Shown here: piece by piece, positions 1-40,000 of the stretch
How positions within the stretch are numbered: the stretch's first letter is position 1
How the letters are laid out: each line of letters begins with the position of its first letter
Source of the DNA: Paraglaciecola arctica BSs20135
GTDB taxonomy: Bacteria > Pseudomonadota > Gammaproteobacteria > Enterobacterales > Alteromonadaceae
Assembly: GCF_000314995.1 (NCBI RefSeq)
Contig: NZ_BAEO01000027.1
Span: 177,733-217,732, forward strand
Direction: 5' to 3'
DNA length: 40,000 bases
Made by a program: the position numbers and the translations under genes
Notes under the pieces: model-generated
The model's database searches: none
The model's input: only the letters and a program-made list of their open reading frames with translations
What the model was told of the DNA's origin: nothing

Positions 1-1349
1 CGTCGTTTATCTGCATAGGGATCAGCATGGGACTTTCAACGTCTGTGTTTGCAGATGATCTCTACCAAGTCTATCAAATGGCTGTTGAGAAAGACCCTAC
101 CATCAACCGCGCTAAAGCTGACAGAGATGCTGCCTTTGAAGGTATATCTATTAGCAGAGCAAACTTATTACCAAAAATATCTGGCTCGATTAGTTACTCT
201 GATAGCACCTCTGAATCATTTAACTTTGATACTGATTCAAATGGTCAACCTTTTGTTGGCATAATTGAAAGTGATTCTAAAAATCTGGGACTAGATTTGA
301 ACCTGAGTCTGTCGATTTATGACAGGCAAAATTGGGTGGCCTTATCCCGTGCTGAAAAAGTGGCACATCAGAGCGATACTAGTTATGCATTATCTAAACA
401 AGATTTGATCGTTAGAACCACTGATGCTTACTTAGCGATATTACGTGCTAAAGATAGCCTTATCTTTGTACAAGCCGAAAAACGTGCGATTGAGCGTCAG
501 TTAGAACAAACTAAACAACGTTTTAATGTGGGGTTAACCGCAATTACAGACGTACATGAAGCCCAAGCCAACTTCGATAATACCGTCGCTCAAGAAATAA
601 TAACCGAGAATGTAGTTGAATTACGCTTAGAAGAAATGCGTGAAATCACCGGAAAGTATCACGATAATTTATCTGTTTTGAATACCGAAAATTTTAGTGC
701 TTCTCGCCCTACGCCAGAAGGTGTCGACAATTGGTTAAAAATAGCGGAACAAAAAAATCTTGATCTTATGGTCAGAAATTTTTCTAAAGACATCGCAAAA
801 GATGATATAGCTTCGGCCAAAGCTGGACATTACCCGACTCTTTCGTTGAGCGGCAGTTACGGTAGAGACGATACCGAAATAAATGGTAACAGTGGTTTTC
901 CAGCCAGAGACAGTAACTCAATAGGTCTGACTTTAAGTGTTCCCATATATTCTGGTGGCGCAGTTAGCGCACAAACAGCTCAAGCTAGATATCGTTTTGT
1001 GGCTGCCAGTGAAGATTTAGAACTTGCTTACCGTTCGACAGTGCGCTCAGTGCGCTCAGCCTACAATGACGTGATTGCAGCTACGTCTACAATTCGTGCG
1101 TTGCAACAAGCCGTAGTTTCTGCCGATAGTGCATTAAAAGCCACAGAAGCAGGTTTTGATGTAGGTACCAGAACAATAGTTGATGTACTTAACAGCACTA
1201 GAAATCAATTTGATGCTAGGCAGCGCCTTGCCAGTGCCCGTTATGACTTTATCAGTGCAATATTAGATTTGAAACGTGCATCGGGAAATCTAACCGAGCA
1301 AGATTTAGTAGACATTAACCGTGGACTGATGCTTGCTAAAGCCAGCTAA
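1..1349 (+). CDS. tolC: TolC-family outer membrane efflux channel (5' end cut by window edge)
   Basis: The frame stays open back to position 3. The residues SFICIGISMGLSTSVFA before ADDLYQVY read as the end of a signal peptide, so the true start lies upstream of the window. The protein shows the two-repeat OEP architecture and typical TolC sequence (DLYQVYQMAVEKDPTINRAKADRDAA; ARYDFISAILDLKRASGNL). Confidence 0.9.
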   Translation, partial: SFICIGISMGLSTSVFADDLYQVYQMAVEKDPTINRAKADRDAAFEGISISRANLLPKISGSISYSDSTSESFNFDTDSNGQPFVGIIESDSKNLGLDLNLSLSIYDRQNWVALSRAEKVAHQSDTSYALSKQDLIVRTTDAYLAILRAKDSLIFVQAEKRAIERQLEQTKQRFNVGLTAITDVHEAQANFDNTVAQEIITENVVELRLEEMREITGKYHDNLSVLNTENFSASRPTPEGVDNWLKIAEQKNLDLMVRNFSKDIAKDDIASAKAGHYPTLSLSGSYGRDDTEINGNSGFPARDSNSIGLTLSVPIYSGGAVSAQTAQARYRFVAASEDLELAYRSTVRSVRSAYNDVIAATSTIRALQQAVVSADSALKATEAGFDVGTRTIVDVLNSTRNQFDARQRLASARYDFISAILDLKRASGNLTEQDLVDINRGLMLAKAS

Positions 1350-1368
1350 CATTCCCAATCTGATTAAA

Positions 1369-1393
1369 GGGGCGGCTTTTGCTGCCCTTTTTT
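1369..1393 (+). terminator. Rho-independent terminator after tolC
   Basis: GGGGCGGC (1369-1376), a TTTT loop and GCTGCCC (1381-1387, with one G-U pair) are followed by T6 at 1388-1393, about 20 nt after the stop codon. Confidence 0.6.
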
Positions 1394-1454
1394 ATTGTCA
1401 GTATGCTTGGTATTGTTAAATCTTAATCAACAACTGAATTGTAGGTGGTAACCC

Positions 1455-2645
1455 ATGACTAACAATAACAAGCTTTATCCGTCTGTTCCTCGTGATAAAA
1501 CAAACAACTATTCCGAGGCATTGGCTAAACAACGTCGTGATTTTGTAAGCCAACAATTAGAAAAACCGCTGCAACATGTTAGTCATTATTCGATTAAGGC
1601 AGAGGATACGGCTGGTAATATAGAAAATTTCATTGGGGTAGCTCAAGTGCCTATTGGTCTTGCTGGCCCATTGTTAGTCAATGGAGAGCACGCCAAAGGT
1701 GCGTTTTATGTGCCACTTGCTACTACTGAAGGTACATTAGTCGCCAGTTATAACAGGGGGATGCGGGTTATTACTGCTGCTGGTGGTGCTAAAGTCACAG
1801 TAGTCGATGACGCAATGCAACGTGCCCCTGTATTTATATTTGAAGACGCCAGGCAAGCTCGTCAAATGGGGGAATGGATTGAAGATAATTTTTCTACTAT
1901 TAAGTCCCAAGCCGAAACAACTACTCAAGTAGGGCAGTTACGTAATATTGAACAATATGCGGCTGCGCGGATGCGTTATCTAAGATTTAACTTCACCACA
2001 GGAGACGCTGCGGGTCAAAATATGGTGAGCAAAGCCTGTTTTGCCGCCTGCGAATGGATACAAGCCAACTACCCCTATCCTGGTTTGAAGCGTTACACTT
2101 TGTCAGGGGCAATGGACACCGATAAAAAACACTCCCAATTAAACACGTTGCACTCTAGAGGTAAACGAGTGATTGCTGAAGTCACCATAAGTGATCAGCT
2201 CCTAAGAGAAAATTTGGGAGTGTCAGCAGATATGTTATTTAAAATGCGCCAAATATCTAATGTAGGTAGCATGATGGCTGGCTCGGTGAATAATGGTGCA
2301 CATTCACCTAATGCCATAGCCGCCATTTTTATAGCCTGTGGGCAAGATGCAGCAAACGTAGCCGAGTCCTCTGCCGCTATTAGCTTTGTCGATGTGGACG
2401 CTGAAGGTAATTATTATTTGGCCATGACTATTCCATCACTTATTGTCGCTACATATGGCGGGGGTACCGCATTAGGGACCCAAAAAGAATGTTTACAGAT
2501 GATGGATTGTTTTGGTGAGGGCAAAGTGAAAAAACTGGCAGAAATAATCGGTGCCACTGTATTGGCCGGTGAATTATCCCTTAGTGCGGCAGTATTGGCT
2601 GGCGATTGGGTGAGCAGTCATGATTCATTAGGGAGAAACCGCTAA
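1455..2645 (+). CDS. Hydroxymethylglutaryl-CoA reductase, soluble class-I (archaeal-like) type
   Basis: The 396-aa ORF carries HMGR catalytic-domain motifs: ATTEGTLVAS (EGxLVAS-type), GDAAGQNM (DAMGxN-type) and ATYGGGT. It has no N-terminal membrane anchor. Confidence 0.85.
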   Translation: MTNNNKLYPSVPRDKTNNYSEALAKQRRDFVSQQLEKPLQHVSHYSIKAEDTAGNIENFIGVAQVPIGLAGPLLVNGEHAKGAFYVPLATTEGTLVASYNRGMRVITAAGGAKVTVVDDAMQRAPVFIFEDARQARQMGEWIEDNFSTIKSQAETTTQVGQLRNIEQYAAARMRYLRFNFTTGDAAGQNMVSKACFAACEWIQANYPYPGLKRYTLSGAMDTDKKHSQLNTLHSRGKRVIAEVTISDQLLRENLGVSADMLFKMRQISNVGSMMAGSVNNGAHSPNAIAAIFIACGQDAANVAESSAAISFVDVDAEGNYYLAMTIPSLIVATYGGGTALGTQKECLQMMDCFGEGKVKKLAEIIGATVLAGELSLSAAVLAGDWVSSHDSLGRNR

Positions 2646-2651
2646 CTGTTT

Positions 2652-2687
2652 AACCTAGCAAGCACTCGACATAAATTTTGCTAGGTT
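2652..2687 (+). terminator. Possible terminator hairpin after the HMG-CoA reductase gene
   Basis: A perfect 9-bp inverted repeat, AACCTAGCA (2652-2660) / TGCTAGGTT (2679-2687), has an 18-nt loop. There is no clear T-run, so confidence is low. Confidence 0.3.
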
Positions 2688-2767
2688 GTTGATAATAGAT
2701 TGACAGCCTAGCCTAATTGAATACTCTATTGCCGATTTTTATTATTTTCTGAGATCCACTTCTTTAT

Positions 2768-3592
2768 ATGCAAAAAATGCAAGCTTCGACTCTACAATCC
2801 AAATTTATCCAAATTCGCTCAAACAAATTATTCGAAATTTTTGTTGTGACTGTTATCGTTTTTTCAGCGCTATTAGTGGGTGCCAAAACCTATGAAATGT
2901 CGGATACCGTTTACAGCATCGCCAAGTTTTTGGATTGGTTTATCAGCGCTTTTTTCTTGACTGAAATTACCATACGGTTTTTGGCCGAGCATCGTAAACG
3001 AGATTTTTTTAAGAGTTTTTGGAATATCTTCGATACCTTGATTGTTATTATTAGCTTAATCCCTGCAGATGATACCGAGTTAGCCTTGGTTGCAAGATTA
3101 GTTAGAGTATTTAGAGTGCTAAGAATGATCTCAATTATCCCTGAGCTCAGAATTTTATTAGTGTCTTTAATTAAAGCACTTCCACAACTTGGTTATGTGA
3201 TGTTGTTGATGTTTATCATTTTCTACATTTATGCCGCTGTTGGCAGCACTTTGTTCGCAACTATTAATCCAGATTTATGGGGGAATATCATTATCTCACT
3301 GCTGACTCTATTTAGAGTCATGACATTTGAGGATTGGACCGACGTGATGTACGAAACAATGGAAGTTTATCCGTTGAGTTGGTTGTTTTATTTGACCTTT
3401 ATTTTCTTCACTGCCTTTGCGTTTTTAAATATGGTGATAGGCATAGTAGTGAACGTAATGGAGCAAGAAAACGCTAACGCCCGCGCCGAAGCATTAGAAG
3501 AAGTAGGGGATCCAAGCCTTAGAGATATTTCTGAGCAAATATCAAAATTGCAAGGGCAAATATTGTCCATGCAGGACAGTAAAGGCTCTTAG
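2768..3592 (+). CDS. BacNaV/NaChBac-family single-domain voltage-gated cation channel
   Basis: The 274-aa protein has six hydrophobic segments. S4 has a basic residue at every third position (ARLVRVFRVLRMISIIPELR, nt 3086-3151). The pore loop reads TLFRVMTFEDWTDVMY, and the C-terminal neck/coiled coil reads ISEQISKLQGQILSMQ. Confidence 0.85.
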   Translation: MQKMQASTLQSKFIQIRSNKLFEIFVVTVIVFSALLVGAKTYEMSDTVYSIAKFLDWFISAFFLTEITIRFLAEHRKRDFFKSFWNIFDTLIVIISLIPADDTELALVARLVRVFRVLRMISIIPELRILLVSLIKALPQLGYVMLLMFIIFYIYAAVGSTLFATINPDLWGNIIISLLTLFRVMTFEDWTDVMYETMEVYPLSWLFYLTFIFFTAFAFLNMVIGIVVNVMEQENANARAEALEEVGDPSLRDISEQISKLQGQILSMQDSKGS

Positions 3593-3702
3593 GGTTAAGT
3601 CATGGTAATTCTTAATGTGAAATAGTCTTGTACCAATTACCTCAATTATTTGATCTCTACAGCCTTGTCTCTGTTACAGGCTTTATTATCTTTTGTTATT
3701 GT

Positions 3703-3734
3703 CCCATAATGTAAGTGATTACTTACATTATGGG
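3703..3734. terminator. Bidirectional terminator-like perfect palindrome between convergent genes
   Basis: CCCATAATGTAAGT (3703-3716), loop GATT and ACTTACATTATGGG (3721-3734) form a 14-bp perfect stem. It lies between the channel gene (+) and the malic enzyme gene (-). Confidence 0.55.
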
Positions 3735-3749
3735 AAATGCACGATAGCC

Positions 3750-4991
3750 CTAAAGCATATAGCTCTCAGGCATTGGCAATGCAGCCACACCAGAGTCAAT
3801 CGCAGCTTGTGCTACTGCTCTAGCAACAGTAGGCAATAAGCGTGGATCCATGGGCTTGGGGATAATATAATTTTTACCAAAATTTAATTCTTTTACACCA
3901 CTGGCAATTAATACTTCTCTAGGGACTGGCTCTTTAGCCAAAGCGCGAATGGCATGAACCGCTGCGATTTTCATATCATCATTAATAGTGCTGGCGCGAA
4001 CATCTAATGCACCTCGAAAAATAAATGGAAAACATAAAACATTATTCACCTGATTCGGATAATCGCTTCGACCCGTTGCCATTATAAGATCCTCTCGCAC
4101 CGCCAAAGCATCCTCAGGTTTAATTTCAGGATCTGGATTAGAACAGGCAAAGATAATTGGATTAACAGCCATTAATTTAACTTGCTCTTGCGATAGTAAA
4201 TTTGGACCAGAGACACCAACAAAAACATCTGCTCCATTGATTGCATCATCTAAAGAACGTTTATCTGTGTTGTTTGCAAATAATTTTTTATATTCATTTA
4301 AATCATCACGACGTGTATGCACTACACCTTTTGTATCTAGCATATATATTTTTTCACGCTGTGCACCGCATTTTATCAGCAATTTCATACATGCAATGGC
4401 GGCAGCACCAGCGCCTAAACAAGTAATGTTGACTTGTTTAATATCTTTACCTTGAATATCCAACGCATTCATCAAACCCGCCGCAGTCACAATCGCTGTG
4501 CCGTGTTGGTCATCATGAAATACTGGGATTTTACAACGCTCAATTAAGGCTTTTTCTATAACAAAACATTCAGGTGCTTTAATATCTTCAAGATTAATGC
4601 CGCCAAAGCTATCCGCAATATTGGCTACAGTGTTTACAAACTCTTCAACGGTTTTGTGTGTCACTTCAATATCGAATGAGTCAACATTAGCAAAACGTTT
4701 AAATAATAATGACTTACCCTCCATTACCGGTTTTGATGCCATAGGACCTATATTGCCTAAACCTAAAACAGCCGTACCATTAGTAATGACCGCAACCATA
4801 TTGCCTTTAGCGGTATATTTATAAACATCATCTGGGTTATCAACTATTTCACGGCATGGTTCAGCAACTCCAGGACTATAGGCTAGCGATAAATCTTCAC
4901 TAGTTTCTGCGGCAGTCGTTAATGAGATACTAATTTTACCTGGGGTTGGTAGGGAGTGGTAATCAAGCGCTTGTTGGCGTAGTACTGACAT
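3750..4991 (-). CDS. NAD(P)-dependent malic enzyme (short form, no PTA-like domain)
   Basis: The 413-aa ORF has typical malic-enzyme blocks: LSLAYSPGVAEPC, VAVITNGTAVLGLGNIGP, IPVFHDDQHGTAIV, GAGAAAIA and NNVLCFPFIFRGALD. Confidence 0.92.
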   Translation of the reverse strand: MSVLRQQALDYHSLPTPGKISISLTTAAETSEDLSLAYSPGVAEPCREIVDNPDDVYKYTAKGNMVAVITNGTAVLGLGNIGPMASKPVMEGKSLLFKRFANVDSFDIEVTHKTVEEFVNTVANIADSFGGINLEDIKAPECFVIEKALIERCKIPVFHDDQHGTAIVTAAGLMNALDIQGKDIKQVNITCLGAGAAAIACMKLLIKCGAQREKIYMLDTKGVVHTRRDDLNEYKKLFANNTDKRSLDDAINGADVFVGVSGPNLLSQEQVKLMAVNPIIFACSNPDPEIKPEDALAVREDLIMATGRSDYPNQVNNVLCFPFIFRGALDVRASTINDDMKIAAVHAIRALAKEPVPREVLIASGVKELNFGKNYIIPKPMDPRLLPTVARAVAQAAIDSGVAALPMPESYML

Positions 4992-5129
4992 TCTTATTTC
5001 CTAGTGTATTCGTTGGATATTTTATAAGTAGATATTTTGTTGTTCTTGTTATGTTCTTTAGCGTTTGATTTTTTTTGATAACGGTTGAATTAAATGGCCT
5101 ACTGCGCAAAATGGGGTAAGCCATATGGA

Positions 5130-6356
5130 TCAAACTGCCAACATATCTTTCATTGAGATATCTACATTAGCCAATTTATCTTCTGCAACTATGATGTTTT
5201 CGATGATTAATTTTTTACCTATCATGAATTCCGCTGGGCTATTTACCGCATCAACGGCAATAACACGCTGTTCAAGTAAATAAAATACCGCAAAACGTCG
5301 GCCTTGTTGTATATCCCCACGAACCACGAATGAGTCGTAGCCTTGTGATAAACCAGCGATTTGTAGTTTCATGTCATATTGATCAGACCAAAACCAGGGC
5401 AAGGTGTTATATGCGACTTGTTTACCACATAGGTACGCTGCTGCCGTTTTAGCTTGTTCGGTAGCATTTTGTACCGACTCTAACCGTATATGTTTTTTAT
5501 AAATAGGATTGTAATGCCAAGCACAGTCGCCGCTTGCAACAATGTCAGGATCGCTTGTACATGCAAACTCATTAACTTCAATACCATTACTGACGGTTAA
5601 ACCCGCTTGTTGTGCAATTTCTTGATTGGGTAATACACCAACACCTACAATGATAAGATCCGCTGGATAACGATCATTATTAGTACACACAACAGTGTTT
5701 TGATTTATTTGTGGTTCAATGGAAGAAACAATAACTTCAGTAACAATTTTCACACCTTCTTCAGTGTGAACTCGAGTATAAAATTCGGATAATGGCGGTG
5801 CAGTAACGCGCTCCAAAACTCTGGGCATCATTTCTAATACTGTTACATCCATTCCAAGTTTACGTAGGACTGCGGCGGTTTCTAAGCCGATATAACCACC
5901 ACCAATAATTATAGCTTTTTTGTCTTTTATGGCCAAGGTCTTGATATAGTCAACATCTTTAGCTGTTTTTAAATAAGATATTCCTGAGAGTTCAGCGCCT
6001 GGTATCGCTAATTTTCTTACTTTTGACCCGAGTGTAAGTGCTAACTTATCGTAATGAAGTATGTCACCATTGTTTAACGTTATTGTTTTATTGTCAGGAT
6101 CAATCGCTTGCAGACCAACCCCTAACTTAAATTCTATTTGTTGCTTTTCGTAAAACGCTGCCGGTCGTATGAGAATATTACTTAATTCTTTTGTACCCGC
6201 TAGATAAGCTTTTGATAAAGGAGGGCGGTGATAAGGTAAAGCGTCTTCGTCACCGACAATAAGAATACGCCCTTTCCAACCTTCTTGGCGTAGGCTAACA
6301 CTCATTTGTGCCGCACTATGCCCAGCACCTATGATAATACAGATTTTGTCTAACAT
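5130..6356 (-). CDS. FAD-dependent ferredoxin--NAD(P)+ reductase (putidaredoxin/rubredoxin-reductase class)
   Basis: The 408-aa ORF has two dinucleotide-binding motifs (IIIGAGHSAAQ at the N-terminus; IIIGGGYIGLETAA mid-protein), YHRPPLSK, and a C-terminal reductase dimerisation-type region (PWFWSDQYD). Confidence 0.88.
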   Translation of the reverse strand: MLDKICIIIGAGHSAAQMSVSLRQEGWKGRILIVGDEDALPYHRPPLSKAYLAGTKELSNILIRPAAFYEKQQIEFKLGVGLQAIDPDNKTITLNNGDILHYDKLALTLGSKVRKLAIPGAELSGISYLKTAKDVDYIKTLAIKDKKAIIIGGGYIGLETAAVLRKLGMDVTVLEMMPRVLERVTAPPLSEFYTRVHTEEGVKIVTEVIVSSIEPQINQNTVVCTNNDRYPADLIIVGVGVLPNQEIAQQAGLTVSNGIEVNEFACTSDPDIVASGDCAWHYNPIYKKHIRLESVQNATEQAKTAAAYLCGKQVAYNTLPWFWSDQYDMKLQIAGLSQGYDSFVVRGDIQQGRRFAVFYLLEQRVIAVDAVNSPAEFMIGKKLIIENIIVAEDKLANVDISMKDMLAV

Positions 6357-6498
6357 TATTTTACCCCACTCTTAAAAATACTATCTTGTTAAGGCAGCTG
6401 ATCTTTACTGAATTAATTTTGTTTAAATCCAAAGTCTTTTGACCGCGGCAAGTAACAGTAAACACACGCCTAAGCTCATTAGTCCTAGTATTTGACGA

Positions 6499-7443
6499 CT
6501 AACTTGTTTTTTGACGTCGGGTTTCTGAATCTAACCCCCCTAGTACTCCCCATTCGGCATAATTTTCAGGCGTTGGGTCTAAATTAAGACGTGGTTTCCA
6601 ATCGCGGGTTAAATAATCTTCATCGGAGTAATATTCTACCTGGCCGCCGCCTGGACATTGAAAATACCAGAAAAATGCAGATGAAATAGGATGACGGCCT
6701 GGACCGATAAGGGTATCCCATTTACAGCCACTAAAATGTAGGCCTCCACCCACCACTTCATATATATCGCGCAACAAAAAGGAAACATGATTAATGCCTT
6801 TTTTGCGGTTAGGAACTTTTAGTAAGAATAAGTTGTGATGAGTTCCTTCTTCGACACAGCGACTGAAGAACCCGCGGTTTGGATAAGCATCGGTGATGTT
6901 GAAGCCTAATAAATCTATGTAAAAACGTTGATGCGCCTCCAGATCTTCAACAAAGAAAACCACATGGGCAATACGTATAGGGGTGGCTCTATCATAAACT
7001 GGAGCAGGTAAATCAACCCGTAAAGGTTGATCATAGGTATTGCAAGGCGTGCCTTTAACATTGGCTTTTTGGCATTTGGTCACTTGGAAACCAATAGAGA
7101 GGCCGTTTGGATCAGTGCAACGGGCAATACCATCATCTCCCCAAGTAATATCGACACTTGAAGATATTTTATCAACGAAACTATGAAGTGCAGTTTGGTT
7201 TGTCACTCCCCAAATAACTTCACGTACTGTGGGACCCACTTCTATCGCCTTGGGCAATTGAGGATCTGCAGTTTTACGTAAGATAATTTGCGATTTTTCT
7301 AACGTTTCTAATACCTTAATATCCGTTTCATCTTTTACTAAATTTAGGCCCCAATCGGAAAAAAATTGACTCGCTTGCTGCATGTCATCAACACCGTAAA
7401 TTACTTTTTCTATACCAGTTAAACAGTTCATGATTTGTTCCAA
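6499..7443 (-). CDS. VOC/glyoxalase-family two-domain extradiol-type dioxygenase
   Basis: The 314-aa ORF contains two VOC modules. Module 1 is VIYGVDDMQQASQFFSDWGL. Module 2 is IAHVVFFVEDLEAHQRFYIDLLGF followed by HHNLFLL and INHVSF. Confidence 0.75.
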   Translation of the reverse strand: MEQIMNCLTGIEKVIYGVDDMQQASQFFSDWGLNLVKDETDIKVLETLEKSQIILRKTADPQLPKAIEVGPTVREVIWGVTNQTALHSFVDKISSSVDITWGDDGIARCTDPNGLSIGFQVTKCQKANVKGTPCNTYDQPLRVDLPAPVYDRATPIRIAHVVFFVEDLEAHQRFYIDLLGFNITDAYPNRGFFSRCVEEGTHHNLFLLKVPNRKKGINHVSFLLRDIYEVVGGGLHFSGCKWDTLIGPGRHPISSAFFWYFQCPGGGQVEYYSDEDYLTRDWKPRLNLDPTPENYAEWGVLGGLDSETRRQKTS

Positions 7444-7451
7444 AATTTAAG

Positions 7452-8258
7452 TTAAATATGCTTATTCATACCACCAGACACATCGATAGTGCTGCCTGTG
7501 GTATAAGAAGATGCTGGGGAAGCCAGATACAATAATGCTTTGGCCGGTTCTTCAGGATGACCAAATCTAGCGAGTGGAATATTTTTTTGTTTAGCTAAGT
7601 GACCAAGCCAGGTTTGGTATGATTCAGTATTCGGTTCATTTAGAAATTTGGCATGAGCATATCGTTTTTGCCATTGCCCAGACTCTATGGTGCCGAGTAA
7701 AATTGAATTTACCCGGATGCCCTTGCAGGCAAATTCTTTGGCCATACTTTGAACCAAGTTTAATAAACCCGCTCTGGCCGCTGAGGTAGCAACCATATGA
7801 GGCTCGGGTTGTAACGCCAGCAAGGAGTTAACACAAACTATCGAGGCATCTACTGAACCTTCTAATAAAGGTAGTAATGCTTGAGTTGGATAAATTACCC
7901 CAAAAAACTTTAAATTTAACTCGCTTAACCATGCTTCATCTGTGGTATCTACAAATTTTGAGACTCGGCCGCCGCCAGCGTTATTTATTAACGCATTTAT
8001 GTGACCAAAGCGTTTTTCAATCGCATTAGCAAAAGTAGCTAATTGATCTTTATCCAATACATCACAACAATGAGCTAAAATATTACTCTCAGGATATTGA
8101 CTCTCTAATTGGGTTAACGTCTCAGCTATTGTTGATTCATTACGTGCACAAAATGCCACATTTGCGCCTTCAGCTAATAATAATTTAACTGTAGCTAAAC
8201 CAATTCCTGATGTGCCACCCGTTACAACAACGGTTTTATTTTTAAGGCCTAAGTCCAT
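7452..8258 (-). CDS. Short-chain dehydrogenase/reductase (SDR)
   Basis: TGGTSGIGLA (the TGxxxGIG cofactor motif), NNAG, and a Ser...Ala-x3-Ala-type active-site region. The catalytic Tyr appears to be replaced (SAARAGL), so this may be an atypical SDR. Confidence 0.8.
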   Translation of the reverse strand: MDLGLKNKTVVVTGGTSGIGLATVKLLLAEGANVAFCARNESTIAETLTQLESQYPESNILAHCCDVLDKDQLATFANAIEKRFGHINALINNAGGGRVSKFVDTTDEAWLSELNLKFFGVIYPTQALLPLLEGSVDASIVCVNSLLALQPEPHMVATSAARAGLLNLVQSMAKEFACKGIRVNSILLGTIESGQWQKRYAHAKFLNEPNTESYQTWLGHLAKQKNIPLARFGHPEEPAKALLYLASPASSYTTGSTIDVSGGMNKHI

Positions 8259-8273
8259 GTGTTTAACTCCTCT

Positions 8274-9140
8274 TTATTGTTTAATTTTATTACCGATAAA
8301 GCTAAGCAATAAACGTTCAAAAACATTTGCTTGCTCAATATAGGCTGCATGCCCTGCATCGGGTATTTTTTGAAAAATACTCGACTGACAAACCTTTGCC
8401 ACCAAAAGTGCATTTTCTTCTGGCACCACAATATCCTCTGCGCCATATAACACTAATACTGGCTTAGTGTAGTTTTCTATATCCGCAATTAAATCAGAGG
8501 AAACTAGCAGTGACGCCGCCTGGCTATAGCCGTAATGTCTTAAGCGACGAGTATTGAATTGGACAATGTCAAAGGCTGTCTGCTGGGCGTTGGCAGAGAG
8601 TAGGCGTAACGGACTGATGTTGGCCATGCCTTCCACACCAGTTTTTTCTATATCTGCGATACGCGCATTTAGTAATTCATCGCGTATTTTTTTAGAGCTC
8701 TTACCGTATCCTAAGGCTGGGTTGACTAAAGTCAGCGATTGTATTTTATCAGGCCAACTCTTAGCAAAAGCCGCAGCAACAATGGCACCCAATGAATGAC
8801 CTACTAAATGAATTTTATCAAGTTGCAAATGAGTGATAAACAACAATAACCGTTCGGCATATGCTTGGCTTTCTGAGGGGGAATCGGCCATTAAACTGGA
8901 ATCACCATAACCAGGCGCATCCCACGCGATTAATCGGCATCCGCCAAATTTACTTTCCAATTGCTGCAGCCATGAAGCTGAACCAGAGCCAATACCGTGT
9001 AAAAAGACAATTGTTGTGGTGCTCTTAACGCCATTTTCTCGATAGGAAATAGCGATTTCCTTTTCGGTCATTAACTGTAAAGGGTATTGGGCTAATCTAG
9101 CCGTTATTTGTTGAAAACGCTCAACACTATCATTTGTCAT
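8274..9140 (-). CDS. Alpha/beta-fold hydrolase (meta-cleavage-product hydrolase-like)
   Basis: The 288-aa ORF has an HGIGSGS oxyanion region, the nucleophile elbow GHSLGA and a C-terminal DAGHAAY histidine motif. Confidence 0.8.
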   Translation of the reverse strand: MTNDSVERFQQITARLAQYPLQLMTEKEIAISYRENGVKSTTTIVFLHGIGSGSASWLQQLESKFGGCRLIAWDAPGYGDSSLMADSPSESQAYAERLLLFITHLQLDKIHLVGHSLGAIVAAAFAKSWPDKIQSLTLVNPALGYGKSSKKIRDELLNARIADIEKTGVEGMANISPLRLLSANAQQTAFDIVQFNTRRLRHYGYSQAASLLVSSDLIADIENYTKPVLVLYGAEDIVVPEENALLVAKVCQSSIFQKIPDAGHAAYIEQANVFERLLLSFIGNKIKQ

Positions 9141-9184
9141 TAATCATCTACTCATTCATTTAATAGGAATATCCACAACGCCAA

Positions 9185-9724
9185 CTAAATATCACGCTTG
9201 ATTTTTGATAGAGGGTGGTAATCAGGATAGGTAGGGATTTGGGGTTTACCAGAGCCTAACATAACAAACATTAGTGCTTCCTCTTGCCCAATATTATTTA
9301 AACCACGGTATATTCCAGCGGGAACAGAAACCAGATCTCGTTCTTTTAATATGGTGGTGTATCGTTTGTCACCATCTTCTAAAAATAACTTAATTGTTCC
9401 TTTGTAAACAAAAAATACTTCTTCTACATCATGGTGTACATGCATCGGACCTTCACAGCCTGACGGTAAACACATGGTTGAAAACGTAAAGTTTTCTGCC
9501 GCCACTACATTCATGTCAGAGCTAACACCTGCTGCCCCCGTGCCTAAGTATCTCACTTGTGCACGACGGTAAACCGGATTATAGTCGGCTTGAAATTTTA
9601 GGGCATTCCAATCATACTTTCGACTTTCAAAGCGAGCGATTCGAGATTCAATTTGTTCACCAAATCCAGCGTCAATTTCGACATTTTTAAATAACTTTTC
9701 GTTTGTTACATTGTTCTCTGTCAT
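9185..9724 (-). CDS. Cupin-domain protein
   Basis: The 179-aa ORF has cupin motif 1 (GPMHVHHDVEEVFFV) and a motif-2-like PAGIYRGLNN. Confidence 0.7.
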   Translation of the reverse strand: MTENNVTNEKLFKNVEIDAGFGEQIESRIARFESRKYDWNALKFQADYNPVYRRAQVRYLGTGAAGVSSDMNVVAAENFTFSTMCLPSGCEGPMHVHHDVEEVFFVYKGTIKLFLEDGDKRYTTILKERDLVSVPAGIYRGLNNIGQEEALMFVMLGSGKPQIPTYPDYHPLSKIKRDI

Positions 9725-9808
9725 TATTTCTTCCTCACTATTATTAGAAATTAATTGGTTATATAAAGTCCGGTAAGGTGCTAGATATTTTTAAATATCC
9801 TCAACTTA

Positions 9809-10558
9809 CTAATTCATCACGAAACCACCGTTTATGGGCAATAACTGGCCTGTGATAAAGCTAGCACTGTCTGATAGTAAGAAGTTCACTACACCAACTA
9901 CATCTTCTGGCAGTTGAGCTCTAGAAATTGCACGTCCATCTCGATACTGTTGATGACGTTCTTCAGGCACATATTCTGTCGCTTCAACTAATGTTAGCCC
10001 TGGCGCTATGGCGTTAACACAAACATTGTCGTTACCTAATTCACGTGCCATCGATTTTGTCATCGCAATAATCGCGCCCTTACTCGATACGTAGTGGAGT
10101 AATTTAGGCGCCCCCCAAAGTGCGGTATCAGAGGCCATATTGACAACTTTTGCATTGCCTGATTGACGTAAAAAAGGAGACGCTGCACGTGTCATTAGCC
10201 AGGTGCCTCGTACATTAACGTTCATGACTTTGTCCCATACGTCAATATCAATATCTTCCATTGAGACTCCGCCAATACCTGTCGCTATAGCGCCATTATT
10301 AACTAACCCATCTAGGCCACCTAGTATTTCCACTGATTGTAAAACGCACTTCTCAATGCTCTTTGGATTAGCTAAGTCTACTTTGACAAAATGAGCGTTA
10401 TAACCTGATTTTTGCAAACTGTTGGCTAGCGCAGAACCTTCATCTTCTAAAATATCGGCGATAACAATATGGGCGCCTTTCTCCACTAAGCTCATGGCGA
10501 AAGCTAGGCCTAAACCGCGTGCAGAACCCGTGACAATTACACGTTTACCTTTAAGCAT
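9809..10558 (-). CDS. Short-chain dehydrogenase/reductase (classical SDR)
   Basis: TGSARGLGLA, NNGA, the catalytic S...YVSSK (YxxxK) and a C-terminal ITGQLLPINGG. Confidence 0.88.
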   Translation of the reverse strand: MLKGKRVIVTGSARGLGLAFAMSLVEKGAHIVIADILEDEGSALANSLQKSGYNAHFVKVDLANPKSIEKCVLQSVEILGGLDGLVNNGAIATGIGGVSMEDIDIDVWDKVMNVNVRGTWLMTRAASPFLRQSGNAKVVNMASDTALWGAPKLLHYVSSKGAIIAMTKSMARELGNDNVCVNAIAPGLTLVEATEYVPEERHQQYRDGRAISRAQLPEDVVGVVNFLLSDSASFITGQLLPINGGFVMN

Positions 10559-10607
10559 TACTTACTCTTTTTAAGATAATTAATTGAATTAATCGGCATT
10601 TGCTAAG

Positions 10608-10919
10608 TTATAAATAAACATATATTTCACCCGCATCTAGCCGAATATCGTATTTAATGAGATCTCTGCCCGGTTTACGTAAACATTGACCGCTGGGGAT
10701 ATGAAACAATGCATTATGAAAAGGACATTGCACTGTTTCAATCACCGTCTTTCCTTGTGATAACAAGAAAAAGTTTTGTGCATGGGGACAAGCATCTTCT
10801 AAGGCGTAATAGTGGTCATTCAGGTGGTACAGGCCAATATATTGGCCTTCAATCTGTAATGTGAGTTTCTTATGTTCAATCAACTCAGATTCAGTTGCCA
10901 AAAATAACCAAGACGCCAT
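10608..10919 (-). CDS. Rieske-type [2Fe-2S] ferredoxin (oxygenase ferredoxin component)
   Basis: The 103-aa ORF has the ligand pattern CPH...x17...CPFH (ACPHAQNFF...VQCPFHNALF). Its size and layout resemble BphF/HcaC-type ferredoxins. Confidence 0.85.
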   Translation of the reverse strand: MASWLFLATESELIEHKKLTLQIEGQYIGLYHLNDHYYALEDACPHAQNFFLLSQGKTVIETVQCPFHNALFHIPSGQCLRKPGRDLIKYDIRLDAGEIYVYL

Positions 10920-10927
10920 TATTTGCT

Positions 10928-13546
10928 CTATTCAAACGAAACTTTCAAAGAAAGGTACGCTTGTCTGCCTAATGCGCTATGCGTTAACGGGTCATAGCCA
11001 CTTCGTGAAATAACATCAGGAGCTTGTTCATCAAATAAGTTTTTGACGCCTAAAGTTAGAGCTGCAAGCGTGCCGTCTTTGAATTGAGAGCCAAGGTCAT
11101 AGTTAAATTGCATATCAACTGTGGTAAAACTATCAATACTATTGTCAGAGTTATCATCTTCATAATCACTGACGTGACGTACAAATATGTTACTAGAATG
11201 CAGCTCACCTTTCCAAGTAACCCCTATAGCTCCTCGAAGTGCAGGCATAGGTACACCAAAGTTAGTGAAGTTTCGTTGATTTTTGCCATCAATATTACCG
11301 GCAATAGGATCTTCAAGATCGTAAGTTAAGACATAACTGGTATTAACGGATAACTCAATTTCACCTATATTTGTATCAAAACCTTTATTAATTGACACAT
11401 CAATTCCGTCGGTTTCCAAAACTCCTGCATTTCTGAAAAAGGTGGTCACTGTGGTTAATTGGCCACTGTTAGGATCTCGTTCAAGTTGATCACCGTAGGG
11501 GTCGTTGGCAACTAGTGCCGTAGCGTTTTCTGGGGTAATAAATTTATCGTAACTAAAACGCCAGTAATCGATGCTCGCTGAAAAATCATTATCAGGTAAA
11601 AACCAGGTTGCACCAAGGTTATAAGTATCTGAGGTTTGCGCAGTTAAAGGATTCTCTTGATCACCTTCGGTTCTTTGTGAAACCGTTGCTAAGGCATTAG
11701 TTAGCGGATCTAGAACCCGCGAAGGTACAGTTAAACCGCCGGCGGTTTGAAACAAAGAAGGTGCCTTAAATGATTCTCCGTAAGTACCTCGGAAGCTGAG
11801 TTGCTCAAAGAGCCAAATAAAGCCAATTTTAGGATCTACCGTATCAAAATTACCGAGGTCTTCATAACGTAGCGCCGTTTGAATATTCAAACCTGCAAAA
11901 ACGGGGATATCCACTTCCACAAATACCGCAGAAGCATCACCATCGGTGGTGAAACTATTATTACCTCGGAAAAAGTACAAGTTATCGTTTTCTGCAGCAT
12001 CGTTATAATCATATTCAAGTTCATTTTTACGATACTGAACACCCGCAGCAAGAGCTACAGTGCCCTCCGGCAGTTCAAATATTTCACCTGAAACATGAGC
12101 ATCAAAAGTGGTTAATTTAGATGTTGCTTCAAAAGCATAAGAACCTTTGAAATCTTCAATAACACTAGGGTCATTTTGGGCGCCATAGAGTGGGTTATAA
12201 AACAAATCATTATTGGGGCCACCTTGACCGACTAAGGCTGCTTGAAAACGATCGACTAAGGTATCCGAGGAATCGTTATAATTATAGACATTTTCACTGT
12301 GTCCAACGGCTGCTTGCCAACTCCAATTGTCATCTAACTCACCCTTTAAACCAAACACGGTACGCCATGTAACGGATCCAATATCTATTATGCTAGCATC
12401 TGAACTTGTTCCAAATGGACGTCCAAAAAATAGTGCACCTTGAGTATTACCTACTGCAACTGCTGATGGGTTTGTTGGTGGAATGAAAGGAGGAAATAAA
12501 ATGGGTTGCGAAGGTGAGCTTGTAGTTAGGATCTTATTATCGTTATAACCTATTTCGGCAAATAATGATGTGTCATCAGATAGATCGCTATTAAATTCGG
12601 CGTAAACTTGACTTCTTTGTTCTTCAGCAACCATGCTGAAATAGTCACCAAAGTCAAAATTACAAAAGCCAGCAGCATTGATTCCTGTGGTGGTTTCAGG
12701 GTGTTCAGCCGCGACTTGTTCACAACTTGGGTCTGCTACAAATTGAGGCGCACCAGCGTCTTGAAAAACTAAAAAAGTGCCTGGATTACCAAAGGTACTA
12801 TTGGCATCCCTAAGTTCAAATTCGTCACTACGGGTGGCTGCGGATAATGGGGACCTATCGAAATAACTGGCTGCCAAAATCAGGTTGCTATTATTAAACT
12901 CGTGGCCATATAAGACACTAAATTGGCCGTCATTCTGACTATCACTGGTGGTTGATTTATAATCCAAATTAAAATCTAAACCAACAAAATCACTTTTGGT
13001 ATTAAAATTAGCCACTCCAGCTACAGCATCAGAGCCATATAGCGATGATGCACCATCTTTTAAAATTTCGACACGTCCGATAGCAATGGTAGGCACGAGT
13101 GAATTTAAATCGGTAAATTGATCACCGTTTAATGTAGTGGCCGCAGTATTCACTTGGCGTCGACCGTTTAATAAAGTCAAAGTTGAACTAACACCTAACC
13201 CACGAAGATTGATATTAGATGTACCTAATGAAAATGTTTGATTAAAACCGTCATTATTGTTTTGTGAGCCAGCATTTATTGATAGTGAATTGACAATATC
13301 AACCGCGCCAAATGCACCTATTTTTTCGATATTGCCAGCATCAATAATTTCAACGGGTGAAGGTCTGTCGGCTTGTTCTTGACGTTTTATGTAACTCCCA
13401 ATCACACCAATCACTTCAACGTCGTTACTGGCTAATTTTCCACCGGATCCCGGTGACTCTACTGCCAATGCTGACGAGACTGCTATTACTGATGTTAATA
13501 ACGTCGTCGCTAATTTTGTTGCTTTATTTGTTTTTGGATTTTTCAC
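10928..13546 (-). CDS. TonB-dependent outer-membrane receptor
   Basis: It has a plug domain (EVIGV..., NINLRGLG, RVEILKDGASSLYGSDAVAGVANF) and a long beta-barrel with a terminal aromatic motif (YLSLKVSFE). I prefer the GTG at 13546, which has GAGGA 7 nt upstream and gives the clean signal peptide (M)KNPKTNKATKLATTLLTSVIAVSSALA. The ATG at 13591 is the alternative ORF-track start. Confidence 0.9.
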   Translation of the reverse strand: MKNPKTNKATKLATTLLTSVIAVSSALAVESPGSGGKLASNDVEVIGVIGSYIKRQEQADRPSPVEIIDAGNIEKIGAFGAVDIVNSLSINAGSQNNNDGFNQTFSLGTSNINLRGLGVSSTLTLLNGRRQVNTAATTLNGDQFTDLNSLVPTIAIGRVEILKDGASSLYGSDAVAGVANFNTKSDFVGLDFNLDYKSTTSDSQNDGQFSVLYGHEFNNSNLILAASYFDRSPLSAATRSDEFELRDANSTFGNPGTFLVFQDAGAPQFVADPSCEQVAAEHPETTTGINAAGFCNFDFGDYFSMVAEEQRSQVYAEFNSDLSDDTSLFAEIGYNDNKILTTSSPSQPILFPPFIPPTNPSAVAVGNTQGALFFGRPFGTSSDASIIDIGSVTWRTVFGLKGELDDNWSWQAAVGHSENVYNYNDSSDTLVDRFQAALVGQGGPNNDLFYNPLYGAQNDPSVIEDFKGSYAFEATSKLTTFDAHVSGEIFELPEGTVALAAGVQYRKNELEYDYNDAAENDNLYFFRGNNSFTTDGDASAVFVEVDIPVFAGLNIQTALRYEDLGNFDTVDPKIGFIWLFEQLSFRGTYGESFKAPSLFQTAGGLTVPSRVLDPLTNALATVSQRTEGDQENPLTAQTSDTYNLGATWFLPDNDFSASIDYWRFSYDKFITPENATALVANDPYGDQLERDPNSGQLTTVTTFFRNAGVLETDGIDVSINKGFDTNIGEIELSVNTSYVLTYDLEDPIAGNIDGKNQRNFTNFGVPMPALRGAIGVTWKGELHSSNIFVRHVSDYEDDNSDNSIDSFTTVDMQFNYDLGSQFKDGTLAALTLGVKNLFDEQAPDVISRSGYDPLTHSALGRQAYLSLKVSFE

Positions 13547-13610
13547 TTTTATTTCCTCGACACTATGTTTTAAATTAATATCATTTCTCATAACAAACGC
13601 TTCGTATAGG

Positions 13611-13621
13611 AAACATTGTTT
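13611..13621. promoter_or_regulatory. Candidate operator AAACATTGTTT upstream of the TonB-dependent receptor unit
   Basis: A palindrome with 5-bp arms AAACA/TGTTT around one central base. It lies 65 nt upstream of the preferred GTG start. The same motif recurs at 17011 and 17261. Confidence 0.4.
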
Positions 13622-13796
13622 TTAATACGGGACGATAATATTTCAATAAAATCATTTTATTTATTATTATTTAGCTAAGAACACCTTTGGCAACATCAAT
13701 GACAACAACTACTTATCGAAAATATATGTATTGAAATCGACGTTTATTTCTAATTTTTAATGATGCATATAAAAAAATGTATATGCACTTTAGAAA

Positions 13797-14111
13797 TCAG
13801 TTCTGTGCCACATAGACGACAAGTCCATTTAATGCCTCTGTAACCTCAATTTGACATGTTAAACGACTATTGGGTTTATGGCCGTCTAAGTTATCAAGCA
13901 TAAACTCTTCCATATCATCTTTTTCGGGTACTTTATCGAGCCATTCAGGCGCTATAAAACTATGGCAAGTTGCACATGCACATGCACCGCCACATTCAGC
14001 CACAATACCCTCGATGCCATTGTTAATGGCACCTTCCATTACTGTCGAACCATTTTCCACTTCAACTTCATGGCGACTTCCATCTTCTGTAATATAAATT
14101 ATTTCGGCCAT
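13797..14111 (-). CDS. [2Fe-2S] ferredoxin, adrenodoxin/putidaredoxin type
   Basis: The 104-aa ORF has the cysteine pattern CGGACACATCH...C (AECGGACACATCHSF ... RLTCQI). Confidence 0.9.
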   Translation of the reverse strand: MAEIIYITEDGSRHEVEVENGSTVMEGAINNGIEGIVAECGGACACATCHSFIAPEWLDKVPEKDDMEEFMLDNLDGHKPNSRLTCQIEVTEALNGLVVYVAQN

Positions 14112-14175
14112 AATATTCCTACTTACTTAATCGCTTAACCTTTGATTTATTTAGTGTTTAACCGTTTAAATTTGA

Positions 14176-14376
14176 CTATTTAACGGCTTGGTTTTTTTGA
14201 TGTTCCATCAAAGCGGTTATTTGTTCTTTCGCCGCTTTAGCAAGTTCGAACCGAATACGAGTCAAGCCTAAGTCATGTTGATAAAGCTTCTCATTATCTC
14301 GGGCGTTATCATCAAGTGCTTCAAGGATCAGCCGATCCTGTTCAAGTACATCCCAATGGCGTCCTTCGGTTCTGTT
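14176..14376 (-). pseudogene. Displaced C-terminal segment of the Rieske oxygenase (other frame)
   Basis: My own translation of the minus strand in the frame ending at TAG 14176-14178 gives NRTEGRHWDVLEQDRLILEALDDNARDNEKLYQHDLGLTRIRFELAKAAKEQITALMEHQKNQAVK*. This is a plausible oxygenase C-terminal helix region. Confidence 0.7.
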
Positions 14377-15233
14377 TTATACATAAACCGCCATAAATCT
14401 TTTACCCAGCCTTCGACTTTTCTTACTCGCCAGAAATAAACCTGACAGGTAGTTTCATCAATAGGAGTAGCAAAACCTATAATAGTGAAGTTGCCTCCTG
14501 GCCCTACATTTTTTCGATAAGGGATAGCAAGTTTGAGCCAATGAGCACCGGTGTTGCCAAATTCAGTCCAGTCGAAGTTAACTCCGGTTTGACCTTCTTT
14601 TTCAAACATCCATCCGGTGTCGGTTTTTTCTAATTTCATTTTGGCTTTTTTCTCACCCCAAGCCATAGTGTGAGAATCACCATGTAAAAATGCACCATGC
14701 ATGGGGTCCATTACGTTATCAATGGCATAACGATAATTGACTTTCCAAATAGCGGTACAAAGAAAAGATGAATACTCCTCTTTAATAAGTTCATCTGGCA
14801 ACTCTAAAGGAATCGGCTCAACGTTAAGTTCATCTCCAAAATATGCAAAGATAGCACCATCGATTTCTTTAATTGGATAACTATGATTTTGCTTGGTTCC
14901 TTTCATTGGGCAATGATCAACAGCAGGTACATCTATAACCATGCCATCTTTATCTACTTCAATACCATGATACCAACAAGCAAGTTTGTCTCCTTTGTTC
15001 CAACCTAATGACATCCGTGCTCCGCGATGAGGACAACTATCTGAAATAGCGTGAACTTGGCCGTCGACGCTTCTCCATACGGCTATTTTTTCACCTAATC
15101 TCGTGATCCCAACGGGTTTGTTTTTTACGCCCCAACTCGGTAATATTGGATACCATAAATTTTTAACGCCTAGGTTAATTCGTTTCTCTACTAACTTATC
15201 GAACTCTTCAGGGGATATGTTTTTATCCGACAT
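14328..15233 (-). CDS. Rieske non-heme-iron oxygenase alpha subunit (VanA/phthalate-family size), apparently frameshifted near the 3' end
   Basis: It has the Rieske motif CPHRGARMS...x...CWYHG and the mononuclear iron motif DNVMDPMHGAFLHGDSH. The ORF ends prematurely (…FMYKTEPKDAIGMYLNRIG*), while the expected C-terminus continues in another frame (see 14176-14376). Confidence 0.85.
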   Translation of the reverse strand: MSDKNISPEEFDKLVEKRINLGVKNLWYPILPSWGVKNKPVGITRLGEKIAVWRSVDGQVHAISDSCPHRGARMSLGWNKGDKLACWYHGIEVDKDGMVIDVPAVDHCPMKGTKQNHSYPIKEIDGAIFAYFGDELNVEPIPLELPDELIKEEYSSFLCTAIWKVNYRYAIDNVMDPMHGAFLHGDSHTMAWGEKKAKMKLEKTDTGWMFEKEGQTGVNFDWTEFGNTGAHWLKLAIPYRKNVGPGGNFTIIGFATPIDETTCQVYFWRVRKVEGWVKDLWRFMYKTEPKDAIGMYLNRIG

Positions 15234-15266
15234 TTTATTCTCCTACCGTATTAAATCTGCTTAAAC

Positions 15267-15566
15267 TTACTGCTCTGCCAAACGAGACAATTCTTGTTTG
15301 AAACTTTCTTCAGTGAATGGACTACCATCTCGGCTAAAGATACCTAAATCATTAAGCTTCAAAACTATCTCTGGTAATTCATGTGTTTCAGCTAAGACGA
15401 TTTCTAACGCATCACCTAAATTATTTTCATATTTTGTTGGTGAAGACGAACGAGTTTGCCAAATCATATGTTCAATATTGTCATAGGTTTCGATTGAGCC
15501 TTTGCCACCTTCAGTAACAATGTTAATTTGCTGCCAAGGGACTAAGTTTTCGTTGTAATCTTTCAT
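15267..15566 (-). CDS. Hypothetical 99-aa acidic protein co-transcribed with the oxygenase
   Basis: A clean ORF sits between the MFS and oxygenase genes on the same strand, with short gaps (95 nt upstream, 33 nt downstream). I recognise no motif in it. Confidence 0.55.
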   Translation of the reverse strand: MKDYNENLVPWQQINIVTEGGKGSIETYDNIEHMIWQTRSSSPTKYENNLGDALEIVLAETHELPEIVLKLNDLGIFSRDGSPFTEESFKQELSRLAEQ

Positions 15567-15661
15567 ATTTTATCTCCATCGCACTTTATTTTTATAAATA
15601 ATATATTTCTGGAATTAATATTCCTGCCAAATTTTTTTAGTTGAGTTGGTTACTTTTATTG

Positions 15662-16939
15662 TTATGTTTTTACTTCACTTAATCTTGGGTATGGAGTCAT
15701 GAAATAAAACAAAACACAGGAAAAAACACTCATGATGCAAGCAAAGGTTAATACATACTGATAAGACCCCCAGTACTCATAACTTAGACCCAATAGGTAG
15801 GGGCCAATACCAGCACCAAGTAGAAAGCCCGCTAAAGCATAACCATATATTTGAGCAAAACTTTTTAAGCCAAAATAACGACCAACTAAGTAACCAATTA
15901 GATCACTTTCAGCACCAAACCCGAGGCCTATTAAAAAGACAGAAAGGAATATCCATATTGTTGAGCTAGCATCCACCAAGATACCTAACCCTAGAGCTGC
16001 AAGAGAGAAAAAGAAAATAGCTATATAAGGTGCAAAAAATCTGTCTAATAAATAGCCGACGACTATACGGCCCACAAAAGTTGCCAAGCCCATTACTGAG
16101 GCTGCGGTTGCAGCCAAAGTTGCGGTTAATTGTCGGTCTTTTAATAAAGGTACTATATGTGGTAAAAGGCCGGTCAAAAACATCGACATAATAGTAATTG
16201 CTGTACACATCAACCAGAAGTTACGTGTTTTTATAGCTTCACTGGCTAATAAACCTGAAAGAATAGGTTTTTCTGTTGCTATGGTATCGACATTGTTGGG
16301 TTCATTGCGGATAACAAAGCTGATCAATGGTAATGATATTATCATCACTAACATTGCTAAGGCATAATATGCAGAGCGCCAATCAGCAATGTCGAGTACT
16401 GTTTGTACTAAAATTGGCATGACCATATAACCTAAACCTAAACCCGAAGCAGCGATACCTATACTCAATCCTCTGCGCTTATTAAACCAAGATGATAAAA
16501 GCCTTATATAAGCAATACTTTGTGCACCAGTTGAAACAATGCCAGTGATAAATGATATACAATAAAAAAGTTTTAAGGAATGTAGGCTAAAGGGTATAAC
16601 GGCTATCGTCAGCCCCATCAGAACGACCGATGGAATTAATACTTTTTTCACTCCAAAACGGTCAATTAAGCGGCCAATAAAAGGTGCGGCCAAAATGGAT
16701 GCAAAAGTAAATATAGTAAGGGAAAGCATTAATTCTGATCGGCCCCAATTATATTCTTGCTGCAACGGTAATAATACAACGCCCAGGGTACCAAATATAA
16801 GTGGTCCTGGACTGAACATCATCCCAACTACGGAGACAAAGAGTACTTTCCAACCAAAGTAAGATTTTGAATTTTCATTCTCTATAGATAACTGAGTATT
16901 TTTCAATTTAAACACCTGTGTCGTAGATTTGATGGTCAA
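15662..16939 (-). CDS. MFS transporter
   Basis: The 425-aa ORF has about 12 hydrophobic segments and an MFS loop 2-3 signature (GRLIDRFGVKK). Confidence 0.85.
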   Translation of the reverse strand: MTIKSTTQVFKLKNTQLSIENENSKSYFGWKVLFVSVVGMMFSPGPLIFGTLGVVLLPLQQEYNWGRSELMLSLTIFTFASILAAPFIGRLIDRFGVKKVLIPSVVLMGLTIAVIPFSLHSLKLFYCISFITGIVSTGAQSIAYIRLLSSWFNKRRGLSIGIAASGLGLGYMVMPILVQTVLDIADWRSAYYALAMLVMIISLPLISFVIRNEPNNVDTIATEKPILSGLLASEAIKTRNFWLMCTAITIMSMFLTGLLPHIVPLLKDRQLTATLAATAASVMGLATFVGRIVVGYLLDRFFAPYIAIFFFSLAALGLGILVDASSTIWIFLSVFLIGLGFGAESDLIGYLVGRYFGLKSFAQIYGYALAGFLLGAGIGPYLLGLSYEYWGSYQYVLTFACIMSVFSCVLFYFMTPYPRLSEVKT

Positions 16940-17010
16940 TATTCAATATAAACAATTTGTTTAATTAAAAACTTGTGCCTTCTTTTATATTAAATCCATC
17001 TTAAAAAATC

Positions 17011-17021
17011 AAACAATGTTT
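17011..17021. promoter_or_regulatory. Candidate operator AAACAATGTTT (MFS-proximal)
   Basis: AAACA-A-TGTTT palindrome, 72 nt from the MFS start codon (16939). Confidence 0.4.
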
Positions 17022-17082
17022 CCAATATAAAACAACATTAATCCGCTATTGAGCTAAAGTCAAGAAAATTACAATAGGCTAT

Positions 17083-17109
17083 AACATTAATTTAAATTCA
17101 ATTAATGTT
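17083..17109. promoter_or_regulatory. 10-bp perfect inverted repeat in the divergent promoter region
   Basis: AACATTAATT (17083-17092), spacer TAAATTC and AATTAATGTT (17100-17109). It shares the AACATT core with the other sites. Confidence 0.3.
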
Positions 17110-17260
17110 AAGTTAAATCATTGTTATTTAAAGGTTTAATTAATATTTAATTTCTGTTTAAAGATATTTCCTAGTATGTTTTTTCACAAATAAATAGGTT
17201 ATTTGATTAAGTTGCTTACTTGACAACTAATCGAAATACATTAACAATGCTTCAAATATG

Positions 17261-17271
17261 AAACATTGTTT
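17261..17271. promoter_or_regulatory. Candidate operator AAACATTGTTT (ThDP-enzyme-proximal)
   Basis: Embedded in GAAACATTGTTTTC, 72 nt from the ATG at 17343. This mirrors the 72-nt spacing of the 17011 site. A degenerate copy, TTAACAATGCTTC, lies at 17241-17253. Confidence 0.4.
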
Positions 17272-17342
17272 TCATTTTTCTTGGGTCGTACAGGTAATTA
17301 CCAAGAGTGATTTAAGCGTAATCTAATTAGGAGATAACTAAC

Positions 17343-19019
17343 ATGAACAGTAAAAACGATGAGTTTGAAGAAGATGGTACTGTAGGTGAGTTAATAGCAA
17401 AATTTTTAGTTGCCTGTGAACTCGATGCTGCCTTTGGTGTTATTAGTATTCATAATATGCCAATTTTAGATGCCTTCGCTAAATACGGAAAAATCAATTT
17501 TGTGCCTAGTAGAGGCGAAGCAGGCGGTGTCAATATGGCTGATGCCTATGCAAGAGTACGTGGCAACTTAGGTGTTGCTGTTACAAGTACAGGTACAGCT
17601 GCTGGTAATGCTGCGGGAGCATTAGTTGAAGCGTTTACCGCAGGCACACCTTTATTGCATATCACTGGCCAGATAGAGTCAGAACATATTGATCGTGACC
17701 GGGCCTATATTCACGAAGCTCCTTTTCAACTTGAAATGTTACAATCGGTATCAAAATTTGCTTATCGTATTTGGTCACCTGAAAGCGCTTTAGGGATATT
17801 GCGAGAAGCCGTACAATGTGCGTTAACACCTCCTCGTGGCCCAGTTAGCATAGAAATCCCAATTGACGTACAAAAAGCTCAAGTTAAGTTCCCAGTAAAT
17901 TTCTCTCCTTTACCTATTGTAGAAACCCCATTGCCGACTGATCAAGTTGATCAATTAATAGCACAATTTAAAACTGCAAAAAGGCCGATGTTATGGCTTG
18001 GTGGCGGTTCTCGACATGCCGCTAAAGCAGCTGAACGTTTAGCGAATATGGGCGTGGGTATTGTGACCAGTACTAATGGCCGCGCTGTTGTAAGTGAAGA
18101 CCACCCCATGTCAATCGGCGCTTTCAATGCCACTCCCTTTTCCGAAAAATTATACCAAAGTGTCGACCTTATGGTAGTGGTGGGCTCTCGCTTGAGAAGT
18201 AATGAAACATGGAATTATGATCTTGCTTTACCCAAAAATTTAATCGTGGCTGATCTCGATTCCAAAGCCGATGGGAAAACTTATAAGAATAATGGTTTCA
18301 TTTATGCTGACAGTAATAAATTATTAACCTATTTGGCTGATAATCTAGAAGGTCAGCTCAATCTTGACCCGGATCTGCCTGTCAGTATTAGAGAAACTCG
18401 CGAACAATCGGAAGCAGCGTTACGAAAAGGGTTAGGTCCTTACAACGATTTAGTTAACCAATTGCAAGATTTATATACTAATGATATGCCTTGGGTGCGT
18501 GATGTAACATTGTCGAACAGTATGTGGGGAAATCGTCTACTTAAAATTGCAGAACCATTAAATGGCGTACATGCATTGGGGGGTGGTATTGGCCAAGGAT
18601 TACCTATGGGTATAGGTGCTGCCGTTGCCGCCGGAGGCAAAAAAGTTATTACCCTAACAGGCGATGGTGGACTGAATCTTTGTATAGGAGAAATCGCTAC
18701 AGCTGCTCAAGAAAAAGTAAACATGACATTGTTAATTATGAATGATTCCGGATATGGCGTAATTCGTAATATTCAAGATGCTGATTATGGTAGCCGCCAA
18801 CACTACTCTTCAATTCAAATTCCGGATTACCGCTTAATTAGTGAATCTGTGGGCATACCGTTTTTTAGAGTCAGTAAGATTTCCGATTTTTCAGACATTA
18901 TGAAACAAGCCTTATCCATAGACGGACCGGCAGTTGTTGAAGTTGACATGGTTACAATTGGCCCATTTAACACTAGTTTTGCGGGGCCACCTAAGCGTAT
19001 TAAGGAAGATGAAGCATGA
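17343..19019 (+). CDS. Thiamine-diphosphate-dependent enzyme (acetolactate synthase/benzoylformate decarboxylase superfamily)
   Basis: The 558-aa ORF has an N-terminal Pyr domain (GVISIHNMPILDA, GEAGGVNMADAYAR) and the C-terminal ThDP motif GDGGLNL...x...MNDSGYG. There is a strong SD (AGGAGA) upstream. Confidence 0.88.
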   Translation: MNSKNDEFEEDGTVGELIAKFLVACELDAAFGVISIHNMPILDAFAKYGKINFVPSRGEAGGVNMADAYARVRGNLGVAVTSTGTAAGNAAGALVEAFTAGTPLLHITGQIESEHIDRDRAYIHEAPFQLEMLQSVSKFAYRIWSPESALGILREAVQCALTPPRGPVSIEIPIDVQKAQVKFPVNFSPLPIVETPLPTDQVDQLIAQFKTAKRPMLWLGGGSRHAAKAAERLANMGVGIVTSTNGRAVVSEDHPMSIGAFNATPFSEKLYQSVDLMVVVGSRLRSNETWNYDLALPKNLIVADLDSKADGKTYKNNGFIYADSNKLLTYLADNLEGQLNLDPDLPVSIRETREQSEAALRKGLGPYNDLVNQLQDLYTNDMPWVRDVTLSNSMWGNRLLKIAEPLNGVHALGGGIGQGLPMGIGAAVAAGGKKVITLTGDGGLNLCIGEIATAAQEKVNMTLLIMNDSGYGVIRNIQDADYGSRQHYSSIQIPDYRLISESVGIPFFRVSKISDFSDIMKQALSIDGPAVVEVDMVTIGPFNTSFAGPPKRIKEDEA

Positions 19020-19807
19020 TTAAAATTGGTCTAATTGGTTTTGGTGCTATCGGTCAGTGCGTGATAGCAACGCTACCAAAAGCGCTGACTGAAGAATATC
19101 AAGTTGTCGGAATCTTAACGCGAAAAAATATCGATAACTTGGTCAATGACATTTCTTCTTATACCAATATAGACCAGTTACTAGCGCAGCATCCTGACAT
19201 TATTGTGGAATGTGCCGGCCATGATGCAGTTAAAGAATATGGTTGCAAAATTTTAGCCGCCAATATCTCTTTAGTTATTTCATCAATAGGCGCACTAGCT
19301 GATAGTCATTTATATGAGCAACTTAAGCATGCTTCAACGAATAGTCAGGCTAAAATATATCTGCCCGCTGGTGCAATTGGAGGTATTGATGCCCTTGTTG
19401 CCGCAAAACTTGGTGGCCTTAATGAGGTGACTTATACCATGCGGAAACCTCCTAAGGCATGGTTAGGTACGGTAGCTGAGGCTTTGGTTGATTTAAATGG
19501 TTTACAACAGGCTGAAGTGATTTTTTCGGGCTCAGCGGGTGAAGCGGCAACACTTTATCCTAAAAATACTAATGTAACAGCGACTATAGCGTTAGCAGGG
19601 TTAGGCTTTGAAGAAACGAAAGTACAATTAATTGCTGATCCTGAAATCGAAGACAATATACATGAAATATGGGTATCTGGAGAAACGGGTAGCTTTACTA
19701 TTGTATTAGCAGGAAAACCATCTAGCTATAATCCCAAAACGTCAGCATTAACGGCTTTTAGTGTCACTAATTGTGTCGCTAATTTTGGTTCTTCGATTAT
19801 TATTTGA
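19016..19807 (+). CDS. Aspartate-dehydrogenase-like (NadX/DUF108 family) oxidoreductase
   Basis: The 263-aa ORF has an N-terminal Rossmann motif (IGLIGFGAIGQ), an ECAGH motif and a GAIGGIDAL block typical of the AspDH family. Its start overlaps the upstream stop (ATGA), so the two are translationally coupled. Confidence 0.7.
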   Translation: MIKIGLIGFGAIGQCVIATLPKALTEEYQVVGILTRKNIDNLVNDISSYTNIDQLLAQHPDIIVECAGHDAVKEYGCKILAANISLVISSIGALADSHLYEQLKHASTNSQAKIYLPAGAIGGIDALVAAKLGGLNEVTYTMRKPPKAWLGTVAEALVDLNGLQQAEVIFSGSAGEAATLYPKNTNVTATIALAGLGFEETKVQLIADPEIEDNIHEIWVSGETGSFTIVLAGKPSSYNPKTSALTAFSVTNCVANFGSSIII

Positions 19808-19824
19808 ACTTATAGGAGTTTACA

Positions 19825-21303
19825 ATGTTTGACAATAAAATACTTGTAGGTGGAGAATGGAAGCGCGGTACAGGAGAACTAATTAAATCAATTAATCCCG
19901 CCAACGGTGAGCTGATAACTGAATTTAATGGTGCCAGTTTAGAAGATGTTGATATTGCTGTTGCTGCAGGTAAACGTGCTATGTACGAACCTACATGGTA
20001 TGACTTAAAACCACATAAACGCGCTGCTATTCTAAATAACATAGCCACGTTAATCCGTCGTGATGCGGACAAATTAGCTAAACTACAAATGTTGGATACA
20101 GGTAAATGTTTATCTGAAACTAAAGCTCTCGTTCAAAGTGCTGCCGACACATTTCAATATACAGCCGCAGCACTTGAAATCCAAGAAGGAGAATTGCCTC
20201 CTTCGCGCGGCGACTTTTTCACTATGAGCGTTTACGAACCAATGGGCGTTATTGCAGCAATAACTCCGTGGAACTCTCCAATAGCGAGTGATGCTCAAAA
20301 GATCGCGCCTGCCTTAGCCGCTGGGAATGCCGTGGTGATAAAACCAGCAGAATGGACGTCATTGGTTTCGTTGGCGTTAGCCAGAATTTGCTTAGAAGCG
20401 GGATTGCCAAAAGGGTTATTATCGGTTTTACCCGGCCCAGGCTCGGTTATTGGTGACAAGCTAGTCCGTCATCCTGATGTTAAAAAAGTATCCTTTACTG
20501 GTGGTACAGCAACAGGTAGACATATTGCAGGTATTGCTGCAGCTAAATTAATGCCCGTATCCTTAGAACTTGGCGGGAAATCACCTACAATCGTTTTTGA
20601 AGATGCCGACATAGAACACGCTATTAATGGCATATTGTACGGTATTTTTAGTTCTACAGGACAATCTTGTATTGCTGGTTCACGCTTATTCGTTGCCGCT
20701 AAAATTTATGAGAGCTTCATAAATAAACTGGTTGCCCGCTGTCAAGCATTGAATGTGGGATTGCCTGATGACAGCACAACACAAGTTGCGCCTTTAGTTT
20801 CATTTCAACATCGTGACGTTGTGGCAAACTATGTAGAAATCGCAAAAAAAGAAGGTGCTAAAATTTTATGTGGTGGTGAGCTTTTGCAAGGCCAACCTTA
20901 TGATAGTGGCGCATTTTATCCCCCCACAATTTTATCGGGTTTAGATAATAGCGCTCAAACCTGTCAAGAAGAAATATTTGGTCCTGTACTTGTAGTATTG
21001 CCTTTTGATAATGAGCAAAATCTTATTCAACAAGCCAATGATTCAGTATTTGGTTTAGCTTGTGGTTTATGGACTAAAGACTATAAAAAGGCACTCGCTT
21101 TTTCTCAAAAAATTGCCTCCGGCACCGTTTGGATCAATACCTATAAACAATTTAGTATTGCTACTCCTTTTGGTGGCGTCAAAGAAAGTGGATTAGGACG
21201 AGAAAAAGGTCGTAATAGTATTCAAGGATATATGCAACAGAAAAGCCTTTATTGGGGGTTAAATGAAGAACCACTAATTTGGGCTAATAGTAGAACTAAA
21301 TAA
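19825..21303 (+). CDS. NAD(P)+-dependent aldehyde dehydrogenase
   Basis: The 492-aa ORF has the catalytic Glu block LELGGKSP, the catalytic Cys block GQSCIAGSR, FTGGTATG, and EEIFGPV...PFGGVKESGLGRE. Confidence 0.92.
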   Translation: MFDNKILVGGEWKRGTGELIKSINPANGELITEFNGASLEDVDIAVAAGKRAMYEPTWYDLKPHKRAAILNNIATLIRRDADKLAKLQMLDTGKCLSETKALVQSAADTFQYTAAALEIQEGELPPSRGDFFTMSVYEPMGVIAAITPWNSPIASDAQKIAPALAAGNAVVIKPAEWTSLVSLALARICLEAGLPKGLLSVLPGPGSVIGDKLVRHPDVKKVSFTGGTATGRHIAGIAAAKLMPVSLELGGKSPTIVFEDADIEHAINGILYGIFSSTGQSCIAGSRLFVAAKIYESFINKLVARCQALNVGLPDDSTTQVAPLVSFQHRDVVANYVEIAKKEGAKILCGGELLQGQPYDSGAFYPPTILSGLDNSAQTCQEEIFGPVLVVLPFDNEQNLIQQANDSVFGLACGLWTKDYKKALAFSQKIASGTVWINTYKQFSIATPFGGVKESGLGREKGRNSIQGYMQQKSLYWGLNEEPLIWANSRTK

Positions 21304-21531
21304 CAATGAGCAGAATGTTTTTTATGGGCGTGGTTCGATATTTTATTTGGTTAGTTCTAAACTCTCATAATTGGATATCGAACATTTCACTATCCCCCTT
21401 TATTGCTTAAGCTCTGAGCAGATAATATATTTGGAATACTATTGTTATCTGATCTTTGCTGTTAGAATATTTGGTTTTATATATAAAACAAACTTATTGC
21501 GCTGTGCTTAAATTAGGGGATTAATTACGAC

Positions 21532-22335
21532 ATGGAAAATGTATTACAGATTACTGAATCAGAGCAAGCGAATCGCTATATGGTACCTGGATTGGTCCGT
21601 GGATTGAAAATATTGCAGGCTTTTAGTAGTGAAAAACCTTTCATGGGCGTGTCAGATATAGCCAAAGAATTAAATGTGTCACGCTCAACGGCATTTCGTC
21701 TCTCCTTAACGCTAGAAAGTATGGGTTTTTTGAAACGTGTCGAACACTCAAAAAAGTATTGTTTAGGTTTAAAAGTCTTAGATCTTGGTTTTAAACTATT
21801 AGCTGGTATGGATATCGTTGACATTGCCAGGCCTCATATGGAGGAGCTAAGCGAAAGTACAAAAGTGTGTTCGCATCTTGCTGTGCGAGATGGAATTAGT
21901 GTGATCTATATTGCTAGAATACTAGGTAAGCATCACATTGTAAGTTCGGTTGGTGTGGGTACTCGTTTTCCAGCTTATGCTACGTCGTCTGGCCGAATAT
22001 TGCTCTCAAATCTATCTGTTGCTGAACTTGCCACTTTATACGAAGGTATTGAGTTAAAAAGAATCACGGAAAATACACCTATAACCATAGGTGATCTTAT
22101 TAATCAAATAGAACAAGATAAATCAAATGGCTACACATTGAGTTGGGAGTCGTACGAAGAAAATCTAGCGAGTCTTGCTGTGCCGATAAGAGATAATACC
22201 AAAAAAATCATTGCATCTCTTAATATTAGTTGCTCAACGACAACCTATAGTAAAGATGAATTATTGAAGCGAGTACTGCCGCAATTATTGCAAAAAGCGA
22301 CAAGTATCTCGACAGCTTTGGGTTATAGGAATTAA
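21532..22335 (+). CDS. IclR-family transcriptional regulator
   Basis: The 267-aa ORF has an N-terminal wHTH (VSDIAKELNVSRSTAFRLSLTLESMGFL) and a C-terminal IclR effector domain (GTRFPAYATSSGRILLS; NLASLAVPI). Confidence 0.9.
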   Translation: MENVLQITESEQANRYMVPGLVRGLKILQAFSSEKPFMGVSDIAKELNVSRSTAFRLSLTLESMGFLKRVEHSKKYCLGLKVLDLGFKLLAGMDIVDIARPHMEELSESTKVCSHLAVRDGISVIYIARILGKHHIVSSVGVGTRFPAYATSSGRILLSNLSVAELATLYEGIELKRITENTPITIGDLINQIEQDKSNGYTLSWESYEENLASLAVPIRDNTKKIIASLNISCSTTTYSKDELLKRVLPQLLQKATSISTALGYRN

Positions 22336-22409
22336 ACAACTTTAAGAAATACTCTCCTCAGCATTCACTTATGTTGCGATGAGACTTGGAATAAGAAGGT
22401 GAACTAAGT

Positions 22410-24566
22410 TCAGTTTTTGTTTTTTTGCCCCTCGAGTAAATCACAAAATTCGTCGTAGGGTACAGGACGGCTAAATAAATAACCTTGTGCAATATTGCAG
22501 TTATTTAGTTTAAGAAAATCTCTTTGTAATACCGTTTCAACGCCTTCGGCAATAACTTCTAATTTTAGGCTGTGGGCCATGGCAATGACTGCAAGTATGA
22601 TGGCGCCGTCACTGTCTTGGCTATTTTCGTTGATTTCGTTGATGAATGATCTATCTATTTTTAGCCGGTCGATGGGGAGTTTTTGTAAGTAAGAAAGTGA
22701 GCTGTAGCCTGTTCCAAAGTCGTCAATTGAGACGCTCATGCCTAATTTACGAACTTCATCTAGTAAATAATAGACTTTGTCGTAGTTGTCTATTAACACT
22801 CCTTCAGTGAGTTCTAATTCCAAATGATGTGGATTAACTTGCGCCTTGGTTACACTTTCTTTAATAAACTCGAACAATTGGCGATCGTTGACTTGGCGAG
22901 GCGACAAATTGATAGACAGTTTAATTTCTTCGCCTTTTTCAGCTAATCGTTTCAAGATGGCACAGGCCTCCGTAACCACCCATTTACCAATAGGAATGAT
23001 CAATCCTGTTTGTTCAGCCAATGGGATAAACTCGTCAGGTGGGACTAAATAGCCGTTTGGATGATGCCATCTAATTAAGGCTTCTGCTTTAATAATTTTG
23101 CCGCTCGCTAAGTCCAGCATAGGTTGCAAAAATAACTCAAATTCTTGGTTTTCGACGGCACTACGGAGAGAATTTTCCATATCAATACGTTTACGAGATG
23201 CGTCGATTAGCTCTTTGGAATAAAATTCAATACTACTCACTGCTTTTTTCTTTGCAGAATAGACCGCTAGGTCGGCATATTTCATTAATTCTTCTGCGCT
23301 ATTAGTGTCTGCTGGAAACGCCGTTGCACCAACATTTAATCCAACTTCACACTTCAACCCAGAACTTAAATAAAATGGTAAACAACTAACCCTAATCAAC
23401 TCCTCAGCAAATTTTATACACTGATTTTGGTCTTGTGACGAAATATGAGTATGTAAGTGATTGAGTTGCATGATCACCGCAAACTCAGTACCACCTATCC
23501 TAGCTATCATATCATCCACATGGGTGATGGCATTAAGCCGTTTCGACAAGTCTTTTATGACTTCGTCTCCTACAACGTGGCCATGTAATTCATTGATGCG
23601 TTTGAATTGTTTAATATCGATATACAATAGATAAAACGGACGGTTTTGCTGGATTTTGCTTTCAAGCTGTTGCCAAAAATACTGCCTATTGGGTAAATTT
23701 GTTAGTGCATCAAAATGAGTTAGTTTTTCGTTACGTTTAAGTAGGTATTTTACCTGAGTCACATCGCTAACACTAAATAACCAATTCTGAACTCTTTGCT
23801 CATCGTTTTTAATTGGATGAATAGATAATTTAAGCCACTTGCCCTGTTGTGGAGGATTTAACCAGTAAATTTCGCCGGTCCACGAACTTGCGGTAGAGAA
23901 AATACGCTCGCATTCGGGATATTGGGTTCTGAACAGTTCTAGTAACAATTTGTCTGGAGGTAGACCGATTTTTATATTTGTATCATCAAATAGCGTTCGC
24001 AACGCTGGATTGCTATTTAATAAGTGTAAATCAGCATCAAGTATTGCTACTGCTAAATCTGTTTGTGTTAATGCTTGAGCAATGGGTTGCTGCGCAGTTA
24101 GTGTTCGATTGGGCTGGCTAAGTAACTCTTCTAAGCGTGAGTGCAGATAGTCGTGTTGAGCAGATATTTTGTCGCTCGATAATAACAACTCACGTGCAAT
24201 TTGTAGGGTTTGTTGTTTTTGTCTATATTTTGCTTCTAGTTTACTGACGATTAAATAATTTTGCTTGTTAGCGACAACAGCCGAGGCTTCCAAGCGGACC
24301 AACTGAGTCGATAATTGTTCTGACCACAAACCAGATTCAATACGGCCATTTTTATTTGCTTGCCAAAGGTTTTCGGCGTCAATTAAAAAGTCTTCTAAAT
24401 AGGCTGAGTTTTGTGCAAAACAAAATACTTTGGTATCCACTATTTCTGGCAGTAATTCATCCAGCCAATTTCCTGCTCTATATAACACTTCAAATTTTGC
24501 GGAAGATAGCCGCCTAAATACAACACAATCTAATAAACCTAAAGCTGTAAGTAGTGAAGCGTCCAT
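22410..24566 (-). CDS. Multidomain c-di-GMP protein: N-terminal unknown domain, coiled coil, PAS-like, degenerate GGDEF (GGTEF), intact EAL; predicted phosphodiesterase
   Basis: The GGDEF-domain blocks are present (DALTNLPNR, YIDIKQFKRINELHGH), but the signature reads GGTEF (nt 23481-23495) and the RxxD I-site is absent. The EAL domain has EALIRW (23076-23084), DDFGTGYSSL, KIDRSF, EGVE and QGY. Confidence 0.9.
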   Translation of the reverse strand: MDASLLTALGLLDCVVFRRLSSAKFEVLYRAGNWLDELLPEIVDTKVFCFAQNSAYLEDFLIDAENLWQANKNGRIESGLWSEQLSTQLVRLEASAVVANKQNYLIVSKLEAKYRQKQQTLQIARELLLSSDKISAQHDYLHSRLEELLSQPNRTLTAQQPIAQALTQTDLAVAILDADLHLLNSNPALRTLFDDTNIKIGLPPDKLLLELFRTQYPECERIFSTASSWTGEIYWLNPPQQGKWLKLSIHPIKNDEQRVQNWLFSVSDVTQVKYLLKRNEKLTHFDALTNLPNRQYFWQQLESKIQQNRPFYLLYIDIKQFKRINELHGHVVGDEVIKDLSKRLNAITHVDDMIARIGGTEFAVIMQLNHLHTHISSQDQNQCIKFAEELIRVSCLPFYLSSGLKCEVGLNVGATAFPADTNSAEELMKYADLAVYSAKKKAVSSIEFYSKELIDASRKRIDMENSLRSAVENQEFELFLQPMLDLASGKIIKAEALIRWHHPNGYLVPPDEFIPLAEQTGLIIPIGKWVVTEACAILKRLAEKGEEIKLSINLSPRQVNDRQLFEFIKESVTKAQVNPHHLELELTEGVLIDNYDKVYYLLDEVRKLGMSVSIDDFGTGYSSLSYLQKLPIDRLKIDRSFINEINENSQDSDGAIILAVIAMAHSLKLEVIAEGVETVLQRDFLKLNNCNIAQGYLFSRPVPYDEFCDLLEGQKNKN

Positions 24567-24574
24567 GCGATCCT

Positions 24575-25066
24575 CTATTCAGTTAATATGTTAGCAAGAT
24601 GGGAAAACATGGCTTCAACACCATCGCCAGTTTTAGCGCTAGTATTAAAAAAACCATTAAAATTTTGTTTTATCTCGTTTACTTCCGCTACACTCCAGTG
24701 CCAACTTGCGGCTAAATCTGACTTGTTAACAGCCAATACCCCAGGAATGTCAGCCACTTCTTTAACCATTTTGAATATATCTAATCCTTCCACTAATGAT
24801 TGTGAACGTGTGTGGTCGGTTACAATAATAAAAGCCGATGCACCGCGTAAATATTTAGCTTGGAAACCACAGTAGCGATCAATGCCTTCAATGTCCCATA
24901 TCATTAATTGCACTGGGTGTTTGGCTGTTTCAATTTGTTTCTTGTCAATCTTTACGCCGATAGAAGTCAGATACTTTTCCGAGAAAATACCTTCTACGTA
25001 TTGTTTGACCAAGCTAGTTTTACCTACACCTGATGCACCTAACATGCATATTTTCTTCTGGATCAT
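24575..25066 (-). CDS. Ras-superfamily small GTPase (Rab/Roc/MglA-like, prokaryotic)
   Basis: The 163-aa ORF has G1 GASGVGKTS, switch-I YLTSIGV, G3 WDIEG, G4 NKSD and G5 TSAKTG. The SD of the downstream gene overlaps its stop codon. Confidence 0.88.
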   Translation of the reverse strand: MIQKKICMLGASGVGKTSLVKQYVEGIFSEKYLTSIGVKIDKKQIETAKHPVQLMIWDIEGIDRYCGFQAKYLRGASAFIIVTDHTRSQSLVEGLDIFKMVKEVADIPGVLAVNKSDLAASWHWSVAEVNEIKQNFNGFFNTSAKTGDGVEAMFSHLANILTE

Positions 25067-25137
25067 GGTTGTCCTAATTGTTTCATGCTAATTTACTCAT
25101 TCATTTCGCCAACAGAATACGTCTTAAGGCCTGGGTT

Positions 25138-26901
25138 CTAACCACCTTCAAAATATACGACGTTAAACAGCACTTTCCGTGCACCTTCTTTGGTTGTTTT
25201 TAATTTTATAACGCCTAAACCGATAGCGTTTAAGCGGTTAGCCGCGACACCTAGATCCTGTAGTTTTAACTTGACTACGTCAGCACGTTTTTGACTCAAA
25301 ATTTTATTAAAAGATGCAGTGCCGACTGTATCGCTTGCGCCCATAATAATTAAACCTAGTGACAATTCTTGTTGTTCGGCTATTTCAATTAAATTATTAA
25401 ATTGCTCTTTAATGTCTATTAATTTTTCTAAATCCAGTTCAGACAAGTCACTTTTTCCAGGTTCAAATGAAATGGAAACCCGATCTATTTTTGCAATGTT
25501 TAAATCTAAAATAGCCCTAATCAACTCAGGATCATTGGCGGCTGTATTTTCTGTCCCTTCGATAATCAAATCGTCTAACAAAGTTGCCTGAAAATTGAGC
25601 CCCACCAGTTTTGCTAATTCTGCCTGTAAAAGCAATTTGTTTAAATTAGTGGATTTACCCTTAAATTTTGGAGAATTATCAACCCAGTCGATAGTGACAT
25701 TAGAGTAACGTGCAACAACAAGTTCGGTTTTATGTTTTATTAGCGATGGATCAAGGGATAAATAGGCTCTTTCTTTGAGTATCACTCGACTACTATCAAT
25801 CGACTGTTGTTCAAGCCATTCTTGAACTGATAGAGCCGCTGGGTCACGTAATACCTCAAGCTGTATTTGCTCTAGGCCTAAAGTGTCTATATTGGTAAGT
25901 AGAATACCGGGTGCTTTATCAATCGCACTTACTTGGTTCATCAGTTCATGTGACTGCCAACGTTTTACGAGTAAAAAACCGCAACCTATTAGGACCAATA
26001 AAACCACAGTCAACGCCATCCAAGGGCGTTTATCGGTGTTTGATTCAGGTTTTAGTACAGTCATCAGGCAGTCTCTTAACTGATGCTCACTATTATTAAA
26101 TGGTATTGAATCACCATTAAAATTGTCTAGCTCTTTATCGTATAGCTTGTGGATTTCTTCTAATGTCTGTTGCAGTTGATTCGCTACGCCCTGAGGCATA
26201 TTGCCGGTAATCGCCGCCACTACTGACGCTTTAGGGCCTTTTTTTAACAATAAAGTAAAATCATCAGTACGTACCACATCGAGATTCTGCTCAATTTTAC
26301 CCGAATTGGAAGTAAAGGAATCTGATACAAAATCGTTTATGGCCGTAAGCATAGACGAGACCATGTCTGCATCTGCTTTGAGCTCCAAACCCAAGGAAAC
26401 TGAATTTAATAAAAGCCCTGTTTCACGATGAATCAAAAAGACCTGTTCTACTCGAAAAGCAAAAGTTTGGCTAGCCGCGTATTGGGAAAATGTTACCCCA
26501 GATTGCCATGCTTTAAATCGCCATGAGAGGCCTTTAAGAGTTAGACTGTTTTCGATTAGTGTGTTGGTTTTTTCTAATAGTTCAGTAATAAATGCAGTAA
26601 CGTATTTTCTAACTAGGCTACCTATTAACGGATATAAATAACCAACAAACCTTTCACTATTAGCCTCAATTGATTTTTCAACTGATTTTTCAACTAGTGG
26701 TAAAAGTACTTTGTTCACCGAGCCATCTTGTCTTTCTCGGTCGTGTAATGCTTCAGAAAATACTTCTGAGACTAATTCTCGGGCATTGTCTTTTATAGTT
26801 TTGGTTACATGCTGTCCATTGCTACCCAATACCAATTCGCGGATTTGGCGCATTTGTTGGGTATCAGGTTTATTGGGTTGCTGCTCGTTTGAGTGTGCCA
26901 T
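25138..26901 (-). CDS. Bitopic envelope protein: cytoplasmic N-domain with Roadblock/LC7-like segment, one TM helix, periplasmic OmpA/MotB-type peptidoglycan-binding C-domain
   Basis: The 587-aa ORF has a TM helix at residues 293-312 (PWMALTVVLLVLIGCGFLLV, nt 25966-26025). The C-terminal OmpA-like domain spans residues ~472-585 (ISFEPGKSDLS...GASDTVG...NKILSQKRADVV...NRLNAIGLG). The Roadblock-like call for residues 147-253 is based on pattern only. Confidence 0.8.
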   Translation of the reverse strand: MAHSNEQQPNKPDTQQMRQIRELVLGSNGQHVTKTIKDNARELVSEVFSEALHDRERQDGSVNKVLLPLVEKSVEKSIEANSERFVGYLYPLIGSLVRKYVTAFITELLEKTNTLIENSLTLKGLSWRFKAWQSGVTFSQYAASQTFAFRVEQVFLIHRETGLLLNSVSLGLELKADADMVSSMLTAINDFVSDSFTSNSGKIEQNLDVVRTDDFTLLLKKGPKASVVAAITGNMPQGVANQLQQTLEEIHKLYDKELDNFNGDSIPFNNSEHQLRDCLMTVLKPESNTDKRPWMALTVVLLVLIGCGFLLVKRWQSHELMNQVSAIDKAPGILLTNIDTLGLEQIQLEVLRDPAALSVQEWLEQQSIDSSRVILKERAYLSLDPSLIKHKTELVVARYSNVTIDWVDNSPKFKGKSTNLNKLLLQAELAKLVGLNFQATLLDDLIIEGTENTAANDPELIRAILDLNIAKIDRVSISFEPGKSDLSELDLEKLIDIKEQFNNLIEIAEQQELSLGLIIMGASDTVGTASFNKILSQKRADVVKLKLQDLGVAANRLNAIGLGVIKLKTTKEGARKVLFNVVYFEGG

Positions 26902-26909
26902 TTTTCAGG

Positions 26910-27464
26910 CTACTCACCTTCATCTGTTGCAAGATCACTCGCCACTGTGGCCAGTAATTTAGCTAAGGTTTTACGATCCGTTTTAGATGAATTTAGCTCG
27001 CTAGACATTTGTGTGAGTTTTTCCAATGCCTGATTCAGCTGCTCGGTGAATTTCACCGTTAAGGTTTGAATTTCTTTGTCTAAGCGATTGTGTAAATCGT
27101 CATTTTCTTGTTTGCTGTTTGCTTCGGCCATTTCAAGCTCAGATGAAATTTTGTCAGCATAGCTATTTAATTCAGCTGTTTTTGCATCTTGGCCTTGATC
27201 GGCAATCGCAAGCTTATCTTCTAGTTGATTGAGGCCCTCGCGCATAGTGGCTTGTATACTTTGGGTGTTTTTTTCTATTGCTAGCTGCATTTTTTTAAAA
27301 CTGTCATCAGTATGCTGCTCTAACGCACTAATTCGTTCTTCTATATCACTTTTGGCCGCACCAAAAACAAGATGTCTTAAGCTTTCCAGCTCAGTTAAGG
27401 CTACTGATTCTGTAGTCGAAGGGGGTTGATTATTTGTGGTTGGAGCGTTTTTTTTATCAGCCAT
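26910..27464 (-). CDS. Coiled-coil protein (184 aa), first gene of the GTPase operon
   Basis: It has a low-complexity N-terminus followed by continuous heptad-rich helical sequence (IEERISALEQ..., LNQLEDKLAIADQ..., LDKEIQTLTVKFTEQLNQALEKLTQM). It has no TM segment or signal peptide. There is an 8-nt gap to the next gene. Confidence 0.7.
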   Translation of the reverse strand: MADKKNAPTTNNQPPSTTESVALTELESLRHLVFGAAKSDIEERISALEQHTDDSFKKMQLAIEKNTQSIQATMREGLNQLEDKLAIADQGQDAKTAELNSYADKISSELEMAEANSKQENDDLHNRLDKEIQTLTVKFTEQLNQALEKLTQMSSELNSSKTDRKTLAKLLATVASDLATDEGE

Positions 27465-27661
27465 GATGCAAATCCTCTGCTCAAATAATTTTTTTCAAAA
27501 AATGAAAACGATTTATAATGCACCGATTTATATAAAAATTAAACAGTTTACAAGCATTTAGCATGAAAAATGTGGTTAGCTTAGTGAGCTAAACTGACGA
27601 ATATATTGATTTTTACTAACACTAGTCCAAAATAGCGCCTTTGGCGTAACTAATTCCTACA

Positions 27662-27687
27662 TAGTAAATATTCATCCTTATTTACTA
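27662..27687. promoter_or_regulatory. 9-bp perfect inverted repeat just upstream of hemH
   Basis: TAGTAAATA (27662-27670), an 8-nt spacer and TATTTACTA (27679-27687). It ends 25 nt before the hemH ATG. Confidence 0.3.
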
Positions 27688-27712
27688 TCAACAACATCAC
27701 CAAGAGTTTTTC

Positions 27713-28795
27713 ATGAAATATCAAGGTAGTCCTGCTTTTACCCATAAACAAAACGATAAAGTGGGGGTCTTGGTTACAAATTTAGGTACCCCCGATGCGC
27801 CTAAAAAAGCCGAATTAAGACGTTATTTAAAGGAATTTTTATCCGATCCTAGAGTGGTGGAAATACCTAGACTGCTGTGGTGGATGATTTTGAATTTAGT
27901 TATTTTGAATATTCGTCCTAAACGCTCTGCCAAAGCCTATTCTACGGTGTGGACTGAGCGTGGATCACCATTAATGTTTCATACTCAAGATCAAGCCAAT
28001 GCCTTGCGAAATAAATTACAGCAGCAATATGGTGATAATATAGTAGTGGATTTTGCGATGCGTTATGGCTCGCCTTCAGTGGATTCTGTGGTCGATAAAA
28101 TGTTACAGCAAGGTGTACGAAAATTAGTAGTGTTGCCGCTGTACCCACAATACTGTGCTTCAACTACAGCCTCTACTTTTGATGCTATTGCCCAGAGTTT
28201 CAGCAAAAGACGCTGGATCCCTGAACTTCGTTTTGTCACTCATTATCATGACAACCCCGACTATATAAAAGCAGTAGCCACTAAAATTCAAAACCATTGG
28301 GATCAACATGGACGAGCGGATAAATTAGTTTTTAGCTATCATGGTATTCCAAAACGTTACTTATTAAATGGTGACCCTTATCACTGCGAATGCCTTAAAA
28401 CCTCACGTTTAATCTCAGTAGCCTTGGGTCTAAAGGATAGTGAACACTTTACTAGCTTTCAATCACGTTTTGGTCGAGAGGAATGGCTAAAACCTTATAC
28501 TGATGATTCACTTAAGACATTTGCAGGGCAAGGTATTAAATCTGTACAAATCGTTTGCCCAGGATTCTCAGCTGATTGCTTAGAAACGATCGAAGAGATT
28601 GGTGAAGAGAACCGTGACTATTTTCTTGAAGCGGGCGGCGAACGTTATGAATATATTGCCGCACTTAATGCCGATAAAGAGCATATTCAAGCCCTTACTA
28701 ATATACTTGAGTCTCAGCTGCAGGGCTGGATAATAACACCAGAAAACACTGAACTACGAAATGAATTGGCAAAATCTATAGGCGCCGAAAAATAA
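27713..28795 (+). CDS. hemH: Ferrochelatase
   Basis: The 360-aa ORF has typical blocks: VLVTNLGTPDAP, YLKEFLSDPRVVE, VLPLYPQYCASTT, FSYHGIP, and SRFGREEWLKPYT...CPGFSADCLETIEEI. Confidence 0.95.
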   Translation: MKYQGSPAFTHKQNDKVGVLVTNLGTPDAPKKAELRRYLKEFLSDPRVVEIPRLLWWMILNLVILNIRPKRSAKAYSTVWTERGSPLMFHTQDQANALRNKLQQQYGDNIVVDFAMRYGSPSVDSVVDKMLQQGVRKLVVLPLYPQYCASTTASTFDAIAQSFSKRRWIPELRFVTHYHDNPDYIKAVATKIQNHWDQHGRADKLVFSYHGIPKRYLLNGDPYHCECLKTSRLISVALGLKDSEHFTSFQSRFGREEWLKPYTDDSLKTFAGQGIKSVQIVCPGFSADCLETIEEIGEENRDYFLEAGGERYEYIAALNADKEHIQALTNILESQLQGWIITPENTELRNELAKSIGAEK

Positions 28796-28986
28796 AAAAA
28801 GAGTTAAATTACACTGATGACCTAATAAGAACGGTTAGCCTGTGTGTGTTAATATGACTTTTACATTGTGATGTTACTCTCGTCATTGGGAATACAGAAT
28901 TAGTAAAATACTTATCAAATAATATTATAAAAAGCCGTATAGCCCCTTTAATAGGTGGATAAGACGGATGCAGAACAGGAACTTTA

Positions 28987-30261
28987 ATGTCTACACAAAA
29001 CCTCACAGACCAAGCTTTGGTCCACACCCCATTTTTTACTAACGATGCTACAGTTATGGGCATTTTGGCTATTTTACTGGGCTTAGTGTTTTACACTGCC
29101 AATAGTCAGGCTTCTTTTTGGCGCAAATTTTATATGTTTGTGCCCTCAGTATTACTTTGTTATTTCTTGCCATCGTTATTGAATACTTTTGGTTTAATAG
29201 ATGGTGAAAACTCCCAGCTTTATTTTGTGGCCTCGCGTTATCTATTGCCTGCCTGTTTAGTATTATTAACCATTAGTGTCGATCTAAAAGCGATAGCTAA
29301 GTTAGGCAGTAAAGCTGTTATTTTATTTTTTACTGGTACTTTGGGTATTGTGATTGGTGGGCCAATTGCGCTGCTGCTGGTGGCGACATTTTATCCTGAG
29401 TTGTTAGGTGTTGAAGGCCCGGACGCAGTTTGGCGAGGCATGACAACAGTTGCTGGAAGTTGGATTGGCGGTAGTGCCAACCAAGCCGCCATGAAGGAAA
29501 TTTATGGTGCCGGCGATCAGATGTTTTCGGCTATGGTGACGGTTGACATAATAGTGGCGAATCTATGGATGGCGGTGCTGTTAATTATGGCGGCAAATGC
29601 CAAAGCTATTGACGCAAAAACAGGTGCCGATACCTCAGCCATTGATGAACTCAAAGCTAAGGTAAAAAGTTTTCAGGCTGAACATTCACGTATTCCAAGC
29701 CTCACTGACATTATGTTAATTGTGGCAGTAGGACTTGGAGTAACGGGTTTTGCTCATATGTTTGCCGATACTATTACCCCATATTTTGTAGAAAATTATC
29801 CTGGATTAGCTAAGTTTAGCTTTCATAGTAAGTTTTTTTGGATGATTGTTTTTGCCAGTACTGTTGGTGTAGCGCTGTCTTTTACAAAAGTGCGTCAGTT
29901 AGAAGGAGCTGGCGCTTCTAAGATAGGTTCGGCTTTTTTGTATATCTTAATTGCTACCATAGGCATGAAGATGGACGTCACTATGATTGCCGAACAACCC
30001 TTGTTTTTTGTAATTGGTGCAATCTGGATGTTAATCCATGCCTCACTTATGTTGATTGTTGCCAAGTTAATCAAAGCACCGTTATTTTATATGGCGGTAG
30101 GTAGTCAAGCTAACGTGGGCGGTGCAGCTTCGGCACCTGTAGTGGCCTCGGCTTTTCATCCTTCACTGGCTCCAGTTGCGGTTATGTTAGCTGTATTAGG
30201 TTATACGGTTGGCACCTATATGGCTTGGTTCTGTGGGCAAATATTACAAAGCATAAATTGA
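28987..30261 (+). CDS. Polytopic inner-membrane protein (DUF819-like)
   Basis: The 424-aa ORF has about 11-12 hydrophobic segments. The GSWIGGSANQAAM and GSQANVGGAASAPVVA blocks match my recollection of the DUF819 family; this family assignment was not verified by a search. Confidence 0.7.
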   Translation: MSTQNLTDQALVHTPFFTNDATVMGILAILLGLVFYTANSQASFWRKFYMFVPSVLLCYFLPSLLNTFGLIDGENSQLYFVASRYLLPACLVLLTISVDLKAIAKLGSKAVILFFTGTLGIVIGGPIALLLVATFYPELLGVEGPDAVWRGMTTVAGSWIGGSANQAAMKEIYGAGDQMFSAMVTVDIIVANLWMAVLLIMAANAKAIDAKTGADTSAIDELKAKVKSFQAEHSRIPSLTDIMLIVAVGLGVTGFAHMFADTITPYFVENYPGLAKFSFHSKFFWMIVFASTVGVALSFTKVRQLEGAGASKIGSAFLYILIATIGMKMDVTMIAEQPLFFVIGAIWMLIHASLMLIVAKLIKAPLFYMAVGSQANVGGAASAPVVASAFHPSLAPVAVMLAVLGYTVGTYMAWFCGQILQSIN

Positions 30262-30271
30262 GTAATATATT

Positions 30272-30688
30272 ATGAACACGACTCTTCAAGCGCCTAAAGC
30301 TTTACTTAGGGCGCAAAAATTGGCTAATTTAACCGATACCAAATTTCGCATACCTTTGATAGGTATTCCTGTGGGGTTAGACTTTTTAGTAGGACTTATC
30401 CCTGTTGTAGGTGACTTAATAATGGTCGGGGTATCTTTGAGCATTGTGACTATGGCTAAAAGCATGCAGGTACCGCAAGCCTTAAGGATTGCGATGTTGC
30501 GAAATATAGGTATCGATTTTGTGCTTGGATTGATCCCGTTTGTGGGGGATGTAGTGGATTTGTTTTATAAATCTAACCAAAAAAACGTGCGTATTATGGA
30601 AAAATGGTGGGTTAGCCAGAATCATCAGGCAATCCAATCAAAAGGCCAGCAAACACTGCAAGAGTGGAAAAATTCCCAGGACAGCTAA
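30272..30688 (+). CDS. DUF4112-like small membrane protein
   Basis: The 138-aa ORF has a duplicated GLIPxxGD motif (VGLIPVVGDL and LGLIPFVGDV) and a KSNQKN tail motif. It starts 10 nt after the upstream gene. Confidence 0.7.
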   Translation: MNTTLQAPKALLRAQKLANLTDTKFRIPLIGIPVGLDFLVGLIPVVGDLIMVGVSLSIVTMAKSMQVPQALRIAMLRNIGIDFVLGLIPFVGDVVDLFYKSNQKNVRIMEKWWVSQNHQAIQSKGQQTLQEWKNSQDS

Positions 30689-30698
30689 AGTTGTACGC

Positions 30699-31082
30699 TT
30701 ATTCTGGGATACTGTGAGTTTGTAAATCTGCTAATTTGATAATGCTTAAACAGGCTTTGTTAGTCGCTGATAACACTACCTTTGGGGCGCAATTGGCAAT
30801 AAATGCTTCTTGCCAGCGAGCAGCGCACAAGCACCACTTATCTCCCTCTTTTAAGCCAGAAAATTGATATTGAGGCATTGCAGTGGATAAATCATTGCCT
30901 CTGGATAGTGAAAATTCAAGAAAATCTTGTGTGACAATTACGCAAACACTATGATTGCCATGATCATTGGAAGGCACGTAACAAAACCCTTCACGGGTAA
31001 AACCGGAATTTCCGCAACAAAGTTTTAGTGGTTTACCTAATACATTTTTTTCGTTTGCCATAGATATTCTCAGTTCATACAT
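30699..31082 (-). CDS. DUF2237-like protein
   Basis: NVLGKPLKLCC...GFTREGFC...DHGNHSVCV...FLEFSLSRGNDLS...GDKWCLCAARW matches the DUF2237 pattern as I recall it. The start may instead be the Met at 31061. Confidence 0.7.
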   Translation of the reverse strand: MYELRISMANEKNVLGKPLKLCCGNSGFTREGFCYVPSNDHGNHSVCVIVTQDFLEFSLSRGNDLSTAMPQYQFSGLKEGDKWCLCAARWQEAFIANCAPKVVLSATNKACLSIIKLADLQTHSIPE

Positions 31083-31320
31083 CTTAATAAGGATTGTGAC
31101 AGACTATACCAATATAGAGTATTAGTAATGGACTTGATGAAACCAGCAAATTAATTACTTGATGCATTAAAAGCGCAAAAGTATGCTTATCGGCGTTAAT
31201 TAGGAACTATGGGATTTTAAACAAACACCTGTATATCAAGACTTCCAAAATGTTATTGATTAAATTTTTTCACATTGAGTTTTGGCTTTAAGCACGATTC
31301 AATCTCACAGAAGAGCAAAT

Positions 31321-31929
31321 ATGAAAATATATGACACCAAAACAGCCCCCTCGCCAAGACGGGTTCGCATTTTTTTAGCTGAAAAAAATATTCCAATGGA
31401 ATATGTGCAAGTGGATCTACAAAAAGGTGAAAATATATCACCTCAAATGCGCGCTAAAAATCCAGTGGGTAAAATACCTGTTCTTGAACTAGACGATGGT
31501 ACTTGTATTAGTGAAGGTGCATCGATTTGTTTATATTTTGAAGAGTTATATCCAGAAATTAATCTATTGGGTAAAAATCCCCTAGAAAAAGCAACAATAG
31601 ACATGTGGCATCGGCAGGTTGAGCTGTACTTTTTTGGTCAGGTAGGTATGTGTTTTCAACATACAACTGGTTATTTTAAAGATCGTATGACACCGGTTAA
31701 AGAATACGGTGAAGTGGCGGGTAAAAACGCACTTGGCTTTCTTAAAGTGTTAGAAAGCCGTTTAGCAGAGTCAGAGTATATCGCCGCTGATCGCTTCACT
31801 ATAGCCGACATTACAGCTATGTGTGCAGTCGATTTTGCTCGAGTCGTCAATATTAAAATCACTGATGAGCAGACTAATCTGCAACGTTGGTATGCTGCTG
31901 TGAGTAGTCGCCCAAGTGCAAAGGCTTAA
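31321..31929 (+). CDS. Glutathione S-transferase
   Basis: It has an N-terminal thioredoxin-like GST fold (MKIYDTKTAPSPRRVRIFLAEKNI...NPVGKIPVLELDDG..ISEGASI) and a C-terminal alpha domain. I prefer the ATG at 31321 over the ORF-track start at 31282. Confidence 0.85.
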   Translation: MKIYDTKTAPSPRRVRIFLAEKNIPMEYVQVDLQKGENISPQMRAKNPVGKIPVLELDDGTCISEGASICLYFEELYPEINLLGKNPLEKATIDMWHRQVELYFFGQVGMCFQHTTGYFKDRMTPVKEYGEVAGKNALGFLKVLESRLAESEYIAADRFTIADITAMCAVDFARVVNIKITDEQTNLQRWYAAVSSRPSAKA

Positions 31930-32819
31930 TCTCGCCATCTTTTTGTGATGTCATCATAAGCATCGATTCTTCGGTCTCTAAAATACGGCCAGATACGTTT
32001 GATTTGTTCTGTGCGGCTAAGATCGATGTCGACAACTAAGTTTTCTTCTTTATCACTACTAGCTTGGGCGAGTATTTCGCCTTGTGGTCCAGCAATAAAA
32101 CTTTGCCCCCAAAACTGAATGCCTGCATCACCTGCTACTGGTGATGCCTCAAAACCTGTGCGGTTTGCGACTACCACTGGTAATGAATTAGCCACCGCAT
32201 GCGAGCGTTGTATGGTTTGCCATGCATCATGCTGGCGTGTTTGTTCTTCTGCAGTGTCGTTTTTGTCCCAGCCAATTGCAGTGGGATAAAACAACATTTC
32301 TGCACCTGCCATCGCCATCAACCTTGCTGCTTCTGGATACCATTGATCCCAGCATACCAACACCCCAAGTTTACCTACGCTGGTTTGAATCGGTTCAAAA
32401 CCTAGATCACCAGGCGTAAAATAAAACTTTTCGTAAAAACCTGGGTCATCGGGAATATGCATTTTACGATATTTGCCGACTAAACCTTGTTGGCGGTCAA
32501 ACACTACTGCAGTATTGTGATACAAACCCGAGCCACGTTTTTCAAATAATGAGGTGATAAGGACTATGTCTAATTTGGCGGCAAGAGCAGCAAAATAATC
32601 AGTGGCTGCACCAGGTATAGGTTCTGCCAAGTCGAAATAATCAGTGTTTTCTTGCTGGCAAAAATACAAGGTACTGTGCAACTCCTGTAGCATCACTAGC
32701 TCGCAACCCTGCGAAGCTAAAACGCTGACTTGTTCGGCACTGCGCGCCCAGTTCACATCTTTATCATTACTGGCAACGGCTTGTTGTACCACGCCGACTT
32801 TTAAACTACTTTTCTTCAT
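31926..32819 (-). CDS. aguB: N-carbamoylputrescine amidase (C-N hydrolase family)
   Basis: The diagnostic blocks are YRKMHIPDDPGFYEKFYFTPGDLGF, VCWDQWYPEAARLMA, YPTAIGW and WPYFRDRRIDAYD. I prefer the start MKKSSLKVGVVQQ at 32819, which gives a 14-nt overlap with aguA. The ORF-track start at 32909 would run 104 nt into aguA. Confidence 0.92.
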   Translation of the reverse strand: MKKSSLKVGVVQQAVASNDKDVNWARSAEQVSVLASQGCELVMLQELHSTLYFCQQENTDYFDLAEPIPGAATDYFAALAAKLDIVLITSLFEKRGSGLYHNTAVVFDRQQGLVGKYRKMHIPDDPGFYEKFYFTPGDLGFEPIQTSVGKLGVLVCWDQWYPEAARLMAMAGAEMLFYPTAIGWDKNDTAEEQTRQHDAWQTIQRSHAVANSLPVVVANRTGFEASPVAGDAGIQFWGQSFIAGPQGEILAQASSDKEENLVVDIDLSRTEQIKRIWPYFRDRRIDAYDDITKRWRD

Positions 32820-33873
32820 AGACACGGACTCCATTGGCGAAGGATTGCAAAATTTCTGGTTTAAGTATGCCACAAGGTATTTGCATACTAATACAATGCA
32901 AGCTACCAAACTGTTGAACTAATGGCAGGCAATTTATCGGCACTATAGTAAATTCTGGGTAGGCTGTTTGCATTATTTGCATAGCTAACTTATCTTCTGG
33001 TTGTTGATAAATAGGGCACAGAATATGTTGGTTAGAAATCAAAAAATTGGCATAGGAAGCAGGAAGTCTGTCGCCATGTGAATTAACTATCTGTGGTAAC
33101 GGTAATTCAAATATTTGGTGAGTGGGTAACACTTGCTGACATTCTTTAACTAAGGCGGCTAACCCAATAAAATGGCTGTCTTCTGGGCGATTAAAAGCCG
33201 ATTGAATAACCAGACCATTATCTGGCGTAAAACGTACTAAGGTATCAATATGCCCGTCAGTATCGTCACCTTCTAGATGCCCATTTTGTAAAATAATACT
33301 TTGTTTAGCGCCCAGAAAATTCTGAAAGACTTGCTGATATTCTGCAATAGACTTATTACCATTTCGTTTAGGATTAGTCAGGCAAAGTTCGGTAGATAAC
33401 AAAGTGCCATATTGATCAATTTCTAATGCCCCACCTTCCACTACTAAATCAACTGATTTAATTGCTTGCTGACATAGTTGGCTGAGTACATCTTGATTAA
33501 TCTTATTGTCTTTAGCTGCATCAAATTTTTGTCCCCAACCATTAAAAGCAAATTCGATTGGTTGCAAAGCTGATTCATTTGCACAGCTTAAAAAGCCGTA
33601 GTCTCTTATCCAAGTATCATTGTAATCAGCTTTGACTACTAATATTTGCGCTGATTTATTTAGTTTGTTCAAACAATTTTTGATTTCGCTACTGCGTACT
33701 AACAACACAACATTAGTTTTAGCTTGGTTGAGTGATTCAATGATCTTTAGATAAACGTTTTGCACGTCATCAAGCCAAGGCTTCCAATCGGTATGTTGAT
33801 CCGGCCATACCAGCATAACGGCGTCTTGTTGAGTCCACTCGGGTAACAGTTGGTAATTGTCAGTCATGCACAT
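32806..33873 (-). CDS. aguA: Agmatine deiminase
   Basis: The 355-aa ORF has PEWTQQDAVMLVWP, TWIRDYG, LEGDDTDGHIDTLVRF and a C-terminal catalytic-Cys block (GSLHCISMQ). Confidence 0.9.
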   Translation of the reverse strand: MCMTDNYQLLPEWTQQDAVMLVWPDQHTDWKPWLDDVQNVYLKIIESLNQAKTNVVLLVRSSEIKNCLNKLNKSAQILVVKADYNDTWIRDYGFLSCANESALQPIEFAFNGWGQKFDAAKDNKINQDVLSQLCQQAIKSVDLVVEGGALEIDQYGTLLSTELCLTNPKRNGNKSIAEYQQVFQNFLGAKQSIILQNGHLEGDDTDGHIDTLVRFTPDNGLVIQSAFNRPEDSHFIGLAALVKECQQVLPTHQIFELPLPQIVNSHGDRLPASYANFLISNQHILCPIYQQPEDKLAMQIMQTAYPEFTIVPINCLPLVQQFGSLHCISMQIPCGILKPEILQSFANGVRVYEEK

Positions 33874-34460
33874 AGTTCATTAAGAAATTTTGAGGATTAT
33901 AATACCTAACTCGAACTTGGGATAAGGAATGTCGAAATATTTTTAAATTAGTTTAAATATCGAATAAATAGAGTACACCAAGCGCCATGGTGATGCCATT
34001 TTTAGGGACAGTGCCAGTAATTATTATCAACTTGCAATGTTGAAACGTTTTAATAATCAACTTTATAACGTCAACAATCGAAATTGATGCTGACTTAATA
34101 TTGTCGATGCATGGCTTATTGGACAAAAGGTAATTTGTAATTTGGCTTAAAATTTACTTTGTGGCTTAAAAACCGTTAACAACCAGAAACAAATGCAGAT
34201 TTATTGGGCTTTTGGTGCGTGTATTTACGGTTCATTTAGATTGATTTTAGTGTTTATTTGGTTTTTTAAGTTGTTTTGGGTATAAGTGGATTTTAAAAAG
34301 CTATAATTTTCAATCGCTTGAAGTTGACACATAAATTTAACTCTTTGTTTTACATGATATTTACTCGTTTTACACAATAAAACCACAGAAATCTATTGGT
34401 TGATCAGTCATAACTACACTGCGGGTTTTGGCCGTAATTGTAAATAACTGGAGAATACTG

Positions 34461-34784
34461 ATGAAAAAACTAATCGCATTATCAATGATTTTTTGTGCAC
34501 TTAATGCCAGTGCAAAACTCGGTTCGGCCGATGATGAAGTAAAATATGCTGGGGATTTGGATTACAGTAATTTTTGCGAAGCGGTAGTTAAAGATGATGT
34601 CAATATGCTTAAACGCAACGTTAGAAGCAAAATAGGTCTAGTGTCTAGTAGTTCTCAAGGTGTATTAAGAAAACTCATCGCTGCCAATGGTGCGGGCATG
34701 GCTTGTAATGGTGTCGATTTAGTTTCATTTTCAGAGCAACGCAAAGCATCACAAGTATATAAATACCTTTCTAATGTTAAGTAA
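34461..34784 (+). CDS. Small secreted protein of unknown function
   Basis: I prefer the start MKKLIALSMIFCALNASA (a clean Sec signal peptide) with the SD GGAGAA upstream. The ORF-track start at 34428 adds 11 residues without an SD. Confidence 0.6.
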   Translation: MKKLIALSMIFCALNASAKLGSADDEVKYAGDLDYSNFCEAVVKDDVNMLKRNVRSKIGLVSSSSQGVLRKLIAANGAGMACNGVDLVSFSEQRKASQVYKYLSNVK

Positions 34785-34808
34785 ATTGTATTTAGAAAAT
34801 AGTAATGT

Positions 34809-34841
34809 CAGTCCATAACTTGTTAATGAGGTTATGGACTG
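34809..34841. terminator. Hairpin between convergent genes
   Basis: A perfect 11-bp stem, CAGTCCATAAC (34809-34819) / GTTATGGACTG (34831-34841). The right arm overlaps the stop codon of the lipoprotein gene. Confidence 0.45.
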
Positions 34842-35278
34842 GTTCTACTGTCATTACGTTTTTGACAGGCGGCTGCAACTAGTTGGTTGAAAGTTGCTGC
34901 ATATTGATACAATTGTTTACGTAAACGTAATTCGTCTTCTGACCTCAATGCATCACTACTATCGGCCATTAGTCTGTAACCACATTGTTGTTGAAGTGTG
35001 GATGATCCCTCGTTAATGCCAGGAAAAGTGGTGACTCTGCCTGCAAAAGCCAATAAAGTGAAATCTTGTTTTTCAATAGCGAAATTGGCATCGGCTTTAG
35101 GATCTGCATAGGGTAGCCACTTGATAATAGCGGTTTGGCTAAGCTCAATATCCTGTTTTTGATTATCTTGAGTTACCTCAGATGTTTGAGATAAAAAAGA
35201 TGAATTGGTTTGACTACAACCAAGAGATAAACAACTTATCGCAGCGATAAACATTAAAGGGGATATACGGTTATTCAT
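34832..35278 (-). CDS. Lipoprotein of unknown function, translationally coupled to the upstream metalloprotease gene
   Basis: It has a signal peptide with a lipobox (ISCLSLG-C-SQ). Its ATG (35276-35278) overlaps the protease stop (35271-35273) by 8 nt in total. Confidence 0.7.
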   Translation of the reverse strand: MNNRISPLMFIAAISCLSLGCSQTNSSFLSQTSEVTQDNQKQDIELSQTAIIKWLPYADPKADANFAIEKQDFTLLAFAGRVTTFPGINEGSSTLQQQCGYRLMADSSDALRSEDELRLRKQLYQYAATFNQLVAAACQKRNDSRTSP

Positions 35279-38200
35279 AACGGCCCTTATTAATTGATTG
35301 ATATAGCTTTACAGAAAAACAAAGAAAAGACAAAAAACTTAACAGTAACATACTCCCCCCGCCAGAATCACCTGAGTCCCCTGAAACTACAGGAACCGAA
35401 TTAACTTGAACATTCAGGCTAGCTTCGTCTGTTAATGTGCCGTCTGATATAACATAGATTATAGATTCGTTGCCTGTAAACCCGGCTGCTGGAGTATAAG
35501 TTAATTGTTGATTTAATACTGCTACCTGTCCTTCACCAGTATAGCTAAATGATGTGATACTGAGCTCATCTAGATCCACATCAGTATCGTTACTTAATAC
35601 GTTAATAACCGTAGTATCACTATTTTGTTGGATCGAAGCTGTATCGTCATTAGCAATGGGGGCGTCATTGAGTGCTGTTACTTGCACCTGAAATGTTAAT
35701 ACGTTGCTATCTAATTCACCATCGTTCACGAACACCATTGCGTTTAAGGTGCCATTAAAGTTAGCGTTAGGTGTAAGTGTTTGTTCACTTACACTATAGT
35801 TTTCTCCGTTTTGGATTGTCAGGGAGAAGTCTCCTGGATAGTCGGAATCAGGGTCAATTACTTTTATATCAGTAAAATCAAATTGCCGTTGTGAGTCTTC
35901 GTTGATACTCAAAATATCCAGACTGTCGGAGCTAGCTATAGGCGCGTCATTGACTGCCACTACTAGTACTTGAAGTATCAATAGGTTGCTGTCCAATTCT
36001 CCGTCATTAACAACCACCTTCACAGCTAAGACTCCATTAAAATTGGTATCAGGTGTCAGAGTTTGTTGATCAATACTGTAGTTATCGCCGTCTTGGATTG
36101 TCAGAGTAAAGTCTTCTGGATAGGCTGAGTCAGGATCAACAATAGTTAAATCGCTAAAATCAATGATCCGCTGTGAGTCTTCGTTAAGGCTTATGCTGGA
36201 CTGATTATTTACTGTCACAACAGGAGCATCATTAACTGCTAAAACTTGTACTTGAAGGGTAAATACGTTGCTGTCCAATCCCCCATCATTAACGGTTACT
36301 GGCACTGTTAAGGTGCCATAAAAGTCGGCATCAGGCGTCAAAATTTGTTGATTTACAGTATAGTTGTTGCCTTCTTGGATCGTCAGGGTGAAGTCTTGTG
36401 GATAGGCCGAGTCGGGATCAGTTACATTTAAATCAGCAAGATCAATTTGTCGCTGTGAATCTTCGTTAAGGCTAATAACATTCTGACTATTTATTAAGGG
36501 GGCAACTGGGTCAAGGTCAATAATAGCAAAGGTTTGGTCGCTGACAGCGTAAAAGACGTTGTCGCTACATCTTAAGACCAGTCTTGCTGCTGCACTGCTA
36601 ATATTAGGTGCTCTAACGATTTGCTGCCCGTCATTGGGCGTTTTTAAAAGTACTGTGGTTTCTATAGGATTATTGACATCAGCAATAACTAAAATATCCA
36701 CATTGGCACAGTTGATGGGGGCTGTGAGTGTATCCCCCATATTCCAAGTCACTGCTTGCTCAAAAAGTGCCTGCCATTCATTTGGTGTAGCAATACTGAA
36801 CGTTTGGCTAGTGTTGGCCACAGTAATGACTACATCTTGTTGGTTTACGCCGCCATTGTTGTCTCTAGCGGTCAACCTAAAGCGCATATCCCTGTCGGTA
36901 GTGGCATAAGTTTCGCCTTTGGTGGTTTGGCCTCTAAGCACGTCACTTAACTTAGGAAAGTAACGTTGTGCTATACCTACTGGGCTAAAAGAACGAAAAA
37001 GTGGGTTGCTGCCATTATCGATATTCATTTCGGCAAGGCTACTCGTTGCTCCTAAAGTCCCTCCATTGTCAAACTGTTCCCAAGTGAAGCTAAGGAAGTC
37101 GTTATTAGCATCAGTTGCAGTAGCGCTTAACACAAAAGGCGTGGCAGCCGGGATTGTATAAGCATTTTGTGGCAACTGAATTTTTGGGATGGCGTTTTCA
37201 ATTTCAACCTCAACACCACAGCGTCGTCCAGAGAAACTTTCAACATAGGTACGGATTTCTTGAATTGATATTGAATGAAAATAAGGGTCGCTATCATCTT
37301 GTATATTTTGTGAGCCACAAATACCTGCATAAGACATAATAGTGGAGCCGCTGCCGGGTTCGAATGCAGAGTCAATGGAGCGTCCATTTTGCTCACAATT
37401 AGAAGAATTAGTCGCATTAAAAGTATGTCCTGCTCCCAATTGATGCCCTAATTCATGGGCGACCAAATCAATATAAAATCGTTCACCCTGAGGATTGTCT
37501 AAGCCTGTATAGCCTTGGGCTTTGAATTGGCTGTTACATACCACTCCTACGTAAGCTAACCCGCCACCATTTGTGCCTAATACATGGCCAATATCATAGT
37601 TTTGATTACCTATAGCTTGGTCAACAACACTCTGATTTTCTTCAATATCAGTGGCTGCATCAGTATTAGTGTATGGGTCAGTGGCTGCATCAAAAAAGAT
37701 TATGTCTTGGTTATCAACCAATTCAAATTGTATTGCTAAATCAACTAACACAACCTGATTGATGCGGTTAACCAAATTCATTAATTCCGCTATAACGTTT
37801 TGGGTTGTTCCTCCTAACTTTTGGGTGTATTCACCTGTTGTACTAATGGCCAGCGAATAAGTACGTACTTTATCGCCAGTGGTGACTAACTTTTGGGCTA
37901 ATTCAGGCCCTGCTATCTGTTCTTCAGCTAGTAAAAAATCAGCTGTAAGTGTGGCTTTTTCTGACTTGGAAGGCGCATCTTTGTACCAATAACTCGCATA
38001 TTCAATTGCCTCACCTTGATACCTCGGCGATAACAACATCCACTGGTTGTTGTACCGAAAAAAACCAAACAAGCCTAGATGAGAAATACTAAACCGTCCT
38101 ATATTTTGGGGTTGGTCAACCTGCTGAGCTTGATAGGCCATAAAGTTAGGGTATTGTTTGGCCAAATCTTCACTTAAAATGGGGGAAGGACTCAATTTGA

Positions 38201-38474
38201 CAGTTATACTCAAGCCGTTAGGAAGAGGAACAGTGATTTCAGTGGCTAAATTTAGATTAGAGAACTTGTTGGTCAATAAAGATTGGTTTATCTGTATGTA
38301 CCTAGCTTTGTCAGCCAAAACACGTAGGGGTTTGATGTGTTCTGATTTAGCGAGGGGAGACTTTTCTTGCCATAAGGTTTCGCCTTGAATAGAAAAATTG
38401 ATAAAACTGAGGGTTAATAACAAAAAAAACTGACGAATAATTATGCCCATTGCTGGGGTCACTAAAGTTTGCAT
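35271..38474 (-). CDS. Secreted reprolysin-like (metzincin) zinc metalloprotease with tandem cadherin/VCBS-like repeats and a GlyGly-CTERM-type sorting tail
   Basis: It has an N-terminal signal peptide, the zinc motif HELGHQLGAGH (nt 37425-37457), the Met-turn STIMSY, three 94-aa repeats plus a fourth related domain, and the C-terminus SGDSGGGSMLLLSFLSFLCFSVKLYQSINKGRYE. Confidence 0.85.
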   Translation of the reverse strand: MQTLVTPAMGIIIRQFFLLLTLSFINFSIQGETLWQEKSPLAKSEHIKPLRVLADKARYIQINQSLLTNKFSNLNLATEITVPLPNGLSITVKLSPSPILSEDLAKQYPNFMAYQAQQVDQPQNIGRFSISHLGLFGFFRYNNQWMLLSPRYQGEAIEYASYWYKDAPSKSEKATLTADFLLAEEQIAGPELAQKLVTTGDKVRTYSLAISTTGEYTQKLGGTTQNVIAELMNLVNRINQVVLVDLAIQFELVDNQDIIFFDAATDPYTNTDAATDIEENQSVVDQAIGNQNYDIGHVLGTNGGGLAYVGVVCNSQFKAQGYTGLDNPQGERFYIDLVAHELGHQLGAGHTFNATNSSNCEQNGRSIDSAFEPGSGSTIMSYAGICGSQNIQDDSDPYFHSISIQEIRTYVESFSGRRCGVEVEIENAIPKIQLPQNAYTIPAATPFVLSATATDANNDFLSFTWEQFDNGGTLGATSSLAEMNIDNGSNPLFRSFSPVGIAQRYFPKLSDVLRGQTTKGETYATTDRDMRFRLTARDNNGGVNQQDVVITVANTSQTFSIATPNEWQALFEQAVTWNMGDTLTAPINCANVDILVIADVNNPIETTVLLKTPNDGQQIVRAPNISSAAARLVLRCSDNVFYAVSDQTFAIIDLDPVAPLINSQNVISLNEDSQRQIDLADLNVTDPDSAYPQDFTLTIQEGNNYTVNQQILTPDADFYGTLTVPVTVNDGGLDSNVFTLQVQVLAVNDAPVVTVNNQSSISLNEDSQRIIDFSDLTIVDPDSAYPEDFTLTIQDGDNYSIDQQTLTPDTNFNGVLAVKVVVNDGELDSNLLILQVLVVAVNDAPIASSDSLDILSINEDSQRQFDFTDIKVIDPDSDYPGDFSLTIQNGENYSVSEQTLTPNANFNGTLNAMVFVNDGELDSNVLTFQVQVTALNDAPIANDDTASIQQNSDTTVINVLSNDTDVDLDELSITSFSYTGEGQVAVLNQQLTYTPAAGFTGNESIIYVISDGTLTDEASLNVQVNSVPVVSGDSGDSGGGSMLLLSFLSFLCFSVKLYQSINKGRYE
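35655..36500 (-). repeat. Three in-frame tandem copies of a 282-bp (94-aa) unit inside the protease gene
   Basis: The anchor string CG(C/T)TGTGA recurs at 36451, 36169 and 35887, exactly 282 nt apart. The peptide units start ISLNEDSQRQIDLADL / ISLNEDSQRIIDFSDL / LSINEDSQRQFDFTDI. The outer boundaries are approximate. Confidence 0.8.
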
Positions 38475-38538
38475 ATATACCTCTAAGACTACTTAAATAC
38501 TGTAAAACGGCGAATACATTAGCTTTACATCTACAAGG

Positions 38539-39210
38539 TTAATTAACTTTGCATGCAAGTAAGCTTTCAATCTGTTGAATGGCAAATTCTACTTGGGCTA
38601 TTTGTTCTGAATCCGATAAGGCAAAGTCTAACCCTAAAATACTTTTGATGTGAAACTCGCTTTTTAAAAGATTAAAAAAAGTCACTGCATATTTATATGC
38701 TAATTCTTCAGTAATTGGCTGCTCTGCAAACTTTAAAAAACACTTTACCAAATAATCCAAGATATGTTTGGGGCCGGCTTGGTAAAATAATTCAGCTACT
38801 CTTGGGTTGCTATTTACTTCACCTATTATGATCCGATACATGGAAATCACTTTGTCGTCATGCAATATCTTAACTATCTGCAGACCTCTTTCGCGCAAAA
38901 GCTGAATTAAACCATAGCTTGCACCCTCTAAGGGTCTATCATCTAGCCGGTACTCGGCGCACTTATCCTCAATTACGGCTAAGAATAATGCTTCTTTATT
39001 GCTAAAATGCGAATAAACAGTTTGCTTTGAAACACCTGATTGTTTGGCTACCATTTCCATAGAGCAACCACTAAAACCAAATTCCAAAAAAAGGTCACTG
39101 GCTGCTTCTAGCACTTGTATACGCTTTTCCGCACTTTTTGGCCTTCCAGCCTTCTTTGTCTCTTTATTCAACAATGATAAACCTCCTCTGATACTAAAAA
39201 GTATTTGCAA
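38539..39210 (-). CDS. TetR/AcrR-family transcriptional regulator
   Basis: It has an N-terminal HTH (ILEAASDLFLEFGFSGCSMEMVAKQSGVSKQTVYSHFSNKEALF) and is divergent from an efflux adaptor gene. The exact start is uncertain. Confidence 0.88.
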   Translation of the reverse strand: MQILFSIRGGLSLLNKETKKAGRPKSAEKRIQVLEAASDLFLEFGFSGCSMEMVAKQSGVSKQTVYSHFSNKEALFLAVIEDKCAEYRLDDRPLEGASYGLIQLLRERGLQIVKILHDDKVISMYRIIIGEVNSNPRVAELFYQAGPKHILDYLVKCFLKFAEQPITEELAYKYAVTFFNLLKSEFHIKSILGLDFALSDSEQIAQVEFAIQQIESLLACKVN

Positions 39211-39239
39211 CCTTCATATTAAATACTATTATATATCAA

Positions 39240-39254
39240 ACTAGACGGTCTAGT
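39240..39254. promoter_or_regulatory. Candidate TetR operator palindrome
   Basis: ACTAGAC-G-GTCTAGT has perfect 7-bp arms. It lies in the 85-nt divergent region between the TetR gene and the adaptor gene. Confidence 0.45.
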
Positions 39255-39295
39255 ATTTAAATATTTTTGATCTCATCATAGCCAATAGGAATTTT

Positions 39296-40000
39296 ATGAC
39301 AAGTACTAATCAGCTGCCACAACAGCCAGGCTATAAAAAACATTTGGTTTGGTTGATCGCGCTTATCGCTTTGATTGCCTTAGTGTTATTAATGAAAGCA
39401 TCTGGCACTGGACAGACACAGCAAGCACCTATTGTAGCTAAAAAACACCTAGTCAATGTTATGCCTATTAAATGGCATGAGCAATATGTGCAAAAACGTT
39501 TAGTTGTTGGTCGTGCAGAAGCTCCCCAGACTGCGGCAATAGGTTTCGATTTAGCCGGCTCTGTCGTGAATATGTTGGTTGATGAAGGGCAAACAGTCAC
39601 TCAAGGGCAAATATTAGCTGAATTAGATGATGCAAGGTTTAGAGCCCAAATGATTGAGTTATCTGCTATTTTGAAACGCGCTAATTCAGAAGCTAATTTG
39701 GCCAAGTTATCACTTAAGCGAGTGGCTGAATTGGTAGCCAAAAAACTAGAGTCAGCTCAGCGTTTGGACGAAACAACTGAATCAGTAAATGCCGCCAATG
39801 CATTTGCTGATGAAATTTTAGCCCGTAAGCAAACGCTGCAAATTGAAATAAGTAAAACTAAGTTGCGGGCGCCTTTTGATGGCAGTGTTGTTAGCCGTTT
39901 AGTTGATAAAGGCACTGTAGTTGCCACAGGGCAAACTTTATTTACTCTGCAACAAAATGGTCAATTGGAGGTTAGGTTTGCACTTTCGGCTGACTACACA
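39296..40000 (+). CDS. RND/MFP-family efflux periplasmic adaptor subunit (3' end beyond window)
   Basis: This gene is not in the ORF track because there is no stop codon in the window. My translation from the ATG at 39296 (AGGA 7 nt upstream) is MTSTNQLPQQPGYKKHLVWLIALIALIALVLLMK...GRAEAPQTAAIGFDLAGSVVNMLVDEGQTVTQGQILAELD...KTKLRAPFDGSVVSRLVDKGTVV. It shows a membrane anchor, a lipoyl-like hairpin and a coiled coil typical of HlyD/AcrA-type adaptors. Confidence 0.85.
   Translation, partial: MTSTNQLPQQPGYKKHLVWLIALIALIALVLLMKASGTGQTQQAPIVAKKHLVNVMPIKWHEQYVQKRLVVGRAEAPQTAAIGFDLAGSVVNMLVDEGQTVTQGQILAELDDARFRAQMIELSAILKRANSEANLAKLSLKRVAELVAKKLESAQRLDETTESVNAANAFADEILARKQTLQIEISKTKLRAPFDGSVVSRLVDKGTVVATGQTLFTLQQNGQLEVRFALSADYT

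What the first reader, a model, noticed from the sequence alone, without database searches (positions are those of the whole stretch)
5130..22335. ~17 kb TonB-receptor-linked oxygenase island for an unidentified substrate
Seen: there are three units. Unit 1 (16939->13797) encodes MFS, a 99-aa protein, the Rieske oxygenase and a ferredoxin. Unit 2 (13546->5130) encodes the TonB-dependent receptor, a Rieske ferredoxin, an SDR, a cupin, an alpha/beta hydrolase, an SDR, a VOC dioxygenase and a ferredoxin reductase. Unit 3 (17343->21303) encodes a ThDP enzyme, an AspDH-like oxidoreductase and an aldehyde dehydrogenase. An IclR regulator gene follows. Established: the combination of Rieske oxygenase, extradiol-type VOC enzyme and alpha/beta hydrolase is the logic of hydroxylation, ring cleavage and C-C hydrolysis. 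TonB-dependent receptors are known to import some aromatic or lignin-derived compounds in other bacteria. Inference: the island imports a compound across both membranes (TBDR plus MFS) and degrades it by a meta-cleavage-like route. A ThDP-dependent C-C step and an aldehyde oxidation handle the side chain. The combination of ThDP enzyme plus AspDH-like protein plus cupin does not match any textbook pathway that I can name, so both substrate and chemistry are open.
Basis: partly seen in the sequence, partly recalled or inferred. Interest (0 to 1): 0.6.

Follow-up and report, generated by a model that had tools for sequence, protein, structure and literature searches.

The report
Marine copy of orphan aromatic-acid operon
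This is a real, laterally inserted 18.8-kb gene island: a sea-bacterium version, with its own outer-membrane import channel, of an enzyme set that many bacterial species keep together but whose substrate nobody has identified (best guess: the tryptophan product kynurenic acid).

Summary
The island is larger than reported. Two same-genus genomes have the flanking genes about 25 bp apart, so the inserted block is about 3596-22409 and includes a second malic-enzyme gene.

Thirteen of its genes are the marine copy of a widespread operon with only generic annotation (Burkholderia, Paraburkholderia, Acinetobacter baumannii, Klebsiella, Zobellella, Rhodospirillaceae). They encode Rieske ferredoxin, a 99-aa PF20552 protein, alpha-only Rieske oxygenase, two SDRs, cupin, alpha/beta hydrolase, IclR, ThDP enzyme, AspDH-like protein, ALDH, extradiol dioxygenase and reductase. 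The TonB-dependent receptor, this MFS type, a second ferredoxin and the malic enzyme occur only in the marine version.

An 11-bp palindrome, AAACAWTGTTT, occurs three times in the window, once before each unit. It is conserved at those places in two diverged relatives, so the three units form one regulon.

The oxygenase gene is broken by an A-run one base shorter than in three near-identical contigs from other samples.

The substrate is unproven. The enzyme logic fits a benzo-fused nitrogen heteroaromatic acid, and kynurenate is the best candidate. This scan has met the same operon before on other DNA and reached the same tentative guess.

The parts
3596..22409 (.). Inserted island (about 18.8 kb). 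No integrase or transposase inside.
   Evidence: In same-genus genomes G016 and G023 the ion-channel gene (window 2768-3592) and the GGDEF-EAL gene (window 22410-24566) lie about 25 bp apart.
3750..4991 (-). Second, divergent malic-enzyme gene carried by the island. A 14-bp-stem inverted repeat (hairpin-like, terminator-like) lies at about 3700-3735.
   Evidence: Pfam malic/Malic_M. The genome's other copy on contig C8 is 77% identical, like the 74-79% identical copies in other genomes of the genus. It is also adjacent to the reductase in L011, L012 and L104.
5130..6356 (-). Glutathione-reductase-type ferredoxin-NAD(+) reductase.
   Evidence: Pyr_redox_2 plus Reductase_C. Best NCBIfam matches are AndAa and HcaD, both below cut-off.
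6499..7443 (-). Two-domain extradiol (type I, VOC) catechol dioxygenase.
   Evidence: Residues H160, H203, H219, H251, Y260 and E270 are invariant in 68 orthologues. They align with H155, H200, H214, H248, Y257 and E267 of homoprotocatechuate 2,3-dioxygenase.
7452..8258 (-). Atypical SDR (SDR2, NF005468). The YxxxK motif is replaced by T158...R162.
   Evidence: 397 bits against a cut-off of 266. The replacement is invariant across orthologues.
8274..9140 (-). Alpha/beta-fold hydrolase with an intact Ser116-Asp236-His264 triad and HGxGS oxyanion loop.
   Evidence: It is the least conserved core protein (35-43% identity to distant orthologues).
9185..9724 (-). 179-aa cupin. HxH...E motif is present, the motif-2 His is replaced by an invariant Arg140, and the N-terminal extension is highly conserved.
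   Evidence: Fold matches only generic metal cupins such as quercetinase and oxalate oxidase. It is among the most conserved core proteins (56-71% to distant orthologues).
9809..10558 (-). Classical SDR (SDR1; S143, Y156, K160). It lies next to the oxygenase in the orthologous loci whose gene order was examined, which makes it a candidate cis-dihydrodiol dehydrogenase.
10608..10919 (-). Rieske-type [2Fe-2S] ferredoxin.
   Evidence: CPH...CPxH is invariant. It is part of the conserved core.
10928..13546 (-). TonB-dependent receptor. The likely start is 13546, giving a signal peptide followed by a TonB-box-like VEVIGV.
   Evidence: Plug plus barrel. N-terminus. Found only in the window's conspecifics, L011-13 and L014.
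13611..13621 (.). Operator palindrome AAACATTGTTT upstream of the TBDR unit.
   Evidence: Three exact copies in 40 kb against 0.15 expected. The position is conserved in L011 and L014.
13797..14111 (-). Second ferredoxin, of the adrenodoxin/ISC [2Fe-2S] type.
   Evidence: Fer2. Present only in the marine variant and in L094.
14176..15233 (-). Alpha-only Rieske oxygenase, broken by a frameshift at an A-run (about 14375-14380).
   Evidence: Two frames are open. An intact 352-aa copy, P0001, is 99% identical. The window has A4 where L104, L105, L106 and L011 have A5. The break cuts off the invariant D300.
15267..15566 (-). 99-aa PF20552 protein, a near-constant companion of this oxygenase.
   Evidence: Found near the oxygenase in 62 of 65 full loci and directly upstream of it in many. 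Predicted as a confident C-terminal three-helix bundle with a disordered N-terminus, with no PDB fold match.
15662..16939 (-). MFS transporter of the monocarboxylate / oxalate-formate type.
   Evidence: This MFS type occurs only in the marine variant.
17011..17021 (.). Operator palindrome AAACAATGTTT, 72 nt upstream of the MFS start.
17261..17271 (.). Operator palindrome AAACATTGTTT, 72 nt upstream of the ThDP start. It lies just downstream of a TTGACA-17-AACAAT promoter-like site.
17343..19019 (+). ThDP-dependent enzyme (NF005470). The nearest characterised family is a 2-oxo-acid decarboxylase (AruI).
   Evidence: 802 bits against a cut-off of 495. E59 and GDG(440-442)...N467 are invariant. 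No close solved structure.
19016..19807 (+). Aspartate-dehydrogenase-family protein. Its start overlaps the ThDP gene by 4 nt.
   Evidence: H216 and the NPKTS block are invariant.
19825..21303 (+). NAD(P)-dependent aldehyde dehydrogenase.
21532..22335 (+). IclR-family regulator (PcaR/PcaU-like). It is the presumed binder of the palindrome.
   Evidence: It is conserved with the operon.

Best explanation
The region is an 18.8-kb laterally inserted catabolic island that works as one IclR-controlled regulon.

Shown:
- Thirteen of its genes are orthologues of a widespread operon with no assigned function.
- The marine lineage added a TonB-dependent receptor, a monocarboxylate-type MFS, a second ferredoxin and a malic enzyme.
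- A palindrome, AAACAWTGTTT, sits before each of the three units.

Inferred route:
1. The substrate, an aromatic carboxylate, crosses the outer membrane through the TBDR and the inner membrane through the MFS.
2. The alpha-only Rieske oxygenase, fed by the reductase through the Rieske ferredoxin, dihydroxylates a benzenoid ring.
3. SDR1 re-aromatises the cis-diol to a catechol.
4. The VOC enzyme opens the ring by extradiol cleavage.
5. No hydratase or aldolase is present, so the resulting 2-oxo-enoate side chain is taken to stay attached to a second ring.
6. That side chain is shortened by reduction (atypical SDR2), ThDP-dependent decarboxylation to an aldehyde, and oxidation by the ALDH.
7. 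The remaining nitrogen ring is opened by the cupin and the hydrolase. The AspDH-like enzyme handles the resulting imino or amino acid.

This logic fits a benzo-fused nitrogen heteroaromatic acid. The best single candidate is kynurenate, whose classical 'quinoline' pathway has exactly such intermediates and no assigned genes.

My confidence by layer:
- membership in the orphan operon and single regulon: about 0.9
- dioxygenation followed by extradiol cleavage: about 0.8
- nitrogen heteroaromatic acid: about 0.5
- kynurenate itself: about 0.3
For: - Gene content.
- Insertion site and boundaries.
- Orthology and synteny of the 13-gene core in at least 548 loci. Among 65 loci with full flanks: ThDP, cupin, PF20552 and IclR in 62 each, hydrolase 61, SDR1 59, SDR2 57, VOC 56, AspDH 53, Rieske ferredoxin 52, reductase 51, ALDH 49.
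- A complete operon with generic names in A. baumannii.
- Operator: three exact copies against 0.15 expected, all in promoter regions, conserved in L011 and L014.
- Full extradiol active site.
- SDR1 is classical and adjacent to the oxygenase.
- The upper block (transporter, PF20552 protein, oxygenase, SDR1 and/or VOC) exists without the ThDP trio in L016, L017 and L020. The oxygenase therefore acts on the imported compound.
- The ThDP enzyme is nearest to a 2-oxo-acid decarboxylase family and is followed by an ALDH.
- 5-(2'-carboxyethyl)-4,6-dihydroxypicolinate is listed as a tryptophan-pathway compound. The 2-oxo-acid and aldehyde intermediates before it are from my own memory of the pathway map.
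- A. baumannii is reported to grow on kynurenic acid (review PMC10732645).
- Ring-nitrogen-adjacent carboxylates can be ThDP substrates (PMC12746152).
Against: - No experiment links any of these genes to any substrate, and none of the seven enzymes searched against the PDB has a close solved relative.
- The roles of the cupin, hydrolase, SDR2 and AspDH-like protein are assigned by chemical plausibility only.
- ThDP, AspDH and ALDH are translationally coupled. Three consecutive steps would explain that more simply, and the kynurenate scheme does not make them consecutive.
- The relatives L011 and L014 carry a periplasmic-type sulfatase, and L014 a DHDPS-family gene. The kynurenate reading does not explain either.
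- The genome has no tryptophan 2,3-dioxygenase, so any kynurenate would have to come from outside. I have no evidence on its abundance in seawater.
- The only oxygenase is frameshifted in this assembly.
Confidence: 0.45

Rival explanations
1. The pathway runs amino acid first. The substrate is an aromatic alpha-amino acid. The AspDH-like enzyme deaminates it to the 2-oxo acid, the ThDP enzyme decarboxylates that to an aldehyde, and the ALDH makes an aryl-carboxylate one carbon shorter (as in the phenylglycine/mandelate or Ehrlich routes). Only then do the Rieske oxygenase, SDR1, the extradiol dioxygenase and the hydrolase degrade the ring.
For: - ThDP, AspDH-like and ALDH genes are adjacent and translationally coupled (4-nt overlap and 17-nt gap), as expected for consecutive steps.
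- The ThDP enzyme's nearest characterised family, AruI, works in exactly such an amino acid -> 2-oxo acid -> aldehyde -> acid chain.
- The AspDH catalytic His is conserved.
Against: - Loci exist that have transporter, PF20552 protein, oxygenase and SDR1 and/or VOC but no ThDP trio (L016, L017, L020). The oxygenase therefore acts on the imported compound.
- The transporters are a monocarboxylate-type MFS or NitT/TauT ABC systems, not amino-acid permeases.
- The cupin, SDR2 and the missing hydratase/aldolase stay unexplained.
Confidence: 0.15
2. The substrate is a carbocyclic aromatic, alicyclic, lignin-derived or algal compound. It is degraded by a meta-cleavage-like route, with the ThDP enzyme and ALDH trimming a side chain and no nitrogen chemistry involved.
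For: - A Rieske oxygenase, a genuine extradiol dioxygenase and a Ser-Asp-His hydrolase related to HsaD, MhpC and BphD.
- TBDRs are known to take up aromatic compounds in other bacteria (general knowledge).
- ThDP enzymes can cleave cyclic 1,2-diones; cyclohexane-1,2-dione hydrolase is a distant hit.
Against: - The AspDH-family protein with its active site intact is present near the oxygenase in 53 of 65 full-length loci, which points to an amino or imino substrate.
- No lower meta-pathway genes are present.
- The electron-transfer proteins are closest to those of anthranilate dioxygenase, and the oxygenase to the carbazole, 2-oxoquinoline and phthalate types.
- The core operon is most common in soil Burkholderiaceae and in clinical Acinetobacter and Klebsiella, not in algal-polysaccharide degraders.
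Confidence: 0.15
3. In this particular isolate the island is a recently inactivated relic. The frameshift in the only oxygenase is genuine, so the pathway cannot start, whatever its substrate.
For: - The window has an A-run one base shorter than three near-identical contigs from other samples and than the 84% relative.
- The shift removes the last ~66 residues, including the invariant D300, which by analogy with KshA is the third iron ligand.
Against: - All 17 other genes of the island are intact.
- Single-base homopolymer errors are a common assembly artefact.
Confidence: 0.35
4. In the marine lineage the true imported compound is a sulfate ester of a hydroxylated aromatic or heteroaromatic acid. 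It enters through the TBDR, is desulfated in the periplasm, and the product is taken up by the MFS. This window's strain has lost the sulfatase or keeps it elsewhere.
For: - A sulfatase with a likely signal peptide lies inside unit 1 in L014 and beside the IclR gene in L011. The two are 45% identical over their full length.
- A TBDR suits a larger or scarcer substrate.
Against: - No sulfatase lies in this island or in its conspecific copies.
- The genome's best homologue is 44% identical and about 167 kb away.
- The two sulfatases are much less similar to each other than the other island proteins of L011 and L014 are to the window's copies, so they may have been recruited independently.
Confidence: 0.1

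Closest known systems
Uncharacterised 13-gene operon of Burkholderia/Paraburkholderia (e.g. P. xenovorans LB400 chromosome 2, NC_007952 about 3.163-3.184 Mb), Acinetobacter baumannii/calcoaceticus, Klebsiella, Zobellella, Thiolinea and Rhodospirillaceae
   Same: Orthologues of Rieske ferredoxin, PF20552 protein, oxygenase, SDR1, cupin, hydrolase, IclR, SDR2, ThDP enzyme, AspDH-like protein, ALDH, VOC and reductase, at 32-71% identity in the examined loci. They occur as one or two co-directional blocks.
   Different: The window splits the set into three units around a divergent promoter. It adds a TBDR, a different MFS, a second ferredoxin and a malic enzyme. Other lineages use a porin, another MFS or a NitT/TauT ABC importer. 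No member has an assigned function.
Classical kynurenate ('quinoline') pathway of tryptophan catabolism in pseudomonads (kynurenate 7,8-hydroxylase EC 1.14.99.2, dihydrodiol dehydrogenase EC 1.3.1.18, 7,8-dihydroxykynurenate 8,8a-dioxygenase EC 1.13.11.10, then dihydroxypicolinate intermediates; Hayaishi, Taniuchi and Dagley, 1960s)
   Same: The island holds enzyme classes suited to each described step: dioxygenase, diol dehydrogenase, extradiol dioxygenase, side-chain reduction, 2-oxo-acid decarboxylation to an aldehyde, and aldehyde oxidation. It also has candidates for nitrogen-ring opening and amino-acid formation.
   Different: The link is by chemical logic only. No activity has been measured, I found no gene assignment in the papers I could search, and part of the intermediate list rests on my memory.
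Carbazole 1,9a-dioxygenase (CarAa) and 2-oxo-1,2-dihydroquinoline 8-monooxygenase (OxoO) type alpha3 Rieske oxygenases
   Same: Alpha-only oxygenase with CxH...CxxH and DxxHxxxxH...D motifs, and no beta subunit. These are the best PDB sequence matches. Like CarAa of Pseudomonas resinovorans CA10, it is served by a separate Rieske-type ferredoxin.
   Different: Similarity covers mainly the Rieske domain (76 bits, residues 20-188). The catalytic domain is not close to any solved structure. A PF20552 protein accompanies the oxygenase in almost every locus, which is not described for those systems.
Naphthalene-type handling of a fused-ring extradiol product (NahC, NahD, NahE, NahF)
   Same: After cleavage of one ring of a bicyclic compound, a 2-oxo-enoate side chain remains on the second ring and ends as a carboxylate through an aldehyde and an ALDH. 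L014 even carries a DHDPS-family (NahE-like) gene.
   Different: In the window no hydratase-aldolase is present. A reductase-like SDR and a ThDP decarboxylase would do the shortening, removing one carbon instead of three.
TonB-dependent uptake of aromatic compounds (e.g. the lignin-biphenyl receptor DdvT of Sphingobium sp. SYK-6)
   Same: A TBDR is encoded within, and apparently co-regulated with, an aromatic catabolic cluster.
   Different: No sequence relationship was tested. Here the TBDR is a lineage-specific addition to an operon that elsewhere works without one.
Lumichrome (riboflavin) catabolic operon of Nocardioides simplex (Sinha et al. 2025, PMC12746152)
   Same: Degrades a nitrogen heteroaromatic using a ThDP-dependent decarboxylation, a Rieske dioxygenase and an extradiol dioxygenase. 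It shows that a carboxylate next to a ring nitrogen can be a ThDP substrate.
   Different: The gene set is different: P450, several amidases, a xanthine-oxidase-type enzyme, an alpha/beta Rieske oxygenase and a split 20+23-kDa ThDP enzyme. It is not homologous in organisation.

Membership tests
Widespread orphan operon (Rieske ferredoxin, PF20552 protein, oxygenase, SDR, cupin, hydrolase, IclR, SDR, ThDP, AspDH, ALDH, VOC, reductase) | Orthologues of all 13 genes lie together | tested here: met
   tblastn of the window's proteins against 85 loci found all 13 within 17 kb in the window, L011 and the Burkholderia, Thiolinea, Acinetobacter and Zobellella loci.
Widespread orphan operon (Rieske ferredoxin, PF20552 protein, oxygenase, SDR, cupin, hydrolase, IclR, SDR, ThDP, AspDH, ALDH, VOC, reductase) | Family-specific sequence signatures: atypical SDR with T...R in place of Y...K, cupin with Arg in place of the motif-2 His, and a PF20552 protein beside the oxygenase | tested here: met
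   These residues are invariant across 72-80 orthologues and are present in the window's copies.
Canonical meta-cleavage pathway (bph/xyl/nah type) | Type I extradiol dioxygenase with a 2-His-1-Glu site | tested here: met
   H160, H219 and E270 plus second-sphere H203, H251 and Y260 align with HPCD residues.
Canonical meta-cleavage pathway (bph/xyl/nah type) | Lower pathway: 2-oxopent-4-enoate hydratase, 4-hydroxy-2-oxovalerate aldolase, acylating acetaldehyde dehydrogenase | tested here: not met
   None of the 18 island proteins hits those families.
Canonical meta-cleavage pathway (bph/xyl/nah type) | Meta-cleavage-product (C-C) hydrolase | tested here: inconclusive
   The Ser-Asp-His triad is intact. 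The best NCBIfam scores are to 3-oxoadipate enol-lactonase types, with HsaD/BphD lower, and all are far below cut-off. PDB hits to HsaD, MhpC and BphD reach only 60-68 bits.
Canonical meta-cleavage pathway (bph/xyl/nah type) | Two-subunit (alpha/beta) ring-hydroxylating dioxygenase | tested here: not met
   Only an alpha-type subunit of the VanA_C / homotrimeric class is present, and there is no beta-subunit gene.
Kynurenate (quinoline) pathway | Kynurenate 7,8-dihydroxylation, diol dehydrogenation and 8,8a-extradiol cleavage activities | not testable with these tools
   Enzymes of the right classes are present and adjacent in many orthologous operons. No activity data exist.
Kynurenate (quinoline) pathway | The operon is present in organisms that grow on kynurenate | tested here: inconclusive
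   A. baumannii carries the complete operon. A review reports that it grows on kynurenic acid, but the primary paper is not held. No negative controls were examined.
L-aspartate dehydrogenase (NadX) | AspDH fold with the catalytic His, and a role in NAD biosynthesis next to nadA/nadC | tested here: inconclusive
   The fold and the invariant H216 are present, with 305 bits to subfamily model NF009828. The context is catabolic, with no nadA or nadC nearby. Family membership is likely, but aspartate as the substrate is doubtful.
IclR-regulated catabolic regulon | An IclR gene linked to the operon and a shared palindromic site in the target promoters | tested here: met
   The palindrome lies before all three units and is conserved in two diverged relatives. 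Binding itself was not tested.

The most novel reading that the evidence does not exclude
The operon encodes the long-missing genes of the kynurenate ('quinoline') branch of bacterial tryptophan catabolism, whose enzymes have had EC numbers since the 1960s but no sequences. It would include a new lower route built on an atypical SDR, a ThDP decarboxylase, an AspDH-fold imino/amino-acid enzyme and a His-to-Arg cupin. Marine gammaproteobacteria would have coupled it to a dedicated TonB-dependent receptor to scavenge kynurenate, or a sulfated or hydroxylated relative, from seawater.
Probability: 0.3. Interest if true: 0.75.

Novelty: new variant of a known kind. Interest (0 to 1): 0.55.

Why it matters
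The core operon occurs in a very large number of bacteria. More than 6000 protein clusters match its ThDP enzyme at E <= 1e-100, and at least 548 genome loci match its oxygenase. Carriers include Burkholderia cepacia complex, Acinetobacter baumannii and Klebsiella. Every gene carries only a generic name.

Assigning the substrate would annotate thousands of genomes at once. If the substrate is kynurenate, it would give sequences to three orphan EC numbers and link bacterial growth to a host immunomodulatory metabolite.

This window contributes four things:
- exact island boundaries;
- a candidate operator for reporter and binding assays;
- evidence that the outer-membrane step is swapped between lineages (TBDR, porin or none);
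- a natural oxygenase-null allele next to intact conspecific alleles.

Tried and rejected
1. I recalled that Pseudomonas aeruginosa PA3504-PA3508 might be the same cassette. A paper search on those tags gave nothing functional. The control genomes of the genome search do not include P. aeruginosa. The recollection remains untested and I did not use it.

2. Searching family NF005470 in 300 genomes of the class at E <= 1e-150 found only the window's own copy. This shows sparse distribution at that threshold. The cut may have been too strict for orthologues at about 45% identity.

I compared conspecific contigs instead.

4. Eight paper searches looked for a gene assignment for kynurenate degradation or for this gene combination. 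None gave an assignment. The primary paper on A. baumannii growth on kynurenic acid is not held.

5. Fold search of the PF20552 protein found no significant match. Fold search of the cupin found only generic metal cupins.

6. I clustered all flanking ORFs of 85 loci to look for kynurenine-pathway or other recurring neighbours. Only NitT/TauT ABC transporter genes recur across lineages.

7. The lumichrome/riboflavin pathway was considered as a match and rejected, because its gene set is different.

8. The sulfatase was considered as part of this island and rejected for this genome.

9. One call failed on a bad translation request and two on search-term syntax.

Full report
**Observation**

- Unit 1, minus strand: MFS (15662-16939), a 99-aa protein that is a PF20552 'HTH_62' family member (15267-15566), a Rieske/VanA_C oxygenase (ORF 14328-15233) and a Fer2 ferredoxin (13797-14111).
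- Unit 2, minus strand: TonB-dependent receptor, Rieske-type ferredoxin, SDR, cupin, alpha/beta hydrolase, SDR, two-domain VOC protein and a glutathione-reductase-type ferredoxin reductase, running down to 5130.
- Unit 3, plus strand: ThDP enzyme (17343-19019), an aspartate-dehydrogenase-family protein whose start overlaps it by 4 nt, and an aldehyde dehydrogenase. An IclR regulator gene follows.

**The frameshift**

The oxygenase ORF stops at 14328, and a second frame continues to 14176. An intact 352-aa protein, P0001, is 99% identical and reads straight through.

Nine contigs from other samples carry that intact protein. The three I examined carry it in the same island at the same chromosomal site. 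At the break the window has a run of four A where those three contigs and an 84%-identical relative have five.

The shift removes the C-terminal ~66 residues. These include an Asp (D300) that is invariant in 12 diverse homologues. By analogy with KshA it is the third iron ligand.

All other island genes are intact.

**Island boundaries**

In two genomes of the same genus (G016, G023), the ion-channel gene at window 2768-3592 and the GGDEF-EAL gene at 22410-24566 are direct neighbours, about 25 bp apart. Everything from about 3596 to 22409 is therefore an 18.8-kb insertion.

This is a second copy. The genome's other copy, on another contig, is 77% identical to it, like the 74-79% identical copies found in other genomes of the genus. 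A malic-enzyme gene also follows the reductase in L011, L012 and L104.

The island holds no integrase or transposase, and its G+C content does not stand out. An orthologue of the ThDP gene was not found in the 24 same-genus genomes searched.

**What it belongs to**

Two diverged metagenome contigs keep the full three-unit layout: L011 (oxygenase 84% identical) and L014 (74%). A 6-Mb contig, L018 (59%), has PF20552 protein, oxygenase, SDR, cupin, hydrolase, IclR, SDR, VOC, ThDP and AspDH as a single operon.

A scan of named genomes with an oxygenase alignment found at least 548 loci. The best 80 are Burkholderia, Paraburkholderia (including P. xenovorans LB400 chromosome 2), Caballeronia, Acinetobacter calcoaceticus, Zobellella, Thiolinea, Glaciimonas, Ferrovibrio, Reyranella and Rhodospirillaceae MAGs.

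I ran tblastn with the window's proteins against these loci. Among the 65 loci with full 10-kb flanks the counts are:

| Gene | Loci with it (of 65) |
|---|---|
| ThDP enzyme | 62 |
| cupin | 62 |
| PF20552 protein | 62 |
| IclR | 62 |
| alpha/beta hydrolase | 61 |
| SDR1 | 59 |
| SDR2 | 57 |
| VOC | 56 |
| AspDH-like | 53 |
| Rieske ferredoxin | 52 |
| reductase | 51 |
| ALDH | 49 |
| second ferredoxin (Fer2) | 1 |
| TBDR, this MFS type, malic enzyme | 0 each |

These loci are not independent: 40 of the 65 are Burkholderiaceae.

The usual Burkholderia order is one 13-gene operon. Acinetobacter and Zobellella have two blocks separated by a different MFS gene: Rieske ferredoxin, PF20552, oxygenase, SDR1, VOC, reductase; then cupin, hydrolase, SDR2, AspDH, ALDH, ThDP.

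A. baumannii, Klebsiella, Cupriavidus, Ralstonia and Novosphingobium also carry the oxygenase. For A. baumannii I confirmed the whole operon; its annotated products are all generic.

Transport is the variable part:
- a porin gene in LB400;
- another MFS in Acinetobacter and Zobellella;
- NitT/TauT-type ABC systems in Thiolinea and Rhodospirillaceae.

The ABC genes are the only accessory genes that recur across lineages. The 'TonB-receptor-linked' feature is therefore a marine add-on to an old, widespread operon with no assigned function.

**One regulon**

The palindrome AAACAWTGTTT occurs exactly three times in the 40-kb window, at 13611, 17011 and 17261. The chance expectation is 0.15, and none of 100 shuffles reached three.

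Two copies lie 72 nt upstream of the MFS and ThDP start codons. The third lies 65 nt upstream of the probable TBDR start at 13546.

The same three positions carry the motif in L011 and in L014, where one copy has a single mismatch. This is good comparative evidence that the three units are co-regulated, presumably by the linked IclR protein.

A TTGACA-17-AACAAT site lies just upstream of the box at 17261. That position suggests repression, but promoter-like sites are no more frequent here than in shuffled sequence, so this is tentative.

**Enzymes**

| Protein | Finding |
|---|---|
| VOC | H160, H203, H219, H251, Y260 and E270 are invariant in 68 orthologues and align with H155, H200, H214, H248, Y257 and E267 of homoprotocatechuate 2,3-dioxygenase. 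It is a genuine extradiol catechol dioxygenase. |
| SDR1 | Classical SDR (S143, Y156, K160), next to the oxygenase in the orthologous loci whose gene order I examined, as expected for a cis-dihydrodiol dehydrogenase. |
| Reductase and Rieske ferredoxin | Closest to the AndAa/AndAb and HcaD/HcaC types. |
| Oxygenase | Best PDB matches are carbazole dioxygenase CarAa, phthalate-family enzymes and 2-oxoquinoline monooxygenase, but mainly over the Rieske domain. |
| Hydrolase | Intact Ser-Asp-His triad. Scores best to enol-lactonases, with HsaD/BphD lower, all far below cut-off. |
| SDR2 | Lacks the catalytic Tyr and Lys (T158 and R162 instead), invariantly. |
| Cupin | Keeps HxH...E, but an invariant Arg replaces the motif-2 His. 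Its fold matches only generic metal cupins. |
| ThDP enzyme | Invariant activating Glu and GDG...N motif. Belongs to NF005470 (802 bits). Nearest characterised family is 5-guanidino-2-oxopentanoate decarboxylase. |
| AspDH-like protein | Keeps the catalytic His. |

No hydratase, aldolase or acylating dehydrogenase of a meta-cleavage lower pathway is present.

**Mechanism**

Shown: orthology, synteny, the shared operator and the active-site residues. The rest is inference.

The upper block reads as dihydroxylation, re-aromatisation and extradiol cleavage of a benzenoid ring. Some loci hold only transporter, PF20552 protein, oxygenase and SDR1 and/or VOC, without the ThDP trio (L016, L017, L020). 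The oxygenase therefore acts on the imported compound, and the trio works downstream.

No hydratase or aldolase is present. A reductase-like SDR, a 2-oxo-acid-type ThDP decarboxylase and an ALDH are. This suggests the 2-oxo-enoate arm created by cleavage stays on a second ring and is shortened by one carbon through an aldehyde.

A conserved AspDH-fold enzyme, a cupin and a hydrolase would then deal with a nitrogen-containing second ring.

This matches the classical kynurenate route:
1. 7,8-dihydrodiol;
2. 7,8-dihydroxykynurenate;
3. 5-(3-carboxy-3-oxopropenyl)-4,6-dihydroxypicolinate;
4. the oxopropyl form;
5. the formylethyl form;
6. 5-(2-carboxyethyl)-4,6-dihydroxypicolinate, and onward to glutamate.

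Only the last named compound could be confirmed as a listed tryptophan-pathway metabolite from held papers, plus the title of the 1961 tracer paper. The intermediate list is from my memory.

Circumstantial support:
- A. baumannii carries the operon and is reported in a review to grow on kynurenic acid.
- A 2025 paper shows that a carboxylate next to a ring nitrogen can be a ThDP substrate.

I found no gene assignment for kynurenate degradation in the papers I could search.

Points against:
- There is no experimental link.
- The tight ThDP-AspDH-ALDH coupling would be explained more simply by three consecutive steps (amino acid, 2-oxo acid, aldehyde, acid).
- The sulfatase in L011 and L014 and the DHDPS-family gene in L014 are unexplained.
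- The genome has kynureninase but no tryptophan 2,3-dioxygenase, so the compound would have to come from outside.

**Comparison and novelty**

The island is a member of the orphan operon family: all 13 genes and the family's odd sequence signatures are present. It is not a canonical meta-cleavage pathway, because the lower-pathway genes and the beta subunit are absent. Membership in the kynurenate pathway cannot be tested with these tools.

Earlier agents of this scan met the same operon on other DNA and reached the same tentative kynurenate reading. I took the substrate idea from those notes. I tested the parts that can be tested by sequence, and the idea remains unproven.

What this window adds:
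- the exact insertion boundaries;
- the conserved operator;
- the lineage-specific transport layer;
- the extra ferredoxin and malic enzyme;
- the broken oxygenase allele.

**Verdict**

This is a new variant of a known kind of system (an aromatic catabolic island) with an uncharacterised lower pathway. Interest is 0.55.

Noticed in passing
window 15267-15566 (-); also directly upstream of the oxygenase in many of L011-L098: The 99-aa PF20552 ('recombinase-like HTH') protein accompanies this oxygenase family almost without exception (62 of 65 full loci), including loci that lack the lower pathway. AlphaFold2 gives a confident C-terminal three-helix bundle (residues 45-97) and a disordered N-terminal 40 residues. 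No PDB structure matches. Its role (assembly factor, effector or regulator of the oxygenase) is unknown.
   Followed up: partly
window 3750-4991 (-): The island carries its own malic-enzyme gene, a second copy 77% identical to the genome's other copy on another contig, which resembles the copies in other genomes of the genus. It is kept next to the reductase in the marine relatives but is absent from the 65 full-flank loci of other lineages. This may hint that malate or oxaloacetate is an end product.
   Followed up: partly
L014 6729-8417 and L011 703-2340: Relatives of the island carry a sulfatase (PF00884 plus SGSH_C) with a likely signal peptide. In L014 it lies inside unit 1, in L011 beside the IclR gene. 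The two are 45% identical. This window's island has none; the genome's best homologue is 44% identical and about 167 kb away on the same contig.
   Followed up: partly
window 7452-8258 (-): SDR2 (NF005468) has a normal TGGxSGIG nucleotide-binding motif, but Thr and Arg replace the catalytic Tyr and Lys in all 72 orthologues. It is an atypical SDR whose chemistry is open; C=C reduction is possible.
   Followed up: partly
window 9185-9724 (-): The cupin is among the most conserved proteins of the operon (56-71% identity to distant orthologues). It has a strongly conserved ~75-residue N-terminal extension and an invariant Arg where cupin motif 2 normally has the metal-binding His.
   Followed up: partly
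window 13797-14111 (-) and 10608-10919 (-): Two ferredoxin types serve one oxygenase and one reductase. The Rieske-type ferredoxin belongs to the conserved core. The adrenodoxin-type one occurs only in the marine variant (and in L094). Reductases of this family (Pyr_redox_2 plus Reductase_C) are known to reduce both ferredoxin types, so redundancy is possible.
   Followed up: partly
L014 17648-18544 and 14942-15814: In L014 a DHDPS-family gene has been added to the island. This family includes the hydratase-aldolase NahE of naphthalene degradation. The hydrolase region in L014 is only 43% identical to the window's, and only an 89-aa product was called there, so that hydrolase copy may be degraded or miscalled.
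   Followed up: no
window 3690-3740: A perfect 14-bp-stem inverted repeat (CCCATAATGTAAGT / ACTTACATTATGGG) lies between the ion-channel gene and the end of the malic-enzyme gene, at the left edge of the island. It is probably a terminator.
   Followed up: no
window 22410-27464: The right flank is the small-GTPase/Roadblock/GGDEF-EAL operon that this scan has already reported. It is native to the genus (79-86% identical in the closest same-genus genomes) and is not part of the island.
   Followed up: no

Follow-up and report, generated by a model that had tools for sequence, protein, structure and literature searches.

Group 1 of the Rup GTPases was defined by comparative genomics as a system whose gene neighborhood encodes a coiled-coil protein (DUFY), DUFX-TM-OmpA, a Rup GTPase whose G3 motif has no glutamine, and an output protein, the last being either a DGC/PDE fusion or a histidine kinase (Wuichet and Sogaard-Andersen, Genome Biol Evol 2015; PMC4316618). 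That study singled out an invariant Gln in the N-terminal region of the output protein, drew an analogy with conservons, placed these GTPases phylogenetically in Rup, outside MglA, and included (Para)glaciecola, Alteromonas, and Marinomonas in its Table S2. MglA/MglB of Myxococcus, Thermus, and Bdellovibrio likewise joins a small Ras-superfamily GTPase to a Roadblock-fold regulator. Conservons (CvnA-D; Mfp in Mycobacterium), which like the Group 1 Rup system are thought to be self-contained signaling units, take their input through a membrane histidine kinase and further comprise an MglA-group-2 GTPase, a separate Roadblock protein (CvnB), and CvnC (DUF742). A c-di-GMP receptor with a degenerate GGDEF is in contact with the MglA network of Bdellovibrio. 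In eukaryotes, Rab and Rag GTPases have longin/Roadblock regulators (TRAPP, Mon1-Ccz1, Fuzzy-Inturned/CPLANE, Ragulator, FLCN-FNIP, and GATOR1), membrane-anchored platforms that set nucleotide state; Fuzzy-Inturned is the GEF of Rab23.

A Group 1 Rup locus in Paraglaciecola arctica

The window analyzed here, 40,000 nucleotides of a Paraglaciecola arctica BSs20135 contig (NZ_BAEO01000027.1), contains four genes that form a real, operon-like, and widely conserved unit (Table 1). All four Group 1 Rup components are present in the same order, in the same bacterial family, and we see no essential difference between the two. Because the neighborhood matches the published one (PMC4316618) and none of 76 GTPase orthologs has Gln in G3, we assign the locus from its sequence to the Group 1 Rup module, as a chromosomal copy coupled to an enzyme predicted to degrade c-di-GMP. 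An initial annotation had proposed an undescribed switch, a description overtaken by the earlier publication of this four-gene neighborhood, Alteromonadales members included, as Group 1 Rup (PMC4316618). Its further statement that it knew of no characterized gammaproteobacterial system with this architecture fits our search of the literature, in which we found neither an experimentally characterized member of the module nor an experimental study of one. Beyond that publication, we add a longin/Roadblock-like predicted fold for DUFX, a PAS-like predicted fold and helix for the output N-terminal region with Arg125 conserved beside the Gln, more output types (HD-GYP, nucleotidyl cyclase, and Ser/Thr kinase), a Ras-G12 position that is never Gly, the presence of the module in Acidobacteriota and Gemmatimonadota, and rare variants without the GTPase.

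Our ORF call agreed exactly with the four ORFs and coordinates first annotated and with their gaps of 8, 71, and 8 nt, in gene order, and the ORF layout and Pfam domains bear out the reading of a single operon-like unit. As had been noticed, the ribosome-binding site of the output gene, TAGAGGAtcgcATG, overlaps the GTPase stop codon in the junction sequence. The 71-nt gap between the DUFX and GTPase genes holds AGGAcaaccATG, and no terminator-like hairpin was found on the minus strand inside the cluster. The tight spacing suggests translational coupling. Divergent from the operon, hemH starts at 27713, and hemH is likewise the divergent neighbor of the module in close Paraglaciecola relatives. 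The intergenic region common to both contains a weak sigma-70-like match on the minus strand (27629-27600), and an Rfam search of it matched no family.

Table 1. Features of the P. arctica locus, in positions of the window; residue numbers refer to the respective protein
Feature	Position	Strand	Residues or length	Basis or remark
Intergenic region common to operon and hemH	27465-27712	.		presumed operon promoter region
DUFY, first gene, soluble coiled-coil protein	27464-26910	minus	184 aa	coiled-coil-type Pfam matches, all sub-threshold
DUFX-TM-OmpA, bitopic	26901-25138	minus	587 aa	cytoplasmic N-domain, one TM helix, periplasmic linker, OmpA-like peptidoglycan-binding domain
Longin/Roadblock-like domain of DUFX, predicted cytoplasmic	26074-26490	minus	aa 138-276	AF2 model m236b243a2cde, Foldseek
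Single TM helix of DUFX, WMALTVVLLVLIGCGFLLV	25966-26022	minus	aa 294-312	top Kyte-Doolittle 19-residue window, 2.67
OmpA-like peptidoglycan-binding domain	25186-25467	minus	aa 479-572	Pfam OmpA, E 9e-9, above gathering score
Group 1 Rup small GTPase, Rab/Ras-like, without catalytic Gln	25066-24575	minus	163 aa	Pfam Ras, E 1.5e-29
Output (EAL) protein	24566-22410	minus	718 aa	PAS-like N-domain, signaling helix, PAS, degenerate GGDEF, intact EAL
System-specific PAS-like N-domain and long helix (predicted)	24117-24566	minus	aa 1-110 and 112-150	AF2, Foldseek; helix with Q122, R125
PAS_4 domain of output protein			aa 167-272	Pfam; second, ordinary PAS
Degenerate GGDEF	23244-23717	minus	aa 284-441	Pfam GGDEF, E 4.8e-33; GGTEF at 358
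EAL phosphodiesterase domain	22464-23174	minus	aa 465-701	Pfam EAL, E 2.7e-73

Conservation of gene order and exchange of outputs

We compared 80 loci from Gammaproteobacteria, Acidobacteriota, Gemmatimonadota, Binatia, Mariprofundaceae, and one cyanobacterium. In 75 to 76 of them, the DUFX gene is immediately followed by the GTPase gene in the same orientation, a recurrence in several phyla that amounts to clustering far beyond chance. An ORF of ~155 to 350 aa occupies the DUFY position in 73 to 79 of the 80 loci, and tblastn with P. arctica DUFY, which takes its name from the counterpart in Table S2 of PMC4316618, picked up an ORF immediately 5' of the DUFX gene in 35. A gene with the PAS-like N-domain of the output protein was detected in 54 of the 80 loci and follows the GTPase gene in most of those 54, with GGDEF-EAL, HD-GYP, hybrid histidine kinase, or nucleotidyl cyclase parts behind this domain. 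The Pfam content of 90 representatives of the N-domain family was similarly varied (HATPase_c, 61; GGDEF, 18; EAL, 16; HD_5, 5). Given such an exchangeable catalytic part, the N-domain appears to behave as an input domain that takes the signal of the module. Two observations speak against the mechanism proposed below: a GTPase gene is missing from the module at two loci (L033 and L036), and in Pyrinomonadaceae the downstream gene bears a different N-domain.

Folds and motifs of the module proteins

The N-domain of DUFX-TM-OmpA defines a family with 260 word-indexed hits, for which we found no Pfam model, and DUFX relatives are encoded in at least 586 candidate stretches of GTDB species-representative genomes. 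In the AF2 model, residues 138 to 253 form an alpha-beta-beta-alpha-beta-beta-beta-alpha unit (alpha, 138-146; beta, 147-158 and 164-169; alpha, 178-196; beta, 209-211, 216-221, and 225-233; alpha, 237-253) followed by more helices, with pLDDT of 81 to 97 for the strands and the C-terminal helices but a moderate 63 to 71 for alpha2. Foldseek searches against the PDB matched AP sigma, TRAPP Bet5/Trs23, LAMTOR2, an Asgard Roadblock, 3kye (a Roadblock/LC7 domain from Streptomyces), and MglB (3t12_C), with E of 6e-5 to 3e-3 and target-normalized TM of 0.4 to 0.7; the query-normalized TM was ~0.2 to 0.33 because of the long N-terminal helices. Among the matched longin/Roadblock proteins, AP sigma, TRAPP, Ragulator, Fuzzy-Inturned, Mon1-Ccz1, and MglB regulate small GTPases. 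Longin-type subunits from GEFs and from adaptor complexes gave better matches than MglB did. These models place residues ~138 to 276, at the level of fold only, in the longin/Roadblock class, whereas Pfam and further profile searches found no sequence-profile link to Robl_LC7. The Roadblock-type domain annotated at ~147 to 253 therefore stands as a predicted fold, obtained by the structure prediction that had been proposed for it, and not as a sequence profile. Whereas MglB is a small soluble dimer, the DUFX domain shares its polypeptide with a TM helix and an OmpA domain and has no sequence-level Robl_LC7 similarity. It shares its predicted fold class with the eukaryotic regulators, but sequence homology to them is not detectable; moreover, as far as is known it is single, in contrast to their hetero-oligomeric multi-longin assembly, and its anchor would be peptidoglycan, where theirs is an organelle membrane. 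V151, Q153, H158, R159, D190, and D194 are invariant or nearly so in the family alignment, as are R98 and R128. The TM helix and OmpA-type domain were found as annotated, with a peptidoglycan-binding motif, GASDTVGTASFNKILSQKRA, at residue 521 (pattern G-x-[ST]-D..G....N..LS..RA); Kyte-Doolittle analysis found no comparable hydrophobic segment in the other three proteins.

The GTPase has all five G motifs (GASGVGKT, T34, DIEG, NKSD, and SAK). The initial annotation had called this set complete but overlooked two substitutions: the Ras-Q61 equivalent after DxxG is Ile62 (Gln in 0 of 76 orthologs), and the Ras-G12 equivalent is Ser12 (Gly in 0 of 76), a position held by Phe, Ser, Thr, or Tyr among orthologs in which G1 to G5 are otherwise strictly conserved. 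In eukaryotic GTPases, substitution at these two positions yields hydrolysis-deficient proteins. As a separate observation, the pair resembles that of non-cycling GTPases, which speaks against cycling. MglA, in contrast, has its own catalytic Gln and Arg and belongs to another family. The P. arctica GTPase is Rab-like in sequence, and its closest solved structures are Rab23 (best PDB hit), Rab27A, and Sec4. Homologs in Paraglaciecola mesophila and P. agarilytica are 67 to 68% identical and 167 aa long, as are Glaag_0299 and Patl_3989, both entered as Group 1 Rup (PMC4316618), in length.

The N-terminal domain of the output protein, previously left unassigned, can be modeled as a PAS-like domain followed by a long helix (AF2 model md60bd03d26b9; pLDDT, 84); Foldseek matched it best to LOV/PAS proteins that have J-alpha helices (8a52, 7yx0, and 4gcz; E, 2e-4 to 3e-3). 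Its family comprises 471 representatives at 50% identity, and the alignment conserves W34, F60, W68, S78, W81, E83, A94, A96, Q122 (97%), and R125 (94%). The C-terminal 550 residues resemble phosphodiesterases of the PAS-degenerate GGDEF-EAL type, such as Caulobacter PdeA (CC3396), E. coli DosP, and Pseudomonas DibA-like enzymes, which share the intact EAL and inactive-looking GGDEF; the output protein differs from them in its additional, system-specific PAS-like N-domain and in its genetic tie to a small GTPase. Its best NCBIfam similarity is to DibA, at 405 bits, far under the 980-bit cutoff. The annotated GGTEF and fully intact EAL domain were both recovered: no RxxD I-site precedes GGTEF, where orthologs from Colwellia, Hahella, and Oleiphilaceae carry canonical GGDEF, and all catalytic EAL signatures are present (EALIR 495, SINLS 551, ELTE 585, DDFGTGYSS 615, LKID 635, EGVE 674, and AQGY 693).

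Proposed mechanism and alternatives

From the observed gene content, domain and fold assignments, four-gene conservation, and modular output exchange, we arrive with moderate confidence at a Group 1 Rup system in which DUFX acts as recruiter or exchange factor and the GTPase acts through the PAS-like domain on EAL; all contacts between the proteins, as well as how regulation runs and which signal enters, are inferred. DUFX-TM-OmpA would sit in the inner membrane and attach to peptidoglycan through its OmpA-like domain, with the longin/Roadblock-type domain facing the cytoplasm and directly setting the nucleotide state of the Rab-like GTPase, most likely as a recruiter or exchange factor comparable to eukaryotic longin/Roadblock platforms, an MglB-like GAP being the close alternative. 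Lacking Gln at Ras-61 and Gly at Ras-12, the GTPase alone would hydrolyze GTP inefficiently. Its GTP form may bind the PAS-like N-domain of the output enzyme, from which a signal would travel along the long helix to the PAS-GGDEF-EAL part, with its degenerate GGDEF, and alter c-di-GMP hydrolysis. Gln122 and Arg125, at the start of the helix, may act in trans to complete the active site of the GTPase, in which case the effector would also switch the GTPase off; alternatively, this helix may be a mere PAS-J-alpha signaling junction rather than a catalytic element. Since near-invariant Gln and Arg residues also occur in DUFX (Q153, R159, R128, and R98), any trans catalytic residue could come from either protein. 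DUFY would serve as scaffold for the complex.

It is possible, though we think it doubtful, that the roles are swapped, with DUFX acting as a GAP as MglB does for MglA, the PAS-like N-domain as a pure effector, and exchange occurring spontaneously or through another factor, possibly the coiled-coil protein. MglB, which is among the DUFX fold matches and is a GAP, is the sole bacterial Roadblock protein whose partnership with a small GTPase has been established biochemically, and R98, R128, Q153, H158, and R159 of DUFX could supply catalytic residues. However, MglB gives no catalytic residue, yet the Rup GTPase is itself without the Gln; an arginine finger should be hindered by the Phe, Ser, Thr, or Tyr found at Ras-12; the top folds are GEF and adaptor-complex longins; and the highly conserved Gln singled out in PMC4316618 lies in the output protein.

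We consider it unlikely that the GTPase, like Rnd or RhoH, does not cycle and stays GTP bound as an adaptor tethering the output enzyme to a peptidoglycan-anchored DUFX/DUFY scaffold, so that control would be spatial (the site of c-di-GMP degradation) or by abundance rather than a timed switch. The Ras-12 and Ras-61 residues of the 76 orthologs favor such an adaptor, and a wall-anchored partner and coiled-coil protein suit a scaffold, but the otherwise strict conservation of G1 to G5, the longin/Roadblock-type partner, and the conserved effector Gln/Arg pair are expected of a regulated cycle. That the EAL protein is a mere neighbor answering its own PAS-sensed signal, while the GTPase/DUFX/DUFY trio acts elsewhere, for example in envelope or polarity functions, seems very improbable: the protein does carry a second, ordinary PAS domain, and the N-domain gene is syntenic in 54 of the 80 loci rather than every one, but the N-domain is a dedicated family found beside Rup GTPases in the loci examined and fused to many outputs, and the 8-nt spacing, SD/stop overlap, and gene order kept across phyla argue against coincidence.

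Membership in the MglA/MglB polarity module or the actinobacterial conservon family, implied by the initial annotation from a small GTPase, Roadblock-like partner, and signaling enzyme in one operon, can be dismissed as barely credible, since the G3 DxxG carries Asp instead of the Thr typical of MglA, the Rab/Ras-like GTPase has Rabs, not MglA, as nearest solved relatives and lacks the catalytic Gln, Pfam matches to Robl_LC7 or DUF742 and a CvnA-type membrane histidine kinase are absent, and the GTPases fall in Rup, outside MglA (PMC4316618). The P. arctica module has a membrane protein other than a kinase, together with a cytoplasmic enzyme that looks like an output. As an analogy, the comparison with conservons made in the annotation stands beside the one in PMC4316618.

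The operon and its assignment

The four tightly packed minus-strand ORFs described in the initial annotation were all recovered in the ORF list with the same coordinates and with spacers of 8, 71, and 8 nt, beginning with the 8 nt between the end of the 184-aa coiled-coil ORF (DUFY), on the upstream side, and the DUFX gene. Pfam and NCBIfam likewise recovered the domains it had named, Ras GTPase, OmpA, and PAS/GGDEF/EAL. A ribosome-binding site lies at every gene start (junction sequences), and that of the EAL gene overlaps the GTPase stop codon (TAGAGGAtcgcATG), as had been noted. No terminator-like hairpins were found on the coding strand inside the cluster, and no Rfam families or riboswitches in or upstream of it. 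Base composition of the locus is unremarkable, and the divergent hemH neighbor is kept in Paraglaciecola, which argues that the operon is a chromosomal core locus. PADLOC profiles for anti-phage defence returned nothing for the GTPase, the DUFX-TM-OmpA protein, or the output protein, and only weak coiled-coil matches to the ZorA tail for DUFY.

Features of the operon, its neighbors, and the type-B genes of other loci
Feature	Position	Strand or orientation	Detail and source
DUFY	27464-26910	-	184 aa, ORF list
DUFX-TM-OmpA	26901-25138	-	587 aa, ORF list
TM helix	residues 294-312 of 587-aa protein	-	sole strongly hydrophobic helix, motif scan
OmpA domain	residues 479-572 of 587-aa protein	-	Pfam
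Group 1 Rup GTPase	25066-24575	-	163 aa, ORF list
Output EAL protein	24566-22410	-	718 aa, ORF list
PAS_4	residues 167-272 of 718-aa protein	-	Pfam
GGDEF	residues 284-441 of 718-aa protein	-	Pfam
GGTEF, aa 358-362	23493-23507	-	motif scan
EAL	residues 465-701 of 718-aa protein	-	Pfam
hemH	start 27713	divergent from operon	ORF list
IclR-type regulator	end 22335	convergent with operon	ORF list
292-aa type-B genes	L025:9133-10011; similar in L028, L030, L032, L040, L043, L046, L054, L067		proteins P0288-P0387

Wuichet and Sogaard-Andersen defined Rup as a family of prokaryotic Ras-like GTPases (Genome Biol Evol 2015, PMC4316618). Group 1 Rup genes adjoin three more conserved genes, one of them for a cytoplasmic coiled-coil protein, and the output protein is typically either a histidine kinase or a fusion of diguanylate cyclase and phosphodiesterase, with an invariant Gln in its N-terminal region; the G3 Gln is absent from Group 1 Rup proteins, and the authors speculate that this residue is supplied in trans (PMC4316618). 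The window operon resembles this arrangement throughout. Its GTPase is a single-domain member of the Ras superfamily with eukaryote-like G1-G5 motifs and without a catalytic Gln after DxxG; a coiled-coil DUFY gene is adjacent; DUFX continues into a TM helix and an OmpA domain, as is often the case in known members; and a PAS-GGDEF-EAL output gene with a conserved Gln122 in its N-terminal region lies 8 nt downstream of the GTPase gene. Judged from its sequence, the operon is assigned as a Group 1 Rup system, with every defining feature present.

The operon had initially been taken as a candidate undescribed system. This is wrong, because Table S2 of PMC4316618 lists such neighborhoods ("DUFY>OmpA:DUFX>Rup>") in Glaciecola sp. 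4H-3-7+YE-5, G. nitratireducens, Pseudoalteromonas (now Paraglaciecola) atlantica T6c, Marinomonas mediterranea, and Alteromonas, with members including Glaag_0299, Patl_3989, GNIT_3134, and Marime_1218, and the window's nearest relatives are Paraglaciecola species. All four genes occur as in the window in P. chathamensis, Marinomonas, and Glaciecola loci, genera that are in Table S2, and Paraglaciecola GTPase homologs of 167 aa are 67 to 68% identical to the window GTPase by sequence comparison. The kind of locus is already known, in a genus covered by the original paper (PMC4316618). The accompanying statement that no system of this architecture has been characterized still holds as far as our literature searches reach; outside most subscription journals, they found no follow-up on the Rup module after 2014.

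Two better-known systems were considered and set aside. GTPases of the MglA family carry Thr for Asp in G3 (TxxGQ) and have their own catalytic Gln and Arg finger, while the window G3 has Asp, not Thr, and no Gln after it, and the closest relatives of solved structure are Rabs. Conservon (Cvn) operons consist of CvnA, a membrane histidine kinase; CvnB, a Roadblock protein; CvnC (DUF742); and CvnD, an MglA-group-2 GTPase. The window operon has neither a histidine kinase nor DUF742, and its GTPase is not MglA-like. The earlier description of the operon as conservon-like agrees with PMC4316618, whose authors compare the Group 1 Rup system with the actinobacterial conservon, but the features that define Cvn are missing from the window operon.

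The GTPase and its membrane partner

The GTPase is a single-domain match to Pfam Ras (E value of 1.5e-29). In an alignment of the window GTPase with the DUFX-adjacent GTPases of 75 loci (n=76), the motifs GASGVGKT, T34, DIEG, NKSD, and SAK are nearly invariant. The initial annotation was right that G1 to G5 are all present but overlooked Ile at the position of Ras Gln61 and Ser at that of Ras Gly12. The former position (window Ile62) is occupied by Glu in 30 sequences, Ile in 13, Ala in 9, Val in 8, Arg in 5, Asn in 4, Lys in 3, Thr in 2, Ser in 1, Asp in 1, and Gln in none; the latter (window Ser12) by Phe in 48, Ser in 17, Thr in 6, Tyr in 4, Ala in 1, and Gly in none. The window G3 reads D58-I-E-G-I62, with Asp in 75 of the 76 orthologs and Gln next to the motif in none. 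Loss of both the Ras Gly12 and the Ras Gln61 residue is a pairing known from hydrolysis-deficient eukaryotic GTPases (Rnd, RhoH), and from these residues the GTPase looks incapable of hydrolyzing GTP by itself. Of the two changes, PMC4316618 reports the missing G3 Gln alone and not the substitution at the Gly12 position.

The N-domain of the 587-aa protein (DUFX) is conserved, and Pfam, searched with the window protein and with 41 family members, has no model for it. At E values up to 5, Robl_LC7 did not appear for the window protein or in the list of most frequent families of the 41 members, and the members had no longin match either; a DUFX family profile gave only noise against PDB sequences (E value of 0.2). 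An AF2 model built from 41 homologs (mean pLDDT of 75; 81 to 97 in strands and C-terminal helices) contains long helices at residues 14 to 134, an alpha-beta-beta-alpha-beta-beta-beta-alpha unit at 138 to 253, and more helices to 276. Nearly all Foldseek matches of this model in the PDB belong to the longin/Roadblock class (E values of 6e-5 to 3e-3; target-normalized TM scores of 0.4 to 0.7), including AP-complex sigma, TRAPP Bet5/Trs23, LAMTOR2, MP1/p14, Asgard Roadblocks, 3kye (a Streptomyces Roadblock/LC7 domain), Mon1-Ccz1, Fuzzy-Inturned, and MglB. Matches of the Roadblock group (LAMTOR2, Asgard Roadblock, 3kye, and MglB) are equalled by those to longin domains. An N-terminal helix is typical of Roadblock proteins and C-terminal helices of longins; since the unit has both, we call residues 138 to 276 longin/Roadblock-like, at the level of the modeled fold. 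DUFX is similar to MglB and other Roadblock/LC7 proteins in its alpha-beta-beta-alpha-beta-beta-beta fold (AF2 model) and differs in having no Robl_LC7 sequence match. The initial guess of a Roadblock domain at residues 147 to 253 came close in fold and boundaries (138 to 253 in the AF2 model). The domain carries invariant Arg, Gln, and His residues in the alignment.

An OmpA-type peptidoglycan-binding motif is present in the 587-aa protein (motif scan). The periplasmic stretch from the TM helix to the OmpA domain (window 25138-25950, aa 318 to 587) has no Pfam match and is conserved in homologs, with the consensus GhVV...GxY.l.GLRDPLA.DP (columns ~380 to 560 of the DUFX-protein alignment, A1). 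It is a candidate input domain.

The output protein and conservation of the module

The EAL domain was correctly described as intact: the signatures EALxR, N, ExxE, DDFG(T/A)GYSS, KxD, EGVE, and QG are all found by motif scan at residues 495 to 693, and with its catalytic signatures complete the domain is a predicted c-di-GMP phosphodiesterase. Also as noted before, GGTEF stands at residue 358 instead of GG(D/E)EF, and the GGDEF domain does not have the active-site motif of a diguanylate cyclase. Among the orthologs (loci L001 to L031), degenerate forms (GGTEF, GGAEF, GGNEF, and GGGEF) occur only in Paraglaciecola, Aliiglaciecola, and Marinomonas; those of Colwellia, Thalassotalea, Hahella, Oleiphilaceae, and some others have the canonical GGDEF. 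Cyclase capacity has therefore been lost in a lineage-specific way.

Residues 1 to 165, modeled with AF2 on 34 sequences (pLDDT of 84), fold into a beta-beta-alpha-alpha-alpha-beta-beta-beta core, after which a helix spans 112 to 150. LOV/PAS proteins that carry J-alpha helices and LOV-histidine-kinase chimeras are the top structural matches, and the model therefore points to a divergent PAS-like domain that would feed a signaling helix; Q122 and R125 lie where this helix starts. Gln122 is kept in 97% and Arg125 in 94% of 189 aligned output N-domains, and each exceeds 90% across 150 representatives. A word-indexed homolog search with this domain returned only two partial proteins, and an exhaustive representative search was used instead, giving a family of 471 representatives at 50% identity. 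Of 90 longer representatives, 61 have a histidine kinase domain behind this N-domain, 18 GGDEF, 16 EAL, 5 HD_5 (HD-GYP type), and 1 a Ser/Thr kinase domain; at the loci, it also precedes hybrid kinases and nucleotidyl cyclases. Ras is not among the families listed for these 90 representatives. In a search for Rosetta-stone fusions of GTPase and output N-domain, proteins with ~140 additional N-terminal residues proved to have another, distantly related PAS-like domain there instead of a Ras domain.

Pyrinomonadaceae loci have, after the GTPase gene, one for a 292-aa protein that combines another N-domain (type B) with a PAS domain and has no enzymatic output. An hhalign comparison of the window-type and type-B N-domains aligned the helix alone (probability of 12%). 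In some histidine kinases, the type-B domain stands in tandem before the window-type PAS-like domain.

When GTDB species-representative genomes were searched with a profile of the DUFX N-domain, at least 586 stretches matched, from which 80 loci were kept. The GTPase gene lies directly downstream of the DUFX gene on the same strand in 75 to 76 of the 80. An ORF of ~155 to 350 aa occupies the DUFY position upstream in 73 to 79; counting them with a DUFY HMM is partly circular, as these same ORFs went into the model, and the window DUFY protein alone has tblastn matches in 35/80. The window-type output N-domain is encoded at 54/80 loci. Gammaproteobacterial loci come from Alteromonadaceae, Colwelliaceae, Marinomonas, Hahella, Kangiellaceae, Oleiphilaceae, and Thiotrichales, and others from Acidobacteriota, Gemmatimonadota, Binatia, Mariprofundaceae, and a Pseudanabaenaceae cyanobacterium. 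At two loci with Thiotrichales or uncultured gammaproteobacterial hosts (L033:4816-9085 and L036, about 6357-10621), the coiled-coil and DUFX-TM-OmpA genes are followed directly by one for output N-domain-GGDEF-EAL, with no GTPase gene between, representing either a GTPase-less variant or one whose GTPase is encoded elsewhere. The EAL loop of L033 is DRFGDR in place of DDFGTG.

Proposed mechanism and other genes of the window

The conservation of a tightly spaced four-gene unit with a swappable catalytic end argues that the signal of the module enters the output enzyme through the PAS-like domain. In the mechanism that we propose, for which we infer all contacts, whether regulation is positive or negative, and what the input is, wall-anchored DUFX would set the nucleotide state of the GTPase, with recruitment or exchange favored and GAP activity a close alternative. 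The GTP-bound GTPase would then bind the PAS-like domain of the output protein and alter EAL activity, and the effector may complete the GTPase active site and so reset the switch. The input may be the state of peptidoglycan or envelope, sensed via the periplasmic region 318 to 587.

Regulator features are found in two partners, the longin/Roadblock-like domain with its invariant Arg, Gln, and His and the PAS-like domain with its Gln/Arg pair, and a rival reading swaps the GAP and GEF roles between them. In another, the GTPase would be a non-cycling, Rnd-like adaptor for spatial tethering; substitution at both the Gly12 and Gln61 positions is seen in such proteins, and the regulator features of the two partners speak for a cycling switch. 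That the EAL gene is an unrelated neighbor is unlikely because synteny is conserved. In its most specific form, our proposal makes DUFX a genuine bacterial exchange factor of the longin/Roadblock type, anchored to the wall, that acts on a Rab-like GTPase and couples envelope or peptidoglycan state to second-messenger enzymes, with the effector PAS-like domain giving the missing catalytic Gln/Arg in trans; we consider this whole rather improbable. If it were true, a pairing of Rab and longin platform with an effector-GAP would be widespread in bacteria, given the number of DUFX matches in species-representative genomes (at least 586), and c-di-GMP signaling would gain an input class not demonstrated before.

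Our additions to the published system are modest: the longin/Roadblock-like and PAS-like folds, the Arg beside the Gln, the never-Gly G12 position, more types of output and more phyla, and rare variants without the GTPase. The Rup module is widespread over several phyla, and its eukaryote-like Rab/Ras GTPase is tied to outputs of the c-di-GMP, two-component, and cyclic-nucleotide kinds. As a marine gammaproteobacterial system with a clean, assayable EAL phosphodiesterase output and specific residues to mutate, the window copy is a convenient test case. It offers an entry to the role of bacterial Rup GTPases and to how they are switched off without Gln61 and Gly12, and it bears on whether the partnership of longin/Roadblock proteins with GTPases predates eukaryotes.

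Elsewhere in the window, a 396-aa HMG-CoA reductase (1455-2645, plus strand; Pfam E value of 3.5e-122), an enzyme uncommon in Gammaproteobacteria, is encoded beside the gene for an outer-membrane efflux protein. Two long minus-strand ORFs (31926-32909 and 32806-33873) overlap by 104 nt; the TTG start assigned to the downstream ORF probably lies too early. A 1,067-aa reprolysin-like (M12B) metalloprotease with cadherin-like/Big_9 domains at its C terminus is encoded at 35271-38474 (minus strand).

Follow-up and report, generated by a model that had tools for sequence, protein, structure and literature searches.

A predicted longin/Roadblock-type domain in the OmpA-type membrane protein of a Group 1 Rup GTPase operon

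Introduction

What might the cytoplasmic part of an OmpA-type membrane protein do for the Ras/Rab-like small GTPase that is encoded immediately beside it? The question is raised by a 40,000 nt stretch of Paraglaciecola arctica BSs20135 (GCF_000314995.1, contig NZ_BAEO01000027.1, positions 177,733-217,732), referred to here as the window, in which a 587-aa protein of this type lies in a cassette of four genes. A sequence-only reading of the window had proposed that the cytoplasmic part contains a Roadblock/LC7 domain of the MglB type and that this domain regulates the GTPase. We know of no regulator of Group 1 Rup GTPases, which occur in at least 586 species-level genomes.

The window operon is a member of the Group 1 Rup system, published in 2014 by Wuichet and Søgaard-Andersen (PMC4316618), who left the cytoplasmic domain as one of 'unknown function', found no coupling to MglB homologs for any of 121 Rup GTPases and placed the Group 1 Rup GTPases closest, among the prokaryotic ones, to eukaryotic Rab/Ras/Rho/Ran. 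The operon has the same components: a coiled-coil protein, a protein with the unknown domain, a transmembrane segment and OmpA, a GTPase lacking the G3 glutamine and an output protein with a conserved glutamine. It differs from the published description in that the cytoplasmic domain is now given a predicted longin/Roadblock fold. In literature searches, no description of the Rup partner as a longin or Roadblock domain was found.

Results

Gene order of the cassette

The four genes are all on the minus strand and are separated by gaps of 8, 71 and 8 nt (Table 1), and their order is repeated in related loci. Of 83 related loci, 66 have a homolog of the coiled-coil gene as the direct upstream neighbour of the OmpA-type gene. 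The gene immediately downstream had been read as a small GTPase, which was borne out by its Pfam Ras match. A Ras-like GTPase gene is present in this position and on the same strand in all 81 of the 81 related loci, where the spacing of the two genes is mostly -46 to +138 nt. The loci with a downstream GTPase come from Gammaproteobacteria, Acidobacteriota, Gemmatimonadota, Cyanobacteria, Bacteroidota, Verrucomicrobiota and other groups. No canonical Roadblock protein was present among 3380 open reading frames of the related neighbourhoods, and residues 138-276 of the OmpA-type protein are therefore the sole such fold detected there. A scan for promoters and terminators did not rise above chance. 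An origin in a defence system was considered and rejected, as PADLOC was blank except for weak coiled-coil ZorA matches of the 184-aa protein.

Table 1. Genes, domains and predicted structural elements of the window cassette
Feature	Residues	Position in window	Strand	Basis
Gene 1, 184-aa predicted coiled-coil cytoplasmic protein		26910..27464	minus	open reading frame; weak coiled-coil-type Pfam matches only
Gene 2, 587-aa single-pass membrane protein, OmpA-type		25138..26901	minus	open reading frame, Pfam, AlphaFold2
Long cytoplasmic helices	13-134	26500..26865	minus	AlphaFold2, pLDDT 58-85 (lower confidence)
Predicted longin/Roadblock-like domain	138-276	26074..26490	minus	AlphaFold2 and Foldseek; encloses 26143-26463
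Helix	138-146			AlphaFold2, both runs
Strand	147-158			AlphaFold2, both runs
RETG turn	between strands 147-158 and 164-169			AlphaFold2
Strand	164-169			AlphaFold2, both runs
Central helix, begins after D177-A-D179	178-196			AlphaFold2, both runs
Strands	209-211, 216-221, 225-233			AlphaFold2, both runs
Helix	237-259			AlphaFold2, both runs
Helix	266-276			AlphaFold2, both runs
Transmembrane helix (assigned)	294-316	25954..26022	minus	Kyte-Doolittle maximum 2.67 at residue 294; AlphaFold2 helix 294-329
Periplasmic alpha/beta region, possibly BON-like	333-447	25561..25905	minus	AlphaFold2, pLDDT ~95
OmpA-like domain, predicted to bind peptidoglycan	458-585	25147..25530	minus	Pfam OmpA E=9.1e-9
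Gene 3, 163-aa Ras/Rab-like small GTPase, Group 1 Rup type		24575..25066	minus	Pfam Ras E=1.5e-29
Gene 4, 718-aa output enzyme, unannotated N-domain then PAS, GGDEF, EAL		22410..24566	minus	Pfam
N-terminal adapter domain of output enzyme	1-165	24072..24566	minus	homologs in output proteins of 53 loci

Architecture of the OmpA-type protein

The 587-aa protein consists, in order, of a cytoplasmic helical region, the longin/Roadblock-like domain, a transmembrane helix, a periplasmic BON-like region and the OmpA domain. Pfam, AlphaFold2, hydropathy and Foldseek agreed with the earlier view that the domain is cytoplasmic and belongs to a single-pass membrane protein with a C-terminal OmpA domain; the assigned transmembrane helix is the only strongly hydrophobic segment. 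In the helical region that precedes the domain, P91, G94, R98, N113, W127 and R128 are conserved. The periplasmic region at residues 333-447 has no Pfam match in the window protein, and BON domains were found at the equivalent position in longer homologs. A FliG_C match (E=0.01) was dismissed as noise since it fell under the cut-off and was seen in only 1 of 36 family members.

The OmpA-like domain (PF00691) scored 36 bits against a cut-off of 27.2, had PDB sequence matches to OprF and Pal, and was matched by Foldseek to the C-terminal domains of OmpA, Pal and OprF (E about 1e-6, target-normalised TM score 0.67-0.83). Peptidoglycan binding is predicted from this agreement of profile and fold. 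The anchors of the Pal, MotB and YiaD type share the C-terminal fold and sequence family, but have neither a cytoplasmic longin/Roadblock domain nor a link to a GTPase.

Sequence comparison with Roadblock, longin, GAF and PAS families

The peptide on which the Roadblock proposal rested was present, encoded by the minus strand, within the open reading frame where it had been placed, with a slip of one residue: the quoted string has 108 aa (residues 147-254), whereas the coordinates 26143-26463 cover residues 147-253. Robl_LC7 (PF03259) was not matched by hmmscan at E<=10 in the 587-aa protein, the 107-aa segment or 36 family members, while the positive controls DYNLRB1 and LAMTOR2 gave E=2.9e-26 and E=1.4e-19. 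The NCBIfam search of the 587-aa protein gave no Roadblock/LC7 or longin match, comparison with MglB by BLASTP gave E>=26, and no Roadblock or longin chain was recovered when PDB sequences were searched by phmmer and hmmsearch with the 587-aa protein and two family profiles. The hhalign probabilities were 0.2% against the MglB family alignment, below 1% for a 116-sequence query against DYNLRB1, LAMTOR2, LAMTOR3 and the MglB family, and 0.6% against AP2S1; the target profiles were shallow, and these tests are of limited power because the MglB alignment, drawn from the best 120 matches, has at least 69% identity. The longin families of Pfam gave a single match, Fuz_longin_1 with E=0.095 in 1 of 36 members, and Pfam detected no GAF or PAS domain in the region, the 36 members included. 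By BLASTP, Robl_LC7 searches of the protein and the 36 members, and hhalign, the Roadblock 'signatures' that had been read by eye were not above chance, and membership of the Roadblock/LC7 family (PF03259, MglB-like) found no support in any sequence or profile test.

Predicted fold of residues 138-276

The structure was modelled by AlphaFold2 in two independent runs, one of the full-length protein (89 sequences, mean pLDDT 84.8) and one of the domain alone (36 sequences, mean pLDDT 84.6, pTM 0.75). Both gave one topology, in which a helix and two strands are followed by a second helix, three strands and a final pair of helices. The order proposed by eye was thus reproduced, and the models add the helices 138-146 and 266-276. 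The pLDDT exceeded 90 in the sheet and was also high in the C-terminal helices in both runs; the central helix was lower, 63-68, in the domain-only model.

When the domain model was compared with the PDB by Foldseek, the best 50 matches were all longin or Roadblock domains, among them adaptor sigma, zeta-COP, TRAPP, Mon1-Ccz1, SRX, Sec22b, LAMTOR and Asgard Roadblock structures; GAF and PAS structures were absent from these 50. The E-values were modest (1e-4 to 1e-2, with E<=1e-3 for three matches only), and the TM scores reached 0.69 when normalised to the target and about 0.4-0.55 when normalised to the query, with an rmsd of 3.4-4 A. The top match was 9ddt_B (E=1.5e-4, target-normalised TM 0.69), and Sec22b 2nut_C (0.67), 1ifq_B (0.68), 4p6z_S, 9qpq_P, 3cue_A, 2j3t_C and 5ldd_B were further top longin matches, of which the TRAPP chain 3cue_A was found again with the full-length model. 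The Roadblock matches included the Asgard structure 9jue_C (E=6e-3, target-normalised TM 0.63, rmsd 3.4 A, 21% identity) as well as 5y39_G, 5x6v_B, 5x6v_F, 6b9x_B, 9jq8_A and Ego3 4fuw_B. Longins scored as well as or above Roadblock domains and gave the longest matches (sigma-adaptin, Sec22b, TRAPP).

The AlphaFold2 model has the alpha-beta-beta-alpha-beta-beta-beta(-alpha) order of Roadblock domains and, in its core together with helices 237-259 and 266-276, also the beta-beta-alpha-beta-beta-beta-alpha-alpha order of longins. Residues 138-276 are predicted to adopt the longin/Roadblock superfold, and the model fits a longin at least as well as a Roadblock domain. The assignment is one of fold and not of PF03259 membership, because Pfam, the PDB profile searches and hhalign were all negative for Roadblock/LC7. 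The earlier proposal of a Roadblock fold is therefore retained at the level of the superfold, to which all of the best 50 matches belong, but not in its narrower sense, since the best and longest matches are of the longin type. Two of the kinds of check that it had suggested diverged in the same way: the profile comparisons by Pfam and hhalign were blank, while AlphaFold and Foldseek matched longin/Roadblock folds.

Comparison with MglB, eukaryotic longins and conservons

The modelled domain shares with MglB the alpha-beta-beta-alpha-beta-beta-beta(-alpha) core, a gene position beside a small GTPase gene and a central helix that is the most conserved part. However, MglB is a soluble stand-alone protein that partners a GTPase of the MglA family, whereas the window domain is fused to helices, a transmembrane segment and OmpA and has a Rup GTPase as its neighbour. 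A sequence relationship of the two was not detectable by hhalign or BLASTP, and the two C-terminal helices of the window domain resemble those of longins and are not a feature of MglB.

The eukaryotic longin platforms were the best and longest structural matches, with 120-166 aligned columns that took in the sheet and both C-terminal helices and target-normalised TM scores of 0.5-0.69. Those concerned, sigma-adaptin/zeta-COP-Arf1, TRAPP Bet5/Trs23-Ypt1, Mon1-Ccz1-Ypt7 and SRX-SR-beta, all partner or regulate GTPases of the Ras superfamily. They mostly form heterodimers or belong to large complexes, and none is known to be joined to a peptidoglycan anchor; identity with the window domain was 5-18%, no profile match was found, and the extra N-terminal helix of the window domain is untypical of longins. 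The actinobacterial conservon (CvnA-D/Mfp), with which the Rup system has been compared before (PMC4316618), likewise unites a membrane-proximal sensor, a Roadblock-fold protein and a small GTPase in one signalling cassette. Its components are a membrane kinase, a Roadblock protein, DUF742 and an MglA-like GTPase, and MfpD is a Roadblock dimer (PMC13015309). Conservons differ in that the Roadblock protein is a polypeptide of its own and can be recognised from its sequence, in that the small GTPase belongs to the MglA family, and in that a histidine kinase stands where the Rup cassette has an OmpA-anchored protein.

Conservation and co-evolution with the GTPase

The positions of the domain that are kept in at least 85% of the 116 aligned sequences include V151, E152, Q153, H158, T161 and G162 in the N-terminal part, S182, M184, T186, D190, D194, S195 and F196 in the central helix, and G233, G263 and D264 in the C-terminal part. 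S182, T186, D190 and D194, with a spacing of i, i+4, form a near-invariant polar stripe on the central helix. Helix alpha2 of MglB, the equivalent of this helix, is reported by Miertzschke et al. (2011) to contact MglA.

A mirror-tree comparison with the GTPase distances, a weak test that is confounded by shared phylogeny and unequal evolutionary rates, gave r 0.80-0.85 for the cytoplasmic parts and r 0.64-0.65 for the periplasmic parts. Among the four parts compared, the closest agreement with the GTPase was that of residues 13-134 (r=0.85, partial r=0.56). The partial correlation of residues 138-276 was 0.26, below that of the preceding helical region, and the comparison did not single out the domain over that region.

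The GTPase and the output enzyme

The GTPase of the window has the motifs GASGVGKTS (G1), WDIEGI (G3, without the catalytic glutamine), NKSD (G4) and SAK (G5), and those of its family are GxxxxGKT/S, T, DxxG, NKxD and SAK. The position equivalent to Q61 of Ras is never a glutamine in 81 GTPases, being E, I, N, A, V, R, K or T instead. The family lacks the catalytic glutamine and would therefore need help in trans (PMC4316618). The position equivalent to G12 of Ras is phenylalanine in 46 of the 81, and this bulky residue in most of the sequences argues against a classical arginine-finger GAP.

The output enzyme was matched by Pfam to EAL (E=2.7e-73) and GGDEF (E=4.8e-33), with PAS_4 just below threshold (E=1e-4, 22.9 bits against a cut-off of 23.1). 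No Pfam family matched its N-terminal 165 residues, in which S78, G79, W81, E83, A94, Q122 and R125 are conserved. Q122 is kept in 50 of the 53 homologs of this N-domain, the rest being two gaps and one leucine, and R125 is kept in 46 of 53. The hypothesis of PMC4316618 was that the trans-acting glutamine sits in the output protein, and the region of Q122 corresponds to the 'invariant glutamine' region of that study. The published outputs are GGDEF/EAL proteins or kinases, whereas the repertoire found here is wider: in other genomes the slot is taken by HD-GYP-type, histidine-kinase, class III cyclase, PP2C or PAS-only proteins. A varied output slot with a retained N-terminal adapter is as would be expected of effectors of a GTPase switch.

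Discussion

We lean towards the reading that residues 138-276 are a docking and regulatory platform for the downstream Rup GTPase. The domain, carried by an inner-membrane protein whose OmpA domain would sit on peptidoglycan, would dock the Group 1 Rup GTPase, possibly in dimeric form and jointly with the coiled-coil protein encoded upstream, by analogy with other longin/Roadblock domains. With the GTPase thus held at the envelope, the domain would bias its nucleotide state in a GEF-like or co-GAP-like manner, and the bias could be set by the state of the periplasmic BON-like and OmpA regions. Once loaded with GTP, the GTPase would bind the conserved N-domain of the PAS-GGDEF-EAL enzyme and alter the turnover of c-di-GMP, and that N-domain, through Q122 and R125, may provide the catalytic residues that the GTPase is missing. 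We infer the binding of GTPase and domain, the direction of signalling and the assignment of GAP and GEF roles to the partners. For the catalytic (GAP) role, the output N-domain with Q122 and R125 is a rival candidate.

Dimeric scaffolding is the main task of many Roadblock domains, LC7 and the LAMTOR subunits among them, and the possibility was considered that residues 138-276 have the longin/Roadblock fold but serve only for dimerisation or assembly, the GTPase being bound and regulated by residues 13-134, by the coiled-coil protein or by the output N-domain alone. The partial mirror-tree correlation indeed peaks at residues 13-134 (0.56 vs. 0.26), W127 and R128 are invariant in the preceding helix, and Q122 and R125 have been put forward as trans-catalytic residues. 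However, the mirror-tree result is confounded by phylogeny and rates, conservation of the central-helix polar stripe and of H158 and R159 in the hairpin goes beyond what a pure dimer interface needs, and the coupling to the GTPase is absolute (81/81 loci). A pure assembly module is judged rather unlikely.

Longin, Roadblock, GAF and PAS domains have a common strand order and sandwich architecture, the profilin-like fold of SCOP. The domain could in principle be a GAF/PAS-like sensor of this class that responds to a small molecule or other cytoplasmic cue without a direct role for the GTPase, with E152, Q153 and H158, polar residues of the first strand that look buried, lining a pocket. This appears improbable, since GAF and PAS structures were missing from the best 50 Foldseek matches and GAF and PAS profiles from the 36 members, and strict synteny with the GTPase would be left unexplained. 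There is equally little likelihood that the fold itself is an artefact, either because the AlphaFold2 model is wrong or because it is a generic two-layer alpha/beta sandwich of no functional meaning. Support at the level of sequence is nil, and Foldseek, the sole structure-comparison method, gave E-values of 1e-4 to 1e-2 and query-normalised TM scores of about 0.4-0.55. Nevertheless, two alignments of different depth and length led to an identical topology with a pLDDT above 90 in the sheet, the best 50 matches belong to one superfold and are not mixed, and target-normalised TM scores were 0.6-0.69 with an rmsd of 3.4-4 A.

If the reading of the domain as a docking platform is true, it is a specific candidate for the missing Rup regulator, and the rule that small GTPases are paired with longin/Roadblock platforms would extend to the Rup lineage. 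Through a GTPase switch, the state of the envelope or peptidoglycan could then be wired to outputs in the form of c-di-GMP, cyclic nucleotides, kinases or phosphatases. It is possible, if somewhat doubtful, that Group 1 Rup GTPases have in this domain a true longin/Roadblock-type regulator (GEF or co-GAP) that has diverged very far. In that event bacteria would already have had Ras/Rab-like GTPases paired with a longin-type platform, as in TRAPP, Mon1-Ccz1 and DENN, with the platform built into a cell-wall-anchored transmembrane sensor, the switch fixed at the envelope, and c-di-GMP and further second messengers as its outputs. The analysis also defines a large protein family, the cytoplasmic part of which is without a Pfam or NCBIfam model; the 587-aa protein has 260 homologs in a word index and 5835 cluster representatives in an exhaustive HMMER search.

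Architecture of the OmpA-type protein

The peptide that a sequence-only reading had taken for a hidden Roadblock/LC7 (MglB-like) domain was found inside the minus-strand reading frame of the 587-residue OmpA-type protein, where it covers residues 147-254; the coordinates attached to it (26143-26463) span residues 147-253, a slip of one residue. The sole Pfam domain of the protein is OmpA at the carboxyl end (residues 479-572, E=9.1e-9), and the first 330 residues or so have no Pfam or NCBIfam coverage. Only one segment (residues 294-316) is strongly hydrophobic, and the amino terminus bears no signal-like segment. Since the OmpA domain must reach the peptidoglycan, residues 1-290 should be cytoplasmic. 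No Pfam match was obtained within the periplasmic residues 333-447, and longer homologs carry BON domains ahead of OmpA at the equivalent place.

The protein is encoded within a minus-strand cassette of four genes, with 8, 71 and 8 nt between successive genes. Weak similarity of the 184-residue coiled-coil protein to the ZorA long tail (PADLOC E~2e-4) and to repeats of the apolipoprotein type is probably compositional.

Table. Features of the four-gene cassette and its surroundings
Feature	Coordinates	Strand	Remarks
184-aa coiled-coil protein	26910..27464	minus	first of four genes
587-aa OmpA-type protein	25138..26901	minus	second of four genes; contains the predicted longin/Roadblock-like domain
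Long cytoplasmic helices, residues 13-134	26500-26865	minus	conserved P91, G94, R98, N113, W127, R128
Periplasmic region, residues 333-447	25561-25905	minus	predicted as two small alpha/beta units, pLDDT ~95
163-aa Ras-family GTPase	24575..25066	minus	Pfam Ras E=1.5e-29
718-aa PAS-GGDEF-EAL protein	22410..24566	minus	fourth gene
Output N-domain, residues 1-165	24072-24566	minus	unannotated; no Pfam family
Neighbours: IclR, ferrochelatase, DUF819, DUF4112, DUF2237, GST, CN_hydrolase (carbon-nitrogen hydrolase)	21532-22335 and 27713-32909		unrelated to cassette; no sign of a mobile element

Predicted fold of residues 138-276

Two AlphaFold2 models were made, one of the entire protein from 89 homologs (mean pLDDT 84.8), the other of residues 125-292 from 36 (mean pLDDT 84.6, pTM 0.75). 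The elements common to both models are a helix (138-146), a strand (147-158), an RETG turn, a strand (164-169) and a helix (178-196) in the amino-terminal half, followed by three strands (209-211, 216-221, 225-233) and two helices (237-259, 266-276). The order of elements previously guessed by eye is that of both models, which extend it at both ends, by helix 138-146 and by helix 266-276.

When the domain model was compared with the PDB using Foldseek, all 50 matches listed were longin or Roadblock, and none was a GAF or PAS domain. The matches included sigma-adaptins (9ddt_B, E=1.5e-4, TMt 0.69; 4p6z_S) and zeta-COP, the TRAPP subunits Bet5, Trs23 and sedlin, the SNARE longins Sec22b and VAMP7 (TMt 0.67-0.68), and longins of Mon1-Ccz1, Fuzzy/Inturned and SRX of the SRP receptor. 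Roadblock matches included the Ragulator LAMTOR subunits, Ego3 and the Asgard Roadblock 9jue_C, which superimposed with an rmsd of 3.4 A over 108 columns (21% identity, TMt 0.63). The full-length model matched mostly OmpA domains; the TRAPP longin chain 3cue_A was still present (E=1.7e-4). While the E-values for the domain were modest, the predicted longin/Roadblock assignment holds at the level of fold only, because all matches share one superfold with target-normalised TM scores of 0.5-0.69.

Membership of the Roadblock/LC7 family was not borne out. Robl_LC7 (PF03259) was absent from the Pfam matches of the whole protein, of the segment and of all 36 family members searched, among which the best longin-type signal was a single Fuz_longin_1 match (E=0.095). 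PDB sequence and profile searches found no Roadblock or longin chain. Alignment of the domain with the MglB family by hhalign gave a probability of 0.2%, and BLASTP against MglB gave E>=26; the MglB sequence used is 100% identical to PDB 6h5b_B. A 116-sequence query stayed below 1% throughout against DYNLRB1, LAMTOR2, LAMTOR3, AP2S1 and the MglB family, with control sequences validated by Pfam. The supposed Roadblock sequence signatures thus do not exceed chance; of the original interpretation, the fold and the genomic coupling to a GTPase stand.

Relation to the Group 1 Rup system

The cassette is the one that Wuichet and Søgaard-Andersen described as Group 1 Rup (PMC4316618); its components include a coiled-coil protein, a Rup GTPase without the G3 glutamine, and an output protein with an invariant Gln in its N-terminal region, proposed to act in trans. 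In that study none of 121 Rup GTPases was coupled to an MglB homolog, and Group 1 Rup was placed nearest to the Rab/Ras/Rho/Ran proteins of eukaryotes (PMC4316618). The literature searched contained no later fold assignment for the Group 1 Rup unknown domain. The system itself is already known, and the fold assignment for this domain appears to be new. The models imply, apparently for the first time, that Rup GTPases too would have a longin/Roadblock-type partner.

Homologs of the cytoplasmic domain make up a large family for which no profile model exists: an exhaustive HMMER search gave 5835 cluster representatives at E<=1e-3, of which 1661 reached E<=1e-30. At least 586 species-representative genomes are carriers, belonging, among the matches listed, to Gammaproteobacteria, Acidobacteriota, Gemmatimonadota, Cyanobacteria, Bacteroidota, Verrucomicrobiota, Binatia and Zetaproteobacteria. 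The matches listed in the species-representative scan also showed ~92% identity of the window to Paraglaciecola arctica and to related genomes of that genus. A library protein of very different architecture from the TM-OmpA form (P0241, 2171 aa) has the domain in triplicate, along with matches to CARDB and DUF5915.

Among 83 loci examined, a Ras-like GTPase gene adjoins the OmpA-type gene downstream on the same strand in all 81 that were callable, as had been read in the window. Upstream, 66 of the 83 have the coiled-coil gene; downstream, 53 have a homolog of the output N-domain. The 3380 ORFs of these neighbourhoods gave no canonical Roadblock protein at a threshold as loose as E<=10.

Proposed role of the domain and its partners

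The best-supported reading of the models is that residues 138-276 would form a membrane-tethered longin/Roadblock-type platform for the Rup GTPase. The domain may dock the GTPase at the membrane and bias its nucleotide state, and the conserved N-domain of the output enzyme would be the route by which the GTPase in turn acts on that enzyme. The central helix of the domain carries nearly invariant polar residues at i, i+4 spacing (S182, T186, D190, D194) on one face, apart from the hydrophobic M184, L185, I188 and F191. The equivalent helix of MglB reportedly contacts MglA, a finding attributed to Miertzschke et al. in 2011. The lower pLDDT of the central helix in the isolated-domain model might fit an interface. 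Mirror-tree correlation with the GTPase was 0.85 for residues 13-134 and 0.80 for the domain, as against 0.64-0.65 for the periplasmic parts. However, the partial correlation favored the N-terminal helices (0.56, the highest of four protein parts) over the domain (0.26), and therefore the mirror-tree does not single out the domain.

The 81 GTPase sequences retain G1, G2, G4 and G5, but none has Gln after DxxG, at the counterpart of Ras Q61. At the counterpart of Ras G12, 46 of the 81 have Phe and the window GTPase has Ser. Classical Ras-GAP chemistry would be blocked both by Phe at this position and by the lack of Gln, pointing to an unusual hydrolysis mechanism or a very slow switch in this GTPase family. 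As for a GAP role, the Gln and Arg of the output N-domain would be strong rivals to the platform domain. Q122, the invariant Gln of PMC4316618, is kept in 50 of 53 sequences and R125 in 46, and S78, G79, W81, E83, A94 and A96 are also nearly invariant. The Phe in place of G12 speaks against a classical arginine finger.

The output slot differs among genomes, with PAS-GGDEF-EAL, HD-GYP-type HD_5, histidine and hybrid kinases, class III cyclase, PP2C and PAS-only proteins. The output N-domain is kept in the output proteins of 53 loci whatever the catalytic domain, and it is probably the GTPase-binding adapter. A second, distinct unannotated N-terminal domain (pattern GMLPL...ADV.L...W.L.LD.T) was seen in ORFs just downstream of the GTPase in three of the compared loci (L028, L074, L059). 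It heads outputs of the PAS-only, cyclase and kinase types in Acidobacteriota, Zetaproteobacteria and Binatia, and the L059 output protein carries both types of N-domain in tandem.
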